Shown here: positions 1 through 16,625 of the stretch, piece by piece | Numbering within the stretch: the first letter of the stretch is position 1 | Layout of the letters: every line of letters begins with the position of its first letter | The notes under the pieces: model-generated | Seen by the model: the letters and a program-made list of their open reading frames with translations, nothing else | Told to the model about the DNA's origin: nothing | Database searches by the model: none | Translations under genes and position numbers: made by a program | Virus genome (UHGV): UHGV-1607792 | DNA from: a virus | Length of the DNA: 16,625 bases | Reading direction: 5' to 3' (one strand)

Positions 1-332
1 CCTGCAACAGTCACGCCAAGCACTGTGCCACTTGCAGTGCCGCCAGTACTGCCAAGCACAAGTTTTTGTGCATTTGTGACACATTTCAATGTTGCAATAG
101 TGCCACCATTTGACGCAATGTTTGTAGATGCAACTGTAGCTCGTATAGTTTCACCAGGAGACTCTTGCAATACTGCACAGTTTTCAGTTACTACTGGTGA
201 ACCTGTAGTTGTTTGTGCAGTAAAGCTGCCAGACCTGTTGTTTCGACCAGTATGCACAGATGCTTTGACAGACAACTGTGAGTTGCCTGTGCCAACATCA
301 GGTGTGACTGTCAACCAAGTAGGCTTTGCCAT
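1..332 (-). CDS. BACON-like/Ig-like domain protein, N-terminal 110 codons only (3' end lies beyond window start)
   Basis: Not in ORF track because it has no stop in the window. ATG at 330-332 (minus) opens a frame with no stop to position 1: MAKPTWLTVTPDVGTGNSQLSVKASVHTGRNNRSGSFTAQTTTGSPVVTENCAVLQE... The W-L-T-V ... R-x-G-x-F-T ... V-L-Q pattern matches the BACON-type signature seen in the 761-aa protein. Same strand as all other genes, 55 nt after the stop of the upstream gene. Confidence 0.6.
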   Translation of the reverse strand, partial: MAKPTWLTVTPDVGTGNSQLSVKASVHTGRNNRSGSFTAQTTTGSPVVTENCAVLQESPGETIRATVASTNIASNGGTIATLKCVTNAQKLVLGSTGGTASGTVLGVTVA

Positions 333-387
333 TTTATGTCGTTTTGTTATTTTCTGTGATATTTACACACACAATGTAACTTGCATT

Positions 388-2316
388 TTATCGAACATGC
401 CAAAGAGTGTTCGACTTCACATTGACAGAGCTCTTAAAGTTATTATGACTGCACAACCAAACATGTGACTTATCAAGTTCTGCATAGGCATCTGACTTTA
501 AGAATGCTTCAGAAGATTTGCTTGTCTGTTGCTTTGTCATTGATGCATCACCTACAAGCATCGCAGTTGAGCCTTTGTACACTTGTTGTGCATCATCTGC
601 AATCAACGTAGCTTCAAATGGCTGTTGCTGCATAAGCAATGCAAGTGTAGACCGACATGAATCTTTGTCTACTCTTATATGTGTAATTTTGCCGGCAAAA
701 CCATACAGCTGAACAATGTCTGAGTCATTTGACCAGTCATGCAAAATTGATGTAGACTTAACAACTTCTGTCAAAATTTGCATGTCATTAACTACAGTAG
801 ATGTCGACAAACTCAGTACAAGTTCAACGTCACCATTGTCAAGATTGCGTAGTCTAATGACTACACCGTTCCAGCTCTTGCAAATCTTATCATCTACGCT
901 TGCTAAGCTTTCGCCAGTTTTGACATCAAGCACATGCAACAAGCCAGATGACACTACAAGCATCAATCTGCCAAGTCGCATCAGTTGCCATGATGCTGCT
1001 TGAGCTTTTGCGTTGTCTTCAAGCATAAACAAGCAACATGCAGACCAATCTGACACATCAAGCGATTTAACATACTCAACTGCGATGTTATTGCCAACTG
1101 CGTTCATGTCATAGAACGCAGCAGACACTGGCACATATTTGAACGACAGCGGTGATTCATTTACACTGACTGCTTTATGAATGAATCTGCGATTAGTCTC
1201 ATACATGCTCAAGTCGACATGCATGTCATTAACAAACATATTGAGAGCAATGTCTTCGACTTGTTCAGTTGCAACTTTGTCTGCATCAAAAGCATCGAAT
1301 GTTTGTGTGAGCTCGTCCAAATTAAGTATCTCTTTCACATCATCAGCAACTTGCATCTTAGACTCGTCACGATATTCAGGTCGATGCTCATATGACTTCA
1401 ATGTTAGCTCATAATATGGCGTTGATAACATAATGCCATCTGGATGCTGCACAGATGCGACTTCAAGCATTCGATTTGCTATTGGCACGTAGCAATAGTC
1501 AAATTGCTGCGGCTGCTTGCCAATGCCAAATACTCGTTCATATTCTGCTTTTGGCACATGAGCTGTTATGCCTTGTTCAAAATCAATGTCAAATGCGTCA
1601 TATGTGACTTTGTTCGTGCTAAATTCATTGTCAACGACCATCAACTTCAGCCACTTAACTGCGCCAGTATGAATCAAATCATATGCACGCAATGATGCAA
1701 CACGATGTTCATCTGACACTTCATGACTAAACCAGATAACAACATGACCAAGCTGACGATTCACAGCATTTACAATGTTGTCTTGCAATGCTATAGCATC
1801 TTGCATGTGCGTGTATGGATTGTACAGATGATTGTCTGATTCAATGACAATTGATGCTTGTTTTGCTGGTGCAAAAATCTCGTCAGCATATGTGACATTG
1901 TCAACAGACTCTTCATTGACTTTGATGTCTTCAAGCACATATGAGTCATGACGAACATTTGCTGCATCTGTCCATTGCTTGCGCCATGCAATATCAACAA
2001 TCATAATGAACTTGACATGCACTGGTTCGTCCGCAGTTGCATATGCAAGTACAAACTCATTCAAATGCGTTGCAGCATCATACACAGACCCAGGCTCAGA
2101 CCACGTCTTGCCTACATCTACAGACCATTTGAACTGCACATTGAGCATTGCATGACATTGCTCAGCATTGTCGACAAGCTCAATGTTATTCAACGAGCCT
2201 TTGATATCTGCAGCAAATTCAAGATACAGCGTAGAATCTTGTCTTACGATAATGCAATCGTTATCAGCCCTTTGTGACACTGACCGCTTTGTTGATTCGT
2301 TTGATGACTTTGCCAT
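388..2316 (-). CDS. hypothetical protein, 642 aa, acidic; no recognisable motif
   Basis: Long ORF with ATG start (2314-2316) and TAA stop (388-390); same strand and composition as neighbours. Its start overlaps the end of the upstream 516-aa gene by 53 nt in another frame. Confidence 0.8.
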   Translation of the reverse strand: MAKSSNESTKRSVSQRADNDCIIVRQDSTLYLEFAADIKGSLNNIELVDNAEQCHAMLNVQFKWSVDVGKTWSEPGSVYDAATHLNEFVLAYATADEPVHVKFIMIVDIAWRKQWTDAANVRHDSYVLEDIKVNEESVDNVTYADEIFAPAKQASIVIESDNHLYNPYTHMQDAIALQDNIVNAVNRQLGHVVIWFSHEVSDEHRVASLRAYDLIHTGAVKWLKLMVVDNEFSTNKVTYDAFDIDFEQGITAHVPKAEYERVFGIGKQPQQFDYCYVPIANRMLEVASVQHPDGIMLSTPYYELTLKSYEHRPEYRDESKMQVADDVKEILNLDELTQTFDAFDADKVATEQVEDIALNMFVNDMHVDLSMYETNRRFIHKAVSVNESPLSFKYVPVSAAFYDMNAVGNNIAVEYVKSLDVSDWSACCLFMLEDNAKAQAASWQLMRLGRLMLVVSSGLLHVLDVKTGESLASVDDKICKSWNGVVIRLRNLDNGDVELVLSLSTSTVVNDMQILTEVVKSTSILHDWSNDSDIVQLYGFAGKITHIRVDKDSCRSTLALLMQQQPFEATLIADDAQQVYKGSTAMLVGDASMTKQQTSKSSEAFLKSDAYAELDKSHVWLCSHNNFKSSVNVKSNTLWHVR

Positions 2317-3814
2317 TGCGAGGATTTATGATTGCAAGTTCAATATCATAGTCGCCGATATGACGAAAATGATGTCTAAAAAGATATTTGTCAGATGTAG
2401 CTTCAATGACTCCACCAGATATTGCATTGCGATATGTGCATGTCCATTTGATGTCATGTGGAGCATAAGCATATGACAGCTCATCTGGGAAGCAGCACAC
2501 TTGACTACCAACTGTCACAGTTGCGCCATTGTCAATCTTGCAAAACCTTGTATCATTTGGTCTACGTTGCACTGCATAGTGATGCTGACATTCAAACATG
2601 TCTGATTTGATTGACAGAGTTTGCCAAGGTGATTCAATTAGATATCGAGGCTTTTGAGACTCTTCACTTACAAGTTTACAATGCAACCCAAGATTTTCAA
2701 GCTCTTCAACAAGTTGAGTGTTTGCAATGTGTAGGGTGTAGTGTTTGTCATTTGTGTGTATTTCCACATCATGCTCAGTAACATCAACGACATCTGCAAT
2801 GATTGTCGCAGGCCAATTGCCAGTCAGCTCAAAGTCATCAAATGAGAAATGCAAATCTGTTTTGACATGCAATTGTGCTCTGCTCATAGGCTCTTTGCTG
2901 TACGCATACAATGCCCATTGCATTGAATTGTCAAGCATCTGAATTTCTTGCACAGACCATGTAAACTTCACAAATTGTGAATCTGCTTGCAATTCACAGT
3001 AGTCATTGATTTGTTTGAGCAAGTCTTTAACATCTGTGTATGCAATGTTGACTTCATCTGCGTCAACTTGAACGCCATCAACATCGACAAACTCAGACAT
3101 CGACATTGCAAATGTGCCAGCACCTTCAATATCAATTTGCATGTTCAGATATGTTGAGCCGTACTGCAACAATCGCATGCAATCAGAATCAATAAGTTTG
3201 ATGTCATTCAAATGGTCAAGCCATAGAACATTTGATTGCGCCTTGTCAAGATTGTAGAGCCATTTTATGATTGAGTCGTCTTTTTTGACATTTTCTGGGT
3301 CAAACACATTTGGGTCTGGGTAACTCATGAAATCTGGCACGCCCAATGCTTTTCGTGTGCTATAGTACAATGTAGCATTGTTCATGCCTGCAATATCAAT
3401 TGACTCATCAAGCTCTTGAAGCTTTGCAGCAATTTGAGACAATGAATTGCCAGCATATGACTGCTCAAGTGAATGTAGTTTGCAGTCTGCAATAGCAATG
3501 ACGAAGTTTGCTTGCAATTCTACGATGTTCAGTGTGCGTTTGAACACTTGCACTTGACCATAGCAATCTTTAATAGTCAACACAAGTTCATATGCACCTG
3601 CAGTTGTTATGCCAAGCTTAAGATGCTGTTGAACATCAAGATACGTTCTGTCAAACACAAGCTTGCCAGATTCATCATAGATTTCATATGTAGCTTCTCT
3701 ACAATTTTGTATGAGCGCAGATAAGTCTGTGTCTTTTGATGACCATGCTGCAATTGAAATGTCTATAATTGCTACATTGTCTCTATAAAAAAGCCCTATA
3801 GGTTGTGGATTCAT
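2264..3814 (-). CDS. hypothetical protein, 516 aa; possible beta-sandwich segments at both ends (weak)
   Basis: ATG at 3812-3814, TGA at 2264-2266; begins 11 nt after the stop of the 149-aa gene. Confidence 0.8.
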   Translation of the reverse strand: MNPQPIGLFYRDNVAIIDISIAAWSSKDTDLSALIQNCREATYEIYDESGKLVFDRTYLDVQQHLKLGITTAGAYELVLTIKDCYGQVQVFKRTLNIVELQANFVIAIADCKLHSLEQSYAGNSLSQIAAKLQELDESIDIAGMNNATLYYSTRKALGVPDFMSYPDPNVFDPENVKKDDSIIKWLYNLDKAQSNVLWLDHLNDIKLIDSDCMRLLQYGSTYLNMQIDIEGAGTFAMSMSEFVDVDGVQVDADEVNIAYTDVKDLLKQINDYCELQADSQFVKFTWSVQEIQMLDNSMQWALYAYSKEPMSRAQLHVKTDLHFSFDDFELTGNWPATIIADVVDVTEHDVEIHTNDKHYTLHIANTQLVEELENLGLHCKLVSEESQKPRYLIESPWQTLSIKSDMFECQHHYAVQRRPNDTRFCKIDNGATVTVGSQVCCFPDELSYAYAPHDIKWTCTYRNAISGGVIEATSDKYLFRHHFRHIGDYDIELAIINPRNGKVIKRINKAVSVTKG

Positions 3815-3825
3815 TGTATTGCAGT

Positions 3826-4275
3826 CTATTGATGATTGTTGTTATCACACCTATTGAGCAACTGGTCATAATACGTTTGCTCTGTCTTACGCTGCTGTTC
3901 TATCAAAATGATGATTTGTTCCATCTGAATTTCAAACGCGGCGTTTTTGCGAACAAGTGCCTTATGTTGCTCAGCAGTCAATGATGCGTCAAGAATGTCC
4001 AACATATCTGCATGATATGCAGCAATAATTTTGTTGTATTGCTGCATAGCAGTTTGCAAAGACTCAAATGATTGGTCAGATAATGTTGACAAAATCTGAA
4101 CATGCATTTTGTCTGTCAAGCCAATTTTTGCTTGCAGCAAATCACGTTCTGCTGAATGCTTTCTGTCAATGTTGATGATAAACATCATCAAAATCATCAA
4201 TACAAAAGCTATGACAGTCTTATAGTTCTTGTCATCAATGAATCGCAGCAAAAATATGTCTAAAAACTTTTCCAT
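3826..4275 (-). CDS. small membrane-anchored coiled-coil protein (N-terminal TM helix, then charged helical region), 149 aa
   Basis: ATG at 4273-4275, TAG at 3826-3828. Hydrophobic stretch TVIAFVLMILMMFIINI near the N-terminus, followed by a Q/E/K/L-rich heptad-like sequence. Architecture resembles type II membrane proteins such as i-spanins; function not established. Confidence 0.7.
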   Translation of the reverse strand: MEKFLDIFLLRFIDDKNYKTVIAFVLMILMMFIINIDRKHSAERDLLQAKIGLTDKMHVQILSTLSDQSFESLQTAMQQYNKIIAAYHADMLDILDASLTAEQHKALVRKNAAFEIQMEQIIILIEQQRKTEQTYYDQLLNRCDNNNHQ

Positions 4276-4292
4276 TGCTTATTCTGCATTGT

Positions 4293-5618
4293 TCATTCTG
4301 CGATTTCCCAGATTCGTGTTCGTTTGTTTGCTATGCTTCGTACTACCGCACTGTCACCTATGCGAACATCCCATGCTCGATTTGATGTCAATGTGATGTT
4401 CTTTGTACCACCAGGCTGTTCAAATGACAAGTTTGCTTTGTCAAGTTCAAGCAGTGGAGCCAAGTCCATGCTTTGGTCAATAAGCCAATCAAAGTACTCA
4501 GCGTCAATTTGTGTCGTGTCAATGTCTGCTTCAGTTACTACAAAAATGTCATTGAGTTTATTTGGTCTAACAGTGTCACCAATTGGCTCAAATGCAGTGC
4601 TTGACAGAAGCATTGTATGTGGACGAATGTAAATGATGTCTTCATCTACAAATGCATTCATATCTTTGACGACAATTTGTGCTGCAGGAGTGTATGGCTT
4701 TGACGTCACAATTTCTGCATTGTCTGAGCCATACAAATACCGAGCCATGTAGGATGCAAAAACATCAATGCTGACATCTGCAAAATGAATGTGCTCTGGC
4801 AAAAAGACATCTTCAAGAATCATGACAAGATACTGCAGCTTCAGCAACAAATCTTGATTGTCTGCCATGTTCTTGACAAATTCAGGCATGCCACAGTTCA
4901 GATATTTGCCAGATGCTTCATTGTATTCATAAGTCAGTTGCAGCAAATTTGTGCGCTTATACATGCCTGCGTATGGCGAAATGTCATCTTGCAATGGCAA
5001 CAATGTTCTGTTGTTGCCATCAAGTGATTTGAGCACTTCATAGATGCGAACAGCTTCACTGTAGCCAAGCCAGTCTAATGCAGCATGCAACCCATTGTAT
5101 GTACCAAGCTTGCTGTCAATGTCATCTCGTCGTATAAGCCACTCTCTTGCTTTGCTATTCTGCAATATGAAGTCAACGACATCTTGTCGAATGTCATTCA
5201 GCATCAATGCTTTGTTGTAGTACTCAAGATAGTCATGACCCATATTAGACATCATGACAAGCAAACGTTCATCCGCATCAACTACTGTAGCAGTCACATT
5301 GATATGCAATGCAATGCCATCAACGACAACTTCAATTGCACAAACGTTATTGCCAACATCGACAGCATTGAATATGATATTTGCAATCATATCATCGTTG
5401 ACAAGATGTCGAGTAGTCTTATCTACAAGCAGCAATTCATTATTATCGTCAACCGCAAAGAAACTCAATGCAGACGATAGCAATCTGACTGTGCATTCAA
5501 CATTGTCTGCAAACAATGATGCAATGTTGTATGTGCCCTTTGACACATTGCCAAGCTCTATGTTAGCGCCATCATAGATGCGCTTGCCGAATCTGTCAAA
5601 AATGTTTATTGCAGCCAT
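4293..5618 (-). CDS. hypothetical protein, 441 aa
   Basis: ORF track extends to 5642 from a TTG; the first ATG is 8 codons in (MAAINIFDRF...), giving end 5618. It sits 1 nt after the TAA of the upstream small ORF (TAA-C-ATG). TGA stop at 4293-4295. Confidence 0.8.
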   Translation of the reverse strand: MAAINIFDRFGKRIYDGANIELGNVSKGTYNIASLFADNVECTVRLLSSALSFFAVDDNNELLLVDKTTRHLVNDDMIANIIFNAVDVGNNVCAIEVVVDGIALHINVTATVVDADERLLVMMSNMGHDYLEYYNKALMLNDIRQDVVDFILQNSKAREWLIRRDDIDSKLGTYNGLHAALDWLGYSEAVRIYEVLKSLDGNNRTLLPLQDDISPYAGMYKRTNLLQLTYEYNEASGKYLNCGMPEFVKNMADNQDLLLKLQYLVMILEDVFLPEHIHFADVSIDVFASYMARYLYGSDNAEIVTSKPYTPAAQIVVKDMNAFVDEDIIYIRPHTMLLSSTAFEPIGDTVRPNKLNDIFVVTEADIDTTQIDAEYFDWLIDQSMDLAPLLELDKANLSFEQPGGTKNITLTSNRAWDVRIGDSAVVRSIANKRTRIWEIAE

Positions 5619-5619
5619 G

Positions 5620-5850
5620 TTACAGTTTCTTATCAATGTCAAAGTATGACGTAAAGCGATTCACAAATTCAACAAACAAAATCGACAATGCATCACACAT
5701 GCCAATGAGAGTTGACACGCCAAAATACGCTGCAACTCTTGTGCTCTTATTGAACACTACTCTACTATATACGCCACTCTGCCATGATGGCTTTGCAGTG
5801 ACAAGCATTGATTGCTTGATTTTGTCTCTTGTTGTGAAATTTGATTGCAT
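5620..5850 (-). CDS. small hydrophobic protein, 76 aa (one predicted TM-like segment, charged C-terminus)
   Basis: ATG at 5848-5850, 9 nt after a tandem TGA-TGA at the end of the 577-aa frame; its TAA stop lies 1 nt before the next ATG. Tight coupling on both sides supports it being real. Hydrophobic core VAAYFGVSTLIGMCDALSILFVEFV. Confidence 0.55.
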   Translation of the reverse strand: MQSNFTTRDKIKQSMLVTAKPSWQSGVYSRVVFNKSTRVAAYFGVSTLIGMCDALSILFVEFVNRFTSYFDIDKKL

Positions 5851-5862
5851 ATTTGTGAATCA

Positions 5863-7473
5863 TCAACATTCTACGTACGAGCCATCAGTGTTTTCAACAA
5901 GCACTTTGATGCTCAAGCCTACATCTGTGCCAGCTTGGCTTCTGATAAGTGGCACAATGTCTTTTGATTGTGGCGCAATGTTGCCCATATTATCAATGTG
6001 CTCGTCATTGCCAATGAACTGCACATCTACTGATTTGATGACATCAAGCTCTTCAAGTTTTGCGATTGCAGCAGAACGACTAACGAATGTCGATGCATTT
6101 GACCATGAGTCTTCTACAAATGCTTTTGCAGCATCAAGCAATTGCTGCTTGACGTCTTCTATGTTTTGCAGTACTGCAGTCTTTTTGACAAGAATGAGCA
6201 TTTGATAAAATTCAAGCTGCACAGTGTCAAATTGCACATCAGTTAGCAACACATAGTCACCAGTGTTTTCGATAGCATTGTTCAGATATTGTCTATCTGT
6301 AGAGTCGATAGTGAATTCTGCTATTGGCAATGACCAGTAGTCATACACTATTGAGCCTGCTTTGACATACTTGTCTGCAATGTTGGGCACCAACACGACA
6401 TGAATTGTTTGAGTCTCTGTATTTGACCAGACATCAAGTATCTTGTACTGACCAAAGCGTGACATGAATGCTCTGATTGAATCTGCTGAGTGCAACACAA
6501 GTGCCCTGTTAATTGAGCCTGCATGTGAACGTATAGATTCGATGTCTTCACCATTGTAACCACCTACAATGTCTGTCAACTGTTCAATGACTAATACACC
6601 CTTTGGACTTACTGCAGTAGTGTTTGCATCATACATGCCATTGACCCATTCAAATGTTGCATCATTGTCAATCAAAATGTTTCCTGCATAGCCCTCACAT
6701 GCAGTGTATTCTACATTGACGACTGCATTTTGTGCAGGAATTTGACCAGCAGTACCATTGCCAAACACAATCTGTAGTTTGCCATCATATGACCAGCGTT
6801 CAATGTACCCCTTGCTGTATCGGTCCATTTCATCAAACCCTGCATAGCGAGTCCACAGCTCATTGCCAACTGTGACAGTCAATGAATCTTCAGATACAAT
6901 CAAGTTGCGTTCTTCGATAGTGAATGTTGTCATTGACTCACCATCAGAAATATATTGCTGAGACTTGCGTTCACCTTGTCTAACTGCGAATTCATATCGT
7001 ACACCAGTCAACTCATTGTTGATGTTGAGTTGCGCAAAGTCTTGATGCATATCGATGTAGTACATCAGCGAGTTCTCTTTGCATTTAATTGCTGCGTATC
7101 GTTTAATGAACACAGTTGGACCAAGCTCTTTGACTGCGTCATATGAAAAACTCAATGCAATTTTGCCCGATGCTGCAATGCCACCAACACATTTGTAACA
7201 TGCAAGCTGTGCAAGTCCTCGTACAGATGCGGTCTGTTCTGCAGTAAGCAAGTTGTTTTCTTTTGTGCCTACTACAATTTGCGTAAAGATGAGTGACGCA
7301 AGTTCTCTGAAACTCTGAACAAGAATTCCAAAAATTGTGTACTTACCATATTGTTTCTTTGTAGAGTTCAGCAAATTCTGCAGCCAAGTATCTATAGACT
7401 GTGACACACCTGAATATGACATCTGCATTTTCTGCATCCATGTCATATTGTCACGAGTGTTATTTGTGCGCAT
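5863..7473 (-). CDS. hypothetical protein, 536 aa
   Basis: ORF track starts at a TTG (7596) and translates the tandem repeats and terminator palindrome; the first ATG is 41 codons in (MRTNNTRDNMTWMQ...), at 7471-7473. A-rich leader without SD. Stop TGA at 5863-5865. Confidence 0.8.
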   Translation of the reverse strand: MRTNNTRDNMTWMQKMQMSYSGVSQSIDTWLQNLLNSTKKQYGKYTIFGILVQSFRELASLIFTQIVVGTKENNLLTAEQTASVRGLAQLACYKCVGGIAASGKIALSFSYDAVKELGPTVFIKRYAAIKCKENSLMYYIDMHQDFAQLNINNELTGVRYEFAVRQGERKSQQYISDGESMTTFTIEERNLIVSEDSLTVTVGNELWTRYAGFDEMDRYSKGYIERWSYDGKLQIVFGNGTAGQIPAQNAVVNVEYTACEGYAGNILIDNDATFEWVNGMYDANTTAVSPKGVLVIEQLTDIVGGYNGEDIESIRSHAGSINRALVLHSADSIRAFMSRFGQYKILDVWSNTETQTIHVVLVPNIADKYVKAGSIVYDYWSLPIAEFTIDSTDRQYLNNAIENTGDYVLLTDVQFDTVQLEFYQMLILVKKTAVLQNIEDVKQQLLDAAKAFVEDSWSNASTFVSRSAAIAKLEELDVIKSVDVQFIGNDEHIDNMGNIAPQSKDIVPLIRSQAGTDVGLSIKVLVENTDGSYVEC

Positions 7474-7498
7474 ATCAGTTAATTTGTTTGTATATGTA

Positions 7499-7572
7499 TT
7501 CGAATGTGCACACATGAGAATAGGTCTCTTCGAATGTGCACATATGAGAATAGTCTCTTCGAATATGCGCAC
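7499..7572. repeat. 2.5 tandem copies of a 30-bp direct repeat; each unit stacks three palindromic cores (TTCGAA, TGTGCACA, CATATG)
   Basis: Unit 1 at 7499-7528: ttcgaatgtgcacacatgagaataggtctc. Unit 2 at 7529-7557: ttcgaatgtgcacatatgagaatagtctc. Partial unit at 7558-7572: ttcgaatatgcgcac. Lies between a terminator and the ATG of the 536-aa gene. Confidence 0.8.
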
Positions 7573-7603
7573 AAAAAGAAGAGCTTGCATATGCAAGCTC
7601 TTC
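7573..7603 (-). terminator. intrinsic (Rho-independent) terminator candidate
   Basis: Perfect 26-bp palindrome gaagagcttgcat|atgcaagctcttc (7578-7603), giving an 11-bp stem and ATAT loop, followed on the minus-strand transcript by UUUUUGUG. About 43 nt downstream of the 127-aa gene stop. Confidence 0.7.
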
Positions 7604-7645
7604 CATCGCCAAAACCTATCTAATTATGGAAACACCTCTGAAAGG

Positions 7646-8029
7646 TCAAATTATGAATCGTTTTGTGATTGGCCTGAAGTCTTCTGGCAAATCATAACGT
7701 TTTGTGATTGTTACATCGCAAACAAGCAAATCGTTCATTTGTGTAGCAGATTTTGTAATGAAACAGTTGACAGACCATTCAAACAAATGCTGCGTAACGC
7801 TATAGTTTTTGAGTGCTGTAATGATATGTGATTGAATTGTTGCTGTCGAAATGCTTCTGTGATAAAGCGCAGCATCAATCTTCTCGACATCAAACATAAT
7901 GTCAATTTCATTCAAAAAGACGCGCAATGAATCAGTTGTTTGCAATTCATCATCTTCTTGAGTTTCTACAAAGTCAATGCCTTGCAGCTCTTGTGACATT
8001 TGTGATGTATCGAAACGATTATCTGACAT
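7646..8029 (-). CDS. hypothetical protein, 127 aa
   Basis: ATG at 8027-8029, 6 nt after the TAG of the 436-aa gene; TGA at 7646-7648; followed on the minus strand by a hairpin plus U-tract terminator. Confidence 0.7.
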   Translation of the reverse strand: MSDNRFDTSQMSQELQGIDFVETQEDDELQTTDSLRVFLNEIDIMFDVEKIDAALYHRSISTATIQSHIITALKNYSVTQHLFEWSVNCFITKSATQMNDLLVCDVTITKRYDLPEDFRPITKRFII

Positions 8030-8035
8030 GATATG

Positions 8036-9346
8036 CTATGCTGTTTGTTGAACATTGACAGTCACAAGCACCTGTTTACCAGGCTCCTGCGATTTCATTT
8101 GACGTGACACTTCAATGAATGCATCAAGCAATTGCGCAGGTGAAACAGTCATGCCTTGCTCCATAAGCTGCTTACGCAATGCTGCGATTTGCTGACTTGC
8201 ATTTTGGTCATTGCCAATTGACAACATTAGTGAATCAAGTCGACGTCCAAGTTCTGCAACTTTAAGTTGAATTGACTGCAATTGTGATGCTGAATCTGCA
8301 AGTTGACTGATAGCTTGCATGTACAAATCAAGCGACACGCCATCAATATTCGATACTTCAATGGGCGCAAGTCCAACATTGCATGAGCTTACTCTAGTGC
8401 AAATGCGAAATGCGATTGCATTTGCAGAGCCATCATCAGACACTGCTTTCTTAACAAAGCGTTGCATGCTGTAACCTCTGCCACCCGATTCTTCATATCG
8501 ATTGACAAAGAACAATGAATGCAAGCATCGTGTTTTGACAGTTGGATTTGACTGCAGCCAAACATCACAATACAATGCAATGCAATTGAATTCAATGTCT
8601 TCATTGAATGCTTCATAATCTGAGAACTGTAGCTTCAATCTATCAACTGCACGGCTCAAACTGTATCGACTTGCAGGTTCTACAACATCTGCATTGTCAT
8701 AGATAGCTTTTGTGAATGTTGTGTCGCCATCTTCAAGACCCTGAGCGTTTTCTTGGAATGTTTCTGGCACATAGCCAACTTCAATGCCTGGATATGTTGC
8801 AGCAGACCATTTTGCATTGCATCGCTTCGCGTTTGCAGGTATGTACAAATACTGCTCAGTGTATGGCATACCATTAAGCTCAACTACGCCAAAATCAATT
8901 GCATTGCCAATATATGTGACAAGTGGTTGCCAATCTGAACGTTGTACAAATGCTGCACCATCTGCAGTAGACTCAAGTTCAAGAGCAGAAGCCTTTTGAA
9001 ACATCTTCCACAACGCAGATTCTGTGAATGTTTCATTGGCAGACTCCAGCAATGACGTTGCAAGCAATGAGCAGTTGTCGAGGTAGTTTTGACACAATGC
9101 TGGCACAAGAGCGTTGGCGTCTTCAACCATCGTAGTGTCATTGAACTCTGATGGATGCACAAAGAACTTTTGCCCATTGTGCTCAGCGTCATTGTACCAA
9201 TCTGGAATGTTCAAACAAGCAAACACAGATGGTGACACGACAATGTCGTGATTTAATGTCGCATTTGTCAGTAGCGTATTTGTGTCAGTGAACACAAGTA
9301 CAGTGCCTTGTGTTAACTTTAACGGGTCGAAAACGGAAACTCTCAT
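8036..9346 (-). CDS. hypothetical protein, 436 aa, C-terminal coiled-coil-like region
   Basis: ATG at 9344-9346, 2 nt after the TAA of the 144-aa gene; TAG at 8036-8038. Confidence 0.8.
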   Translation of the reverse strand: MRVSVFDPLKLTQGTVLVFTDTNTLLTNATLNHDIVVSPSVFACLNIPDWYNDAEHNGQKFFVHPSEFNDTTMVEDANALVPALCQNYLDNCSLLATSLLESANETFTESALWKMFQKASALELESTADGAAFVQRSDWQPLVTYIGNAIDFGVVELNGMPYTEQYLYIPANAKRCNAKWSAATYPGIEVGYVPETFQENAQGLEDGDTTFTKAIYDNADVVEPASRYSLSRAVDRLKLQFSDYEAFNEDIEFNCIALYCDVWLQSNPTVKTRCLHSLFFVNRYEESGGRGYSMQRFVKKAVSDDGSANAIAFRICTRVSSCNVGLAPIEVSNIDGVSLDLYMQAISQLADSASQLQSIQLKVAELGRRLDSLMLSIGNDQNASQQIAALRKQLMEQGMTVSPAQLLDAFIEVSRQMKSQEPGKQVLVTVNVQQTA

Positions 9347-9348
9347 TG

Positions 9349-9783
9349 TTATAAAATTGTCAATCGATGCTCTGCATCAGTTTGCTCACTGTTAAATGTC
9401 ACTGTCACTGAGTGCTCAGTGTCATTGAAACTTGCAATGCATTCATGCTCAATGCCTGCAATTCGCAAATGCACATCAGCAAAAGTCTTGTCAATTGTTG
9501 ATTTGATGACATACACATATTGCGGTGCTTGTGCTTCAAGTCGAGTAACAGTCACATACTGATTGTCTACTTGCTCTTCACTATTTACAAGCTCAGTCAA
9601 TGTTGGCTTTACTACACTGACATGTGCAAACTGCAATGCTTTAAGTACTGCTTTGCTTCTTGAATCTACTTGTTGCTGATTTGACACCAGCAGTTTGATT
9701 GCAGAGTATGGTGTCTCTACATTAGCATCAATAGTATTGAGTGCAATAGGCTTTACAGTAGCCAAAAATTCTGCAAGTGTCAT
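9349..9783 (-). CDS. hypothetical protein, 144 aa
   Basis: ATG at 9781-9783, 1 nt after the TAA of the 176-aa frame; TAA at 9349-9351. Confidence 0.7.
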   Translation of the reverse strand: MTLAEFLATVKPIALNTIDANVETPYSAIKLLVSNQQQVDSRSKAVLKALQFAHVSVVKPTLTELVNSEEQVDNQYVTVTRLEAQAPQYVYVIKSTIDKTFADVHLRIAGIEHECIASFNDTEHSVTVTFNSEQTDAEHRLTIL

Positions 9784-9784
9784 A

Positions 9785-10285
9785 TTATGAAAGCTGAGCC
9801 GTAGTGTACCAAGTTAAGTCAGATTCATTGTACGTCAATGCAATTGTAAGAGCTTGACCAAGTTGCTGTGACAATTGCTTACATGAATCAATGAATGCTT
9901 GCATATCTGCATATGACTTTGTGTAGAACATGCACCATTCTGTTGTATTGACTGCGACATTATGAACATCTGCAAGATGACAGACTTCTACAGATGATAC
10001 ATTAAAGTCTGAGCCATCTTCATCAACATGATGCACATTGTTTGCGCACCAATACTGATACAAACGAGCTTTGTCTGATGCAGTCATGTCAAACTGCATG
10101 CGTTGAGCAATTGATTCATCGACATTATCAATGAATTGCTTTGCTGACTTTGATTCAAGCATCGCATGATGCAGTGTATGATTTGCATGCCAGTCTGGAG
10201 TGCCGATTGCTACGCTAAGCTGATTTTCAAACACAAATTGTTGTGCTTGAGCTTCTTCGTAGCATTGTGTCCATGTCTTTGTCAT
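9785..10285 (-). CDS. hypothetical protein, 166 aa
   Basis: ORF track starts at a TTG (10315); the first ATG is 10 codons in (MTKTWTQCYEE...), at 10283-10285. First gene after the terminator that follows the sigma gene. Confidence 0.7.
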   Translation of the reverse strand: MTKTWTQCYEEAQAQQFVFENQLSVAIGTPDWHANHTLHHAMLESKSAKQFIDNVDESIAQRMQFDMTASDKARLYQYWCANNVHHVDEDGSDFNVSSVEVCHLADVHNVAVNTTEWCMFYTKSYADMQAFIDSCKQLSQQLGQALTIALTYNESDLTWYTTAQLS

Positions 10286-10342
10286 GTTGTTTATCTTAAG
10301 TTTGTATATGTACAAATAATGTTGATGTTGTATTGAAGCATC

Positions 10343-10384
10343 GCAAAATAAGGCCAGACTACTCGGTTGAGCTTGTCTGGCCTT
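10343..10384 (-). terminator. intrinsic terminator candidate after the sigma factor gene
   Basis: 10-bp GC-rich stem aaggccagac (10350-10359) / gtctggcctt (10375-10384), 15-nt loop, followed on the minus strand by AUUUUG. Begins 19 nt after the sigma TAG. Confidence 0.55.
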
Positions 10385-10402
10385 TCAAATGTATCTTGCT
10401 TG

Positions 10403-11299
10403 CTACAGTGTTCCGCAAAGTAATTCACGTAAATCCATGCCAGCTTGTGTGCTGTATTGAGCAATCATGTTGCGTTCAGCTTCAGACATGCTCCAATAGA
10501 TTTTGTGAAAACTGCGTTTGATAATTGTATGAATGCCAGATGTGCTACAGTTGAGCTTCTTTGCAAGTTCTGCATGAGTTAGCAAATCAGCATCGCCAAG
10601 GCCATATACATGCGTAAGTACGAGCTTTTCATTTTGTGTGAGCTGTTCAAATGCTCTTTGCAGAATCTTTGTGTTGCGTTTGTGAGCATCCTCGATTTCA
10701 AGAACTTCTTGACCTGTTTTGAAGTCTGACCTCAAATCATTCTGAACTGGCGACCATGTATCGCCATCTTTGTCAAGTGTAGTGTCATCTTTGCTGGTGA
10801 ATTGTTTGACTTCAAGAACTCTTTCATATGCTCCACGAATACCAGTAGATAATTGTTGACTTGTCAGATTGAGTTCGTCAAGCACATATTTCTTAATCCA
10901 AGGATATGCATATGTGCTAAACTTTGCTTCACGAACTCCTGCAGGCAATACGCCTTCTACGTAATTCTTGGCTGCTATTGACAATCCAAGATTGCCTGCT
11001 TGAATGACATCATCCAATGGAACCGAGCGTTTGCCAGATGCGAACCATAAGCTTCGTGCAACTGATATGACCAATCTTAAACAAGATTTGATAAGAGCTT
11101 CACGATTTTCTTGAGTCTTCTTGAATCGAGTAACATCACAATATCGCTTTGCAGTAGCCAGCGATTTGACTTCTTCAGGAGTAAGCTCATTCTCCATCCT
11201 CATTTGCTTGAGCTCTTCCTTTGTGTATAGACGTTCTCTTGTGATTCTACCTACGTCCTTTACGTAGCCTTGATTGATTTGTGAATTTGAACCTGCCAT
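10403..11299 (-). CDS. sigma-70 family RNA polymerase sigma factor, 298 aa
   Basis: Region 2 signature: LRLVISVARSL...LDDVIQAGNLGLSIAAKNY...KFSTYAYPWIKKYVLDEL, compared from memory with the E. coli RpoD segments LRLVISIAKKY / LIQEGNIGLMKAV / KFSTYATWWIRQAI. Region 4 helix-turn-helix: LTHAELAKKLNCSTSGIHTIIKRSFHKI. ATG at 11297-11299, TAG at 10403-10405. Flanked upstream by a 133-bp AT-rich gap and downstream by a GC-rich hairpin terminator. Confidence 0.85.
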   Translation of the reverse strand: MAGSNSQINQGYVKDVGRITRERLYTKEELKQMRMENELTPEEVKSLATAKRYCDVTRFKKTQENREALIKSCLRLVISVARSLWFASGKRSVPLDDVIQAGNLGLSIAAKNYVEGVLPAGVREAKFSTYAYPWIKKYVLDELNLTSQQLSTGIRGAYERVLEVKQFTSKDDTTLDKDGDTWSPVQNDLRSDFKTGQEVLEIEDAHKRNTKILQRAFEQLTQNEKLVLTHVYGLGDADLLTHAELAKKLNCSTSGIHTIIKRSFHKIYWSMSEAERNMIAQYSTQAGMDLRELLCGTL

Positions 11300-11432
11300 G
11301 GTTGTGTAACTTATTTAGTTTTAATTTGTTATATAAATTTAATCATTTTTTGTCACATATGAAAATGTTTTGCACATTATTTTCACATAAAGTGTAAAAA
11401 AGTTATGAACATTTTGTTAACACATGTAGACA
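11300..11432 (-). promoter_or_regulatory. AT-rich intergenic region upstream of the sigma gene; candidate promoter and repeated TTTTG(T)CACAT elements
   Basis: 133 bp with no ORF. On the minus strand: GTGACA (plus 11351-11356), 17 nt, TATAAC (plus 11328-11333), about 25 nt upstream of the ATG, resembling a sigma-70 -35/-10 pair (5/6 and 5/6). Three spaced copies of ttttg(t)cacat(a/t) on the plus strand. The promoter assignment is inference only. Confidence 0.4.
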
Positions 11433-13016
11433 TCAAACCATTTCATTCAACTTGTCGACATTCTTTTTAGCGTCTGCACTTTGTACAAATGCATAGACAT
11501 TATCATAGACTTTGCTAATTGCTGCATCTGTGTAATCATAGAAGCTGTGTCGAGTTCTTGAAGTTCTGCCACCTTTGATGCCAAGTGATGCTTTGTCAGA
11601 ATCTGATGGTTTCCAATATGTTCGCCCAAACCCCGTAGATAGAATCATACTTTCCACGCCAGACCTATCTCGTGGCATAGCATGTTTCAAATGGCAAGTT
11701 ACAATGAAGTCAGTTGGAAAGTCATCATAGCCAAGCTCACTTGATGCAGGTTGAATGTCAGTCTTCGTTAAGATAAGATTGCCAATGCTTGCTATGGGTC
11801 GAAGTGGGTTTCCTAATAGCAAATGCCATTCTCCGATGGCGTCGCCCTTTAGCAAGCTATTCATAACAGGAATTGCTGGTCGACCAATAGTGTTCAAGAA
11901 TTTCGCAACAGCAAAACGTTGAAATGCAAGTTTAGCAATCTGCTGCAATTTTTGTTTTGCTGCTTCTTTTCCACCTCCGCTTGCATTCATAATGTTTTGA
12001 GCAATGCCTTTGAAGAAGTCTGTGATTGAGTTGAATGAACCATCAAGCGCATCTTGAATGATTGTAGATTCAAGTTCAAGTGCTTTGTTCCAGAACACTG
12101 ATGGCTGTCCGCCAACCCAGTAGCGACCACCTCCCCAAAAACGCGCGTCATTGTATGTGCATTGCATCACATTGCTCAACAAGTCAAGCATTGCTGTTTT
12201 GGGATTGATTCCATCAATCGACTTCAATGAATAAAAGAATTTGACAGTCAATTCATGCTCAAAGTTCAAGCCGACATCACGAATATGCGTTTGTGTAATT
12301 GAATCAATTGGGCCATAGACTTTATTGTGGTCATGTGTAGGGTCTATTGACAGTCGTGCTTTGCCACGCATTTGGTCTTTTGCATACACTGGGTCCATCA
12401 ATTTTGCCACTCGGCCCATCCAGCCACTAATGCCATAATTGCCTCCACTGTCACCACGCATTTCGCCTTGCTCCAATGCAGCAGACAATTCTTTCCAACG
12501 CATGCCAAAACTGAAGCTCAACAAATCTTCAAGTTTGTTGTTTTCACCATCAAACCACGTAATCATATGAGCGATTTCAGGTGTTTGCTGAACTGTTGTG
12601 TTGAAGATGTCATCTTGACATGGCTCAGCAAATCTGCGCAATGTTATGAGTCTGTTGTTTGGGATTTGACCAAGAAATCTGCAATATGCAAAGTCTTGCC
12701 AATCGTATGTTGATGCGCCAATGGGGTTGTTAATGATATTTGCTGCAGTAGGCGTCAAGTATTGCAGGCCTTGCAAGTCTTGGTCAAAGTACACAGTTTT
12801 GCCATCAGGCAATTGCGGTGCTGCAAATAGATTCCATGCATTGAACAAAGACTGCACACCTTGTTTTGACGCATCTTCTGCGCCACGAGGCATATCAGCA
12901 TTGAGTTTCTTTTCATAAAACCCATGCTCATAGTCTGTCTCTTGTGCAAATGCACCAGTCAGTGTGCTACTATCTGCATTGAGCTTATTGTCTTTTGGCG
13001 GAGCTATTGTAGCCAT
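11433..13016 (-). CDS. hypothetical protein, 527 aa (Gly/Trp-containing; function unknown)
   Basis: ORF track starts at a TTG (13046); the first ATG is 10 codons in (MATIAPPKDNKL...), at 13014-13016. TGA at 11433-11435. Confidence 0.8.
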   Translation of the reverse strand: MATIAPPKDNKLNADSSTLTGAFAQETDYEHGFYEKKLNADMPRGAEDASKQGVQSLFNAWNLFAAPQLPDGKTVYFDQDLQGLQYLTPTAANIINNPIGASTYDWQDFAYCRFLGQIPNNRLITLRRFAEPCQDDIFNTTVQQTPEIAHMITWFDGENNKLEDLLSFSFGMRWKELSAALEQGEMRGDSGGNYGISGWMGRVAKLMDPVYAKDQMRGKARLSIDPTHDHNKVYGPIDSITQTHIRDVGLNFEHELTVKFFYSLKSIDGINPKTAMLDLLSNVMQCTYNDARFWGGGRYWVGGQPSVFWNKALELESTIIQDALDGSFNSITDFFKGIAQNIMNASGGGKEAAKQKLQQIAKLAFQRFAVAKFLNTIGRPAIPVMNSLLKGDAIGEWHLLLGNPLRPIASIGNLILTKTDIQPASSELGYDDFPTDFIVTCHLKHAMPRDRSGVESMILSTGFGRTYWKPSDSDKASLGIKGGRTSRTRHSFYDYTDAAISKVYDNVYAFVQSADAKKNVDKLNEMV

Positions 13017-13042
13017 ATCTTCAAATGTATTTAGGATATGTA

Positions 13043-13081
13043 CCAAACAAACAAAAAGCTTGACTTATTCAGTCAAGCTTT
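13043..13081 (-). terminator. terminator-like hairpin overlapping the stop codon of the 163-aa gene
   Basis: 11-bp perfect stem aaagcttgact (13055-13065) / agtcaagcttt (13071-13081) with 5-nt loop, followed on the minus strand by UUGUUUGUUUGG. The TAA of the 163-aa gene is at the stem/loop junction. Confidence 0.5.
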
Positions 13082-13556
13082 GTTCAGAAAGTTCAATAAT
13101 TTGTGTTTCGTATAGTCGTCTTAGTTCATCAAATCTTACACAGTTTTTGTCATACAGTGTAGCAAGACCTTGCAATGCTTGTTGTTTGCTTGTCCATACA
13201 ATGTCAGCAGTCAAATCCCATAACCACTTTTGTGCATAATAGAACTTCCAGTCATGCCAAAATGTTTGCGTAGTGATTTGTTGTTCTTTATCATCAATGT
13301 AGACAAAGTGATGCGTTGGATTGCCACTTTCAAGGTCTACAAATCTGAATGTTTTGTTTGCTACATGCTTAGCAATCCATTCGTCAGATGCAATGACTTC
13401 TTGCAATGCACATTGATAATAGTAACGCTTTGCAATGTCAAAGTGACGAACAACTACGCCACGAAACAATGTCCATAGCCATGGCTCTTCTTCTGAACTT
13501 CTAATCCAATAAACTTCTTGATTTACTGGTAGAAAATCGTAGTGAACGAGGTCCAT
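13065..13556 (-). CDS. hypothetical protein, 163 aa, Trp-rich
   Basis: ATG at 13554-13556, 3 nt after the TAA of the upstream gene; its own TAA (13065-13067) sits inside the loop of a terminator-like hairpin. Confidence 0.7.
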   Translation of the reverse strand: MDLVHYDFLPVNQEVYWIRSSEEEPWLWTLFRGVVVRHFDIAKRYYYQCALQEVIASDEWIAKHVANKTFRFVDLESGNPTHHFVYIDDKEQQITTQTFWHDWKFYYAQKWLWDLTADIVWTSKQQALQGLATLYDKNCVRFDELRRLYETQIIELSEQSLTE

Positions 13557-13559
13557 TGC

Positions 13560-14138
13560 TTACAGATGCACATTGACACTTGTCACAAGGTCGCAATCAA
13601 TCAATGCTTTGAGCGTGTCAATTTCATTGTAGCCAAATGCGCGTGTAGCAGCAAGCACATGATTGACATCTACTGCAGCAGTAATGTCGACTACAACAGT
13701 CTTGTCATCTTCAAGTGGCTGCAAACGCTTGATGAGTTGATGCAGCATATCGTCTGCAGGTGCGCTTAGCTGCTGTACTGGATATGCCGGTATATGCTGC
13801 ACTGGTTCAATTGGTGATGTTATTGGCGATGTAGTTGCTGGTGACACTGGTGCAATTGGTACTACATGCTGTACTGGTGCGATGACTTCAGATACAACAC
13901 TGCCATCTGCAGCAGTCGTAGATACACTTGGAATCGCAATTGGCTGAGAGAACACGTCGTCTTGAGGGCGATTCCATGTTTCAATTTCAGACAATGCATA
14001 AAGACGATTTTGACTGTCCCATGCCTTATCAGCTTCTTCGTCAATTGCAACAATTGTTCGAATTTCTGCCGTTGCTGGCCTATCGCCGTTTTCGAGCTGT
14101 TCAATGACTCTGATAGGCGCTATTGATGTTCGTGCCAT
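13560..14138 (-). CDS. hypothetical protein, 192 aa, with Pro/Val-rich low-complexity linker
   Basis: ORF track starts at a TTG (14195) inside a palindromic intergenic region; the first ATG is 19 codons in (MARTSIAPIRV...), placed at 14136-14138 by codon arithmetic from the track. Linker PVQHVVPIAPVSPATTSPITSPIEPVQHIPAYPVQQ. TAA at 13560-13562. Confidence 0.7.
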   Translation of the reverse strand: MARTSIAPIRVIEQLENGDRPATAEIRTIVAIDEEADKAWDSQNRLYALSEIETWNRPQDDVFSQPIAIPSVSTTAADGSVVSEVIAPVQHVVPIAPVSPATTSPITSPIEPVQHIPAYPVQQLSAPADDMLHQLIKRLQPLEDDKTVVVDITAAVDVNHVLAATRAFGYNEIDTLKALIDCDLVTSVNVHL

Positions 14139-14167
14139 GTTTGGATTGTTTTTTATATTGTACAATA

Positions 14168-14239
14168 TGCAAAGTGCTTTTGCACTTTGATGCAAAGTAC
14201 TGCGTACACAACATGCAATGCATAAATTTGCATTTATGC
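14168..14239. promoter_or_regulatory. palindrome cluster in the leader of the 192-aa gene
   Basis: caaagtgc-tttt-gcactttg (14170-14189) with a near-copy caaagtac (14193-14200) that could pair with the same central arm; and gcataaat-ttgc-atttatgc (14220-14239). Confidence 0.5.
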
Positions 14240-14257
14240 TGCTGTTTTACGCTGAGC

Positions 14258-14297
14258 ACCCTGCGTAAAATAGTGAAATGCTTATTTTACGCAGGGT
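14258..14297. other. perfect 15-bp inverted repeat (stem-loop) immediately downstream of the BACON-repeat gene; no U-tract on either strand
   Basis: accctgcgtaaaata (14258-14272), 10-nt loop, tattttacgcagggt (14283-14297). Coordinates confirmed against the frame of an overlapping track ORF. Possible terminator, RNA processing site or protein-binding palindrome. Confidence 0.6.
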
Positions 14298-14310
14298 ACG
14301 TCAGGTTAAA

Positions 14311-16625
14311 TTATCGTATGATGAATGGTTTGTTGGTATCTTCAATAATCATTGAGCCGATGCCATGTAACTCTTGAGTAACCTCGACAGATACGTCTTG
14401 TGCAGTGTTGTACGAGCACTTGAATGCTGCAACTCGACTAAATGCGTCAATGTCTGAGTAACTGAGTTCATCGACTTGCATTGAGATTTCACCAATTGCT
14501 GGCGTAGTCTTTGATGGTGTCATTGTGATGTCATGCAGCCAGCCCGGATTGCCAACTATGACTGCTGTCAATGATTCGCCATCAATTGGGTTGATGATTT
14601 CATAGTTGAAGCTTAAAGTCTTTGCAGTATCATCAGTTGTTGCCGATGCAGGTGTAATGTTGATTGTTGTTACGCCCTTAGCAGCTTGAACAACTTGTGC
14701 TGTGACATCTTGAGCATTGATGTGAGAGAACTTAACTGAACAACTGCGTTGTTCTGTCGTCAAGTTGCGGTCACATTCAATAGTCAAGTAGCCCCTGCCA
14801 GTATTATCGTCATATTCGAAGTTTGTATCGGTAAATGTGCCATCATTGTCAAGCACTGCATATGACAACTGCTGGCCTGCAATTGGGTTGCCAACAGTAA
14901 TTTCGAACTGTACTTGAGTATCTGTCGACTTCAATTGAGCATTCATTGGTTCGACAGTTATCGTTGACATGCCTTGAGCTGCTTGTGTGATGCTGACCGT
15001 TACATTGTCAGCAGTCATGTATGACAGTCTCAAGTATAAGTTACGAGTAGCTGTTGCAGTGTTGATGTCAAGCGCAAATTGTATTGTGCCGGCTGACATA
15101 TTAACTACAGGTTCGCCAACAAAGCCAGAGCCCTCTGTCGTAACTGTCAGTGTTTCACCTTCAATAGGGTTGATGATGCTAAAGTTAACTGTGAACGAAC
15201 CGCCATTAGCTGCTGCGTTGATTGTCAATGGTTCGGCATTGATGACTGTAGCTTCTTTAGCAGCTTGAGTAAGCAAGACTGCTACATTGTCAGCAGTTGG
15301 ATATTGCAGTACAATATTTGCTGTACGAGCAGTTGTTTGCAATGTCTTGTCATAATCAAATGTAATCTTGTCATCAGCAACTTGAACGTTGTGAATCCAG
15401 CTTTCTGTTGCATATGCAGTGACTGCTGCACCAGCAAAGCCATTACGAATTTGATATGCAATTTCAGCTGAACCACCTGCTGCATTGAGTGACATAGAGC
15501 TTGTAACAATGATTTCTGGCCTTGTTGAAACACCTGTACTGTATTGAACTACAGATGCAATTACACGAGGCTCAAATATGACAGCATTTGCAGAGCCGCC
15601 AAATGTAGGTGTTGCAATCACATAGATTGGCCAAACTCCACTTGATGCGACATTACGTAAGATTGCTTGATAATGCAGTTCATTGCATGCATCTTGCAAT
15701 TCACTCCACGTTTTTGTAGTGTCAATTGATGTCAAGCATGCTGGCAATACTGCGCATGTTGATGGCTTATCCGCATCAATGGGCATTGCATTGCCACCTG
15801 CTATTGGCTTGTAGCTCAAGTCAACTTTGACTGATGCATAGCCATTGCCATACACAATGAATGGTATAGTGATATCGAACAAAATATCGACTGTTGCAGG
15901 CATGTTCAGATATGCAGGCAGCGGTATGAGTGTTTGCATTGCTGTCGTGCCTGGTACGTGGTCATCGAATGATTCAACATACACAGGTGGTGTCAAGTCA
16001 TCTTTATGCGCATATTCTGCGTGAGTGTGGTCTGAATGCGACACTGTGCTTGCATAACCAGAACCACCAAAGTTCTTATTAAATGCAGAGCCCTTTGCTT
16101 CTTCAGTTAATCTGCCAGAGCCATCATATGACAATACTGTATTTGATGCACCGACACCTGCTGCAAGATGATTTGAGCCATCAATGAAGACATGTTTGTA
16201 TTGACGTTCAAACAAATGAGCATCAAAATTGTCAAATATCGAATTGAACAACTTTTTGACTGCAGATGCTGTAGGCAGATGTTTGTTTGCATTTGCGCCA
16301 TCGATAATGATGCTTGACCAATTGTCTGAGCTCTTGAAGATGCTAAGAAGCATATCAACAACTTTGCCAGTAGCATCTGTGCCAAGAACACTTGCACCAG
16401 GCAATTTCATCAATTGTAAGTCGACTGTTGCAGCAAGTTTAAGCAGCTGTTTTGTCAATGTCAGAATGTCTGTGACAGCACCAGCATCTGACAATGCAGC
16501 AATGCGATATGACTGATTGATGAGTTGCGCAAACTTATACGCACGAATGAATGACTCTCGCTTTGCTTCTGCATCCAAGCCTTTTGCCAAGAACAACTCA
16601 TCATATTTCAGATTTGCATATGACA
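14311..16625 (-). CDS. large repeat protein with four tandem BACON-like/Ig-like domains at the C-terminus; 5' end lies beyond window end
   Basis: The frame is open to the last base of the window; the track's start at 16596 is a TTG and upstream codons continue in frame. TAA at 14311-14313. Four homologous 50-100 aa repeats, each ending (T/N)A(D/Q)(D/N)V(T/S/A)V.(V/I/L)TQ(A/E)(A/L).G, with internal NPI(E/A/D)G and R-T/S-A motifs. Confidence 0.8.
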   Translation of the reverse strand, partial: SYANLKYDELFLAKGLDAEAKRESFIRAYKFAQLINQSYRIAALSDAGAVTDILTLTKQLLKLAATVDLQLMKLPGASVLGTDATGKVVDMLLSIFKSSDNWSSIIIDGANANKHLPTASAVKKLFNSIFDNFDAHLFERQYKHVFIDGSNHLAAGVGASNTVLSYDGSGRLTEEAKGSAFNKNFGGSGYASTVSHSDHTHAEYAHKDDLTPPVYVESFDDHVPGTTAMQTLIPLPAYLNMPATVDILFDITIPFIVYGNGYASVKVDLSYKPIAGGNAMPIDADKPSTCAVLPACLTSIDTTKTWSELQDACNELHYQAILRNVASSGVWPIYVIATPTFGGSANAVIFEPRVIASVVQYSTGVSTRPEIIVTSSMSLNAAGGSAEIAYQIRNGFAGAAVTAYATESWIHNVQVADDKITFDYDKTLQTTARTANIVLQYPTADNVAVLLTQAAKEATVINAEPLTINAAANGGSFTVNFSIINPIEGETLTVTTEGSGFVGEPVVNMSAGTIQFALDINTATATRNLYLRLSYMTADNVTVSITQAAQGMSTITVEPMNAQLKSTDTQVQFEITVGNPIAGQQLSYAVLDNDGTFTDTNFEYDDNTGRGYLTIECDRNLTTEQRSCSVKFSHINAQDVTAQVVQAAKGVTTINITPASATTDDTAKTLSFNYEIINPIDGESLTAVIVGNPGWLHDITMTPSKTTPAIGEISMQVDELSYSDIDAFSRVAAFKCSYNTAQDVSVEVTQELHGIGSMIIEDTNKPFIIR
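14362..15405 (-). repeat. tandem array of four protein-level repeats (BACON-like beta-sandwich modules) inside the 761-aa CDS
   Basis: Approximate residues 398-745 of the track protein. Repeat ends: ...NVAVLLTQAAKE / ...NVTVSITQAAQG / ...DVTAQVVQAAKG / ...DVSVEVTQELHG. Repeat starts: ATVINAEP / MSTITVEP / VTTINITP. Diverged at nucleotide level. Confidence 0.6.

What the first reader, a model, noticed from the sequence alone, without database searches (positions are those of the whole stretch)
1..332. Second BACON-like gene, missing from the ORF track, at the window start
Translating the minus strand from the ATG at 330-332 gives an open frame of at least 110 codons to the window edge. Its N-terminus (WLTVTPDVGTGNSQLSVKASVHTGRNNRSGSFTAQTTTGSPVVTENCAVLQE) has the same W...R...F-T...V-x-Q architecture as the repeats in the 761-aa protein. 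Two BACON-like proteins therefore bracket the block of unassigned genes, consistent with a surface or host-interaction module. The 147-aa plus-strand ORF at 25..468 is most likely its antisense shadow.
Basis: seen in the sequence. Interest (0 to 1): 0.5.

Follow-up and report, generated by a model that had tools for sequence, protein, structure and literature searches.

The report
Split BACON domain across phage genes
The open frame at the window edge is the real start of a 1,442-residue gut-phage surface protein whose first domain is an incomplete BACON fold; the missing strands sit at the end of the neck-like protein encoded just upstream, which suggests, but does not prove, that the two proteins snap together to dock the fibre on the virus.

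Summary
Observation confirmed. From the ATG at 330-332 the minus strand is open for 110 codons to the window edge. The source contig ends there too. In two 175-kb relatives the same 110 residues start a 1,442-aa T/S/A/G-rich protein, followed by two ~200-aa paralogues.

The N-terminus is BACON-type but incomplete: residues 4-56 cover only positions 38-90 of a 92-position BACON profile. The first strands (A-C by position) are absent.

The missing piece is a ~33-aa module. It ends the ~200-aa paralogues (split or circularly permuted BACON). It also ends the 642-aa neck-like protein encoded 55 nt upstream, and occurs in the 449-aa protein.

The pairing [quoted passage not shown] recurs in crAss-like, Flandersviridae-like and other gut-phage contigs.

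Best explanation: a virion fibre or adhesin docked by in-trans completion of a split BACON fold. This is inferred from sequence, synteny and co-variation only; no interaction was shown.

Paralogy with the 761-aa protein is not supported. The plus-strand ORF 25..468 is a shadow frame. BACON proteins in gut phages are known; I found no description of the split arrangement.

The parts
1..332 (-). 5' end (110 of 1,442 codons) of the gene for a giant T/S/A/G-rich repeat protein (putative virion fibre or adhesin); the gene continues beyond the window
   Evidence: Open frame; full-length ORF in L003:11985-16313 and L002; P0121, 1,442 aa, 99% identical; 12/12 substitutions synonymous
165..323 (-). Residues 4-56: the 'acceptor', i.e. 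the C-terminal two-thirds of a BACON domain (profile positions 38-90 of 92); the first strands are missing
   Evidence: Translation; own BACON profile, hmm 38-90, 33.5 bits; family C-half profile 63.6 bits, best decoy 5.5; Pfam BACON model positions 8-57 of 61
1..164 (-). Residues 57-110: start of a ~115-aa beta-sandwich 'middle' domain shared with the ~200-aa paralogues
   Evidence: Residues 1-205 of the 1,442-aa protein align with the full length of p199 (E 3e-18) and p204 (E 2e-12); AF2 model of the 204-aa family is all-beta, pLDDT 90
333..387 (.). 55-nt intergenic gap between the neck-like gene and the finding's gene; the two reading frames differ, the downstream frame has an in-frame stop 10 codons upstream of its ATG, and there is no terminator-like site, so these are two polypeptides, probably co-transcribed
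   Evidence: Sequence; stop-to-stop ORF 3..362; scan
391..489 (-). Last 33 residues of the 642-aa neck-like protein (AYAELDKSHVWLCSHNNFKSSVNVKSNTLWHVR, then stop): the 'donor' module equivalent to the first BACON strands
   Evidence: Translation; module conserved in homologues down to 34% identity and triplicated in P0257/58/60; hhalign of the module alignment: 94.7% (P 6e-8) to the C-terminal piece of the 202-aa family, 75% (P 2.5e-5) to columns 5-37 of canonical BACON, 0.1% to the C-half control; joined to the next gene's N-terminus it matches canonical BACON at hmm 7-90, 53.2 bits
388..2316 (-). 642-aa neck-like (T4 gp13/gp14-type) virion protein that carries the donor module
   Evidence: PF11649 16.3 bits in the window protein, 25.7 bits (cutoff 25) in homologue P0260; phrog_679 'head closure Hc2' E 5.7e-5; homologue annotated 'neck protein' in Chryseobacterium phage MA9V-2
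4362..4457 (-). A second donor-type module (PLLELDKANLSFEQPGGTKNITLTSNRAWDVR) near the C-terminus of the 449-aa protein encoded after the baseplate wedge gene
   Evidence: Translation; family N-half profile 16.8 bits, E 2e-5, best decoy E 0.12; homologues carry the module at the extreme C-terminus (L013) or at the N-terminus (L015, L011)
25..468 (+). Antisense shadow ORF (147 aa, GTG start), not a gene
   Evidence: Shares third codon positions with the minus-strand gene; no Pfam hit; antisense ORFs are short and broken along the 4.3-kb gene in the relatives
14311..16596 (-). 761-aa protein with four ~95-104-aa weakly BACON-like repeats (context; not a demonstrable paralogue)
   Evidence: Pfam BACON 23.4 bits in 3 stretches; hhalign 16%, P 0.0016, in register; BLASTP against the 1,442-aa protein E > 3

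Best explanation
Window 1-332 (minus strand) is the start of a 1,442-aa protein of a ~175-kb gut myovirus distantly related to jumbo phages of Bacteroidota. SHOWN: the protein consists of an N-terminal incomplete BACON domain (residues 4-56, lacking the first strands, A-C by position in the domain), a ~115-aa beta-sandwich, one complete BACON (about residues 172-258), eleven ~100-aa T/S-rich repeats of an unnamed type, and a short tail ending FLVR. SHOWN: the missing strands exist as a discrete ~33-aa module. It lies at the very C-terminus of the neck-like protein encoded 55 nt upstream, in the 449-aa protein encoded after the baseplate wedge gene, and at the C-termini of two ~200-aa paralogues encoded just downstream. 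INFERRED: after translation the fibre's N-terminus and one of these modules assemble in trans into one complete BACON beta-sandwich, in the manner of donor-strand complementation or a natural SpyCatcher-like split Ig domain. This would dock the long Ig-like fibre, and perhaps the ~200-aa proteins as adaptors, onto the neck or baseplate. INFERRED from published work on other gut-phage BACON proteins: the docked fibre acts as a glycan or mucus or host-surface adhesin.
For: Gene and length. Incomplete BACON: own 92-position profile places residues 4-56 at positions 38-90. About 35 of 130 cluster representatives start with the same M-A-K-P-x-W element at residue 1. Only 10 codons are open upstream of the ATG, too few for a 33-aa piece. 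Missing piece elsewhere: the C-termini of ~200-aa proteins match positions 3-35, and artificial C-to-N permutations match positions 3-90 at 48-56 bits. The module in the neck-like and 449-aa families matches by hhalign at 94.7% and 75%, against a 0.1% control. No C-half is detectable in any neck homologue. The module is a repeatable unit, three copies in P0257/58/60. Adjacency in separate lineages, found with a profile not trained on them and scoring above all reversed decoys: L004 (P22-portal phage) 29.1 bits, L009/L018 (Flandersviridae-like) 21.3/19.2, L016 (crAss-like cr127_1) 30.1, L017 13.2; cr111_1 by eye. Conserved synteny of the neck-like gene followed by an array of proteins that all start with the acceptor. 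The window's own donor plus acceptor joined give hmm 7-90, 53.2 bits, against 33.5 for the acceptor alone. Donor tails resemble the partner protein's own tail within a genome more than across genomes (W-type versus F-type; exhaustive permutation P 0.002-0.006). Presence/absence: MA9V-2 has the neck gene but neither module nor acceptor genes. Gap lengths of 1 to 200 nt, different frames and in-frame stops argue for two polypeptides. Adhesin role: BACON and Ig-like ORFs of crAss-like and Flandersviridae-like gut phages raised epithelial or mucus adherence when displayed on phage K1F (PMC13370021). That paper does not say how they attach to their own virions.
Against: No physical or structural evidence for the trans complex: only monomer prediction was available and coordinates could not be inspected. 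The ~200-aa proteins may simply close on themselves; the AF2 monomer is compact (pLDDT 90, pTM 0.77) but in only one of five models. By analogy residues 172-205 of the 1,442-aa protein could complete its own N-terminus. One clade member (P0256/L013) lacks the module on its neck protein yet has the array, although its 454-aa protein has one. In csAssE-Sib the ~200-aa gene stands alone with no donor within 9 kb. The window donor scores weakly with single-sequence HMM searches (6-9 bits); the strong scores come from a profile of modules I selected, which carries some selection bias. The lineages in the permutation test are not independent. The neck assignment of the 642-aa protein is below the Pfam cutoff in the window protein, and its AF2 model is poor (pLDDT 56.6). 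The adhesin role is transferred from other proteins whose sequences I could not compare.
Confidence: 0.55

Rival explanations
1. Self-contained circular permutation. The N-terminal partial BACON is completed within the same chain, by the piece after the middle domain (residues ~172-205 in the large protein, the C-terminus in the ~200-aa proteins). The similar modules on the neck-like, 449-aa and small upstream proteins do something else: a small beta element of their own, or a conserved recombination joint for swapping adhesin cassettes.
For: The first 205 residues of the large protein are homologous to the whole ~200-aa proteins. Permuted sequences align end to end with BACON. The AF2 monomer of the 204-aa family is compact and confident at both termini, and similar compact models exist in BFVD (TM 0.74-0.79). 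The csAssE-Sib homologue has no donor nearby.
Against: It leaves unexplained why a BACON first-strand module with no second half is conserved at protein level at the ends of unrelated carrier proteins directly upstream in at least five lineages, duplicated within carriers, and co-varying with the partner. In the large protein, residues 172-205 are followed directly by their own canonical second half (206-256), so one second half stays unpaired in either reading.
Confidence: 0.3
2. One reading: an ordinary second BACON-repeat protein, paralogous to the 761-aa protein, the two bracketing a host-interaction module.
For: Both proteins hit Pfam BACON just below the cutoff (24.0 and 23.4 bits). Both end in a similar C-terminal tail ending F.[IV]R.
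Against: No significant pairwise similarity. Their repeat units are unrelated by hhalign (0.2%). The 761-aa protein does not hit the full BACON profile (E 2.7). The genes between them are baseplate, neck and sigma-factor genes.
Confidence: 0.08
3. The two halves are joined on one polypeptide by programmed frameshifting or readthrough from the neck-like gene into the next gene.
For: The halves are adjacent and in the right order. In L009 the 7-nt gap is an A7 run.
Against: Gap lengths are 1, 7, 10, 29, 55 and 200 nt, with stops and different relative frames. In the window the downstream frame has an in-frame stop 10 codons upstream of its ATG. In L011 the 200-nt gap carries tandem repeats.
Confidence: 0.03
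4. The plus-strand ORF 25..468 is the real gene and the minus-strand frame is the artefact.
For: It is 147 codons long, and because it shares third codon positions the substitution pattern is nearly as kind to it (111 synonymous / 49 non-synonymous against 121/38 over the whole gene).
Against: No family hit. Antisense ORFs are short and interrupted along the 4.3-kb gene, while the sense frame is open for 1,442 codons. The sense product has strong homologues. All other genes of the window are on the minus strand.
Confidence: 0.01

Closest known systems
BACON domain proteins of gut phages (Pfam PF13004 / PF19190; crAssphage BACON tandem-repeat protein; de Jonge et al. 2019, PMC6949934)
   Same: Same domain type, same habitat (human gut; relatives infect Bacteroidota), location beside structural genes, and a presumed surface or binding role.
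   Different: Described phage BACON ORFs are treated as carrying whole domains, singly or in tandem. Here the first domain starts at profile position 38 and the missing strands are on another protein. Most of the 1,442-aa protein is a different, unnamed repeat.
Ig-like and BACON 'modular adhesins' of crAss-like and Flandersviridae-like gut phages (Nat Commun 2026, PMC13370021)
   Same: The ~200-aa paralogue family has a homologue in Phage DP SC_6_H4_2017 (MT121964), the record named as closest to that paper's adherent vOTU_131. Proposed adhesin function.
   Different: I could not compare sequences with the proteins they tested because the supplement is truncated. That work fused the proteins to a foreign capsid and does not address native attachment.
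Donor-strand complementation in chaperone-usher pili; engineered split Ig-like domains (SpyTag/SpyCatcher)
   Same: Works like: an incomplete Ig-like beta-sandwich on one polypeptide is completed by strands from another (from my own knowledge of these systems).
   Different: No sequence relationship. Here about three strands (33 aa) would be donated, not one. No chaperone or isopeptide chemistry is implied. The interaction itself is not demonstrated.
T4 neck (gp13/gp14) with collar and whiskers (fibritin), and T4 Hoc
   Same: A neck-type protein encoded next to a fibre gene; Ig-like domains displayed on the virion for adhesion (BAM model).
   Different: No homology of the fibre to fibritin or Hoc. 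Attachment through a split domain is not known for T4. The neck assignment here is by weak profile hits.
~200-aa 'lipocalin-like protein, BACON binding domain' of crAss-like phages cr111_1 and cr127_1
   Same: True homologues of the two paralogues downstream of the finding's gene, and of the first 205 residues of the 1,442-aa protein.
   Different: Those are complete ~200-aa proteins that begin and end inside a BACON domain. The window's gene continues for another 1,240 residues.

Membership tests
Pfam BACON (PF13004) | Whole-protein score at or above the curated cutoff of 25 bits | tested here: not met
   Fragment 24.0 bits (E 3.8e-5); full 1,442-aa protein 20.2 bits. Paralogue p204 34.0 bits and clade member P0126 68.5 bits pass.
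Pfam BACON (PF13004) | Significant sequence similarity to canonical BACON repeats | tested here: met
   phmmer against 1.84 billion proteins: E 3e-41 with 20 matched repeats in P0122 and 22 in P0211; own profile of P0122 repeats, 33.5 bits, positions 38-90.
Pfam BACON (PF13004) | A complete ~90-residue beta-sandwich domain within one chain | tested here: not met
   The N-terminal element covers only positions 38-90 of 92, and only 10 open codons lie upstream of the ATG. A complete copy does exist at residues ~172-258 of the full protein, outside the window.
Pfam BACON (PF13004) | Carbohydrate, mucin or cell-surface binding | not testable with these tools
   Only a literature lead (PMC13370021, PMC6949934).
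Split / permuted ~200-aa BACON family (p204-like; over 1,150 hits) | Starts at residue 1 with the C-terminal two-thirds of BACON (M-A-K-P-x-W...) | tested here: met
   C-half profile 63.6 bits, hmm 1-56; alignment A1.
Split / permuted ~200-aa BACON family (p204-like; over 1,150 hits) | Homology over the whole ~200-residue unit (C-half, middle domain, first-strand piece) | tested here: met
   BLASTP of residues 1-205 of the 1,442-aa protein against p199 E 3e-18 and p204 E 2e-12. Only residues 1-110 lie in the window.
Split / permuted ~200-aa BACON family (p204-like; over 1,150 hits) | Length ~200 aa, ending right after the first-strand piece (...SN..W.[IV]x then stop) | tested here: not met
   The protein runs on to 1,442 aa. 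It is a long-form relative, like P0126 (807 aa) or the L011 protein of more than 2,384 aa.
Trans-complemented split Ig-like domain (works like donor-strand complementation) | Donor and acceptor pieces on separate polypeptides that together make one domain | tested here: met
   At sequence level only.
Trans-complemented split Ig-like domain (works like donor-strand complementation) | Physical complex of donor and acceptor | not testable with these tools
   No multimer prediction and no access to coordinates. The AF2 monomer of the 642-aa protein leaves residues 564-642 below pLDDT 50, which is compatible but weak.
T4 neck protein gp13/gp14 (PF11649), for the upstream 642-aa protein | Score at or above the 25-bit cutoff | tested here: inconclusive
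   Window protein 16.3 bits; homologue P0260 25.7 bits; phrog_679 E 5.7e-5; no PDB hit with the family profile.
Paralogue of the window's 761-aa protein | Significant pairwise or profile similarity | tested here: not met
   BLASTP E > 3; hhalign of repeat units 0.2%. Only a similar ~15-residue C-terminal tail, not significant by HMM.

The most novel reading that the evidence does not exclude
The donor and acceptor pieces form a polar, pilus-like assembly line. Anchor proteins (neck-like, 449-aa, or 70-200-aa adaptors in crAss-like and Flandersviridae-like phages) carry only donor modules. The ~200-aa proteins carry an acceptor at the N-terminus and a donor at the C-terminus and act as chainable links. 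The giant proteins (1,442 aa, 807 aa, over 2,384 aa) carry only an acceptor and cap the chain as the distal fibre. Gene order (donor, then both, then acceptor) mirrors assembly order in several loci (L004, L009, L011). This would be a general plug-and-socket system by which abundant gut phages exchange and mount adhesins.
Probability: 0.2. Interest if true: 0.85.

Novelty: new variant of a known kind. Interest (0 to 1): 0.6.

Why it matters
BACON and Ig-like proteins mark the most abundant human-gut phages and have recently been tied to mucus and epithelial adherence, but how they are mounted on the virion is not described. A BACON fold split between a structural protein and the adhesin encoded next to it gives a concrete, cheaply testable attachment mechanism. 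The test would be a 33-residue peptide plus a ~60-200-residue acceptor. The split would also explain the odd 'half-domain' ends that make these genes look truncated or mis-called. It would explain how adhesin cassettes can move between unrelated phages together with a small adaptor. It could also offer a natural protein-ligation-free docking pair for phage engineering. If the complementation does not occur, the result is still useful: the feature is a correctly delimited gene start of a giant repeat protein and a widespread circularly permuted BACON family.

Tried and rejected
- The word-indexed protein search with the 110-aa fragment found nothing. The exhaustive search was needed.
- Megablast of window 1-2400 against GenBank phages found no match.
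- PHROGs gave no hit for the fragment, the 1,442-aa protein or p199.
- Foldseek of the 204-aa model against the PDB gave only generic two-Ig-domain hits, including BoGH5A 3ZMR and BvGH123, with no functional clue.
- PDB profile searches with the 202-aa family and the neck family found nothing.
- AF2 of the 642-aa protein was too poor (pLDDT 56.6) to justify a fold search.
- I tried to match our proteins to those tested in PMC13370021 through its supplement. The stored file is truncated and no sequence motif was found.
- The substitution pattern as a strand discriminator is weak, because the shadow ORF shares third positions.
- The C-terminal tail of the large proteins read as a shortened donor is not significant by HMM. 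It is left as an observation.
- A frameshift or readthrough fusion is rejected on gap lengths, frames and stops.
- Paralogy with the 761-aa protein is rejected.
- Literature searches for a permuted or split BACON, or for fold complementation in phage Ig-like proteins, found nothing relevant in the held library. This is not proof of absence.

Full report
**1. The observation**

On the minus strand an ATG at 330-332 opens a frame that stays open for 110 codons to base 1. The ORF list omits it only because ORFs that run off the source are not listed. All long ORFs in the window are on the minus strand.

**2. Extending past the edge**

The neighbouring 642-aa protein is encoded on one ENA contig of 16,603 bp, and that contig ends where the window ends. 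A scan of viral contigs found two IMG/VR contigs of 175.6 and 174.6 kb carrying the same region at 97-98% protein identity. In both, the 110 codons are the start of a 1,442-codon ORF; in L003 the first 110 residues are identical to the window's.

An exhaustive phmmer search with the fragment recovered that protein (P0121, 1,442 aa, 99% identical). Inside the 110 codons, all 12 nucleotide differences from the two relatives are synonymous third-position changes.

**3. The plus-strand ORF 25..468**

- It lies in the antisense frame that shares third codon positions with the gene. Substitution patterns therefore barely discriminate the two frames: 121/38 synonymous/non-synonymous in sense against 111/49 in that antisense frame, over the whole gene.
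- It has no family hit.
- Antisense ORFs are short and broken along the 4.3-kb gene.

**4. What the protein is**

The composition is T 21%, S 14%, A 13.5%, G 10.5%. Its parts are:

- **Residues 1-205:** homologous to the entire length of two small proteins encoded directly downstream in the relatives, p199 (E 3e-18) and p204 (E 2e-12).
- **Residues ~172-258:** one complete BACON domain.
- **Residues 259-1425:** eleven tandem units of ~100 aa. By hhalign they are neither BACON (1.7%) nor like the repeats of the window's 761-aa protein (0.2%).
- **C-terminus:** a short tail, ...GLAIPNMVVGTSFLVR.

**5. BACON, but incomplete**

| Test | Result |
|---|---|
| Pfam BACON, fragment | 24.0 bits (cutoff 25), model positions 8-57 of 61 |
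| Pfam BACON, p204 | 34.0 bits (passes) |
| Pfam BACON, clade member P0126 | 68.5 bits (passes) |
| Exhaustive search, fragment against canonical BACON arrays | up to 20-22 tandem repeats matched (P0122 E 3e-41; P0211) |
| Own 92-position profile from 11 P0122 repeats, fragment | residues 4-56 cover only positions 38-90 (33.5 bits) |

Only 10 codons are open upstream of the ATG. About 35 of the 130 cluster representatives begin with the same M-A-K-P-x-W element at residue 1. The truncated start is therefore a conserved feature, not a gene-calling error.

**6. Where the missing strands are**

- The ~200-aa proteins end exactly with the missing piece (...TLVLDKQEITIPQAGTPAVTVTVTANCPWTVS, then stop; positions 3-35).
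- Artificial C-to-N permutations align end to end with the BACON profile (positions 3-90, 48-56 bits).
- This family is large: more than 1,150 hits, of which the 120 listed are all 201-205 aa. It occurs in crAss-like, Flandersviridae-like and other gut-phage contigs.
- An AF2 model from its alignment is all-beta with pLDDT 90 and pTM 0.77, but only in one of five models.

**7. The same piece ends the upstream gene**

The 642-aa neck-like protein is encoded 55 nt upstream of the finding's ATG. It ends AYAELDKSHVWLCSHNNFKSSVNVKSNTLWHVR, then stop.

- Single-sequence HMM scores for this tail are weak: 6.2 bits on the generic profile and 8.6 bits on a family profile. Both are still above all reversed-sequence decoys.
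- The tail is conserved in homologues down to 34% identity.
- It occurs three times in the longer homologues P0257, P0258 and P0260.
- The 449-aa protein encoded after the baseplate wedge gene carries one too (16.8 bits, E 2e-5). Its homologues carry it at either terminus.

An alignment of 14 such modules was compared by hhalign:

| Compared with | Probability | P |
|---|---|---|
| C-terminal piece of the 202-aa family | 94.7% | 6e-8 |
| Columns 5-37 of canonical BACON | 75% | 2.5e-5 |
| The other half of the domain (control) | 0.1% | 0.55 |

None of the neck homologues contains the second half. Joining the window's 33-aa tail to the next gene's first 58 residues gives a continuous match to canonical BACON (positions 7-90, 53.2 bits, against 33.5 for the N-terminus alone).

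**8. Generality**

A profile trained only on the jumbo-phage modules finds the module at the C-terminus of the gene immediately upstream of the ~200-aa gene in unrelated phages:

| Locus | Phage | Upstream gene | Score | Best decoy |
|---|---|---|---|---|
| L004 | P22-portal phage | 82 aa | 29.1 bits | 10.1 |
| L009 / L018 | Flandersviridae-like | 198 aa | 21.3 / 19.2 bits | 10.1 / 2.9 |
| L016 | crAss-like cr127_1 | 70 aa | 30.1 bits | 2.9 |
| L017 | unverified gut phage scaffold | 101 aa | 13.2 bits | 2.9 |
| L007 | crAss-like cr111_1 gp003 | 126 aa | by eye only | - |

Further points:

- **Synteny:** within the window's clade the order is conserved at 34-39% identity. The neck-like gene is followed by an array of proteins that all start with the acceptor: 683, then 209, then over 2,384 aa; 613, then 201, 807, 210, 210 aa; 642, then 1,442, 199, 204 aa.
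- **Co-variation:** donor tails track the partner's own tail type, W-type or F-type. An exhaustive permutation over 8 genomes gives P 0.002-0.006. The lineages are not independent.
- **Presence/absence:** Chryseobacterium phage MA9V-2 has the neck gene but neither the module nor acceptor genes.
- **Two polypeptides:** gaps of 1-200 nt, differing frames and in-frame stops exclude a simple fusion by readthrough. No terminator-like site lies between the two window genes.

**9. Context**

- The phage is a distant relative of jumbo myoviruses of Bacteroidota (Chryseobacterium MA9V-1/2, Tenacibaculum pT24/PTm1, Flavobacterium MaF61), Prevotella phage records, Sphingomonas phage PAU and huge uncultured phages.
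- The window holds a sigma factor, a gp6-like wedge (phrog_219, E 2.7e-22) and the neck-like protein.
The BACON genes sit at its end, where MA9V-2 has none.

**10. Mechanism**

- **Shown:** gene structure; homology; the split of the BACON sequence between adjacent genes; its recurrence.
- **Inferred:** the two pieces assemble in trans into one beta-sandwich and so dock the fibre on a neck or baseplate protein. This follows Rosetta-stone logic, because the two pieces are one domain in canonical proteins.
- **Main rival:** the ~200-aa proteins, and by analogy the first 205 residues of the large one, close on themselves as circular permutants, and the upstream modules have another role.
- **Limits:** I could not run multimer predictions or inspect coordinates. 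The AF2 monomer of the 642-aa protein leaves residues 564-642 unfolded, but the model is poor throughout.

**11. Function**

BACON and Ig-like ORFs of crAss-like and Flandersviridae-like gut phages increased epithelial and mucus adherence when displayed on phage K1F (PMC13370021). Earlier work placed phage BACON ORFs near head or tail genes and proposed binding roles (PMC6949934). The homologue in MT121964, the closest record to that study's vOTU_131, lies between the capsid and connector genes. An adhesin role for the 1,442-aa fibre is therefore plausible but transferred, not tested.

**12. Novelty**

BACON proteins in gut phages are known. I found no description of a split or permuted BACON, or of docking by fold complementation, in the held literature, and there are no solved relatives. 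I class this as a new variant of a known kind. The finding as written is ordinary: a truncated gene with a BACON-like start. The split architecture uncovered around it is the interesting part, and it still needs structural or biochemical proof.

Noticed in passing
window 7494-7583: Three tandem ~30-nt direct repeats (TTCGAATGTGCACA[C/T]ATGAGAATAG...) just upstream, on the minus strand, of the baseplate wedge gene. Possibly a regulatory array; the long TTG-started 577-aa ORF probably starts downstream of it (the contig's own call is 575 aa).
   Followed up: no
L011:10053-10251: The 200-nt gap between the neck-like gene and the first BACON gene of a relative holds 4-5 tandem copies of ATCATTGCATAGAAAT and an inverted repeat (AAAGCATGCTTTT). 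Such intergenic repeat arrays may be a clade feature.
   Followed up: no
window 10403-11299 (-): A sigma-70-family factor (regions 2 and 4; phrog_351, E 5e-25) is encoded in the middle of the structural block.
   Followed up: partly
window 14311-16596 (-); L003:11985-16313; P0126; L016:3646-4362: Four otherwise unrelated proteins end in a similar tail: ...HGIGSMIIEDTNKPFIIR, ...NGLAIPNMVVGTSFLVR, ...GGIGEMIVESNFFVR and ...TGIGRLKIGTNFIIR (each followed by the stop). It may be a shortened donor-type element or a separate anchoring peptide; it is not significant by HMM.
   Followed up: partly
window 14311-16596 (-): The 761-aa protein has an N-terminal region with ...SGYASTVSHSDHTHAEY, which from memory resembles motifs in tail-fibre proteins, followed by four ~95-104-aa weakly BACON-like repeats. 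It is probably a tail fibre.
   Followed up: partly
L016:396-2765 (cr127_1 gp_26500, 789 aa): This protein carries two to three first-strand BACON modules (27-28 bits) and no detectable second half, making it another multi-donor candidate in a crAss-like phage.
   Followed up: no
L008:5004-5660 (phage csAssE-Sib): The ~200-aa split-BACON gene sits alone, on the opposite strand, among replication genes and tRNAs, with no donor module within 9 kb. It looks like a moron-type insertion and argues that the small proteins can function alone.
   Followed up: partly
L003:12759-16259 (residues 259-1425 of the 1,442-aa protein): Eleven tandem ~100-aa T/S-rich units (consensus ...GG...YSQ...Y.SGS...G...LGTT.K.RTK.GT.TVTV..NGKSASK..DVYQAAN) with no Pfam or PHROG family. 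The same units occur in P0148, P0153 and P0184.
   Followed up: partly
L009:11895-11901: The gap between the donor-carrying gene and the split-BACON gene of MT121964 is exactly AAAAAAA, a potentially slippery run. A frameshift fusion was judged unlikely overall but was not excluded for this phage.
   Followed up: no
L009:12599-12907 and L017:3595-3888: The ~100-aa proteins just downstream of the split-BACON gene in Flandersviridae-like phages start with what looks like another acceptor-type BACON piece (M.KV.I.WGDGSGDN...R...V.Q). This gives a donor, both, acceptor gene order.
   Followed up: no

Follow-up and report, generated by a model that had tools for sequence, protein, structure and literature searches.

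Start codons without Shine–Dalgarno sequences in the structural gene block of an uncultured tailed phage with a probable Bacteroidota host

Every start codon in the 16,625-nt window analyzed here (the whole 16.6-kb contig UHGV-1607792, with coordinates counted from its first letter) lacks a Shine–Dalgarno (SD) sequence. The window very probably derives from an uncultured tailed phage of ∼175 kb, belonging to the PAU/pT24/MA9V clade and infecting Bacteroidota, in which a structural block is translated independently of SD, with two routes of start selection. Its 16 genes are all encoded by the minus strand (Table 1) and form a late/structural block, whose products include BACON-like surface proteins and a phage sigma factor besides the baseplate wedge and a neck-like protein. 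Fifteen start codons fall inside the window, that of gene 1 lying outside, and hence the start statistics refer to a small sample (n = 15). Six genes have real intergenic leaders, and nine starts are coupled, meaning that the ATG lies at most 17 nt from, or overlaps, the end of the preceding gene. Scans for tRNAs and Rfam families returned no matches in the window.

Table 1. Genes and putative regulatory elements of the window, with the sequence context of each start
Feature	Position	Strand	Product, matches and remarks	Start context	SD
Gene 1	14311..16623	-	Large structural protein, 5'-truncated at window edge (full-length frame runs on upstream in L003); BACON-like repeat below threshold
Gene 2	13560..14138	-	192 aa; first gene after terminator and promoter-like site	Leader AAAAAACAATCCAAAC-ATG, 60% A	None
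Gene 3	13065..13556	-	163 aa; phrog_28303	Coupled; TAA 3 nt before ATG (TAAGCA-ATG)	None
Gene 4	11433..13016	-	527 aa; virion-module protein conserved clade-wide	Leader ...AAATACATTTGAAGAT-ATG	None
Gene 5	10403..11299	-	298 aa; phage sigma-70-family factor; Pfam Sigma70_r2 and r4, TIGR02937 (67 bits)	Leader AAAACTAAATAAGTTACACAACC-ATG	None
Gene 6	9785..10285	-	166 aa	Leader ACAAACTTAAGATAAACAAC-ATG	None
Gene 7	9349..9783	-	144 aa	Coupled (TAA-T-ATG); upstream A only 28%	None
Gene 8	8036..9346	-	436 aa; MA9V-2 homologue	Coupled (TAA-CA-ATG); TTTTATAACA-ATG	None
Gene 9	7646..8029	-	127 aa	Coupled; TAG 6 nt upstream	None
Gene 10	5863..7473	-	536 aa; baseplate wedge-like; phrog_219 (2.7e-22)	Leader ACAAACAAATTAACTGAT-ATG	None
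Gene 11	5620..5850	-	76 aa	Upstream stop 12 nt before ATG	None
Gene 12	4293..5618	-	441 aa; phrog_28177	Coupled (TAA-C-ATG); AAGAAACTGTAAC-ATG	None
Gene 13	3826..4275	-	149 aa	Spacer 17 nt, AATAAGCA-ATG	None
Gene 14	2264..3814	-	516 aa	Spacer 11 nt, ACTGCAATACA-ATG	None
Gene 15	388..2316	-	642 aa; neck/head-closure-like; phrog_679, weak T4 neck-protein match, homologous to MA9V-2 'neck protein'	Start overlaps gene 14 by 53 nt	None
Gene 16	3..332	-	3'-truncated at window edge; 1442 aa in L003; BACON-like domain N-terminal	Leader AGAAAATAACAAAACGACATAAA-ATG, 68% A	None
Promoter-like motif TACATATAC	7490..7498	-	16 nt upstream of gene 10 ATG
Promoter-like motif TACATATAC	10304..10312	-	18 nt upstream of gene 6 ATG
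Promoter-like motif TACATATCC	13034..13042	-	17 nt upstream of gene 4 ATG
Weaker motif variant TACAATATA	14154..14162	-	15 nt upstream of gene 2 ATG; by eye
Terminator-like hairpin	7577..7604	-	12-bp stem then TTTTTG; between genes 9 and 10; holds false start 7590
Terminator-like hairpin	13055..13081	-	11-bp stem then T-rich tail; gene 3 end
Terminator-like perfect inverted repeat	14258..14297	-	15 bp; after gene 1
Hairpin AAAGGCCAGAC...GTCTGGCCTT then ATTTTG	10344..10385 (approximate)	-	After sigma gene; by eye

To score SD sequences, we computed duplexes with the 16S rRNA 3' tail (ACCUCCUUU) within positions −20 to −2, taking ΔG ≤ −4.4 kcal/mol as the threshold, and also looked for a GGAG, GAGG or AGGA core. 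By either measure the count is 0/15, as the preliminary description of this DNA had stated in reporting no GGAGG-like sequence at its ATG codons; the four contexts that it quoted are present verbatim on the minus strand (starts 10285, 5618, 14138 and 9346). The mean duplex energy is +0.33 kcal/mol at starts versus −1.10 for the coding-strand background (Mann–Whitney P = 0.0024), indicating that start regions are less SD-like than the rest of the strand. AGGAGG was sought on both strands of the window and is absent. With an annotation-free gene finder the picture is unchanged. The same test applied to phage T4, as a positive control, found SD sequences at 27 of 40 starts (68%; Fisher P = 4.6e-6 versus the window).

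The scan of upstream regions that had been proposed for weighing anti-SD complementarity against A-richness thus yields no SD, and it reveals a clear bias in composition. Nucleotides −20 to −1 contain 47% A, compared to 32% overall (P = 4e-8), and 10% G, compared to 21% (P = 6e-7). The earlier claim of A-rich leaders holds on average and for the six genes with intergenic leaders (mean 55% A); it does not hold for the nine coupled starts (mean 39%, with the lowest single cases at 28%). By position, A reaches 53–60% at −13 to −10 and 60% at −16 and −15. At −3, A is found in 10 and G in 5 of the 15 starts, making this position invariably purine (P = 7e-5), and G never occurs at −1, −2 or −4. A recurrent AAC-ATG context had also been described. 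In the window alone it occurs at only 3/15 starts, and the purine at −3 is the stronger rule; when two ∼50%-identical relatives are added, AAC-ATG is found at 10/44 starts against a background of 4.4%, a significant excess (P = 1.8e-5).

Start regions in the window are also weakly structured. The predicted minimum free energy of folding for −20 to +20 is −1.86 kcal/mol at starts versus −5.71 kcal/mol at internal positions (P = 7e-8). Competing ATG trinucleotides within 20 nt on either side of starts number 6, compared to 17.4 expected (Poisson P = 0.0016).

These properties resemble the 'Kozak-like' start regions of Bacteroidia (Baez et al. 2019, PMC6847099; Jha et al. 2021, PMC7797042), for which the former study reports four hallmarks: adenine at −3, adenines clustered near −14 to −11, low structure and AUG depletion. 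All of these are measured here, together with the lack of SD, and they support the SD-independent initiation originally proposed for this DNA. In the clade pool, A peaks at −13, −12 and −11 (65, 62 and 58%) and at −3 (60%), matching the pattern described for Flavobacterium johnsoniae in the 2019 study. One difference is that the subfamily prefers C at −1 and AAC, which are not among the F. johnsoniae determinants in the available account. For A at −6, which is such a determinant, the picture is less clear: its frequency is only 40% among the 15 window starts and 50% for the pooled clade, no distinct excess over the mean of the leader. A at −3 is favored in T4 too (70%), but T4 also shows a G peak at −11 to −8 along with its SD sequences, and the window has neither.

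Two IMG/VR genomes, IMGVR_UViG_3300045988_152288 and IMGVR_UViG_3300045988_149023 (174,628 and 175,564 bp), are 95–97% identical to the window. An exact-pattern walk along the UViG sequence added only ∼4 kb. A megablast search of 50,697 phage records with the entire window gave no match. The gene 4 protein, used as a clade marker, has 825 homologues, including pT24 gp182, MA9V-2_071 and PAU gp269; a PDB profile search with this family found nothing. Marker proteins are shared with the jumbo myoviruses PAU, pT24, PTm1 and MA9V and, more distantly, with the Prevotella Lak megaphages. The jumbo phages resemble the window in their collinear module with sigma factor and neck protein, their SD-less starts and their (A/G)TACATATA motif. 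They differ in genome size (213–235 kb versus ∼175 kb), and protein identity to the window is only 25–45%, with no DNA-level match in the phage collection; of the markers, gene 4 stands at 39–46% in pT24, PTm1, MA9V and PAU, and the baseplate wedge protein at 22–26%. Gene order is collinear with ∼50%-identical relatives and in part, over six genes, with MA9V-2. GATC and CTAG sites are almost wholly avoided in the window, a feature only partly common to PAU/pT24-like phages (pT24 lacks GATC).

A Bacteroidota host had been suggested on the basis of start contexts and BACON-like repeats. The repeats themselves are marginal: the gene 1 and gene 16 matches to BACON (PF13004) reach 23.3 and 24.0 bits, respectively, just under the Pfam gathering cut-off of 25. 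In UViG_149023, which is ∼97% identical over its overlap with the window, a neighboring gene passes at 34 bits, so this domain type is present in the phage although the copies in the window fall below threshold. The host suggestion is supported at the level of phylum. The cultured relatives found through two marker proteins all have Bacteroidota hosts, save for three weaker hits of the second marker, to phages of Bacteroides and of two genera outside Bacteroidota, Nitratidesulfovibrio and Desulfovibrio. These relatives are phages of Tenacibaculum (pT24, PTm1 and PTm5), Chryseobacterium (MA9V-1 and MA9V-2) and Flavobacterium (MaF61), the Lak phages of Prevotella, and PAU, described as a 'Sphingomonas' phage. 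The strain on which PAU grows, HER1398, was shown to be a Sphingobacterium (PMC3738902), so that PAU could not serve as the intended control for an SD-using host inside the clade.

Scarcity of SD sequences alone is not unique to Bacteroidota, and a host from another SD-poor lineage (e.g. Cyanobacteria, Mycoplasmatota, Patescibacteria or archaea with leaderless mRNAs) was considered. The SD-poor cyanophage P-SSM2, for instance, has SD at 14 of 51 starts (27%). The window (P = 0.028) and the clade as a whole, with SD at 2 of 217 starts (P = 1.4e-9), fall far below this control, and upstream composition differs as well (G 10% versus 17%; A 47% versus 38%). A profile scan of genome contigs with gene 4 gave 14 distant hits (29–37% identity) in bins of metagenome-assembled genomes (MAGs) whose labels disagree, most being Firmicutes and some Bacteroidales (Romboutsia, Erysipelotrichaceae, Clostridia, Muribaculaceae and others). 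These mixed labels might favor another host. Some of the bins are single contigs of 400 kb, presumably megaphages, and we rejected the hits as host evidence. Given the A peaks at −13 to −11 and −3, which fit Bacteroidia, the hosts of the examined cultured relatives and the BACON-like domains, an SD-poor host outside Bacteroidota seems very unlikely.

A second alternative is that SD absence is a trait of the phage lineage, caused for instance by late transcripts with short leaders or by a phage factor, and that it has little bearing on the host. All clade members examined lack SD, including relatives in Firmicutes-labelled bins; the clade encodes its own sigma factor; and a conserved promoter-like motif 17–28 nt before starts implies very short leaders. 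Because no clade member with an SD-using host was found, effects of host and lineage are inseparable within the clade. The two are confounded rather than in conflict, however, since members with experimentally known hosts all grow on Bacteroidota and the sole apparent exception, PAU, disappears upon reclassification of its host. The Firmicutes-labelled bins include the 400-kb single contigs, in our reading Lak-like megaphages that received a bacterial label. Moreover, phages need host ribosomes, and SD is missing from the nine coupled internal genes as well, even though leader length is not limiting there. We therefore regard a lineage trait unrelated to the host as highly improbable, and favor a Bacteroidota host.

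SD sequences could also be missed if starts were mis-set, as the preliminary description had recognized. Among alternative start codons, only 4/183 have SD-like complementarity, fewer than in the background, and all four would cut off conserved sequence. Alignments with orthologues run from the first residue of the proteins as called here, and protein lengths agree. For gene 2, the L026 and L028 alignments begin at the called start. For gene 5, the L026 alignment runs from residue 1, and start 11299 is supported because the sigma models match from residue ∼14–35. Of the 15 starts, the collection's gene calls had misplaced one, that of gene 10, at 7590, which lies inside the loop of a terminator hairpin. 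We corrected it to 7473, from whose first residue orthologues of 540 and 542 aa align; the corrected start has no SD either. An artefact of mis-set starts, or of a low G+C content (41%, with an A-rich coding strand) that by itself makes GGAGG rare, is thus extremely unlikely, considering the sub-background complementarity at starts and the 68% SD usage of T4 at an even lower G+C content (36%).

On the coding strand, the motif (A/G)TACATATA precedes late-gene ATGs by 17–28 nt, not only in the window but also in ∼50%-identical relatives and even in PAU; upstream of the gene 10 orthologues of L026, L028 and PAU it is the same as in the window (TACATATAC). One tentative reading is that the motif is a late promoter common to the clade and read with the phage sigma factor. 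This would give unusually short (∼10–20 nt) A-rich leaders, such that transcript 5' ends and an unstructured start region would largely set start choice. Only the gene 4 leader (TACATTTG) fits, by eye, the sigma-A −7 consensus of Bacteroides, TAnnTTTG. We also noted a 13-nt perfect inverted repeat (7463–7475 and 7563–7575) that could sequester the baseplate gene ATG in read-through transcripts. We rejected it as functional, because its upstream arm carries two uncompensated changes in L002, a close relative, and it is absent from L026 and L028.

[quoted passage not shown] In Bacteroidia, the 16S rRNA 3' tail is sequestered by bS21, bS18 and bS6 (PMC7797042, PMC13000453). With the tail unavailable, we propose, starts would therefore be selected in two other ways. 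The six promoter-proximal genes may rely on a short, A-rich, G-poor and essentially unfolded leader, with a purine at −3, adenines clustered around −16 to −10 and few competing AUGs. The nine closely packed genes probably depend on coupling of termination and reinitiation. One caveat here is that Bacteroidia start regions have been studied in host genes, whereas ours are phage genes, to which the ribosomal mechanism is extended by analogy.

SD-less, A-rich starts are a known habit of Bacteroidota and their phages rather than a new phenomenon, and our results leave knowledge of translation initiation unchanged; what is added is a new member phage. SD absence was already noted for Cellulophaga baltica phages (bioRxiv 10.1101/2021.04.21.440840), which likewise mirror the SD lack of the host phylum, although they represent another lineage and their host is known, whereas here we infer it. 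The host indicated by the signature agrees with the phylogenetic neighbors, and the same test marks PAU as Bacteroidota-type, consistent with its published host reclassification. Gene callers tuned to SD sequences can misplace starts, as happened once here. The SD-less A-rich signature is hence a sound host clue, of value in annotation and host prediction for this phage and its metagenomic relatives.

In Shine-Dalgarno (SD)-dependent initiation the leader pairs with the 3′ tail of 16S rRNA (ACCUCCUUU), and we calculated the best duplex between this tail and nucleotides –20 to –2 for each of the window's 15 start codons. None of the 15 reached the threshold of –4.4 kcal/mol, none carried a GGAG, GAGG or AGGA core, and AGGAGG is absent from both strands of the window. 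Mean duplex ΔG was +0.33 at starts versus –1.10 at same-strand background positions (P = 0.0024), indicating that SD-like sequence is scarcer at starts than elsewhere. The same procedure identified SDs at 27/40 starts of phage T4 (36% G+C), with a distinct G peak at –11 to –8, and at 14/51 starts of P-SSM2, a cyanophage from an SD-poor host lineage; both differ from the window (Fisher test, P = 4.6e-6 and 0.028, respectively). Clade-wide, only 2 of 217 starts have an SD. Use of an annotation-free gene finder for all genomes left the SD result unchanged. The preliminary description, whose four quoted start contexts occur verbatim on the minus strand, was therefore right that SDs are lacking.

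One alternative is that the starts were mis-set and that the true ones carry SDs. Among alternative ATG, GTG and TTG codons in the 5′ half of the reading frames, SD-like complementarity was seen for 4/183, below background. Three of these lie in gene 4, where they would shorten the conserved protein by ∼185–205 residues; the fourth would cost the sigma factor 32 residues that sigma models and orthologues cover. Moreover, when orthologues from two ∼50%-identical metagenomic relatives (L026, L028), MA9V, PAU and PTm1/5 are aligned, the match opens at residue 1 of the chosen starts. These data argue against misplacement as the explanation. A single start was mis-set in the collection's gene calls, that of the baseplate gene at 7590, which falls inside the loop of a 12-bp terminator-like hairpin (7577–7604). 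We rejected it on account of this position and of the lengths and alignments of orthologues; the real start is 7473, which gives a protein of 536 aa (540 and 542 aa in relatives). The corrected start also has no SD, and the case illustrates how starts can be mis-called when a genome lacks SDs. ATG is the start codon in all 15 cases, GTG and TTG being unused. In 6 of the 15 genes an Ala codon, GCA or GCT, comes next; GCA is the commonest codon of the window overall (238/4413).

Start regions are enriched in A (47% versus 32% overall, P = 4e-8) and depleted of G (10% versus 21%, P = 6e-7). Predicted folding energy of the –20 to +20 region averages –1.86 kcal/mol at starts and –5.71 kcal/mol at internal positions (P = 7e-8), and ATG triplets flanking the starts on both sides number 6, compared to 17.4 expected (P = 0.0016). 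A purine occupies position –3 in every case (10 A, 5 G; P = 7e-5), and G is absent from –1, –2 and –4. The sample is small (n = 15), though every start-region test agrees in direction. In the pooled clade, A reaches 65, 62 and 58% at –13, –12 and –11, and 60% at –3. Within the window, just 3 of 15 starts have the AAC-ATG context described as recurrent; adding the two ∼50%-identical relatives brings the count to 10/44 (background 4.4%, P = 1.8e-5), with C at –1 in 52%. The AAC preference is thus real at the subfamily level.

All long reading frames lie on the minus strand, making up 16 genes, with gene 1 truncated 5′ and gene 16 truncated 3′. Terminator-like hairpins, each with a promoter-like motif after it, split this block into short operons. 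The proposal of A-rich leaders holds mainly for some of the starts. Six genes are preceded by genuine intergenic leaders, which average 55% A; leaders of these promoter-proximal genes (2, 4, 5, 6, 10 and 16) are A-rich, G-poor and unfolded. The other nine starts, 1–17 nt past the upstream gene's end or overlapping it, average 39% A (lowest, 28%), and this arrangement suggests termination–reinitiation coupling. By analogy with published work on Bacteroidia ribosomes, the anti-SD would be sequestered by bS21, bS18 and bS6, and bS1 might play a role at the A-rich block.

The promoter-like motif is nearly confined to the coding strand, mostly 17–28 nt upstream of gene starts, and also precedes orthologous genes in L026 and L028. 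In PAU there are 8 forward matches versus 1 reverse; five of the forward matches precede a start by no more than 35 nt, and four of the five are at 20–28 nt. The clade encodes its own sigma factor, and the motif may be the clade's late promoter. Direct repeats upstream of the baseplate gene, flanked by the terminator and the motif, may form a regulator-binding array.

Features of the window and their coordinates
Feature	Position	Strand	Remarks
Neck/head-closure-like protein	388-2316	minus	
Baseplate wedge-like protein	5863-7473	minus	
Sigma-70-family factor	10403-11299	minus	
Promoter-like motif (A/G)TACATATA(C/A)	7490-7498, 10304-10312, 13034-13042, 14154-14162	minus	
Three direct repeats, TTCGAATGTGCACA(C/T)ATGAGAATAG	7499-7582	plus-strand reading	~25 nt, 29-30-nt spacing
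Repeat pair similar to the TTTGCAT / ATGCAAA(G) elements	11347-11389		30-nt spacing; upstream of sigma gene
TTTGCAT / ATGCAAA(G) elements	14167-14233		direct and inverted; upstream of gene 2 promoter-like site

The window accounts for nearly all of an ENA metagenome contig (ERZ27261429:k119_176883, 16.6 kb). Scans of the window found no tRNA and no Rfam family, and megablast against the phage collection gave no match. Two IMG/VR viral genomes (174.6 and 175.6 kb) match its DNA at 95–97% identity, and the ∼50%-identical relatives, whose contigs are 41 and 179 kb long, are fully collinear with it. For both marker proteins (gene 4 and baseplate wedge-like), cultured relatives are Tenacibaculum phages pT24, PTm1 and PTm5, Chryseobacterium phages MA9V-1 and MA9V-2, Flavobacterium phage MaF61, Prevotella Lak megaphages and 'Sphingomonas' phage PAU; the second marker has three weaker extra matches, to Nitratidesulfovibrio, Desulfovibrio and Bacteroides phages.

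PAU was initially taken to have an SD-using host, which would make it a natural control; it was dropped, being SD-less (1/48) with a Sphingobacterium host. Genome sequencing showed its host, HER1398, to be Sphingobacterium (Bacteroidetes) (PMC3738902); the database record (NC_019521) still gives an alphaproteobacterial host. Its A peaks at –13 to –11 and –3 are Bacteroidia-typical, in independent agreement with the published reclassification. Given that reclassification, all cultured relatives examined, the three weaker second-marker matches aside, have Bacteroidota hosts. BACON-like repeats in two large proteins of the window are marginal, below the Pfam threshold, and exceed it in a neighboring gene of a close relative; they provide weaker supporting evidence. 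When species-representative genomes were scanned, every relative recovered was distant and sat in a MAG bin; the labels of these bins conflict, and the scan was no help on host. Two of the loci (L013, L017) are single contigs, 400 and 410 kb long, from MAGs assigned to Erysipelotrichaceae/Firmicutes; they encode the phage marker protein and lack SDs, and we interpret them as Lak-like megaphage genomes that were given a bacterial label. Together, the relatives' hosts, the clade's lack of SDs and its A peaks make the Bacteroidota host proposed earlier well supported, at the phylum level only.

GATC is absent from the window (52.5 expected), CTAG occurs once (22.8 expected), and CATG is also low (104 versus 178). 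Four loci of the two close IMG/VR relatives (L002, L003, L009, L010) have 0–1 GATC (12–64 expected) and 0–1 CTAG (7–27 expected), and 41 kb of pT24 has no GATC (120 expected). GATC avoidance was not seen in PAU, MA9V-2 or MaF61. Avoidance of restriction is the probable reason, and the pattern may be useful for narrowing down the host.

Among phages of Bacteroidetes, the lack of SDs was noted earlier for those of Cellulophaga. In the Flavobacterium johnsoniae study (Baez et al. 2019, PMC6847099), A is over-represented at –14 to –11, positions –3, –6, –12 and –13 are positive determinants, and starts show low structure and AUG depletion; the clade's pooled A pattern matches the start regions described there. 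The window presents a Bacteroidia-type start region that is already known, in a phage that is a new and uncultured addition to a known clade.

Follow-up and report, generated by a model that had tools for sequence, protein, structure and literature searches.

What is encoded by the 13 open reading frames (ORFs) that occupy positions 388 to 14138 of a 16,625-nucleotide stretch of viral DNA (UHGV-1607792; here, the window)? An earlier note, made by eye from the sequence, had described them as 13 consecutive, co-directional, acidic proteins, rich in D, N, V, and T and with no recognizable function. The ORFs (in order of coordinate, 642, 516, 149, 441, 76, 537, 127, 436, 144, 166, 527, 163, and 192 aa) are tightly packed and, like every other feature described below, lie on the minus strand; the run is, however, broken by the gene for a sigma-70 family factor (10403 to 11299), which leaves blocks of 3 and 10. 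Since each ORF has an orthologue (26 to 56% amino acid identity) in the same order in the diverged metagenomic contigs L010, L012, and L015, we consider them to be real genes rather than chance ORFs. Acidity held for 12 of the 13 proteins (pI 4.45 to 5.97), the exception being the basic 76-aa protein (pI 9.7), while the composition agreed only in part: D (7.8%) and V (7.7%) are indeed frequent, but L (8.7%) and A (8.2%) lead, S stands at 7.1%, and T (6.1%) and N (5.5%) are less common. In a Pfam scan, no model reached its curated cutoff for any of the 13 proteins. A plain PHROG scan, however, already assigned the 537-aa protein as a baseplate wedge subunit and gave a weak neck protein match for the 642-aa protein, and profile and structure methods assigned several more, so that the absence of a recognizable function applied to inspection by eye.

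Nearly identical sequence was found on IMG/VR viral contigs of 174,628 and 175,564 bp, and the related metagenomic contigs measured 153 to 163 kb. More distant relatives were Sphingomonas phage PAU, the Tenacibaculum phages PTm1, PTm5, and pT24, the Chryseobacterium phages MA9V-1 and MA9V-2, Flavobacterium phage MaF61, the Prevotella Lak megaphages, and uncultured huge phages (LR7565xx). These relatives correspond to the jumbo phages that Iyer et al. 2021 (PMC7824862) call "group 2.2." The gene order fiber, tube initiator, gp25, gp6, gp7-like, gp14-like is common to PAU, PTm1, pT24, MA9V-1, and the metagenomic contigs, and terminase, tail sheath, major capsid, and portal genes are present in these relatives. 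Nearly all of the genes studied here are annotated as "hypothetical protein" in the relatives' records, and the MA9V-1 paper contains SDS-PAGE only.

The 537-aa protein (5863 to 7476) was matched by PHROG 219 (baseplate wedge subunit) at 2.6e-22, alignment with T4 gp6 by hhalign (100%, E 7e-71) covered residues 17 to 514 against 22 to 576, T4 gp6 was also reached by local jackhmmer, and homologues in the pT24, PTm1, and MaF61 records are annotated "baseplate wedge." As judged from these comparisons, the 537-aa protein is a homologue of the T4 gp6 baseplate wedge over nearly its full length. Its gene is flanked directly upstream by that of the 127-aa protein and downstream by the 76-aa ORF and then the 441-aa gene.

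The 127-aa protein (7646 to 8029) is, by profile comparison, a gp25-type (gp25/GPW-like) baseplate wedge protein, that is, a sheath initiator. Its family (24 sequences) had T4 gp25 as the best of 28 T4 proteins by hhalign (78.6%, E 1.7e-5), and gp25-type proteins made up nine of the ten matches in a PDB profile search (E 0.002 to 0.26), among them Pvc9 (0.0037), Afp9 (0.0087), a "GPW/gp25 family protein" (0.013), and T4 gp25 itself (0.05). PF04965 (GPW/gp25) was matched by neither the window protein nor eight relatives, while the T4 gp25 control was matched. The G-x-R-x-x-x-P-x-F-G loop motif of T4 gp25 is absent from the 127-aa protein and its closest relatives, which carry a 13-residue deletion; the PTm1 and pT24 homologues retain G-N-x-D-F-G at this loop and so have G-x-x-(D/P)-F-G in common with T4 gp25.

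In the window, as in every relative that was inspected, the gp6-like gene is directly followed by the gene at the gp7/gpI position, which in the relatives encodes a single protein of 900 to 1,400 aa. In the window, the 441-aa protein (4293 to 5618) corresponds to the N-terminal half of this large wedge protein and the 516-aa protein (2264 to 3814) to its C-terminal half. The former was matched by PHROG 28177 (9.3e-24), and its close-relative family aligned with the 900- to 1,000-aa proteins (PAU gp21, PTm1 ORF-177, pT24_246, MA9V1_032, and that of contig L014) by hhalign (99.3%, template columns 97 to 295). The 516-aa family aligned with the large proteins over 421 columns (97.8%, E 8.8e-13; template columns 450 to 880 of 916), and by BLASTP the window protein and the 895-aa protein of L014 shared 29% identity across 96 aa. 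Tail_P2_I was the commonest Pfam family among the members, below threshold in 4 of 16 (best, 0.0045), and gpI was the best of 12 P2 tail proteins by hhalign, with an E value of only 0.042. T4 gp7 scored <1% in profile comparison with the wedge family, which found no match in a PDB profile search. Position plus this weak similarity suggests that the 441- and 516-aa proteins are two halves of the protein at the gp7/P2 gpI position. Some of the large relatives carry PKD-type matches. Between the two halves lies the gene for a 149-aa protein (3826 to 4275), in which a hydrophobic helix near the N terminus (residues 18 to 36; peak Kyte-Doolittle value for a 19-mer, 2.22) is followed by a coiled-coil-like remainder. 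Its orthologues (26 to 30%) were found only in L010, L012, and L015, and it had no family match in Pfam or PHROG.

The 527-aa protein (11433 to 13016) was assigned by its predicted structure, which shows a tail tube (Hcp-like) fold, interrupted around residues 272 to 377 by a helical insertion, and matches both a T4-type tail tube cap structure and the LysM tube initiators of extracellular contractile injection systems (eCIS). The assignment comes from one model, a third of it disordered. In hhalign comparisons with its 55-sequence family, gp48 and gp54 were not among the top T4 matches (all <4%), and a PDB profile search returned nothing. On the predicted fold, the protein is a functional analogue of T4 gp48/gp54, either the tube initiator of the baseplate or a tail tube cap, a class to which Afp7-type eCIS proteins and P1 PmgG also belong. 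Within the phage collection, the 527- and 537-aa proteins each matched 31 phage records and no others; the tallies of organisms and hosts were the same for both. Directly upstream is a constant partner, the 163-aa protein (13065 to 13556), matched by PHROG 28303 ("unknown function"; 3.5e-8) and by no PDB profile; its homologues occupy the same place beside the 527-aa homologue in PAU (gp268), PTm1 (ORF-010), MA9V-1 (018), L010, L012, L014, and L015. This synteny points to a baseplate- or tube-associated protein.

The 642-aa protein (388 to 2316) carries, according to several concordant profile comparisons, a T4 gp14-type neck (head closure) domain that spans roughly residues 160 to 370, with N- and C-terminal extensions. 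PHROG 679 (head closure Hc2) matched it at 5.7e-5, its family profile matched the T4 gp14 chains in the PDB at 1.4e-4, and hhalign gave gp14 at 93% (E 3.4e-7), with gp13, gp15, gp3, and gp4 all at <1%. Pfam T4_neck-protein (PF11649) matched the window protein at E 0.0066 (16.3 bits, against a cutoff of 25) and 12 of 44 homologues, the best at 9.2e-7. The 436-aa protein (8036 to 9346), found across the clade, combines an alpha/beta N-terminal part with a C-terminal coiled coil; the C terminus of the family bears collagen repeats in one relative and long fiber-like extensions in others. The model was of low confidence (pLDDT 57) and had no convincing structural neighbor. Its position in the baseplate neighborhood, together with weak similarity, suggests a baseplate-attached, fiber-anchoring, and probably trimeric protein.

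Among the remaining small proteins, orthologues in L010, L012, and L015 were found for the acidic 192-aa protein, whose middle is rich in Pro and Val (13560 to 14138; 34 to 36%, in each case upstream of the tube initiator gene with one gene between), the 144-aa protein (9349 to 9783; 33 to 39%, only in these contigs, with no match elsewhere by Pfam, PHROG, or hhalign), and the 76-aa protein (5620 to 5850; 41 to 46%), which is basic and has a hydrophobic segment. The 192-aa protein had no Pfam or PHROG match and resembled its positional counterpart in PTm1, ORF-009, only weakly and at the C terminus (hhalign 19%). In L014, the ORF after the gp6-like gene (77 aa) aligned by hhalign with the 76-aa protein over the full length (82.6%, E 9.7e-6), and ORFs of 63 to 83 aa stand at that position in PAU, PTm1, and MA9V-1. 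The acidic 166-aa protein (9785 to 10285) is a homologue of PAU gp11 (local jackhmmer, 3.1e-26) with no Pfam or PHROG assignment.

The sigma factor, which is not one of the 13, was recognized by Pfam (Sigma70_r2, 4.9e-8; r4, 1.8e-6) and by PHROG 351 (4.7e-25) and is homologous to PAU gp1 (phmmer, 3.4e-19). Its gene directly follows that of the tube initiator in L010, L012, L014, L015, and a JGI contig and comes four genes after it in MA9V-1. Two terminator-like hairpins with T runs were detected. The one just before the tube initiator gene (13055 to 13081; 11-bp stem) is followed by the motif ACATATCC, which begins 25 nt before the start codon of the 527-aa gene. The other (7577 to 7604; 12-bp stem) lies between the gp25-like and gp6-like genes and is followed by a 30-nt tandem repeat (2.6 copies; 7499 to 7573), the last partial copy of which runs into the motif ACATATAC, which begins 21 nt before the gp6-like start codon. 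Three or more transcription units may be marked off within the module by a conserved motif of the TACATAT type that follows the hairpin terminators, and the embedded sigma factor would probably steer host RNA polymerase to phage promoters.

Taken together, positions 388 to 14138 very probably represent a late structural module of a large (ca. 175-kb) T4-related contractile-tailed phage of the PAU/PTm1/pT24/MA9V-1/Lak lineage, with a host that is probably a member of the Bacteroidota. The 13 genes are mostly baseplate, tube starter, and neck genes, an ordinary virion assembly module in a group with few cultured members. The 527-aa protein would sit on the baseplate hub and start tail tube polymerization, and the 127-aa protein would start the sheath. 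The 441- and 516-aa pair would replace a single gp7/gpI-type protein, its gene split by the inserted 149-aa gene; in each of the six wedges, such a protein would be joined to two copies of gp6. The 436-aa protein would form a baseplate-attached oligomer with a short coiled-coil stalk, lengthened in relatives by collagen or long fiber-like regions, and the gp14-type domain of the 642-aa protein would join the filled head to the tail.

This reading bears out two suggestions of the earlier note, a tail- or baseplate-like gene order and virion proteins of a virus: the order is seen in the gp6-, gp25-, and gp14-like and tube-fold proteins and the split protein at the gp7/gpI position, and the baseplate, tube, and neck assignments, which cover the proteins other than the six small ones and the 436-aa protein, are those of virion proteins. 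The remote homology searches and structure predictions that it had proposed placed several proteins in the baseplate, tube, and neck, and homology to housekeeping or metabolic families, which it had named as evidence for a chromosomal locus, was not found in the Pfam and PHROG scans. Its description of the lineage as poorly sampled is true of cultured phages but not of metagenomes, where >825 clusters were counted for the 527-aa family and 406 representatives for that of the 642-aa protein.

The locus might instead be a phage-derived injection system or tailocin of a bacterium (eCIS or T6SS-like) that forms no virion. Pvc9 and Afp9 of eCIS are the best PDB matches of the gp25-like family, and eCIS LysM tube initiators also match the tube initiator model. 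However, the near-identical contigs of 174.6 and 175.6 kb are viral, all detectable relatives are phages, the cultured ones with capsid, portal, and terminase genes, the 642-aa protein has a head-to-tail joining domain, and the gp6-like protein aligns with T4 gp6 over nearly its whole length, which makes a bacterial device extremely unlikely. We consider it scarcely more credible that the 527-aa and sigma-like proteins are internal capsid vertex proteins rather than tail parts. Inner structures have been reported beneath the capsid vertices of PAU (Hua et al. 2017, PMC5646251), and the GenBank record of PAU names the sigma factor homologue gp1 "internal capsid vertex protein (mango) subunit 2" and gp10 (543 aa) subunit 1. 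Yet the 527-aa protein has no similarity to gp10 (BLASTP E 0.55 to 0.57); its true PAU homologue is the unannotated gp269, and its predicted fold is that of a tail tube.

For the small proteins of 76, 144, 149, 163, 166, and 192 aa, the simplest reading is that they are minor baseplate parts or assembly chaperones. Phage late operons often contain chaperones, such as T4 gp51, gp57A, and gp38, and the small proteins (76 to 192 aa, and possibly the 436-aa protein) could be nonstructural, acting as such chaperones or in host interaction or antidefense, given that they match no structural family and that most are limited to close relatives. Against this, the gene for the 163-aa protein and the small ORF that follows gp6 hold their places beside structural genes across deeply diverged relatives, which fits a physical or assembly partnership, and the 436-aa family has fiber-like C-terminal extensions; a nonstructural role is possible but rather doubtful. 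A bolder proposal, which we regard as improbable, is that the lineage has baseplate parts of new fold, namely, the 436-aa family and the 163-aa partner, neither of which matched a solved structure, together with a virion-packaged sigma-like protein, if the PAU gp1 annotation is right. Such a protein would be delivered with the DNA and would reprogram host RNA polymerase at once.

Compared with its nearest described relatives (PAU, PTm1/PTm5/pT24, MA9V-1/2, MaF61, Lak, and LR7565xx), the window phage has in common the 527-, 537-, 436-, 441-, 163-, and 127-aa families and the sigma factor, in largely the same order, but at only 21 to 46% identity. In contrast to the PAU/PTm1/Lak type, its large wedge gene is split, and its source contigs of ca. 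175 kb, as assembled, do not reach the jumbo criterion of ≥200 kb. In MA9V-1 and L014, the counterpart of the 436-aa protein has a long C-terminal extension that is missing here, and the flanking fiber genes in the window have BACON-type repeats, unlike those of PAU/PTm1/MA9V-1-type relatives.

The likeness to T4 lies in the nearly full-length gp6 homology, the gp25- and gp14-like domains detectable by profile comparison, the match of the tube-fold protein to the T4-type tail tube cap structure, and an order of gp6, gp7-position, and gp14-like genes as in T4 genes 6, 7 ... 13, 14. Unlike in T4, homologues of gp7, gp53, gp8 to gp12, and gp13 were not detected in the window, the gp7-position protein is encoded by two genes, the tube initiator is a 527-aa protein with a helical insertion and no sequence link to gp48/gp54, the gp14-like protein has 642 aa instead of 256, and a sigma-70 family gene lies within the module. 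The smallest wedge that contractile systems conserve has the order gp25-like, gp6-like, gpI-like, as in P2, eCIS, and T6SS (Pvc9/Afp9/TssE, TssF, and TssG), with the 127-aa gene directly preceding the gp6-like gene as gpW precedes gpJ. Along similar lines, when the three families were compared with 12 P2 tail proteins, the best match was each time the positional equivalent, W, J, or I, although weak (E 0.035, 6.6e-4, and 0.042). In contrast to P2 V-W-J-I and the eCIS, the proteins here are far larger and have extra domains.

The genes of the window form a single unbroken array on the minus strand. Between 388 and 14138 we found 13 ORFs plus a sigma-70 family gene, and the sizes of the 13 products (642, 516, 149, 441, 76, 537, 127, 436, 144, 166, 527, 163, and 192 aa) agree with those listed in an earlier note, which had described them as thirteen consecutive, acidic, D/N/V/T-rich proteins. 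All 13 are present, but the sigma gene (10403-11299) divides the array 3 + 10. Twelve are indeed acidic (pI 4.45 to 5.97), the 76-aa protein being basic, while the description of composition was only partly right, the most frequent residues being L, A, D, V, and S. Orthologues of all 13 proteins (26 to 56% identity) are found with their order kept in three diverged metagenomic contigs (L010, L012, and L015), and the window has near-identical counterparts in two viral contigs from IMG/VR, 174.6 and 175.6 kb long, one of them IMGVR_UViG_3300045988_149023; on both grounds, we consider the 13 genes real. A tRNA scan of the window found none.

When the entire window was compared with phage genomes by megablast, none of the deposited phages matched. 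In protein searches, the 537-aa protein and the 527-aa putative tube initiator (11433-13016, minus strand) each matched 31 phage records, and the tallies of organisms and hosts were identical for the two: MA9V-1/2 (Chryseobacterium), PAU (Sphingomonas), pT24, PTm1, and PTm5 (Tenacibaculum), MaF61 (Flavobacterium), 15 Prevotella Lak megaphages, and 6 uncultured huge phages. The T4-related “group 2.2” (Iyer et al. 2021, PMC7824862), with a gp23-type capsid and sigma factors, includes the matched phages. Their known hosts are mostly Bacteroidota, and the fibre-like genes flanking the module in the window bear BACON-type repeats. Almost all homologues in deposited genomes are labelled “hypothetical protein.” Single-sequence Pfam searches placed none of the 13 proteins above curated cut-offs.

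The 537-aa protein is a homologue of the wedge protein gp6. It scored 2.6e-22 against PHROG 219, a family named “baseplate wedge subunit,” a local iterative search started from it reached T4 gp6, and its residues 17 to 514 aligned with T4 gp6 in hhalign at 100% (E 7e-71). The first hhalign round, run with shallow families and -M first, detected gp6 alone, and the shallow family of the 127-aa protein did not detect gp25. The gp25 and gp14 signals arose only once 34 loci from IMG/VR and 406 homologues from HMMER had been added to the families. With the 34 related loci added, the 127-aa family (24 members) matched T4 gp25 at 78.6% (E 1.7e-5), which ranked first among the 28 T4 proteins compared, and in a PDB profile search, gp25-type sheath initiators made up 9 of its 10 matches (Pvc9, Afp9, a “GPW/gp25 family protein,” T4 gp25, and AlgoCIS and Anabaena CIS proteins). 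Together, these matches indicate that the 127-aa product is gp25/GPW-like. The P2 proteins picked by the gp25-like and gp6-like families were gpW and gpJ. A PHROG scan of the gp25-like relatives assigned the gp25 PHROG to none of them; the “baseplate wedge” matches in that scan came from the T4 gp25 control. T4 gp25 and the PTm1 and pT24 homologues keep a G-x-x-(D/P)-F-G loop motif, whereas the 127-aa protein (7646-8029, minus strand) is without it, the 13-residue loop that bears the motif having been lost in the window's sub-lineage.

The 642-aa protein contains a gp14 neck domain. As a single sequence it gave weak matches to PHROG 679 (5.7e-5) and PF11649 (0.0066). It has 406 homologues, MA9V1_033 being the one identified in a cultured phage, and PF11649 was matched by 12 of 44 of its homologues (best, 9.2e-7). 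The family profile retrieved T4 gp14 chains in the PDB (1.4e-4), and hhalign matched the family to gp14 at 93% (E 3.4e-7), with gp13, gp15, gp3, and gp4 each below 1%.

After the gp6-like gene and a small ORF, PAU (gp21), PTm1 (ORF-177), pT24 (246), MA9V-1 (032), and many metagenomic relatives, including contig L014, carry a protein of 900 to 1,400 aa. The 441-aa protein matched the N-terminal part of this large protein at 99.3% and the 516-aa protein its C-terminal half at 97.8% (E 8.8e-13, 421 columns), the latter match being backed by BLASTP. Since the two proteins match two parts of one large protein, the gene is split in the window's sub-lineage; this fission (2264-5618, minus strand; 441 + 516 aa) is common to the window, L010, L012, and L015. 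Between the halves sits the 149-aa gene, whose product consists of a hydrophobic helix and a coiled-coil. The locus occupies the position of gp7, P2 gpI, and TssG, to which its product may correspond. Tail_P2_I was the most frequent Pfam family among members of the large protein (4 of 16, below threshold; best, 0.0045), and in comparison with 12 P2 proteins gpI ranked first, weakly (E 0.042). Profile comparison of the family with T4 gp7 gave no signal, and a PDB search with the 441-aa/large family gave no meaningful match.

Single-sequence and profile searches of the PDB gave no meaningful match for the 527-aa protein, the 436-aa protein (8036-9346, minus strand), or the 163-aa family. The 163-aa gene always immediately precedes the tube initiator gene, its counterparts there being PAU gp268, PTm1 ORF-010, and MA9V1_018. 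The 76-aa protein has a conserved position after gp6, the 166-aa protein is equivalent to PAU gp11, and the 144-, 149-, and 192-aa proteins were found in close relatives only. In the tube-initiator family, a member of 762 aa (P0096) contains a CHAP peptidase domain (PF05257), which suggests that in some relatives this baseplate protein bears a cell-wall hydrolase. The C terminus of the 436-aa homologues is highly variable: that of contig L049 (216-2642, minus strand) has collagen triple-helix repeats (1.3e-15), and those of MA9V-1 (L005, 13981-16965) and L014 (12901-15855) have extensions of ca. 550 aa. The gene has also moved within the baseplate neighbourhood in some contigs (L019, L020, L022, L044, and L049).

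The sigma-70 family protein (10403-11299, minus strand) is homologous to PAU gp1 (L006, 94-1182; phmmer, 3.4e-19), with 32% identity across residues 61 to 267. PAU gp1, which has weak Pfam matches to Sigma70_r2 (1e-4) and r4 (4e-3), is labelled in GenBank “internal capsid vertex protein (mango) subunit 2.” Unexplained inner structures under the PAU vertices have been described (Hua et al. 2017, PMC5646251). The label implies either a sigma-like protein packaged beneath the capsid vertices or a mis-annotation. BLASTP ruled out the 527-aa and 761-aa proteins as PAU “mango/banana” proteins. The sigma gene immediately follows the tube initiator gene in L010, L012, L014, L015, and a JGI contig and is four genes downstream of it in MA9V-1.

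Terminator-like hairpins with T runs lie on the minus strand upstream of the 527-aa (13055-13081), 166-aa (about 10351-10383), and 537-aa (7577-7604) genes. Each is followed by a (T/A)(G/A)TACATAT-type motif, ACATATCC (start 13041, minus strand) at the first and ACATATAC (starts 10311 and 7497, minus strand) at the other two; three of four minus-strand ACATAT[AC]C sites sit here, 21 to 26 nt upstream of the start codons (21 to 35 nt overall for the motif). In L010, L012, and L015, TACATAT-type motifs precede the start of these three genes by 28 to 35 nt. We regard the motif as a candidate phage promoter, which would break the module up into three or more transcription units. A sigma-70-type promoter scan showed no clear enrichment (61 sites versus 46 ± 7 expected). 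The gp25-like and gp6-like genes are 170 nt apart, and a 30-nt tandem repeat (7499-7573; 2.6 copies, 89% matches) lies in this gap, right after the hairpin. The final, partial copy of the repeat merges into the promoter-like motif. A TTG start of the gp6-like gene at 7596 would run through this repeat; ATG 7476 is the likelier start.

Two repeat-rich fibre-like proteins border the module. The upstream one (14311-16596, minus strand; 761 aa) contains the motif H-S-D-H-T-H in its N-terminal part, after which come BACON-type repeats (matching Pfam BACON at 5.8e-5); at this position, MA9V-1 has ORF16, annotated as a short tail fibre, and L010 a 1,644-aa protein with a Head_fiber_dimeric domain. 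The downstream one (1-332, minus strand) is represented in the window by the first 110 residues of a 1,442-aa Ser/Thr-rich repeat protein (L004, 17130-21458).

The earlier note had considered a tail or baseplate-like module compatible with the gene order, and the gp6, gp25-like, and gp14 assignments, together with the split protein at the gp7 position, now support it. Confident homology of most proteins to housekeeping families, which would have spoken against a viral locus, was not found. A block of “hypothetical proteins” thus gains a usable annotation, spanning the tube initiator and the gp25-, gp6-, gp7-position, and gp14-like proteins, in a widespread, Bacteroidota-associated lineage; the same genes are unannotated in PAU, PTm1, pT24, MA9V-1, and Lak megaphages. 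The understanding of contractile tails is unaltered, the value being mainly in annotation, and the 436- and 163-aa families stand out as targets for structural studies in a cultured relative. Along the direction of transcription, the array encodes the fibre-like BACON protein, the 192- and 163-aa proteins, the tube initiator, the sigma factor, the 166-, 144-, and 436-aa proteins, the gp25-like and gp6-like proteins, the 76-aa protein, the N half at the gp7 position, the 149-aa protein, the C half at the gp7 position, the gp14-like neck protein, and the 1,442-aa repeat fibre, and its gp6, gp7, gp14 part follows the order of genes 6, 7 ... 13, 14 in T4.

Follow-up and report, generated by a model that had tools for sequence, protein, structure and literature searches.

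In the baseplate wedge module of contractile tails, the helical core bundle and the trifurcation unit are built from a pair of gp6-like subunits together with a single gp7-like one (PMC9942802). We compared a locus in the virus genome UHGV-1607792 with the wedge modules of T4 (gp25–gp6–gp7–gp53), P2 (W–J–I) and Pam3 (gp21–gp22–gp23). The stretch of DNA analysed (hereafter, the window) is 16,625 nt long, all 15 of its proteins were scanned, and near-identical contigs measure ~175 kb. Like the T4, P2 and Pam3 modules, the locus has a gp6-like gene, a small gene ahead of it in the gp25 position and a large protein in the usual gp7-like position, all co-transcribed. Unlike them, it carries an extra 76-aa gene (p76) after the gp6-like gene, and its large gene is split, with a membrane-type 149-aa gene (p149) in the gap. 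Closer parallels are found in Sphingomonas phage PAU (gp16–gp21), Tenacibaculum phage PTm1 (ORF172–177), phage pT24 (241–246) and Chryseobacterium phages MA9V-1/-2 (029–033), which have homologous gp6-like, large and p642-like or p436-like proteins in a similar order and, as here, a short ORF (63–83 aa) directly after the wedge gene. In these phages, unlike in the window, the large protein is the product of one gene and there is no p149 homologue; their small post-wedge proteins, all annotated as hypothetical, are too little hydrophobic for a transmembrane (TM) helix and only marginally similar to p76.

The operon lies on the minus strand in the order gp6-like wedge gene, p76, p441, p149, p516 and p642, with a single terminator/repeat boundary ahead of it. 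This boundary contains an intrinsic-terminator-like hairpin with a 12-bp stem and a T run (7577..7604, minus strand), which ends the upstream unit after a 127-aa gene and marks the 5′ limit of the operon. No other minus-strand site in 2000–8200 resembles a terminator, and a comparable hairpin occupies the matching intergenic region of the relative L008. Between the hairpin and the wedge gene lie three direct repeats of ~29 nt each with the core GTGCACATTCGAAGAGAC (7494..7570, minus strand; three matches against 0.04 expected), which may serve the operon as a promoter or regulatory region. The wedge gene itself (5863..7473, minus strand) encodes 536 aa from the ATG at 7473, a start fixed from the family alignment; the 577-aa ORF listed for it begins at a TTG within the terminator/repeat region. 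Immediately downstream, p76 (5620..5850, minus strand; 76 aa) starts 12 nt past the wedge stop and stops 1 nt before the ATG of p441 (4293..5618, minus strand), which encodes 441 aa from this ATG or 449 aa from an upstream TTG. Next come p149 (3826..4275, minus strand; 149 aa), separated from its neighbours by 17 and 11 nt, p516 (2264..3814, minus strand; 516 aa) and p642 (388..2316, minus strand), the last operon gene within the window. The coordinates and lengths given in the first-pass annotation, and the position of the two small genes on either side of the 441-aa gene, were correct.

The gp6-like protein matched PHROG 219, ‘baseplate wedge subunit’ (E = 2.7e-22), and was similar by blastp to MA9V_030, PAU gp17, pT24_243 and PTm1 ORF173 (E ~1e-52 to 2e-31). 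The combined gp6-like alignment was too diverse to fish for loci, so two sub-alignments were used instead. At the distal end, p642 is a homologue of MA9V-1_033 (blastp, E = 3e-19), whose MA9V-2 counterpart, MA9V-2_087, is annotated as ‘neck protein’, and it also gave weak matches to PHROG 679 and to the Pfam family T4_neck-protein. Upstream of the gp6-like gene, p127 (7646..8029, minus strand) occupies the position of a gp25-like wedge protein and matches PTm1 ORF172, pT24_244, PAU gp16 and MA9V_029 in position; its sole sequence signal was a weak blastp match (E = 0.037). A DNA search of 3000–7600 against 50,697 phage records returned no match, Rfam and tRNA scans of the window were empty, and PDB sequence searches with the p441, p516, gp6-like and p642 profiles gave nothing significant. 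On sequence evidence, we assign the region to the baseplate-wedge operon of an uncultured large myovirus, a distant relative of the jumbo phages PAU, PTm1, pT24 and MA9V, because of the PHROG 219 match, the synteny and homology with these phages, the single minus-strand terminator and the very short intergenic gaps, which are seen both here and in the relatives.

The large protein of PAU, PTm1, pT24 and MA9V is encoded by a single gene of 900–1013 aa that follows the wedge gene in PAU, PTm1 and MA9V and lies upstream of it in pT24. Alignment of the p441 family with this protein by hhalign covered positions 86–337 (E = 4e-20), and p441 also matched PHROG 28177 (E = 9e-24) and gave tblastn matches among phages. 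The p516 family aligned with positions 410–886 (hhalign, E = 1.7e-12), and p516 matched residues 466–901 of pT24_246 (blastp, E = 7e-6). As shown by these profile alignments, p441 corresponds in sequence to the N-terminal half and p516 to the C-terminal half of the relatives’ large protein. The p149 gene lies exactly at the fission point and is present only in the split-gene clade. Its co-occurrence with the fission may go back to a single past event and is therefore no proof that the two are functionally linked. An origin of p149 by divergence from the middle of the unsplit protein was rejected, with an hhalign E value of 0.55 and the two halves together spanning the full length.

The AlphaFold2 model of p441, built from seven sequences, was usable only for residues 1–113, which form an Ig/PapD-like β-sandwich. 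Foldseek comparison of these residues with the PDB returned generic PapD, Ig and MG β-sandwiches and no hydrolase. The suggestion that the 441-aa protein might be a muralytic enzyme was thus not borne out: it is half of a baseplate-module protein, and its only confidently modelled fold is this β-sandwich. Since the model is poor past residue 113 (pLDDT 47), an enzymatic domain may still lie there. Neither a Pfam or PDB sequence link nor a fold link could be shown between p441, p516 or p76 and gp7, gpI, TssG or gp53, the p441 model past residue 113 being too poor for a comparison of folds.

Both small ORFs are conserved in position. Homologues of 72–76 aa (p76) and 137–161 aa (p149, whose family as a whole spans 137–163 aa) hold the matching places in five other metagenomic lineages, in which the p441 homologue is merely 36–61% identical; this positional retention across diverged lineages indicates that p76 and p149 are real genes rather than chance ORFs. 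A p149 homologue lies directly downstream of the short p441 in all six lineages that have one, and a p76 homologue lies directly upstream of it wherever the contig reaches. Identity of p76 to its homologues in the five other lineages is 39–71%, at least matching the conservation of its structural neighbours. The p149 family comprises 47 clusters at 90% identity in a collection of 5.8 billion proteins, and a profile search of 1.84 billion representatives recovered only this narrow family (seven representatives at 50% identity). Neither protein gave a tblastn match in 50,697 phage records at E ≤ 10, their HMMs found no counterpart by hmmsearch in six-frame ORFs of the cultured relatives, and searches of Pfam and PHROGs with the sequences and the family alignments yielded nothing consistent, only weak matches to coiled regions.

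The hydrophobic helix of p76 spans residues 43–63 (FGVSTLIGMCDALSILFVEFV; 5662..5724, minus strand) and contains the family motif CDA[LM]SILF with an invariant Asp53, joined in the window copy by Glu61. Its hydropathy is borderline for a TM helix (KD19 1.85, crude insertion-energy sum +3.25, Eisenberg <H> 0.65, μH 0.11), and an Eisenberg plot places it, within its own clade, in the ‘transmembrane’ corner. In the family, the basic part is the N-terminal portion (net charge +3 to +6), the tail carries a net charge of −2 to +3, and the conserved feature of the tail is a YFD[LI] motif. Of the earlier description of p76 as a single hydrophobic segment with a charged C-terminus, the segment therefore survives as a borderline case and the charged tail, which is not conserved, does not. 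A small ORF of 63–90 aa follows the gp6-like gene in PAU, pT24, PTm1, MA9V and five IMG/VR contigs, and in pT24 it is still present though the large gene sits elsewhere. The PAU-type and IMG/VR-type proteins are mutually homologous (hhalign, E = 9e-6) and, with <H> of 0.31–0.44, are plainly not membrane proteins. Comparison of p76 with the proteins of the PAU gp18/pT24_241/PTm1 ORF174 type gave collinear hhalign alignments over 48–60 columns (P = 0.016–0.044) and nothing by hmmsearch, a result that is no more than suggestive of homology to PAU gp18-type proteins.

For p149, residues 20–36 (TVIAFVLMILMMFIINI; 4168..4218, minus strand) are a predicted TM helix. With a crude insertion-energy sum of −3.0 and KD19 of 2.22, this is the sole negative segment among the 15 window proteins; the p149 relatives are less hydrophobic over it (+0.7 to +2.9). 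These values are crude hydropathy sums, on which a lambda S sequence scored +4.2; such sums therefore cannot exclude a TM helix and were not used as a refutation. AlphaFold2 gave an all-helical model of low confidence (pLDDT 57) with helices at residues 2–12, 18–95 and 101–148, so that the TM segment is followed by two long, poorly conserved helices with a break at residues 96–100. Conservation is concentrated in the N-terminal 39 residues (4159..4275, minus strand), which comprise an amphipathic helix (residues 2–12), an FIDD motif, the hydrophobic helix and an INxDRK motif and include the invariant residues I7, L9, F12, I13, D14, D15, I34, D37 and K39. The first 40 residues are 42–60% identical among relatives and the remainder 18–43% (18–26% for four relatives and 43% for the closest). 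A heptad signal reached significance in the window copy alone (z = 3.2) and was not seen in eight relatives; hydrophobic periodicity in the family is mostly 3.6–3.7. Searches with the p149 model and profile found no match below E = 0.1 in BFVD (Foldseek) and only coiled-coil noise among PDB sequences (langerin neck, Rpt4). To judge from these features, p149 is very probably a membrane-anchored helical protein. The anchor and helices that the first-pass annotation had read from the sequence are thus retained, and its coiled coil is only weakly upheld, by the heptad signal of a single copy.

The position of the two genes and their conservation allow us to propose a role for them, although tentatively. 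We suggest that p76 and p149 are conserved accessory genes of the baseplate-wedge operon and not a holin/spanin pair, a reading that, together with the individual roles outlined here, we hold as plausible but short of probable. Baseplate accessory or assembly roles for the two proteins are our best guess, made with low-to-moderate confidence. In brief, p76 would be a small soluble protein associated with the wedge, either as a subunit or as an assembly cofactor; its CDA[LM]SILF helix would lie buried in contact with the gp6-like protein, p441 or both, perhaps within or next to the wedge’s helical core bundle. The p149 product would be a single-pass inner-membrane protein whose functional core is formed by its N-terminal 39 residues, that is, the cytoplasmic amphipathic helix and the TM helix. 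Anchored in the membrane late in infection, it could assist or tether both halves of the split baseplate protein, with the fast-evolving two-helix domain serving as a spacer or as an envelope-facing part. An assembly role confined to the cytoplasm leaves unexplained the retention by p149 of its 110-residue extracytoplasmic domain. A more specific proposal makes the p149 family a membrane anchor that emerged along with the splitting of the large protein. Through its cytoplasmic and TM helices, it would tie the halves of that protein, and with them wedge assembly or the finished baseplate, to the inner membrane; a phage baseplate operon would then encode its own dedicated membrane tether. In our judgement this proposal is decidedly unlikely. 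We rate as nearly equal to it the alternative that these uncultured large phages encode, in p149, a new family of single-pass holins or lysis timers.

The value of these assignments lies mainly in annotation, as two ORFan families are kept from receiving ‘holin’ and ‘spanin’ labels based on architecture alone, and the p76, p149, 441-aa and 516-aa proteins are placed in a baseplate wedge operon common to the little-studied PAU/PTm1/pT24/MA9V jumbo phages. A baseplate protein of ~950 aa that has been split, with a membrane-type gene exactly at the junction, also provides a clean natural experiment. Should p149 cooperate with both halves, tail morphogenesis would here involve a membrane-anchored factor, which is unusual; should it instead be a lysis protein, it would offer a first way into lysis for phages of a group without a known holin or spanin. 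Either outcome would be of specialist interest and not field-changing.

Among the readings that compete with a baseplate accessory role, lysis survives best, although we consider it rather unlikely. Here, p149 would be a single-pass lysis protein, either an i-spanin of the Rz type or a holin or antiholin with the topology of T4 T (a short N-terminus in the cytoplasm and a C-terminal domain in the periplasm). The role of p76 would be that of a holin or antiholin of small size, and late expression of the structural operon would yield both. Small late membrane proteins of Gram-negative phages are often lysis proteins, holins are diverse, and isolated holin genes are found among the structural genes of tails, as with T4 t (class III), which adjoins gene 38, and T7 17.5, which adjoins gene 17. 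The late-operon location of p76 and p149 suits such genes, as do the high mean hydrophobicity and low hydrophobic moment of the p76 helix and, since the membrane part of a holin does the work, the conserved TM segment and N-terminus of p149. Like these lone holins, each gene here is small and late, encodes one hydrophobic helix and sits in a block of tail genes far from any endolysin, and p149 could share the topology of T4 T (N-in, one TM helix, C-out). Unlike them, neither shows similarity to Phage_holin_T or another holin family, and the C-terminal domain of p149 consists of two helices and is not globular. A basic C-terminal tail of the holin type is not conserved in the p76 family, the proteins that take the place of p76 in other phages are not membrane proteins, and p149 ends in the 110-residue helical domain.

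The resemblance of p149 to Rz-type i-spanins is one of layout: the size is similar, and an N-terminal TM helix is followed by two long helices with a short break. In contrast to Rz, p149 has no embedded, overlapping or adjacent o-spanin lipoprotein gene; in the 16.6-kb window, no ORF of at least 25 aa on either strand has a lipoprotein-type N-terminus (lipobox), and no lipobox ORF overlaps 3700–4400 in any minus-strand frame, so that the obligatory partner gene of an i-spanin is missing. In addition, 19 conserved residues precede the TM helix of p149, and the heptads are not conserved. The anchor is conserved and the C-terminal end, at which i-spanins contact o-spanins, is the least conserved part, the reverse of what is expected for an i-spanin. 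The window shows no endolysin either. The first-pass annotation had seen none in any neighbour, and Pfam and PHROGs searches with each of the 15 window proteins agreed; on reading through the ORFs of the next 10 kb downstream, no muralytic domain was evident. In MA9V-1, the annotated ‘lysozyme RrrD’ is an 822-aa protein and not an obvious endolysin, and it provides no reference lysis cassette.

Searches of Pfam and PHROGs with p76, p149 and their relatives found no holin, spanin or endolysin family, and the genes keep their place in the baseplate operon even between lineages with identity as low as 36%. The lysis-pair reading of p76 and p149 is thus not supported: a holin and an i-spanin around a possibly muralytic 441-aa protein did not pass the tests made here, which gave no endolysin, lipobox ORF or family match and showed the tail and the helical domain to be unconserved. 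A lysis role for p149 keeps some probability. What stands of the original view of these small operon proteins as possible lysis or assembly factors is that at least one of them is membrane-anchored and that they may have a role in assembly.

Three further explanations concern p149. It could direct superinfection exclusion or receptor masking at the envelope, as an inner-membrane protein with a fast-evolving periplasmic helical domain encoded beside baseplate host-recognition genes, for which we see only a slim chance. The rapid evolution of the C-terminal domain behind a conserved anchor fits this idea, as do the neighbouring genes for peripheral baseplate proteins and BACON/Ig-like repeat proteins; the T5 llp gene and the cor genes adjoin receptor-binding genes. 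However, p149 has neither a promoter-sized intergenic region nor a terminator of its own, which points to late expression with the structural genes, and the known exclusion genes of lytic phages are early. Moreover, p149 had no family match in PADLOC-independent libraries, and exclusion would leave p76 unexplained.

A virion component, in the form of a helical baseplate protein with a buried hydrophobic helix that inserts into the host membrane in the manner of ejection or pilot proteins, is also very unlikely. It would suit the location of p149 in a structural operon and its all-helical model, and the non-significant Foldseek matches in BFVD include several ‘internal virion proteins’ (all E > 0.1, a hint only). 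It is opposed by the lack of any significant fold or sequence match for p149 and by a segment more hydrophobic than is usual in soluble assembly intermediates.

Last, p149 could be an insertion, selfish or neutral, that divided the large baseplate gene and has no baseplate role, comparable to the mobA insertion that splits the T4 topoisomerase genes 39/60. As in T4, the ORF separates two halves that relatives encode as one intact gene; p149 lies exactly at their junction, and nothing in the unsplit gene corresponds to it. Unlike mobA, p149 has no endonuclease motif, other mobility domain or family match and looks like a membrane protein. We regard this origin as highly improbable: the base composition of p149 is unremarkable, so that a recent foreign insert is unsupported, and, although the clade has diverged to 36% identity, all of its lineages retain the gene and the N-terminus is strongly conserved, which argues for selection on the protein itself.

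All substantial ORFs of the window lie on the minus strand and encode, in transcription order, proteins of 761, 211, 163, 537, 298, 176, 144, 436, 127, 577, 76, 441, 149, 516 and 642 aa. Base composition is uniform over these genes, and tRNA and Rfam scans of the window gave no matches. An ORF check confirmed the coordinates and lengths that the first-pass annotation had assigned to the 76-, 441- and 149-aa proteins (p76, p441 and p149; others are named likewise), the length of p441 being counted from the ATG at 5618. The protein encoded directly upstream of p76 (5620–5850) is gp6-like by its hit to PHROG 219 ('baseplate wedge subunit', E = 2.7e-22). Its 577-aa ORF (5863–7596), which has a TTG start and crosses a hairpin and repeats, is too long, because alignment with relatives places the start at ATG 7473 (MRTNNTRD..., 536 aa). 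The terminator-like hairpin (7604–7577, minus strand; 12-bp stem and T run) follows the p127 gene, and a directly repeated element of about 29 nt occurs three times at 7494–7570 on the same strand (core GTGCACATTCGAAGAGAC; 3 matches versus 0.04 expected). Situated immediately before the wedge gene, this region is a candidate late promoter or regulatory element of the phage; the corresponding intergenic stretch of L008, a relative, also contains a hairpin (6070–6115). Below the 7577 hairpin, no further minus-strand terminator-like site was found to position 2000, and the genes are separated by 12 nt (wedge–p76), 1 nt (p76–p441), 17 nt (p441–p149) and 11 nt (p149–p516), with likewise tight spacing in relatives. 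Together, the single terminator boundary and the short gaps indicate that the p76 and p149 genes are co-transcribed with the baseplate genes.

p441 falls in PHROG 28177 (E = 9e-24), a family without assigned function whose profile is 1016 positions long, and tblastn with p441 found jumbo phages only: MA9V-1/-2 (host Chryseobacterium), PTm1, PTm5 and pT24 (Tenacibaculum), PAU (Sphingomonas) and two uncultured huge phages. There, a small gp25-position gene is followed by the gp6-like wedge gene, at least one ORF of 52–110 aa and a large gene (903–1013 aa); in MA9V the p642 homologue, annotated as 'neck protein' in MA9V-2, comes next. Profile–profile comparison with the large protein of pT24, MA9V, PAU and PTm1 aligned the p441 family to positions 86–337 (E = 4e-20, probability 99.3) and the p516 family to positions 410–886 (E = 1.7e-12), whereas the p149 family gave no match (E = 0.55). 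The summed lengths agree (441 + 516 aa versus 903–1013 aa), so that the single gene of the cultured relatives corresponds to two genes in the window (2264–5618), and the p149 gene occupies the exact gap between the halves. Both the split and the inserted gene are common to six of six lineages of the window's clade (compared with the relative genomes L001, L002, L005 and L006, the last being pT24). The suggestion that p441 might be a peptidoglycan hydrolase found no support: its AlphaFold2 model, built from a seven-sequence alignment, was poor (pLDDT 47) and confident only at residues 1–113, a beta-sandwich whose Foldseek hits in the PDB were sandwiches of the PapD, Ig and MG types, with no hydrolase among them, and a PDB sequence search was empty. 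The most conserved block of p441 lies beyond these residues (RRDDIDSKLGTY.GL..ALDWLGY and FLPEHIHF).

Five other contig types (L008/L009, L010, L011/L012, L033 and L034) carry p441 homologues of 36–61% identity. In all five, a 137–161-aa ORF lies directly downstream, and a 72–76-aa ORF directly upstream wherever the contig extends that far. By sequence, the p76 and p149 ORFs are thus conserved genes. p76 is 39–71% identical to its counterparts, a level that equals or exceeds the conservation of the structural proteins around it; p149 is 26–48% identical overall, with 42–60% over the first 40 residues and 18–43% over the remainder. The p149 family comprises 47 clusters at 90% identity, all of 93–173 aa, unnamed and without Pfam domains; scanning 1.84 billion representatives with its HMMER profile recovered only seven members and no more distant relatives. 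tblastn of p76 and p149 against 50,697 phage genomes gave no match even at E <= 10. Neither family is represented in Pfam or PHROGs.

p76 had been described as holin-like, with a hydrophobic segment and a charged C terminus. The first feature stands, with borderline scores: residues 43–63 are hydrophobic and include the family consensus CDA[LM]SILF, whose Asp is invariant and is joined, in many members, by a Glu six residues upstream (family KD19 1.66–1.95; <H> 0.60–0.65, low moment). The crude scale is indecisive here, as a lambda S sequence scores no better. The second is not conserved, the C-terminal net charge ranging from −2 to +3 in the family; the N-terminal 40 residues are basic. Gene position is more informative: a 63–90-aa ORF also follows the gp6-like gene in PAU (gp18), pT24 (241), PTm1 (ORF174), MA9V (031/085) and five further IMG/VR contigs. 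In pT24 (6644–13425) the large gene precedes the wedge gene, and a 64-aa ORF still directly follows the latter, so that the small ORF goes with the gp6-like gene and not with the large one. PAU-type and IMG/VR-type post-wedge proteins are homologous (hhalign E = 9e-6), and their C-terminal helices are charged, amphipathic and unable to span a membrane (<H> 0.31–0.44). The p76 family aligns collinearly with them over nearly its full length, at P = 0.016–0.044 only, and an HMM-to-sequence search returned nothing; on this evidence and that of position, we regard the homology as probable, though not proven. Should it hold, p76 does not belong to a membrane-protein family, and its hydrophobic helix would be a buried contact; its plausible partner is the gp6-like protein, whose gene p76 always accompanies. 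At the core of contractile-tail wedges lies a bundle of helices contributed by two gp6-like subunits and one gp7-like subunit (PMC9942802), and we speculate that p76 might join or cap this bundle.

p149 holds the sole clearly membrane-grade segment of the 15 window proteins, residues 20–36 (TVIAFVLMILMMFIINI, between KNYK and DRK; KD19 2.22, crude Hessa-scale sum −3.0, <H> 0.80). In relatives, the segment (for example, PIMSLLILIAVTYAINV) has a lower hydrophobicity (+0.7 to +2.9, <H> about 0.67) but the same character, and the best-conserved part of the protein is residues 1–39, comprising an amphipathic helix, FIDD, the hydrophobic helix and INxDRK. AlphaFold2 (21 sequences) predicted, at low confidence, helices at 2–12, 18–95 and 101–148. 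An anchor plus long helices therefore holds from the proposed transmembrane anchor and coiled coil, and a canonical coiled coil is doubtful: heptads were significant against shuffles in the window p149 (z = 3.2) but not in eight relatives, and hydrophobic periodicity is mostly 3.6–3.7.

The first-pass observation was thus largely right, and the alternative it had itself offered, assembly factors, fits the context better than lysis. We tentatively favour a joint reading, in which p76 would be a small subunit or cofactor associated with the wedge and p149 a helper tied to the split baseplate protein, made late and anchored in the membrane by a single pass. Involvement in lysis, chiefly of p149, appears unlikely. 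Pfam and PHROGs scans found no muralytic, holin or spanin domain in any window protein, bearing out the earlier remark that the neighbours include no endolysin; with the charged tail of p76 not conserved either, the lysis interpretation failed these checks. An i-spanin is further disfavoured: no window ORF has the lipoprotein N terminus of an o-spanin partner, the conserved part of p149 is its anchor, and its distal end, the would-be partner contact, is poorly conserved. A single-pass holin or antiholin topology like that of T4 T is possible for p149. In an IMG/VR contig 98% identical to the window, the 10 kb past the p642 gene appear to hold further structural genes, among them one for a 1442-aa protein of Ig/BACON-like repeats; no endolysin was evident on reading the ORFs alone. 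Three other readings of p149 each seem improbable: a role in exclusion, a virion protein that inserts into a membrane, or a neutral insert in the large gene. Recent foreign origin finds no sign in the composition of p149.

The 436-aa protein (8036–9346), with homologues in PAU (gp14, E = 5e-44), pT24 (245) and PTm1 (ORF171), is one more conserved tail or baseplate protein; these homologues adjoin the gp25-position gene upstream or precede it by two genes. A 298-aa sigma-70-like factor with regions 2 and 4 (10403–11299, minus strand; PHROG 351, E = 5e-25) has its gene midway among those for structural proteins and is kept at the same place in L008 (2210–3103). The 761-aa protein (14311–16596) has a weak BACON-type domain. 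Just past the low end of the window, contig L014 encodes a 1442-aa many-repeat Ig/BACON-like protein (11985–16313) and two proteins of about 200 aa (16385–17657), the latter two sharing the N-terminal motif MAKP.W...G.GN. Together these proteins hint that the host belongs to the Bacteroidota and that they serve in decoration or adhesion. In MA9V-1 (19284–21752), 'lysozyme RrrD', taken as the endolysin (PMC10537231), is 822 aa long, a size more in keeping with a lysozyme-domain protein of the virion than with a soluble endolysin. Last, when the first ATG is taken as its start, the p642 ORF shares 53 nt with the end of the p516 gene (2264–2316); in L010 and L011 the overlap is 1 nt.

Follow-up and report, generated by a model that had tools for sequence, protein, structure and literature searches.

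A strain-variable tandem repeat between a terminator and a promoter-like motif upstream of the baseplate gene of a large gut phage

The window, by which we mean the whole stretch of 16,625 nt of viral DNA analysed here, belongs to a gut phage of ~175 kb; the same locus is found on two IMG/VR contigs of 174.6 and 175.6 kb (IMGVR_UViG_3300045988_152288, _149023) with 99% protein identity. A profile search of IMG/VR returned nothing beyond those two contigs, and megablast of the whole window against GenBank phages gave no DNA-level match. At the protein level, distant relatives are found in jumbo phages of Chryseobacterium, Tenacibaculum, and Sphingomonas (PAU) and in Prevotella phages. Since genes neighbouring the locus in the relatives encode BACON domains and the start codons of the window lack Shine-Dalgarno sequences, a Bacteroidota host is likely. 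All genes and long ORFs of the window lie on the minus strand, and the region studied is set in a late structural module containing baseplate, sigma factor, and tail-like genes. Read along the minus strand, the stop codon of a 127-aa gene (7646) is followed by a terminator, a tandem array, the motif TACATAT (7498–7492), and the ATG of the baseplate gene at 7473. The features considered below are as follows.

10403–11299, minus strand: sigma factor gene, 298 aa, with regions 2 and 4 present
7646–8029, minus strand: 127-aa upstream gene, its product acidic (pI 4.5) and conserved across the phage family
7573–7604, minus strand: intrinsic terminator with a 12-bp G+C-rich stem, a 4-nt loop, and a U5 tail, invariant in 12 strains
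7558–7572, minus strand: distal partial unit of the array, variable core GTGCGCATA plus TTCGAA; the core differs in L001, L163/L164, L167, and L169
7529–7557, minus strand: full unit 1, GAGAC-TATTCTCATA plus TGTGCACA plus TTCGAA, 29 nt; one such unit is missing in the 1.5-unit strains
7499–7528, minus strand: full unit 2, promoter-side, GAGACC-TATTCTCATG plus TGTGCACA plus TTCGAA, 30 nt; adjoins the promoter motif, with the non-core parts invariant in 12/12 strains
7483–7502, minus strand: putative late promoter core, TACATAT at 7498–7492, extended form TACATATACAAAC, score 19.9 with a position weight matrix (PWM)
7463–7475, minus strand: a perfect 13-nt inverted repeat has its downstream arm here (ATATGCGCACAAA, which spans the start codon) and its partner at 7563–7575 in the first unit
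5863–7473, minus strand: baseplate-wedge (gp6/J-like) gene, 536 aa (phrog_219, E = 2.6e-22), true start ATG at 7473–7471

Tandem Repeats Finder placed the repeat at 7499–7573 (period, 30; copies, 2.6; matches, 89%; score, 120), and a repeat search gave three copies in register, beginning at 7499, 7529, and 7558, with a period of 29–30. Read from TTCGAA, the array runs GTGCGCATA / TTCGAA GAGAC TATTCTCATA TGTGCACA / TTCGAA GAGACC TATTCTCATG TGTGCACA / TTCGAA, and its last TTCGAA passes straight into TACATATACAAACAAATTAACTGAT and then the ATG at 7473. Both Tandem Repeats Finder and the parsing of units reveal head-to-tail units with a partial flanking unit, as in a variable-number tandem repeat (VNTR) or minisatellite. 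The 2.5 direct repeats that an earlier note on this DNA had described after the terminator are real and their order on the minus strand was given correctly; the unit length, however, is not fixed and drifts between 29 and 31 bp, because of a 1-nt indel polymorphism between GAGAC and TATTCTC in the middle of the constant part.

The palindromes are less regular than had been claimed. TTCGAA is present in all three copies (7499, 7529, and 7558), TGTGCACA in two (7505 and 7535), the third copy reading TGCGCACA with its palindrome TGCGCA at 7566, and CATATG in a single unit (7541), the other CATATG (7588) being the loop of the terminator. Of three dyad-symmetric cores ascribed to each unit, TTCGAA alone holds throughout, and the description was overstated. 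Palindromes of 6 bp are more crowded in the array than anywhere else in the window (8 in 120 nt versus a typical 1–2). Duplication of the unit means that the same palindromes enter this count repeatedly, a single unit having two or three. The cores sit in a 13-nt alternating pyrimidine-purine tract (CATATGTGCACAT), where chance palindromes are several-fold likelier, and this tract largely accounts for the palindromes of the TGTGCACA cores. Over the window as a whole, sequences within one mismatch of TGTGCACA are strongly depleted (10 found versus 32.7 ± 5.7 expected), and GTGCAC is confined to the array. A restriction-site decoy seems a doubtful reading of the array, 6-bp palindromes as a class showing only a mild deficit (233 observed versus 279 expected).

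The array is non-coding, and the 577-aa ORF that begins at a TTG is an artefact, as the earlier note had supposed. The N-terminus counted from the ATG at 7473 (M1, R2, N4, T6, and D8) is invariant in relatives at 55–81% identity (alignment A1), and 1-nt indels in L001, L002, and L164 break the frame of the supposed N-terminal extension. When coding of this extension was assessed, neither its frame nor its residues were conserved, the relatives starting at MRT. Public gene calls of 565 and 575 aa run through the repeat and propagate the same artefact. Two other ORFs of the window, of 537 and 176 aa, have TTG starts (13046 and 10315, respectively) that fall inside promoter-like motifs, and the gene calls of L159 use downstream ATGs for them, giving 527 and 166 aa; these ORFs are N-terminal extension artefacts of the same kind.

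The terminator with a hairpin and a U-tract that had been proposed between the 127-aa and 536-aa genes was confirmed. On the minus strand, a perfect 26-nt palindrome at 7603–7578 (GAAGAGCTTGCATATGCAAGCTCTTC) is followed by TTTTT (7577–7573), and the structure ranks first in a terminator scan of the window, with an RNA hairpin energy of −22.3 kcal/mol. Derivation of the repeat unit from the terminator was considered and set aside, the shared GAAGAG...CTCTTC-like ends and the occurrence of TGCACATT in the L153 terminator loop being suggestive, not significant. The 127-aa protein has orthologues in L154 and L156 with 42–52% identity; it had no match in Pfam, PHROG, or PDB, and its AlphaFold model (pLDDT, 63) gave no significant match in Foldseek. 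Being acidic and having no family, PDB, or fold match and no DNA-binding signature, it was discarded as a candidate activator.

Downstream of the array, TACATAT belongs to a recurrent motif. In this phage and its relatives, TACATAT occurs at 3.4/kb in intergenic DNA versus 0.43/kb in genes, an 8-fold enrichment, and 11 of the 12 intergenic sites are located 25–45 nt upstream of a start codon, often directly after the T-tract of a terminator. Eleven TACATAT sites went into the PWM, whose consensus is TnnG-TACATAT-nnnAA and in which a −35 element is not conserved; it detects three strong sites in the window, all on the minus strand (13046–13027, 10316–10297, and 7502–7483). A weaker site of the same consensus is present at 369–350. 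Comparison of the intergenic layout in this phage and relatives at 55–81% identity (L153, L154, L156, L158, and L159) revealed a common order of an optional tandem array, a terminator hairpin, a T-tract, 0–60 nt, TACATAT, 18–45 nt, and ATG. We infer that TACATAT probably marks a −10-only class of late promoter, possibly recognised by the sigma factor that the phage encodes and not previously described for these phages; the array would then be positioned directly upstream of the putative promoter.

Late promoters of T4 are −10-only elements (TATAAATA). With them the motif TACATAT(A)nAAAC shares its shortness, its AT-richness, the lack of a conserved −35 element, and the presence of a phage-encoded sigma factor, and its placement right after terminators and before structural genes is likewise reminiscent of T4-type −10-only promoters. 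The sequence of the motif, however, differs from that of T4, and the sigma factor here keeps regions 2 and 4, unlike T4 gp55. In L156 the terminator T-tract adjoins TACATAT, so that little upstream sequence can be required. The orthologous promoter-like site of L154 reads CTTTCAAATACATATA, and the proximal TTCGAA thus looks like an ancestral promoter flank. In the PWM comparison, the other TACATAT sites share no upstream element with the site at 7502–7483, and a general upstream motif of the form TTCRAA or TGCACAT showed no enrichment beyond the arrays themselves. The possibility that the units are duplicated promoters was rejected, as the 11-site PWM gives no positive score within any unit. 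Two more terminators consisting of a hairpin and a T-tract (10375–10350 and 13081–13055, minus strand) are each located directly upstream of a TACATAT, and with them the structural region is cut into short terminator-promoter cassettes.

The behaviour of the array among close relatives was followed in 12 near-identical sequences from about ten datasets (~99% protein identity). Copy-number variation among related genomes, which the earlier note had proposed to look for, was indeed seen: nine of the 12 have 2.5 units (the window, L001, L002, L159–L162, L164, and L169), three have 1.5 units (L163, L167, and L168), and a relative at 81% protein identity has none, a variation characteristic of a VNTR. 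The gene calls of the 1.5-unit strains fall in clusters of 565-aa proteins, among them a cluster of 39 sequences. The units look shuffled among strains, L168 combining the first unit of the window with the TTTGCACA core of L164. Variants of the TGTGCACA core (TGTGCGCA, TGTGTACA, TGCGCGCA, ATGCGCAT, TTTGCACA, and TGTGCATA) occur at about the neutral rate, and the promoter-proximal core is non-palindromic in three of the 12 strains, L167, L168 (TTTGCACA), and L169 (TGTGCATA). The remainder of the unit behaves differently. TTCGAAGAGAC and TATTCTCAT are without substitution in every unit of the 12 strains, TTCGAA is unchanged in every unit of every strain, and zero substitutions were found in the terminator with its T-tract (31 nt) and in the 42 nt that stretch from the proximal TTCGAA to ATGCGCACAAA. 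In the same 12 strains, variable columns amount to 28–34% at the third codon positions flanking the spacer, 12% over all coding sequence, and ~13% in the stop-to-terminator spacer; windows of coding sequence are equally invariant in 6.2% of cases for 20 nt, 3.4% for 26 nt, 2.0% for 31 nt, and 0% for 46 nt. Since the cores vary about neutrally and lose their symmetry, the palindromic cores are not the selected feature; selection may act on the constant segments TTCGAAGAGAC and TATTCTCAT. With strains this close to one another and not independent, the evidence of constraint is moderate, and the invariance outside the cores could partly reflect a hypermutable core beside a young repeat.

In more distant genomes the array is absent or replaced. 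In L153 (81% protein identity) the terminator is followed by 55 nt to the ATG with no repeat, and L156 and L157 likewise have no repeat between the terminator and the baseplate ATG; L154 and L158 have unrelated arrays in the same spacer, upstream of the terminator (19 bp × 5 and 14 bp × at least 2.6, respectively). With the array missing in the 81% relative and one unit dispensable in three strains, the array is not essential. Nor is the unit dispersed. The 14-mer TGTGCACATTCGAA is found only at the array in both 175-kb contigs, which the earlier note had named in advance as part of an outcome that would tell against its binding-site proposal; parts of the unit are absent from the rest of the window, and none of 185,579 species genomes contains the unit. 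A dispersed operator was rejected on the basis of this uniqueness, the other 28 viral matches of the 14-mer being single chance matches. A scan of viral contigs with TACATATACAAACNA was too unspecific, and there was nothing useful among the matches listed.

Strong tandem arrays in the related loci are nearly all intergenic, with six in 3.5 kb of intergenic DNA, and their units are mutually unrelated. A 16-bp intergenic array (TATCATTGCATAGAAA) has five copies in L156 (17596–17679) and two in L157 (11058–11210), despite which the baseplate genes of L156 and L157 are 100% identical. Intergenic VNTRs appear, from these sequences, to be a trait of this phage family, which suggests that either replication in these phages is prone to slippage or repeats in the spacers are put to use time and again. 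Further unrelated arrays with periods of 14–19 bp are present in spacers of L154 (9211–9256, 9722–9815, and 18855–18906), L158 (4–39), and L156 (17716–17748), and the arrays of these three relatives are mostly located between a stop codon and a terminator. The Logan contigs L155 and L158 start at an array or immediately past one, so that arrays probably break k-mer assemblies.

Based on the layout and the strain comparison, we favour, with about as much belief as doubt, the interpretation that the array is a lineage-specific VNTR forming a functional upstream region of a late-type promoter. The TACATAT(A)nAAAC promoter would restart transcription of the baseplate genes just past the terminator of the preceding unit, with the array filling ~95 bp upstream. 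The array, inferred to arise, expand, and contract by replication slippage or unequal recombination between units, would influence the promoter, if it acts at all, at the DNA level as its upstream region; TTCGAAGAGAC, TATTCTCAT, and the proximal TTCGAA would be the candidates for recognition by a transcription factor or for contact with the polymerase, and the copy number would set both the number of sites and the terminator-promoter distance. A promoter-linked cis element is still plausible because the array adjoins a conserved promoter-like motif. It is also possible, although we are inclined to doubt it, that the array is a neutral minisatellite, a recent product of slippage or unequal crossover in a tolerant spacer that only lengthens the gap between terminator and promoter. 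The polymorphic copy number, the absence from the 81% relative, the uniqueness of the unit in the genome, and the freely varying cores are all consistent with neutrality, as are the unrelated 14–19 bp arrays in the spacers of relatives (one with 5 versus 2 copies in otherwise identical genomes) and the match to the locus-specific, fast-evolving intergenic repeats of Borg elements (PMC9879509). Less easily accommodated is that the non-core parts have no substitutions, versus ~30% at synonymous positions and ~13% in the stop-to-terminator spacer. Intergenic space in phages is usually kept short, which also argues against a neutral repeat.

The binding-site array for a dimeric protein that the earlier note had put forward, in which the stacked palindromes (TGTGCACA, TTCGAA, and CATATG) would serve as operator or activator sites flanking the promoter at about three helical turns, is in our view quite unlikely. 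The cores are centred at 7568.5, 7538.5, 7508.5, and 7469.5, bracketing TACATAT at spacings of 30, 30, and 39 bp, TTCGAA is never altered, and the direct repeats to which Ltr/RinA/ArpU activators bind upstream of late promoters in phages provide a precedent (PMC3753634). The 8-bp palindrome, however, is the most variable part of the unit, its symmetry being lost in L164, L167, L168, and L169, and dyad symmetry is not kept by selection; the restriction of CATATG to one unit and a unit length of 29–31 bp also speak against such sites, and no second site exists elsewhere in the 175 kb. The window contains no HTH regulator except the sigma factor, the 127-aa protein having a pI of 4.5, and the fourth core, TGCGCA, which overlaps the start codon, is fixed by the conserved MRT coding sequence. 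We regard as very unlikely a function at the RNA level, by which the first unit (UUUGUGCGCAUAU) would pair in read-through transcripts with AUAUGCGCACAAA and hide the baseplate start codon, with only transcripts begun at the downstream promoter being translated. The two arms form a perfect 13-nt inverted repeat (7575–7563 with 7475–7463) and are paired in the predicted fold (MFE, −68 kcal/mol; z-score, −6.1 over 221 nt), but the terminator hairpin contributes a large share of the z-score, and the cores, as variants of a palindrome, all pair with one another. Moreover, the complementarity is broken or shifted in L001, L163, L164, L167, and L169, a strong terminator precedes the array, and the relatives have no equivalent pairing. 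An Rfam search of the array region gave sub-threshold chance matches only (E, 0.08–0.18; scores far below the gathering thresholds). Iterons of a replication origin, which had also been suggested, or a packaging or partition site are extremely improbable. All that speaks in favour, and all that is shared with the iterons of the lambda ori and P1 incC/incA, is that the units are direct repeats a few tens of bp long; the array has just 1.5–2.5 copies, too few for iterons, sits in a late structural operon with no AT-rich unwinding region, no GC-skew inflection, and no initiator gene nearby, and is not conserved in relatives, being absent in L153 (the 81% relative) and L156.

Close parallels to the array exist among known repeats. 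As in bacterial and viral VNTRs (minisatellites) and the Borg repeats (PMC9879509), the array has head-to-tail units, a partial flanking unit, and a locus-specific unit sequence, and arrays originate independently in related genomes and change rapidly in copy number, with slippage or unequal recombination as the likely cause. Borg repeats are perfect, A-rich, and very numerous (PMC9879509), whereas the window array has 89% matches, is not A-rich, and comprises at most 2.5 copies; also unlike them, it is located exactly between a terminator and a promoter-like motif. The sites of Ltr-family activators (RinA, ArpU, and LtrC; Alt of TP901-1) upstream of the terS late promoter are lineage-specific short direct repeats that, like the array, lie close to a terminator and between the end of the preceding gene and the promoter of a late operon (PMC3753634), a promoter that in the window is putative. 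The Ltr-family repeats are ~7 nt long and lie just downstream of the activator's own gene (PMC3753634). In contrast, the gene preceding the window array encodes the acidic 127-aa protein, which has no Ltr/ArpU/sigma-like signature, and with its acidity and the lack of any family, PDB, or fold match, an Ltr/RinA-like arrangement is not supported.

A broader proposal, which we consider rather unlikely, is that hypervariable intergenic arrays in these large Bacteroidota phages act as copy-number-tunable cis-regulatory modules that tune the output of late promoters or the coupling between terminator and promoter. Their counterpart in bacteria would be promoter-repeat phase variation (contingency loci), and the window array would tune baseplate expression. 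If the array modulates the promoter, it would exemplify structural gene expression tuned by repeat number in a virus whose hosts abound in the gut, and would provide a handle on late transcription (TACATAT plus the phage sigma factor) in PAU/Lak-related Bacteroidota phages; if neutral, it is an ordinary VNTR. The array is a marker for strain typing and a cause of gene-calling errors.

Two further observations concern other intergenic regions of the window. The spacer at 14196–14310 contains a perfect hairpin with a 15-bp stem (ACCCTGCGTAAAATA ... TATTTTACGCAGGGT) at 14297–14258 on the minus strand, without a T-tract and followed by an inverted repeat (GCATAAAT/ATTTATGC) and a third copy of CGTAAAA, and it has no TACATAT. 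Upstream of the sigma factor gene, a box (GATTAAATTTATATA) at 11344–11328 on the minus strand is conserved in three lineages (the window, L154, and L156); it resembles the Bacteroidetes −7 element TAnnTTTG, suggesting that the sigma factor gene may be read by the host polymerase.

Follow-up and report, generated by a model that had tools for sequence, protein, structure and literature searches.

Phage sigma factors and the host RNA polymerase

That phage sigma factors take over the host RNA polymerase is textbook biology. The late promoters of T4, TATAAATA, are read by the minimal sigma factor gp55, and N4, phiKZ-like and crAss-like phages package RNA polymerases. In phiEco32 and phage 7-11, a sigma-70-type factor (gp36 in phiEco32) sends the host core enzyme to middle and late promoters that carry one short element, tAATGTAtA (PMC4331800). 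These phages set a precedent for a phage sigma factor with a single 9-bp promoter element and for a sigma gene that is under the control of host as well as phage promoters (PMC4331800). In the classical cascade of the Bacillus phage SPO1, the host sigma factor serves the early genes, and the phage sigmas (gp28, gp33/34) then replace it (PMC13401047). Reviews further describe jumbo phages without a polymerase of their own as carriers of sigma factors (PMC7824862, PMC13282480).

Here we analyse a sigma factor gene in a stretch of 16,625 nt from the virus genome UHGV-1607792, which as a whole we call the window. The encoded protein most likely works, by analogy, like phiEco32 gp36 and the phage 7-11 sigma. 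The proposed likeness is one of function; phiEco32 and 7-11 have enterobacterial hosts, an anti-sigma partner and a different promoter motif. SPO1 is of another, unrelated lineage of phages and uses bipartite promoters in which a -35 and a -10 element of its own kind are combined. As to T4, jumbo relatives of the window phage belong to the wider T4-like group. T4 gp55 itself is unrelated to the window sigma.

Identification of a sigma-70-type factor

The gene is an ORF of 298 aa on the minus strand (10403-11299, ATG to TAG) and, as judged from its sequence, it genuinely encodes a transcription factor of the sigma-70 type; the phage is a large, uncultured one from the gut with a relationship to phage PAU. 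The product starts with a helix like that of region 1.2. Sigma2 (residues ~62-146) and sigma4 (~200-270) follow, joined by a disordered linker (147-194), and the C-terminal tail (271-298) is specific to the clade. An earlier reading of the DNA without database searches (the sequence-only reading) had proposed sigma-70 region 2 and region 4 signatures, and these held up: KFSTYAYPWIKKYVLDEL and LRLVISVARSL are present, and profile-HMM searches place the protein above the Pfam cut-offs for both Sigma70_r2 (33.1 bits; cut-off 24) and Sigma70_r4 (27.8 bits; cut-off 24.1). The protein also matches PHROG 351 (4.7e-25) and the general superfamily model TIGR02937 (67 bits; cut-off 42.9). Against cellular sigmas, hhalign gives a probability of 99.7% over residues 36-266, with ~38 sigma3 columns missing. 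Structure prediction with AF2 models both sigma2 (pLDDT 72-90) and sigma4 (76-93, with 83-93 for its helix-turn-helix), and between them a flexible linker with pLDDT below 50 at residues 147-194.

Within the clade to which the protein belongs, conservation is highest at the residues for core binding (region 2.2) and for melting of the -10 element (region 2.3). The segments DDVIQAGNLGL (region 2.2) and KFSTYAYPWIKKY (region 2.3) are near-invariant across this clade, including gp1 of PAU. In a PDB profile alignment, DDVIQAGNLGL aligns with DLIQEGNIGL, and KFSTYAYPWIKK with KFSTYATWWIRQ; the equivalents of F427, Y430 and W434 are retained, W433 is replaced by proline and Y425 by alanine. The equivalents of sigma-70 R584, E585 and R588 are T, S and H, and clade members differ in the recognition helix; the -35 specificity of the factor is therefore not readable from sequence. 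The C-terminal tail carries a motif conserved in the clade, AGxDxR..LC, that is absent from cellular sigmas. Sigma2, a sigma4 with its helix-turn-helix, and the conserved residues of regions 2.2 and 2.3 together place the protein in the sigma-70 superfamily.

Comparison with the standard sigma groups

The sequence-only reading had left the sigma group unassigned. The choice can now be narrowed, yet no standard group accommodates the protein as a member. In regions 1.2 to 2.4 it looks RpoD/RpoS-like, but sigma3 and region 1.1 are missing. Its closest sequence matches are to group 1/2 rather than to ECF factors, and regions 1.2-2.4 and region 4 of the cellular group 1/2 sigmas (RpoD, RpoS) align with it at a PDB profile E-value of 7e-14. 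Compared with these cellular factors, however, it has neither region 1.1 nor a folded sigma3, it carries a 6-residue insert before region 2.3, the W433 equivalent is proline, and the residues that read the -35 element are altered. The full domain set of group 1/2 is thus incomplete, the sigma3 columns being deleted in the hhalign alignment and residues 147-194 being disordered in the model. Pfam r3 and r1.2 match no clade member, and the protein scores far too low for every family-specific NCBIfam model, with 40-67 bits for the RpoD/RpoS models against cut-offs of 350-780.

Group 3 (FliA, SigB and sporulation factors) is marked by a folded sigma3, which the protein lacks, and the NCBIfam models for SigK, FliA and SigBFG score far below their cut-offs. 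ECF sigmas (group 4) consist of sigma2 and sigma4 only, without region 1.2, and usually have ~170-220 aa. The two-domain layout of the window sigma fits this group; its 60-residue N-terminal part aligns to region 1.2 of RpoD/RpoS. A phmmer search for homologues of T4 gp55 (E up to 10) returned nothing from the ORFs of the window, of the related loci or of the whole PAU genome. As gp55 diverges quickly, this negative carries little weight.

Relatives and predicted host

The clade is small, with ~14 protein clusters. Its members include gp1 of PAU, a Sphingomonas (Sphingobacterium) phage, and ORF23 of Chryseobacterium phage MA9V-1, which is annotated as an RNA polymerase sigma factor. PAU and MA9V-1 are both jumbo myophages of Bacteroidota. 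In tblastn searches with the window sigma against PAU gp1 and MA9V-1 ORF23, E-values ran from 1e-17 to 1e-23 at 28-33% identity (1e-17 for PAU gp1, 4e-18 for MA9V-1). A family HMM finds PAU gp1 at 2.5e-91, gp1 being itself part of the alignment from which that HMM was built. Both proteins share with the window sigma the motif KFSTYAY.WIKK, the loss of sigma3 and a C-terminal G.D motif (columns G287 and D289). In both phages the gene lies in the same neighbourhood, beside gp14-like and baseplate-wedge (gp17-like) genes, and has a TAnnTTTR box upstream, as in the window. Whole-core similarity, the C-terminal motif and the location by these genes thus put the window sigma in the PAU gp1-like clade. 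There are also differences: PAU gp1 (362 aa) and MA9V-1 ORF23 (387 aa) have extra N- or C-terminal segments, the MA9V-1 gene overlaps the next gene, and PAU gp1 is followed by a tRNA array. The tight, terminator-bounded layout described below is therefore specific to the gut clade. Phage sigmas of this type were already known, and the window sigma adds a gut-metagenome branch to the PAU-gp1 clade.

In six syntenic phage contigs the gene order, both gaps around the sigma gene and its terminator are kept, with sigmas only 55-62% identical to that of the window; ~20 kb of each gut phage was covered. Around the sigma gene lie genes for baseplate and tail, homologues of which occur in Bacteroidota jumbo phages, in agreement with the earlier view that the element is viral. 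Together with a sub-threshold BACON match, these relatives suggest that the host belongs to the Bacteroidota. A megablast search of the whole window against phage genomes gave no match, and IMG/VR yielded no close relative, the best being PAU at 32%. Among GTDB species genomes, only unrelated cellular sigmas of Cloacimonadales were found, and therefore no prophage copy.

A conserved, half-insulated transcription unit

Upstream of the sigma gene lies a leader or promoter region of 133 bp (11300-11432, minus strand) that can be aligned across six loci and in which no T-run hairpin was found. Its GC content is 0.22, compared with 0.41 for the window, and no other gap in the window is as rich in AT. 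On the other side, 19 nt past the stop codon, the unit is closed by an intrinsic-terminator-like hairpin with a T-run (10344-10384, minus strand; -27.2 kcal/mol, z = -5.6), whose arms AAGGCCAGAC and GTCTGGCCTT are followed by TTATTTTG (10384-10344). Hairpins occur at this position in 6/6 syntenic loci, with unrelated stem sequences.

The sequence-only reading had thus recognised the AT-rich gap and the hairpin correctly, but had erred in taking them as unique to this gene. Once start codons are corrected, two gaps exceed it in length, both of 172 nt (14139-14310 and 7474-7645), and two other terminator-like hairpins with T-runs are present at gene boundaries on the minus strand, one ending the unit before the 527-aa gene (13055-13081; z = -4.0) and one ending the operon downstream of sigma (7577-7604). 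The same reading had described an insulated, single-gene unit. This applies to the 3′ side, where the terminator is real and conserved. On the 5′ side, transcription can read through from the 527-aa gene upstream (11433-13016, minus strand), which lies in the same terminator-bounded unit. No T-run hairpin separates this gene from sigma in the window or in five syntenic contigs; the terminator-bounded unit therefore consists of two genes with a conserved promoter-like region between them, and the insulation of the sigma gene is no more than half complete. The 527-aa protein is 39-46% identical to PAU gp269, MA9V1_019 and a pT24 protein; searches of PDB, Pfam and PHROG gave no match to it. Rfam and tRNA scans of the window found nothing.

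A host-like box upstream of the sigma gene

In the six-locus alignment, the region upstream of the sigma gene contains a conserved block, GATTAAATTTA (11334-11344), with an invariant core, the TAAATTTA box (11334-11341, minus strand). The box, TAAWTTTA in its conserved form, resembles the -7 element of Bacteroidota hosts; TAAATTTA matches all fixed positions of the -7 consensus TAnnTTTG except the last base. TAnnTTT[AG] is found upstream of 10/10 clade sigma genes, at 41-93 nt from the ATG in nine and at 107 nt in the tenth (L090), and is 9-fold denser there than in other intergenic regions (0.0101 compared with 0.0011 per nt). It is exactly TATATTTG in MA9V-1 and L089. The final base is A, not G, in 8/10 phages. 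A -33 TTTG at canonical spacing to the TAAWTTTA box was not found.

Our first reading of the sigma promoter was bipartite, GTGACA-17-TATAAC (11328-11356, minus strand; GTGACA at 11356-11351, TATAAC at 11333-11328; 10/12 matches). We later demoted it to a less favoured alternative because the invariant bases lie in its spacer, where they spell the -7-type box. A generic sigma-70 promoter scan of the window gave 61 sites with 46 expected, barely above chance, and was left unused. We take the TAAWTTTA box as the putative promoter of the sigma gene.

Two further classes of candidate promoters

Instead of the TAAWTTTA box, the neighbouring virion operons carry another motif, TACATATAMAAAC, just past terminators (class B). 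One exact copy, TACATATACAAAC at 10300-10312, lies 27 nt before the corrected ATG (10285) of the downstream 166/144/436/127-aa operon; the second, at 7486-7498, precedes the baseplate-wedge gene, whose ATG (7473) is 25 nt away. A variant, TACATATCCTAAA, lies 26 nt before the ATG (13016) of the 527-aa gene (13030-13042), and read-through into sigma probably originates there; all three are on the minus strand. The window has 7 class B matches, including the two exact ones, where 1.25 are expected. Across the six loci, 23 of the 54 plus-strand TACATA[TA] copies fall in the intergenic 5.7% of the sequence. The core is kept in PAU, with 43 intergenic copies (5.9 expected), and there it also precedes DNA-metabolism genes. 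Class B is a single element of ~13 nt without a -35 element, and its core, TATAAAAA, is similar to the T4 late promoter, likewise a single AT-rich element near genes. We had considered TACATATAMAAAC to be simply the late promoter of the sigma, and lowered this claim in view of the missing -35, the likeness to T4 late promoters and the sites before PAU DNA-metabolism genes.

A bipartite class, TGAAAY/TTGCAA-N16-18-TATAAT, is seen in relatives. Intergenic regions of PAU contain 28 such sites (2.5 expected), before small early-type and DNA-metabolism genes, and show no enrichment of TAnnTTTG (9 found, 8.0 expected). In the window, GTGCAA-17-TACAAT (14185-14157) precedes a 192-aa gene, and a weaker bipartite site precedes sigma. 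The bipartite class suits a protein with sigma2 and sigma4 better than does class B, which has no -35. The sequence-only reading had taken an element-encoded sigma to imply a private promoter class and temporal redirection of the host polymerase. With TACATATAMAAAC before virion operons and the bipartite class in relatives, candidates for such promoters now exist, and the proposal appears plausible.

A model for the sigma factor and its alternatives

We consider it probable that the gene encodes a functional sigma of the PAU-gp1 clade that is made early by the host enzyme, redirects the host core to phage promoters and is reinforced by late read-through. We infer the timing, the binding to the host core and the pairing of factors with motifs as follows. 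Soon after infection, RNA polymerase with the host sigma-A would start at the TAAWTTTA box, giving a short early sigma mRNA with its 3′ end at the hairpin. The sigma protein would then bind the host core polymerase and direct it to phage-specific promoters that the host sigma does not read. The best candidate targets would be the TACATATAMAAAC sites right after terminators, before virion operons, and the sigma may also read the bipartite class of relatives. Later, the TACATAT-type site before the 527-aa gene would read through into sigma, since nothing terminates in between, and reinforce the supply. In PAU, one sigma-70-type ORF only is detectable, and nothing matches T4 gp55. That class B has no -35 although the sigma keeps sigma4 counts against this model, as do the likeness of the class B core to the T4 late promoter, the better fit of the bipartite class to such a protein, and the TAAWTTTA box with its final A in most of the phages and no -33 TTTG at canonical spacing.

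A less likely but credible division of labour is that the sigma reads the bipartite class only, at middle genes and possibly at its own gene, and that TACATAT sites are T4-like late promoters served by divergent gp55 and gp33 and a sliding clamp. The phages considered here count among the T4-like 'group 2' jumbo phages, in which sigma factors and gp33 orthologues are present (PMC7824862), and PAU has a clamp loader. The form of class B, one ~13-nt element with a TATAAAAA core and no -35, fits this division, as do the bipartite sites before the 192-aa gene and, more weakly, before sigma. It is countered by the absence of a gp55 match in the complete PAU genome (phmmer, E up to 10), with the rapid divergence of gp55 to be borne in mind.

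A different source of the protein is suggested by the PAU GenBank record, in which the homologue of the window sigma, gp1, bears the depositors' label 'internal capsid vertex protein (mango) subunit 2'. This label is one concrete lead to a sigma that may be delivered inside the virion. Such a sigma would be made late through TACATAT-type read-through, packed in the capsid and carried into the next cell with the DNA, which we regard as unlikely. Equally doubtful is the corollary that the delivered sigma lets the host core use bipartite early promoters closed to Bacteroidota sigma-A, with another factor reading TACATAT. Consistent with delivery, in PAU bipartite sites are enriched and TAnnTTTG is not, only gp1 has a sigma4 able to read a -35, the gene lies within a virion-gene module open to late read-through, and cellular sigmas have no counterpart of the conserved C-terminal tail (AGxDxR..LC). 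On the other hand, a literature search found no paper on a 'mango' capsid protein or a packaged sigma, there is no PDB chain for PAU gp1 or gp10, and no homologue of the partner gp10 or of gp9 beside it could be detected in the window. The host-like -7 box at every clade sigma fits early synthesis by the host polymerase, which would make delivery unnecessary.

Bacteroidota sigma-A does not use E. coli-like -35/-10 promoters. It is rather improbable, in our judgement, that clade sigmas in general are capsid-internal virion proteins, injected with the DNA, with which the host core reads E. coli-like -35/-10 early promoters at once; if true, a packaged sigma would fill the role that packaged RNA polymerases have in N4, phiKZ-like and crAss-like phages. 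We compared the 527-aa and 761-aa proteins of the window with PAU gp10 (the 'mango' partner) and gp9 ('banana') as possible homologues and saw no similarity. The true PAU homologue of the 527-aa gene is followed by gp270, annotated as an 'internal capsid protein', and gp270 shows no resemblance to a sigma factor. That the protein has left transcription altogether, as a sigma-derived structural capsid protein or a decoy tying up the host core, would agree with the PAU annotation and with PAU gp1 failing to reach the Pfam cut-offs for either region 2 or region 4, but is very improbable, given that the clade is best conserved in region 2.2 and in region 2.3, where the equivalents of F427, Y430 and W434 lie, that the sigma4 helix-turn-helix is modelled at pLDDT 83-93, and that the window protein is above both Pfam cut-offs.

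The cultured relatives PAU and MA9V-1 make both the promoter and the delivery ideas directly testable. As a by-product, the analysis yields promoter candidates for Bacteroidota phages, namely TAnnTTTR at sigma genes, TACATAT before virion genes and the bipartite class in PAU.

A virus-encoded member of the sigma-70 family

The 298-aa ORF at 10403-11299 on the minus strand, the strand of all credible genes in the window, encodes the peptides that the sequence-only reading had quoted, and the core of that reading, a virus-encoded sigma-70 factor, was right. The protein matches Sigma70_r2 (33.1 bits, cut-off 24) and Sigma70_r4 (27.8 bits, cut-off 24.1) in Pfam, as well as PHROG 351, 'RNA polymerase sigma factor' (4.7e-25). 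It passes the cut-off of the general NCBIfam sigma-70 model, while the specific models for RpoD, RpoS, RpoH, FliA and sporulation factors all score far under their own cut-offs. Against solved RpoD chains, the family profile gives a match (7e-14) that spans the segment before region 2.1 to region 2.4, and a second, weaker stretch that corresponds to region 4. Profile-profile comparison with small cellular sigma factors aligns residues 36-266 (probability 99.7%); about 38 sigma3-region columns are absent from the alignment. An AF2 model built on an 86-sequence alignment has a mean pLDDT of 69, with 72-90 in sigma2, 76-93 in sigma4 and values below 50 for residues 147-194.

Aligned to E. coli sigma-70, the protein retains the core-binding and -10-melting motifs, including the equivalents of F427, Y430 and W434, and carries Pro at the position of W433. 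The residues that read -12 (Q437, T440 and R441) are replaced by K, L and D, and those that read the -35 element (R584, E585 and R588) by T, S and H. Taken together, the profiles, the model and these residues show that the protein has an RpoD/RpoS-like front half without region 1.1 and without a folded sigma3 domain, and that the E. coli consensus cannot simply be transferred to it as its promoter specificity.

Relatives in jumbo phages of Bacteroidota

The family is small, with only about 14 clusters among 5.8 billion protein clusters; these lie at 43-96% identity, plus three at 30-44%, followed by a gap to cellular sigma factors. No close relatives were found in GenBank phages (at the DNA level), IMG/VR or GTDB genomes. 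Homologues of the 536-aa baseplate wedge, 436-aa and 527-aa proteins (21-46% identity) occur in jumbo myophages, namely Sphingomonas phage PAU, Chryseobacterium phages MA9V-1 and MA9V-2, Flavobacterium phage MaF61, Tenacibaculum phages pT24, PTm1 and PTm5, and Prevotella Lak megaphages. Since the host of PAU is actually a Sphingobacterium (PMC3738902), all cultured relatives infect Bacteroidota. The homologues of the sigma factor itself are PAU gp1 and MA9V-1 ORF23, each encoded close to these same baseplate genes. A single sigma-70-type ORF is present in the complete PAU genome, in which no homologue of gp55, the T4 late sigma factor, was detected. That jumbo phages lacking a polymerase carry sigma factors is already established (PMC7824862; PMC13282480), and the gene itself is of moderate-to-low interest; what it brings are promoter predictions that can be tested and an annotation that is intriguing but unverified.

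Within the region, conservation is highest for the 527-aa protein encoded directly upstream (11433-13016, minus strand), which shares 39-46% identity with PAU gp269, MA9V1_019 and pT24 and PTm1 proteins, and about 30% with one Lak megaphage protein. It has no match in Pfam, PHROG or the PDB, and none of its homologues carries an annotated function. The 761-aa protein (14311-16596, minus strand) has a sub-threshold match to the BACON domain (23.4 bits, cut-off 25), a weak hint that it might be a Bacteroidota-associated carbohydrate-binding surface protein; its counterpart in the related contig L005 matches Head_fiber_dimeric in Pfam.

A two-gene unit closed by a conserved terminator structure

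The sigma gene had been described as an insulated, single-gene unit with flanks found nowhere else in the window. Both flanks exist: an AT-rich gap of 133 bp upstream (11300-11432; GC 0.22 versus 0.41 in the window) and, starting 19 nt past the stop codon, a terminator hairpin (10384-10344) with arms AAGGCCAGAC ... GTCTGGCCTT followed by TTATTTTG. This hairpin folds at -27.2 kcal/mol (z = -5.6), which none of 200 shuffles equalled. Neither flank is unique, however. With starts corrected, the gaps at 14139-14310 and 7474-7645 are longer (172 nt each), and two more gene boundaries carry a minus-strand hairpin with a T-run (7604-7577 and 13081-13055). Starts were corrected using homologues and gene calls on the source contig (ENA ERZ27261429 k119_176883), a 16.6-kb metagenome contig of which the window is practically the entire length. 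The TTG codons that open the longest ORFs, at 7596, 10315, 13046 and 14195, are unlikely to be the true starts; ATG codons at 7473, 10285, 13016 and 14138 are probably correct, as judged from homologue lengths, the source-contig calls and where terminators and class B motifs (see below) lie.

Five further contigs encode sigma factors 55-62% identical to that of the window and keep the gene order. A hairpin with a T-run follows the sigma stop codon in all six loci, yet the stems are unrelated in sequence, so it is the structure at this place that is conserved. In the gap before the sigma gene (112-184 nt), no hairpin with T-run was found in any of the six. The insulation claim therefore holds at the 3′ end but not at the 5′ end, and the terminator-bounded unit consists of the 527-aa gene and the sigma gene, with a conserved non-coding region between them. 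This layout dissolves in distant relatives: only 24 nt follow the sigma gene in the clade locus L090, the genes overlap in MA9V-1, and PAU has a tRNA array.

Two classes of promoter-like sites

The first class, which we term class B, consists of one block, about 13 nt long, that has a TACATAT-type core and no conserved -35 element. Only two copies of its exact form, TACATATAMAAAC, are present in the window (10312-10300 and 7498-7486, both minus strand), each directly past a terminator and with a corrected start codon 25-27 nt further on; the 527-aa gene is preceded by a variant, TACATATCCTAAA. With up to two mismatches, there are 7 matches in the window versus 1.25 expected. Intergenic sequence makes up 5.7% of the six loci and holds 23 of their 54 plus-strand copies of TACATA[TA]; copies close to start codons are mostly 25-37 nt upstream. 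PAU keeps the core as TTATACATAT (83 copies on the plus strand, 32 on the minus; 43 intergenic versus 5.9 expected), where it precedes the genes for the major capsid protein, portal, sheath, protease and wedge, as well as some DNA-metabolism genes.

The second class is bipartite. In PAU, AACTGAAAC-N17-(GTAG)TATAAT is found 28 times in intergenic sequence versus 2.5 expected, often with the -35 part within the loop of a terminator hairpin, and precedes small early-type genes and those for topoisomerase, ligase and helicase. Gut-phage versions, such as TTGCAA-17-TATAAT, precede a gene for a protein of about 200 aa; in the window, GTGCAA-17-TACAAT (14185-14157, minus strand) lies before the 192-aa gene.

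Of the readings considered, use of class B by the sigma factor, either alone or along with the bipartite class, ranks first, although this assignment is tentative. In its favour, PAU and the gut clade have region 2.3-2.4 as well as the TACATAT core in common, and there is precedent for a phage sigma factor that uses a single-block promoter. That it reads the bipartite class only is less likely. Points in favour of the bipartite class are that the protein has kept sigma4, and that the -35 part is TGAAAC in PAU but TTGCAA or GTGACA in the gut phages, with the sigma4 recognition helix differing as well. That it would read both classes seems improbable.

Supply of the sigma factor

Upstream of the sigma gene, neither class was found at a normal distance. 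Instead, the invariant alignment columns spell TAA.TTTA, and a TAnnTTT[AG] box precedes all ten clade sigma genes, 41-93 nt from the ATG in nine and 107 nt in L090, where the box is weaker; in MA9V-1 and the clade locus L089 it is exactly TATATTTG. Its density is 0.0101 per nt in sigma gaps versus 0.0011 in the remaining gaps of these loci. In Bacteroidota, housekeeping promoters have TAnnTTTG as their -7 element. Most likely, the host makes the sigma factor early: host holoenzyme would read the -7-like box, and the factor would then displace the host sigma on core polymerase and direct it to phage-specific promoters. Read-through from the class B site that precedes the 527-aa gene could later supply more sigma. 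This proposed dual supply and the one-block promoter logic resemble phiEco32 and 7-11, in which the phage sigma acts at one-block promoters and its own gene is transcribed from host-type as well as phage-type promoters (PMC4331800).

Alternatively, the factor might be packaged in the virion and injected, which we consider unlikely. The depositors of the PAU record (JQ362498) annotated gp1, the sigma homologue (94-1182 in PAU), as 'internal capsid vertex protein (mango) subunit 2', gp10 as subunit 1 and gp9 as 'capsid decoration protein (banana)', and the sigma gene lies among virion genes. Host-type promoters are also not enriched in intergenic regions across the PAU genome (TAnnTTTG, 9 versus 8.0 expected; relaxed TAnnTTT[AG], 42 versus 36 +/- 5.5). 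However, the host-like box is conserved at every clade sigma gene, which argues that delivery is not needed. No homologue of gp9 or gp10 was detected in the window. The record names gp70, gp142, gp154, gp199 and gp270 as internal capsid proteins too; our literature search found no paper describing these annotations or that of gp1, and no solved chain or structure was found for them.

Repeats and hairpins in intergenic regions

In the sigma leader (~11345-11390, minus strand), three direct repeats ATGTG[AC]AAAA lie within an imperfect inverted repeat and could be an operator or a -33-like element. The related contig L003 has three AAGTG..AAAA repeats at the matching position, and a sequence similar to the block TTTTCATATGTGAC, namely ATTTCCATATGTCAAA, precedes the sigma gene of MA9V-1. 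Directly upstream of the class B motif at 7498-7486 on the minus strand is a tandem repeat (7499-7573; 30-nt unit, 2.6 copies, 89% matches), each unit of which ends in CACATTCGAA; this repeat may act as an upstream activating element. In L005, too, the class B motif is preceded by a similar block, GCATATTAGAATATTCATGCATAGCATTCATAT, present in 2 copies.

The gap at 14139-14310 (minus strand) holds a strong hairpin with its stem at ~14300-14255, a perfect 17-bp pairing of ACCCTGCGTAAAATA ... TATTTTACGCAGGGT (-49.1 kcal/mol, z = -6.7) that is not followed by a T-run; the region has no match in Rfam. Next to it are a second palindrome, GCATAAAT..ATTTATGC, and then GTGCAA-17-TACAAT. PAU has about 25 near-identical cassettes, CCCTCGGAAACTGAAACTTTCGAGGGTTTCGTAGTATAAT (for example at 25502, 35801, 91510 and 102749 in the PAU loci L104-L107), made up of a terminator-like hairpin with the -35-like TGAAAC in its loop and then a TATAAT box. 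The mobile 'promoter-early stem-loop' cassettes of T4-type phages resemble them. Finally, several intergenic regions of L005 (13429-13521, 13927-14187 and 15811-15885) are made up of short tandem repeats, TAATGCACATA (about 4 copies), AGAGAAAGAATT (3 copies) and GTATCGTTATAA (about 5 copies).

Follow-up and report, generated by a model that had tools for sequence, protein, structure and literature searches.

Nearly the same 12-nt sequence is found in two leaders of a phage late-gene region, one upstream of a sigma factor gene and the other upstream of an operon that begins with a 536-aa gene. From this recurrence, the initial annotation proposed an element-specific promoter or operator common to the two. 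The question raised by this locus is whether a single regulatory element serves both transcription units or whether each leader carries a promoter of its own, with a resemblance of separate origin.

Setting of the locus

We analysed 16,625 nt of the virus genome UHGV-1607792 (hereafter the window), in which all long ORFs lie on the minus strand. The window represents the late-gene region of a gut myovirus of ~175 kb that belongs to the PAU / MA9V-1 / Lak clade. Two ~175-kb IMG/VR contigs share 95-97% identity with its DNA, and further assemblies 94-95%. No match to the region was obtained by megablast against cultured phages, and there is no close cultured relative. As judged by protein similarity, the nearest cultured phages are the Chryseobacterium phages MA9V-1/2, PAU, Tenacibaculum phages and Prevotella Lak-like megaphages. 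The host of PAU is a Sphingobacterium (PMC3738902), and the hosts of these relatives are Chryseobacterium, Tenacibaculum, Prevotella and Sphingobacterium. From these hosts, and from the lack of a Shine-Dalgarno sequence before the window start codons, we reasonably infer a Bacteroidota host for the window phage. An Rfam scan of the window gave no match.

The features of the sigma region, with window coordinates, are as follows.

10351-10383, minus strand: terminator-like hairpin after the sigma gene, AGGCCAGACAAGCTCAACCGAGTAGTCTGGCCT then TATTTTG (sequence reading; putative function)
10403-11299, minus strand: gene of a 298-aa sigma factor of the sigma-70 family, with regions 2 and 4 (Pfam, phrog_351, PDB)
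11325-11333, minus strand: TATAAC hexamer and predicted transcription start (~11329), placed from the position of the -7 box
11334-11341, minus strand: -7 box TAAATTTA, of the Bacteroidota sigma-A type TAnnTTTG with a final A (present in 9 lineages)
11342-11353, minus strand: 12-nt spacer ACAAAAAATGAT between upstream box and -7 box (same spacing in MA9V-1 and PAU)
11354-11365, minus strand: upstream box TTTTCATATGTG, the recurrent motif, at about -36 to -25 (sequence; MA9V-1 match)

The sigma gene product is matched by Pfam Sigma70_r2 (4.9e-8) and Sigma70_r4 (1.8e-6) and by phrog_351 (4.7e-25), its PDB matches corresponding to region 2 of SigA/RpoS structures, and the MA9V-1 sigma is 28% identical to it. 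A jumbo-phage survey states only that this phage group encodes sigma factors (PMC7824862). The gene adjoining the sigma gene is strain-variable and gave no useful match in Pfam. Because it has its own promoter and its own terminator hairpin, the sigma gene would form a separate unit under independent control within the late-gene cluster. Between the 527-aa gene and the sigma gene no terminator was noticed, and the latter may also receive read-through from a late promoter at 13029-13045. The sigma leader folds no better than its shuffles (z = -0.27). A 7-nt inverted repeat in this leader, TGAAAAT/ATTTTCA, was dropped as a candidate element, being broken in L005.

A predicted bipartite promoter in the sigma leader

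Three copies of the motif were confirmed, all on the minus strand: TTTTCATATGTG in the sigma leader (11354-11365), and TTCTCATATGTG (7539-7550) and TTCTCATGTGTG (7509-7520) in the baseplate leader. The reported sequences are thus present at both loci, the position given for the sigma copy (11347-11364) being off by a few bases. In the sigma leader the motif is part of a longer layout, TTTTCAnnTGTS, 12 nt, TAWATTTR and TATAAC. The box is intergenic and on the coding strand, and the sigma ATG lies 42 nt from the -7 box. Since the -7 box element spans -12 to -5, the transcription start is placed near 11329, and a ~30-nt 5′ UTR devoid of a Shine-Dalgarno sequence would follow it.

Exactly one TAAWTTTA box is found in each sigma leader of the nine lineages examined (9/9), followed in relatives by TATAAC/TATATC/TACTAT. 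The upstream box reads TTTTCACATGTG, TTTTCACGTGTG or GTTTCACATGTG in other strains of the window lineage, the changes falling mainly at positions 7-8, which are also variable among MA9V-1 sites. It is still recognisable, though more diverged, in the sigma leaders of 55-62% relatives. In PAU, where sigma is the first gene of the record and its promoter was read by joining the record end to the start, the sequence is GTTTACATTGTC-AAATAAATTGAT-TATATTTA-TATAAC, with layout and spacing as in the window.

The strongest comparison is provided by MA9V-1. In intergenic DNA of this phage the layout reads aTTTTCAnATGTC, 12 nt, TA(A/T)ATTT(G/A), then (c)TAtAAttAAAAC. The expression TT[TC]CA.ATGT[CT]-N12-TA[AT][AT]TTT, applied to the complete 213.5-kb genome, matched the gene strand at 23 sites and the opposite strand at none. 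All 23 are intergenic or just 5′ of a start codon, at 25-115 nt from starts, and they precede the genes of sigma, NAD-dependent DNA ligase, a topoisomerase subunit and many small proteins. When box variants are allowed, the number rises to ~40, that is, most intergenic -7 boxes of the genome. At the 23 sites the box is TTTTCAnATGTC, which the window box matches; TTTTCATATGTG agrees with the MA9V-1 consensus TTTTCATATGTC at 11/12 positions. The spacer is 12 nt both in MA9V-1 (for example AAATAAAATGAT) and in PAU, and the MA9V-1 -7 boxes are TATATTTG or TAAATTTA, the former being a perfect sigma-A consensus and present in about half of the sites. A matrix trained on MA9V-1 only gave its top match in the window at the sigma leader (32.1 bits, 11329-11368, 40 nt), no other window position on either strand exceeding 8 bits. 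These sequences, with their spacing, conservation and strand and position bias, are direct observations. Judged by them, the sigma-leader motif is the upstream box of a genuine, clade-conserved bipartite promoter, and the box/-7 element is predicted to act as such, with a start near 11329. The initial annotation had called for a check of strand and position bias; such bias is evident in the MA9V-1 layout (23 against 0). In the window, the 8-mer core CATATGTG is also met with in coding sequence, where it has 4 occurrences, 3 antisense to the genes.

The same annotation had placed the motif over a candidate -35 hexamer, GTGACA. The position in the -35 region holds, but the conserved element is TTTTCAnnTGTS and not the hexamer. 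A sigma-70 reading, GTGACA-N17-TATAAC, can be made in the window but was rejected, relatives having GTCAAA, GTCGTT, GTGAAA or TGAATT in place of the hexamer; nor was it listed by a consensus promoter scan of the TTGACA-N17-TATAAT type.

The layout has been demonstrated as a promoter class for MA9V-1 only. In ~47 kb of the window lineage and ~32 kb of PAU, the box/-7 architecture is found only at the sigma gene, and the 10 kb past the downstream end of the window (read in L160), which carry small genes on both strands, contain no further box/-7 promoter. A search with the pattern TTTTCATATGT-N13-TAnnTTT returned at least 120 matches; those listed were single on their contig and none lay on the two 175-kb contigs. 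With a stricter 34-nt pattern 11 stretches were obtained, one of them in the 149023 genome and two on a single 65-kb contig. These pattern scans are not enough to define a promoter class in the window lineage. The MA9V-1 genome paper does not describe the promoter set (PMC10537231), and our literature searches found neither the box/-7 motif nor the late motif treated below described.

Late-type promoters and the repeat of the baseplate leader

The features bearing on the second leader are as follows.

5863-7473, minus strand: baseplate wedge subunit gene, 536 aa, true ATG at 7471-7473 (phrog_219, 2.7e-22; tblastn)
7485-7501, minus strand: late-type promoter GAATACATATACAAACA of the baseplate wedge operon, T-to-ATG 25 nt (17.3 bits)
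7499-7568, minus strand: 30-bp tandem repeat, 2.4 copies, between terminator and late promoter (TRF score 119)
7509-7520, minus strand: proximal box-like copy TTCTCATGTGTG, one mismatch, 10 nt 5′ of the late box TACATATA (sequence)
7539-7550, minus strand: distal box-like copy TTCTCATATGTG at a junction of repeat segments Y and X (sequence)
7577-7604, minus strand: intrinsic terminator hairpin, 12-bp stem and T-run, after the 127-aa gene (terminator search, folding)
10299-10315, minus strand: late-type promoter TTGTACATATACAAACT before the 166-aa gene, with exact TACATATACAAA (21.3 bits)
13029-13045, minus strand: late-type promoter TGGTACATATCCTAAAT before the 527-aa gene (16.2 bits)

By tblastn, the 536-aa product matches annotated baseplate wedge genes of Tenacibaculum phages, and the wedge protein of an 81% identical relative (L155) is also of 536 aa. 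The gene is over-called in public gene sets. A neck/head-closure protein is encoded downstream of it (Pfam, PHROG). The corresponding region of PTm1, round its baseplate wedge gene, was discarded as a comparison: its synteny is different, it has no sigma gene and its promoters are ordinary and host-like.

Close to the wedge start codon lies a motif distinct from the sigma box. It reads (G/A)TACATATA(A/C)AAAC, stands 25-37 nt before the ATG and is usually located just 3′ of a terminator. Summarised as TACATATACAAAC, also written (T)AATATATAAAC, it precedes structural genes, at least 16 of them, in seven lineages as well as in PAU. A matrix built from 16 sites was used to scan 132 kb of the seven lineages, of which intergenic DNA makes up 5.8%. 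At 10 bits or more, 25 matches were intergenic and sense and 17 coding and sense, against 2 intergenic and 6 coding antisense matches. At 16 bits or more, all were intergenic and sense except one inside a public 584-aa call of L014, which we read as a mis-called start. Sites left out of the training were recovered. The leader of PAU gp17, the orthologous baseplate wedge gene, carries the late motif as TTTATACATATAAT, and its 5′ UTR (AATTAACTGAAATG) matches that of the window baseplate leader (AATTAACTGATATG). No conserved -35-type or -30 element was detected upstream of the late promoters. A weak excess of TTCA near -20 (6/18 sites) was noticed post hoc. As read from sequence, then, the 536-aa operon is served by a different, clade-wide promoter of putative late type, TACATATACAAAC.

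The box-like copies lie further upstream, within the 30-bp repeat. The repeat has the order X-Y-X-Y-X, where X is TGTGCRCAT(A)TTCGAA and Y is GAGAC(C)TATTCTCAT(A/G), and the copies are the Y-X junctions. Repeat number, observed directly, varies between strains that are 94-97% identical: 2.4 copies in the window and 1.4 in L156/L157/L158, which are 94-95% identical to it and do not have the exact-match distal unit. The proximal copy is kept in 5/5 strains and reads TTCTCATGTTTG in L156/L157. In L155, the 81% relative, and in PAU, both repeat and box are absent and the terminator runs straight into the late promoter; in addition, the repeat core is found nowhere else in both 175-kb genomes. No -7 box stands 12 nt after either baseplate copy, the sequence there being GACCTATT after 7539-7550 and CATATACA after 7509-7520, and the full MA9V-1 matrix gives no match above 8 bits at these copies. 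With the late matrix, the X segments score 4.2-7.0 bits, in register, and 12.6 bits in one strain. The Y segment was considered as a decayed late promoter and rejected (6/16 positions identical). Lineage-specific tandem repeats are common in leaders of related phages. Taken together, these results suggest that the baseplate copies are most likely junctions of a young variable-number repeat and not a conserved operator, and that their likeness to the sigma box is most likely fortuitous, with no conserved regulatory link. The proposed sharing of an element with the 536-aa operon is not borne out: what was shared are repeat junctions devoid of a -7 box and missing in the 81% relative and in PAU. 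The idea of an element-specific promoter survives for the sigma-leader copy, conserved to MA9V-1 and PAU, but not for the baseplate copies.

How far the match exceeds chance depends on how the question is put. The two baseplate copies being tandem-repeat copies, there are two independent loci and not three. In 164/400 dinucleotide shuffles (41%), some other same-strand intergenic region of the window matched the sigma leader at 11/12 positions, so that the match alone is unremarkable. When the 12-mer was fixed as a functional box from MA9V-1 and PAU and the remaining 509 nt of coding-strand intergenic DNA were searched for it, one mismatch at most being allowed, 25/5000 and 5/1000 shuffles were positive, giving, under this condition, p ~0.005, or about 0.03 after correction for the six lineages tested. 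The same test was not significant in the five related lineages L006, L009, L010, L012 and L014. In view of the box-specific result, pure coincidence is not a comfortable explanation of the baseplate copies, and the apparent significance is inflated because the finding was picked for its match. The earlier judgement that the recurrence is unlikely by chance thus stands for the box-specific test and fails for the unconditioned one.

The box-specific shuffles are also the first argument for an alternative in which the baseplate copies are functional boxes recently recruited by tandem duplication. The protein that binds the sigma box, sigma region 4 or a MotA-like activator, would also bind TTCTCATGTGTG; the resulting hybrid promoter would tie expression of the baseplate to the programme of the sigma gene, and the distal copy would be an additional site. 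Several observations run in this direction and against our preferred explanation. The baseplate copies keep the conserved box positions (TT-TCA..TGTG) except for T3 to C, the proximal one is present in all five strains, and its distance to the late box, CATGTG (CATRTG) over 12 nt to TA, is that of the L010 sigma promoter. Moreover, the pattern TAnATnTA fits the late box TACATATA as well as the -7 box TAAATTTA, and AAATTAA(AA)C continues both leaders. Nevertheless, the box is missing from the 81% relative and from PAU, and the late-gene leaders of L006, L009, L010, L012 and L014 contain no counterpart of the sigma box, nor do the remaining late promoters of the window genome. The existence of 1.4-copy strains shows the exact-match unit to be dispensable, and the proximal copy has drifted to TTCTCATGTTTG in L156/L157. 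With a box-only matrix the baseplate copy scores 9.8 bits, and sites inside genes do equally well (12.9 bits at 9617-9632 and 9.6 bits at 4771-4786). Selection of the finding by its match weighs further on the shuffle values. We consider recruitment unlikely.

Alternatively, the 30-bp units could be an operator array bound by a phage regulator acting as a dimer, with the ATGTG-rich sigma leader as a further target. Each unit opens with a palindrome (ATGTGCACAT / TGTGCACA), three helical turns apart, and both the perfect 10-bp palindrome and the 30-bp period would suit such a protein. ATGTG occurs 4 times in the 133-nt sigma leader against ~0.2 expected, and the baseplate leader is much more stably folded than its shuffles (z = -5.8), the terminator accounting for most of this. 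However, the sigma leader carries only same-strand ATGTG and no palindrome, and the ATGTG enrichment is lost after correction for the 5-mers and regions examined. The number of units differs between strains, close relatives as well as distant ones have none, and the unit core is confined to this locus in the 175-kb genomes; unit A reads GCGCAT, GTACAT or GCGCGC depending on the strain. The palindrome is itself a near-copy of the (A)TGTACAT core of the late promoter, with which the units score their 4.2-7.0 bits in register. An operator array is therefore very improbable.

A proposed transcription scheme and its relation to known promoter types

The explanation that we favour combines a sigma-leader promoter, a separate late promoter for the structural operons and a fortuitous look-alike in the repeat; from sequence comparison we put its probability at roughly two in three (0.68). 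The start sites, the holoenzyme reading each class and the timing are predictions of this scheme. Host RNA polymerase with host sigma-A would read the -7 box, leading to early or middle expression of the phage sigma, while the upstream box would provide either a contact in the -33 region or a binding site for an accessory factor of the phage. Transcription of the sigma gene would start near 11329 and stop at the hairpin 10351-10383. The late TACATAT class would be read with a phage-encoded factor, most simply the window sigma. The baseplate copies would have arisen as junctions of the young 30-bp repeat between terminator and late promoter.

The assignment of the sigma promoter to the host polymerase can be weighed against what is known of Bacteroidota promoters. 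These are said, after Bayley et al. in 2000, to carry -33 TTTG and -7 TAnnTTTG elements under sigma-A. In Flavobacteriia / Flavobacterium, sigma-A promoters are marked by a TAnnTTTG -7 box that spans -12 to -5, as seen in the F. psychrophilum map of transcription starts (PMC9723704). The phage -7 box TAAATTTA agrees with TAnnTTTG at 7/8 positions, the final base being A in 9/9 sigma leaders and split between G and A in MA9V-1 sites, many of which have TATATTTG. The window also has a T-run at the -33 position, and the leaders are short, A-rich and free of Shine-Dalgarno sequences. In contrast, the -33 TTTG expected ~19-21 nt 5′ of the -7 box is absent: TTTTC, with no G, stands there in the window and in MA9V-1, and TTTAC in PAU. 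Recognition by unmodified host sigma-A is not assured, since a C replaces the G of -33 TTTG. Host sigma-A promoters, moreover, do not have the conserved CAnnTGTS that follows in the phage promoters.

The missing -33 G also speaks for a reading in which the upstream box would be the -35-type element of the phage sigma itself, so that box and TAWATTTR would define a regulon of this sigma. A protein with both regions 2 and 4 should require a promoter in two parts, and nothing conserved lies upstream of the late motif; furthermore, conservation of the sigma promoter extends to phages with different promoter motifs at other genes, PAU having GAAACTGAAAC...TGTAGTATAAT elsewhere. Such positive autoregulation requires another way to start, for which the window offers only read-through from 13029-13045. 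Against it also, the -7 box follows the host sigma-A consensus, about half of the MA9V-1 sites having it in perfect form (TATATTTG), and the promoters with this box are the only abundant -7-box class in MA9V-1, as would fit early promoters read by the host enzyme. We hold this reading to be tentative and somewhat unlikely. Less probable still, and decidedly doubtful, is a combination in which the phage sigma recognises the box as its -35-type element, with clade-wide autoregulation, and a copy captured by tandem duplication in the baseplate leader makes a hybrid promoter tuned by copy number. If this were true, the strength of the hybrid late promoter would be set by the number of repeats, much like phase variation.

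Two testable promoter definitions emerge from the analysis: a bipartite one, at the sigma gene and, in MA9V-1, at dozens of replication-side genes, and a one-piece late one extending from gut phages to PAU. Large Bacteroidota phages, which include Lak relatives and lineages common in the human gut, have no transcription map, and these definitions allow gene timing to be predicted and start codons to be corrected in uncultured relatives. As MA9V-1 and its Chryseobacterium host are both cultured, the predictions are directly testable.

Beyond the host sigma-A type, the closest parallels are within the clade and in T4. The promoter set of MA9V-1 (OR050627.1) shares with the window the box, the 12-nt spacer, the -7 box and the downstream TAYWAY...AATTAAAAC. 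It differs in being present in 23-40 genome copies, against the sigma gene only in the ~47 kb read of the window lineage, and in the last base of the box, C in MA9V-1 and G in the window.

T4 middle promoters combine a MotA box at -30 with a host -10 element, through sigma appropriation. The layout is similar here, a phage-specific box replacing the host upstream element at a fixed distance of ~12 nt from a host-type downstream element. The likeness is in layout only, the box sequence being unrelated to the MotA box. In T4, too, the gene of the late sigma (gene 55) is switched on ahead of the late genes.

T4 late promoters (TATAAATA) are read by gp55, gp33 and the clamp. As in T4, the late motif described here consists of one AT-rich element of the -10 type and lacks a conserved -35; it is located ~25-35 nt before structural genes, strand-specific and often just after a terminator, and the L006 and G152 variants contain TATAAATA itself. 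Unlike in T4, the core consensus is TACATAT, and the sigma, of 298 aa with regions 2 and 4, is unlike a minimal sigma of the gp55 kind; the window contains no homologue of gp55 or gp33.

The 30-bp repeat, for its part, resembles variable-number tandem or slippage repeats in its unit length, its 1.4 against 2.4 copies and its absence in the next relative. It departs from them in its precise placement between terminator and promoter and in a unit palindrome resembling the promoter core. Because of this exact placement and promoter-like palindrome, a modulatory role of the repeat is kept as a possibility. Taken together, the two leaders probably hold one genuine promoter element and a look-alike and not a shared operator. 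The promoter types are familiar ones, with new members in a poorly studied phage clade, and their novelty is modest.

Late-type promoters and leader repeats

A late-type promoter motif, (G/A)TACATATA(A/C)AAAC, lies 25-37 nt 5′ of the start codons of structural genes. This clade-wide motif is shared by seven lineages and phage PAU. The leader of the 192-aa gene carries a variant, TTGTACAATATAAAAAAC, which is longer by one base.

Late-type promoter motifs in the window
7485-7501, minus strand, late-type motif
10299-10315, minus strand, late-type motif
13029-13045, minus strand, late-type motif
near 14165-14185, minus strand, variant TTGTACAATATAAAAAAC, ~30-45 nt 5′ of the 192-aa gene start (approximate, from locus calls)

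The leader of the baseplate wedge gene contains a 30-bp repeat (7499-7568) whose copy number varies, 2.4 versus 1.4, among strains that are 94-97% identical. A relative whose wedge protein is 81% identical (L155 1-138) has no such repeat 5′ of this gene. In related phages, the high-scoring tandem repeats are all intergenic and specific in sequence to each lineage; they often overlap the late promoter or end at its position.

Repeat loci in strains and related phages
L156 ~10000-10090; L158 ~7930-8015: the 30-bp repeat in two strains
L010 10978-11057, 13439-13503, 13975-14013, 15808-15867: tandem repeats, related lineage
L009 3906-3959, 10888-10925: tandem repeats, related lineage
G152 (L004) 2572-2611: tandem repeat

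The 30-bp repeat reads in frame with the baseplate wedge gene, so the start is placed within it in public gene calls, giving 565 or 575 aa; the mechanical ORF (5863-7596, minus strand) begins at a TTG and reaches 577 aa. Starting from the ATG at 7473, the protein has 536 aa, a length in agreement with its orthologues.

Variable and flanking segments

In some strains the sigma leader is separated from the 527-aa gene by an inserted extra gene, 352-445 aa long and without a Pfam match. It is missing from the window and from locus L005, and its junction is immediately 5′ of TGTTAACAA in the sigma leader.

Strain-variable gene
L004 8840-9898; L156 4833-6170; L158 2763-4091: gene
Window, between ~11420 and 11433: insertion point

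The 761-aa protein (14311-16596, minus strand) gave a sub-threshold BACON-domain match (23.4 bits, cut-off 25 bits), which would fit a surface or fibre protein of a Bacteroidota-associated kind.

Beyond the window end, in contig IMGVR_UViG_3300045988_149023 (L160), a ~80-nt inverted repeat with a G7/C7 tract bounds a ~3-kb segment. This segment, possibly invertible or mobile, has genes on both strands and also contains a third copy of the repeat, a partial one.

Copies of the ~80-nt repeat
L160 ~11400-11480, ~13680-13740, ~14396-14475

The sigma-gene promoter in PAU

Phage PAU (L154) has a different repeated intergenic motif of its own, GAAACTGAAACTTTTGATAAAACTGTAGTA(T/C)(A/T)AT (L154 ~1841-1880 and ~2270-2320), and in its promoter repertoire it therefore differs from MA9V-1, a cultured Chryseobacterium phage. 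Despite this difference the sigma-gene promoter, split by the ends of the PAU record, is kept in PAU.

Follow-up and report, generated by a model that had tools for sequence, protein, structure and literature searches.

A tandem array of four divergent BACON domains at the C-terminal end of a putative tail-fibre protein of a PAU-like large myovirus

Tandem repeats of BACON domains associated with phage tails were described by de Jonge et al. 2019 in crAss-like and other gut phages and were proposed to act as host binders (PMC6949934); arrays of this kind, linked to the tail, are thus already known from such phages. Phage K1F displaying BACON proteins of gut phages also adhered to epithelium (PMC13370021). 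In bacteria the domain is known from BoGH5A (PDB: 3ZMR) and from Bacteroidales lipoproteins (Pfam PF13004), where it is often N-terminal, flanked by a lipid anchor on one side and by a catalytic or binding module on the other. By the account that one review gives, binding of carbohydrate or mucin is disputed even for these bacterial domains, and the BACON domain of BoGH5A, the one bacterial representative tested biochemically, bound none of the substrates tried (PMC9853417).

Here we analyze a gene from the viral genome UHGV-1607792, given as a stretch of 16,625 nucleotides (henceforth the window). The gene encodes four contiguous BACON units in a single ORF that sits among phage tail genes, and the phage (175 kb contigs) has Sphingomonas phage PAU and jumbo phages of Chryseobacterium among its relatives. 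The gene lies on the minus strand, with its stop codon at 14311-14313. The ORF listed for it spans 14311-16596; as its frame remains open up to the window edge at 16623, translation does not begin at the TTG at 16596, and the gene is cut by the window. Since the full-length relatives (P0001, L004 and L005; 93-96% identity) are 1135 residues long, the window holds residues 366-1135, i.e. the last two thirds of the gene, with the 5' third missing. Accordingly, the "N-terminal 400 residues" of a preliminary description of this DNA are in fact the middle of a 1135-residue protein. In the numbering of the 770-residue window translation its features are:

14311..16625, minus strand: 3' part of the putative fibre gene, encoding residues 366-1135 of a protein of ~1135 residues, plus the stop codon
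16189..16623, minus strand: predicted helical region, window residues 1-145 (helices by DSSP on the AlphaFold2 model, pLDDT < 50)
16006..16101, minus strand: fibre-shaft motif EAKGSAFNKNFGGSGYASTVSHSDHTHAEYAH, in a single copy, holding an H-x-H pair
15514..16005, minus strand: orphan domain of ~164 residues, window residues 207-370, preceded by the shaft motif and followed by the repeats
15253..15513, minus strand: BACON-type repeat 1, window residues 371-457, with W, R, Y and Q kept
14971..15252, minus strand: BACON-type repeat 2, window residues 458-551, with NPIEG and with W replaced by F
14674..14970, minus strand: BACON-type repeat 3, window residues 552-650, with a mid-domain insertion
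14362..14673, minus strand: BACON-type repeat 4, window residues 651-754, with two insertions, the most divergent
14314..14361, minus strand: C-terminal tail IGSMIIEDTNKPFIIR, 16 residues (pLDDT about 50)

This locus resembles the arrays of de Jonge et al. in combining several tandem BACON domains in one large ORF adjoining tail genes of a gut-type phage, in the relationship of its units to Bacteroidales BACON domains, and in an apparent horizontal acquisition of at least part of the array, as in two of their three lineages. Its phage, however, is a large PAU-like myovirus whose wedge and neck genes are of T4 type, not a crAss-like podovirus; the array has four domains instead of five to eight, matches PF13004 weakly and PF19190 not at all, and is fused to a defined tail-fibre N-terminal family, with the BACON units at the extreme C-terminus of the protein. 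With the bacterial proteins it shares the domain family, the Ig-like beta-sandwich and, in part, the W...N...R...Y...Q pattern; unlike theirs, the phage array is C-terminal and terminal on a putative virion protein, and it has diverged to just below the Pfam threshold.

The preliminary description had recognized four homologous C-terminal modules, and this holds: the modules, of about 87-104 residues each, align in all six pairs with Smith-Waterman z-scores of 5.8-14.1, with none of 1000 shuffles scoring as high as the observed alignment. The repeats went unreported when the protein was compared with itself by BLASTP; detecting them took the shuffle-calibrated Smith-Waterman procedure. A MAFFT alignment of the four revealed invariant N, G, D, R, A, V and Q columns. 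The motifs earlier ascribed to every module need some relaxation: the terminal V-x-V-x-TQ-x-x-G is found in all four in the form V-x-V-x-(T/V)-Q-x-x-(G/E), with VQ in repeat 3 and a final E in repeat 1; NPI-x-G is present in repeats 2-4, but repeat 1 has NGFAG; and in the R-T/S-A motif the arginine is conserved while the remainder varies (RTA, RNL, RSC, RVA). With respect to the BACON signature, R and Q are found in all four repeats, Y in repeats 1, 2 and 4, and W in repeats 1 and 4, with F in its place in repeats 2 and 3.

Several lines of evidence establish that the four modules are divergent BACON (Ig-like) domains, as had been suggested from their sequence pattern. BACON is the one Pfam family that the repeats match, with no better match to an unrelated fold. 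The gathering threshold of PF13004 (25 bits) is narrowly missed, both by the window protein (23.4 bits) and by the repeat region (23.9 bits), and three repeats match separately (17.6, 17.7 and 19.7 bits for repeats 1, 2 and 3), while repeat 4 searched by itself against Pfam gave no match. A scan of the whole protein against Pfam additionally returned a weaker, sub-threshold match to CBM_35_2 (E = 0.011). PF19190 (BACON_2, the crAss-type profile) did not match the window protein. A HMM of the unit built with repeats 3 and 4 outside the training set recovered both (i-E 4.8e-10 and 9.1e-13, respectively). An exhaustive phmmer search found more than 100 lipoprotein-like relatives of the repeat region (best E = 4.5e-56), with 98 matches at E <= 1e-10 when the whole query is counted. 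BACON domains are present in all 49 scanned relatives of the repeat region, and the bacterial segments aligned to the repeats are themselves BACON in 31 of 31 cases, 15 of which match PF19190. A profile of the alignment of these relatives in turn recovered the BACON domain of BoGH5A (3ZMR_A residues 17-94, E = 3.2e-7).

The AlphaFold2 model of the repeat region agrees with these searches, in that it contains four Ig-like beta-sandwich domains of 7-8 strands each at a pLDDT of 89.4: repeat 1 has seven strands (pLDDT > 90), and repeats 2, 3 and 4 have eight each (pLDDT 80-88 in repeat 4). Foldseek searches of the PDB with the four-domain model returned tandem Ig-like arrays, with titin, cadherins and ciliary proteins on top, a comparison that does not separate BACON from other Ig-like arrays; against BFVD, BACON-named gut-phage proteins were among the top matches.

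Each of the four variants sequenced retains four domains, and the gene evolves under purifying selection. The dN/dS of the gene is 0.06-0.15, and that of the BACON repeats (0.09-0.15) shows no sign of diversifying selection. The tail IGSMIIEDTNKPFIIR is the same in four relatives bar one position. Neither a paralogue of the gene nor an additional BACON unit was found in the window or in L001. In a word-indexed homologue search the sole match to the protein was the 95% relative, and a profile of the four repeats found only a 56-residue fragment; among the homologue-search matches there was no isolate of a phage encoding the fibre. Searches with the protein against PHROGs yielded no match, and with the whole protein against the sequences of PDB chains nothing at E <= 1.

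As to the origin of the array, repeat 1 reaches 44 bits against bacterial units (its best single-unit match to bacterial BACON) and repeat 2 reaches 37 bits, as against only 26 bits between the two. The closest bacterial protein has relatives in MAGs of Muribaculaceae, Rikenellaceae and Alistipes. The units are thus less similar among themselves than each is to BACON domains of Bacteroidales lipoproteins, which suggests that they were captured from the gene pool of the host; horizontal acquisition, as opposed to duplication in place, seems to account for some of the array at least.

To the N-terminal side of the window, full-length relatives carry an anchor domain and a collagen-like stretch; the anchoring domain, considered possible earlier for the 400 residues before the repeats, is therefore found beyond the window. 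About 29 cluster representatives, 405-1626 residues long, have N-termini that match the N-terminal 330-500 residues of the fibre; the shared part, residues ~30-350, lies at the N-terminus of each representative, and the C-terminal tips vary. This family, which includes PAU gp266, MA9V-1/2 and metagenomic proteins, conserves a run of seven collagen-like G-x-y triplets (GRIGETGDRGLPGFDGYRGNR). Its tips comprise Collar and S_tail_recep_bd (P0070), Collar (P0139), Gp10_C (P0131 and P0133), fn3 and others, and P0013 has Head_fiber_dimeric-like domains. PAU gp266 (875 residues) and MA9V1_016 of MA9V-1 (579 residues), which are annotated as hypothetical only, are homologous to our protein over the N-terminal 330-470 residues (23-28% identity) and likewise lie after two genes of >1000 codons and before a conserved gene for a protein of ~530 residues; their C-terminal parts are unrelated and lack BACON domains. 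The gene order is in keeping with this: two genes upstream lies a tape-measure-like gene (PHROG 4372), and downstream there is a baseplate wedge gene of gp6 type (PHROG 219), an order shared with PAU and MA9V-1. The fibre gene thus precedes the wedge gene, whereas the classical position of fibres is post-baseplate.

Between the anchor and the repeats, the predicted helical region is possibly a shaft or coiled coil. Its motifs VLGTDATGKV and HLPTASAVKKL are common to some relatives from the N-terminal family, and phmmer alignments of relatives extend to about residue 500 of P0001. The stretch HSDHTHAEYAH, which like the quoted YGNGYASVKVDLSYKP is indeed present in the window translation, lies in the part for which an enzymatic domain had been considered possible. 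We reject HSDHTH as an enzyme site because it recurs as a fibre-shaft unit in other proteins: the EAKGSAFNKNFGGSGYASTVSHSDHTHAEYAH-type unit of ~30 residues occurs in 3-5 tandem copies in P0054, P0084 and P0108, the last of which ends in a Peptidase_S74 tail-fibre chaperone domain. HxH motifs in fibres have been treated previously (PMC11705849). The orphan domain that follows matched nothing in Pfam, PHROG or PDB, has no homologues beyond the 93-96% relatives, and gave an unusable AlphaFold2 model (pLDDT about 25). In the word-indexed homologue search it had no match whatever, P0001 being missed as well.

Taken together, the reading we favor, at a probability of roughly 0.6, is that the gene encodes a structural protein of tail-fibre type in a large myovirus, with terminal BACON arms that bind surface glycans. 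A role in host recognition or adhesion, proposed in the preliminary description, is still the best reading, given the location in the tail module and the family members that end in tail-fibre receptor-binding domains. The model of P0001 residues 1-740, computed as a monomer, is poor (pLDDT 49.6) and found no match in a structure search of the PDB, solved baseplate proteins included; we accordingly take the attachment to the baseplate, the trimer and the geometry of the fibre from the relatives and from gene order. The N-terminal anchor, with its collagen-like triplets, would trimerize and dock on the baseplate, to be followed by a helical shaft and by the single HxH motif, which may coordinate a metal ion where the three chains meet on their axis. 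Beyond the lineage-specific domain, each chain would carry its four BACON domains at the far end; as just 16 residues follow the fourth domain, the array is likely to be the distal end itself, and the tip would present three flexible four-domain arms. The contacts of these arms with surface glycans would be weak and multivalent; in a first, reversible step of adsorption their likeliest target would be the bacterial host's capsule or another of its polysaccharides, with mucin glycans as a possible additional ligand. The terminal domains are thus pictured as a sticky tip that probably engages sugars on the host or in mucus.

The presumed layout of N-terminal anchor, shaft and C-terminal binding tip is that of T4 gp12 and gp10. 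The fibre itself has no detectable similarity to these in sequence or fold, its tip being the BACON array and the orphan domain, yet relatives with the same N-terminal domain end in gp12-type Collar and S_tail_recep_bd or in Gp10_C, for which the array would stand in. A bolder version, which we advance tentatively and regard as doubtful, is that, on a short-tail-fibre scaffold conserved among large PAU-like phages, a BACON array captured from surface lipoproteins of the host has replaced the gp12/gp10-type tip as the primary receptor-binding element and binds the very glycans that the host's BACON proteins contact, such that a single module would attach the phage to Bacteroidales and also keep it in the mucus.

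The same fibre might instead use its BACON arms mainly to retain the virion in mucus or on epithelial glycoproteins, leaving the bacterial receptor to another protein or to the orphan domain. BACON was, in the version given by one review, first predicted to bind mucin glycans, a function suggested for phages too (PMC9853417); the epithelial adherence seen with K1F and the enrichment of BACON phages at mucosal sites (PMC13370021) point the same way, as does purifying selection on the repeats without the hypervariable patches of many receptor-binding tips. T4 Hoc and other Ig-like domains known to adhere to mucus, however, sit on the capsid and not on a baseplate fibre tip, the array takes the place held in relatives by gp12-type receptor-binding domains, and a mucosal habitat of the sample is an assumption; we therefore hold this reading to be possible but on the unlikely side. 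Ig-like domains are common passengers of phage structural proteins, and the four units could instead be passive spacers or stabilizers without a ligand. This has been proposed for the BACON domain of BoGH5A, whose failure to bind any substrate tried is read, in the accounts available from PMC9853417 and PMC6949934, as that of a spacer or linker. A spacer needs something to hold, though, and here the protein ends 16 residues beyond repeat 4; moreover, the retention of four domains in every sequenced variant under purifying selection renders this option improbable.

A further alternative concerns the site of attachment, with the fibre on the head, neck or sheath and the array decorating the particle. 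The Head_fiber_dimeric-like domains of P0013, the position of the gene outside the canonical post-baseplate location and the lack of a match between the N-terminal model and any solved baseplate protein are compatible with it. It is, nevertheless, highly improbable in light of the Gp10_C, Collar and short-tail-fibre receptor-binding domains that terminate other members of the family, and of the tape-measure-like gene before and wedge gene after, in a synteny shared with PAU and MA9V-1.

On the reading we favor, tail-associated BACON arrays are now extended to the PAU-like large myoviruses. Cultured relatives grow only on Sphingomonas, Chryseobacterium and, according to the literature, Tenacibaculum; the host of the present phage is probably a member of the gut Bacteroidales, and the BACON array supports this group as the likely host of an uncultured PAU-like lineage. 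Few Ig-like modules are commoner in gut phages than BACON arrays, and the candidates for what they bind range from host polysaccharide through mucin and epithelium to nothing at all. This fibre offers a clean architecture for the question, for it joins a recognizable tail-fibre anchor family to a terminal array of four BACON domains that is modelled with high confidence, and its relatives have classical receptor-binding tips where the array stands.

The fibre gene is a single long open reading frame on the minus strand (window 14311-16596; 761 aa counted from a TTG), whose frame upstream of the TTG stays open as far as the window edge. Its full-length relative P0001 (1135 aa) is 95% identical across the entire ORF, and two IMG/VR contigs (L004 and L005, 175 kb) carry same-length copies with 93-96% identity. 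Because these copies are that long, the window encodes residues 366-1135 of a protein of about 1135 aa, and what the preliminary description took for the N-terminal 400 residues is the middle part of the protein. Comparison of four variants gave dN/dS values of 0.06-0.15 in all regions, i.e. purifying selection throughout, which indicates a working gene.

The C-terminal ~385 residues comprise four modules:

15253-15513, minus strand: repeat 1, 87 aa
14971-15252, minus strand: repeat 2, 94 aa
14674-14970, minus strand: repeat 3, 99 aa
14362-14673, minus strand: repeat 4, 104 aa

The homology of these modules, proposed in the preliminary description, is real: in local alignment, none of 1000 shuffles reached the score of any of the six pairs (z = 5.8-14.1). 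The aligned modules share invariant N, G, D, R, A, V and Q columns. The motifs first described for them were roughly right, in that all four share the V-x-V-x-(T/V)Q ending, while NPIxG is confined to repeats 2-4 and only the arginine of the R-T/S-A motif is conserved, its remaining positions being variable. Exactly four repeats occur in each of the four sequenced variants; a HMM of the repeat unit recovered four domains in the fibre protein, with no further BACON unit in the rest of the window or in the related 23-kb locus L001. Since just 16 residues separate repeat 4 from the C-terminus, the array forms the distal end of the protein.

The sole Pfam family matching the repeats themselves is BACON (PF13004), at 23.4-23.9 bits, just under its cut-off of 25 bits; taken singly, repeats 1-3 match it at 17.6-19.7 bits and repeat 4 has no PF13004 match in the Pfam scan. 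A weaker sub-threshold match to CBM_35_2 (E 0.011) appeared in the whole-protein scan only. Taken alone, the Pfam evidence would thus count as a near miss. Searched with phmmer, a set of 1.84 billion representatives yielded 393 hits, and among the best 150 of these the matches are mostly to the repeat region (top E = 4.5e-56, over seven matched stretches). These repeat-region relatives start with lipoprotein-type signal peptides (MK...SC), and all 49 that were scanned contain BACON above threshold; when just the segments that align with the window repeats are scanned, all 31 match BACON and 15 match BACON_2. An alignment of the window repeats with bacterial BACON-bearing relatives displays the common pattern GG...Y.I.NP..G ... 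W ... N.....R ... Y ... Q, and its profile matched residues 17-94 of 3ZMR chain A (E = 3.2e-7), the BACON domain of Bacteroides ovatus BoGH5A. Moreover, a unit HMM trained without repeats 3 and 4 detects both (4.8e-10 and 9.1e-13). Judged by these sequence comparisons, the four repeats are divergent BACON domains, as the preliminary description had anticipated.

An AlphaFold2 model built on the same alignment (mean pLDDT 89.4) contains four all-beta domains of 7-8 strands each. Foldseek searches of PDB returned tandem Ig-like arrays (titin, cadherins, ciliary proteins), which confirms the Ig-like sandwich fold but cannot tell BACON from other Ig-like arrays. Against BFVD, the top six hits include gut-virome phage proteins with the names "BACON domain-containing protein" and "Binding domain, N-terminal", the latter being how Pfam describes BACON; proteins named "Cellulase" and "Tail protein" rank high as well. 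Model and searches agree on the predicted beta-sandwich, with neither an unrelated fold nor a non-Ig-like structure found.

The N-terminal part of P0001 (residues 26 to about 350-500), mostly beyond the window, matches the N-termini of about 29 representatives of 405-1626 aa among the best 150 of the 393 phmmer matches. In TBLASTN this part also matches, at 23-28% identity, gp266 of Sphingomonas phage PAU and a protein annotated as hypothetical in Chryseobacterium phages MA9V-1/2. The family has in common a helix, a collagen-like G-x-y triplet run (GRIGETGDRGLPGFDGYRGNR in the fibre protein) and a globular domain, followed by diverse C-terminal regions in its representatives:

P0070: Collar and short-tail-fibre receptor-binding domain
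P0139: Collar
P0131, P0133: Gp10_C
P0148: fn3
P0013: head-fibre-like repeats

Domain scans found no BACON in PAU gp266, in MA9V1_016 or in the three metagenomic proteins most closely related. Such a combination, in which the N-terminus stays constant and the tip is exchanged, is what phage receptor-binding fibres typically show.

Between these ends, window residues 1-145 are predicted, with low confidence, to be helical. Residues 175-206 (EAKGSAFNKNFGGSGYASTVSHSDHTHAEYAH) hold a single copy of a ~30-aa unit found in 3-5 tandem copies in P0054, P0084 and P0108, the last of which ends in a Peptidase_S74 fibre-chaperone domain. The H-x-H pair in this unit resembles the metal-binding HxH motifs known in T4 gp37 and other fibres (PMC11705849). 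Given the tandem copies and this likeness, we infer that the His-rich string is a fibre-shaft motif rather than an enzyme site. For residues 207-370, neither the exhaustive phmmer search (best 150 of 393) nor a word-indexed search found a relative; the latter, run with residues 208-372, is a weak negative as it missed even P0001 (>90% identical there), and the orphan status of the domain rests on phmmer. Its predicted model was unusable. The domain also contains the short stretch that differs most between the four close variants (P0001 residues 636-648; window 15775-15813, minus strand), with the versions KPIAGGNAMPIDA, KPITSGNATHIDS, RPVSGGAATQIDA and KPIASGNATPIDA and three different residues at each of positions 640 and 646. 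This stretch could form an exposed loop.

The collagen-like run suggests a trimer, and in that case the fibre tip would carry three projecting BACON arms of four domains each. These could provide low-affinity, multivalent glycan adhesion at the first step of adsorption. Such adhesion is the best-supported role for the array, and a function already suggested for the tail-associated BACON repeats that crAss-like and other gut phages carry (PMC6949934). A serious rival is that the array serves mainly in mucus or epithelium retention, as gut-phage BACON-bearing proteins displayed on another phage raised epithelial adherence (PMC13370021). A pure spacer function, as argued for BoGH5A (PMC9853417), would fit poorly with the terminal position of the array.

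GC content is 40-43%. All substantial ORFs of the window lie on the minus strand, including:

minus strand: gp6-like baseplate wedge (PHROG 219)
minus strand: neck or head-closure-like protein
10403-11299, minus strand: phage sigma factor, sigma-70 family (PHROG 351, E = 4.7e-25)
11433-13046, minus strand: 537-aa protein of no known function
13065-13556, minus strand: 163-aa protein of no known function (PHROG 28303 match)

In L001 two large genes precede the fibre gene, one tape-measure-like (1238 aa; PHROG 4372) and the other 1267 aa long. The order runs: two >1000-aa genes, fibre gene, two small genes, ~530-aa gene and, later, sigma factor. MA9V-1 keeps this whole order, and PAU, a jumbo myovirus with a T4-type capsid (PMC5646251), keeps it as far as the ~530-aa gene. 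The counterparts of the 537-aa and 163-aa proteins, PAU gp269/gp268 and MA9V-1 019/018, are matched by length and position, not sequence. The sigma-factor gene sits within the structural gene block, and similarly in MA9V-1. L001 has an extra 425-aa gene (16282-17559; PHROG 3339, weak DUF7487) between the ~530-aa and sigma-factor genes, which looks like a homing endonuclease; only 133 bp occupy this site in the window (11299-11433), pointing to presence/absence polymorphism of a mobile endonuclease. Upstream of the baseplate-wedge-like gene on the minus strand, a ~25-nt unit, TTCGAATGTGCACA(C/T)ATGAGAATAG, occurs in three direct copies within 7463-7603, spaced by 29-30 nt; a 13-nt inverted repeat and a perfect 26-nt palindrome (halves GAAGAGCTTGCAT and ATGCAAGCTCTTC) lie there as well. 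The region may act as a promoter or operator, and the long ORF annotated from a TTG (5863-7596) probably extends beyond its real start.

Repeats 1 and 2 score 44 and 37 bits against bacterial BACON units versus 26 bits against each other, which suggests that a bacterial array or single domains were captured and then diverged; repeats 3 and 4 are mutual near-best matches, and one internal duplication possibly followed capture. P0003, the bacterial protein closest to the array, has relatives encoded in animal-gut MAGs of Muribaculaceae, Rikenellaceae, Alistipes and further Bacteroidales, making a Bacteroidales host plausible.

BACON is reported to be the Ig-like module found most often in adherent gut phages, among them an unassigned group of predicted myoviral morphology (PMC13370021), and tandem arrays beside tail genes are already known from crAss-like phages and from two other gut lineages (PMC6949934). 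The present case adds modestly to this: the array is carried by a PAU-like large-myovirus lineage, it is fused to a tail-fibre N-terminal family that can be defined and in which other members bear gp12/gp10-type tips, and its repeats have diverged enough to escape the Pfam threshold.
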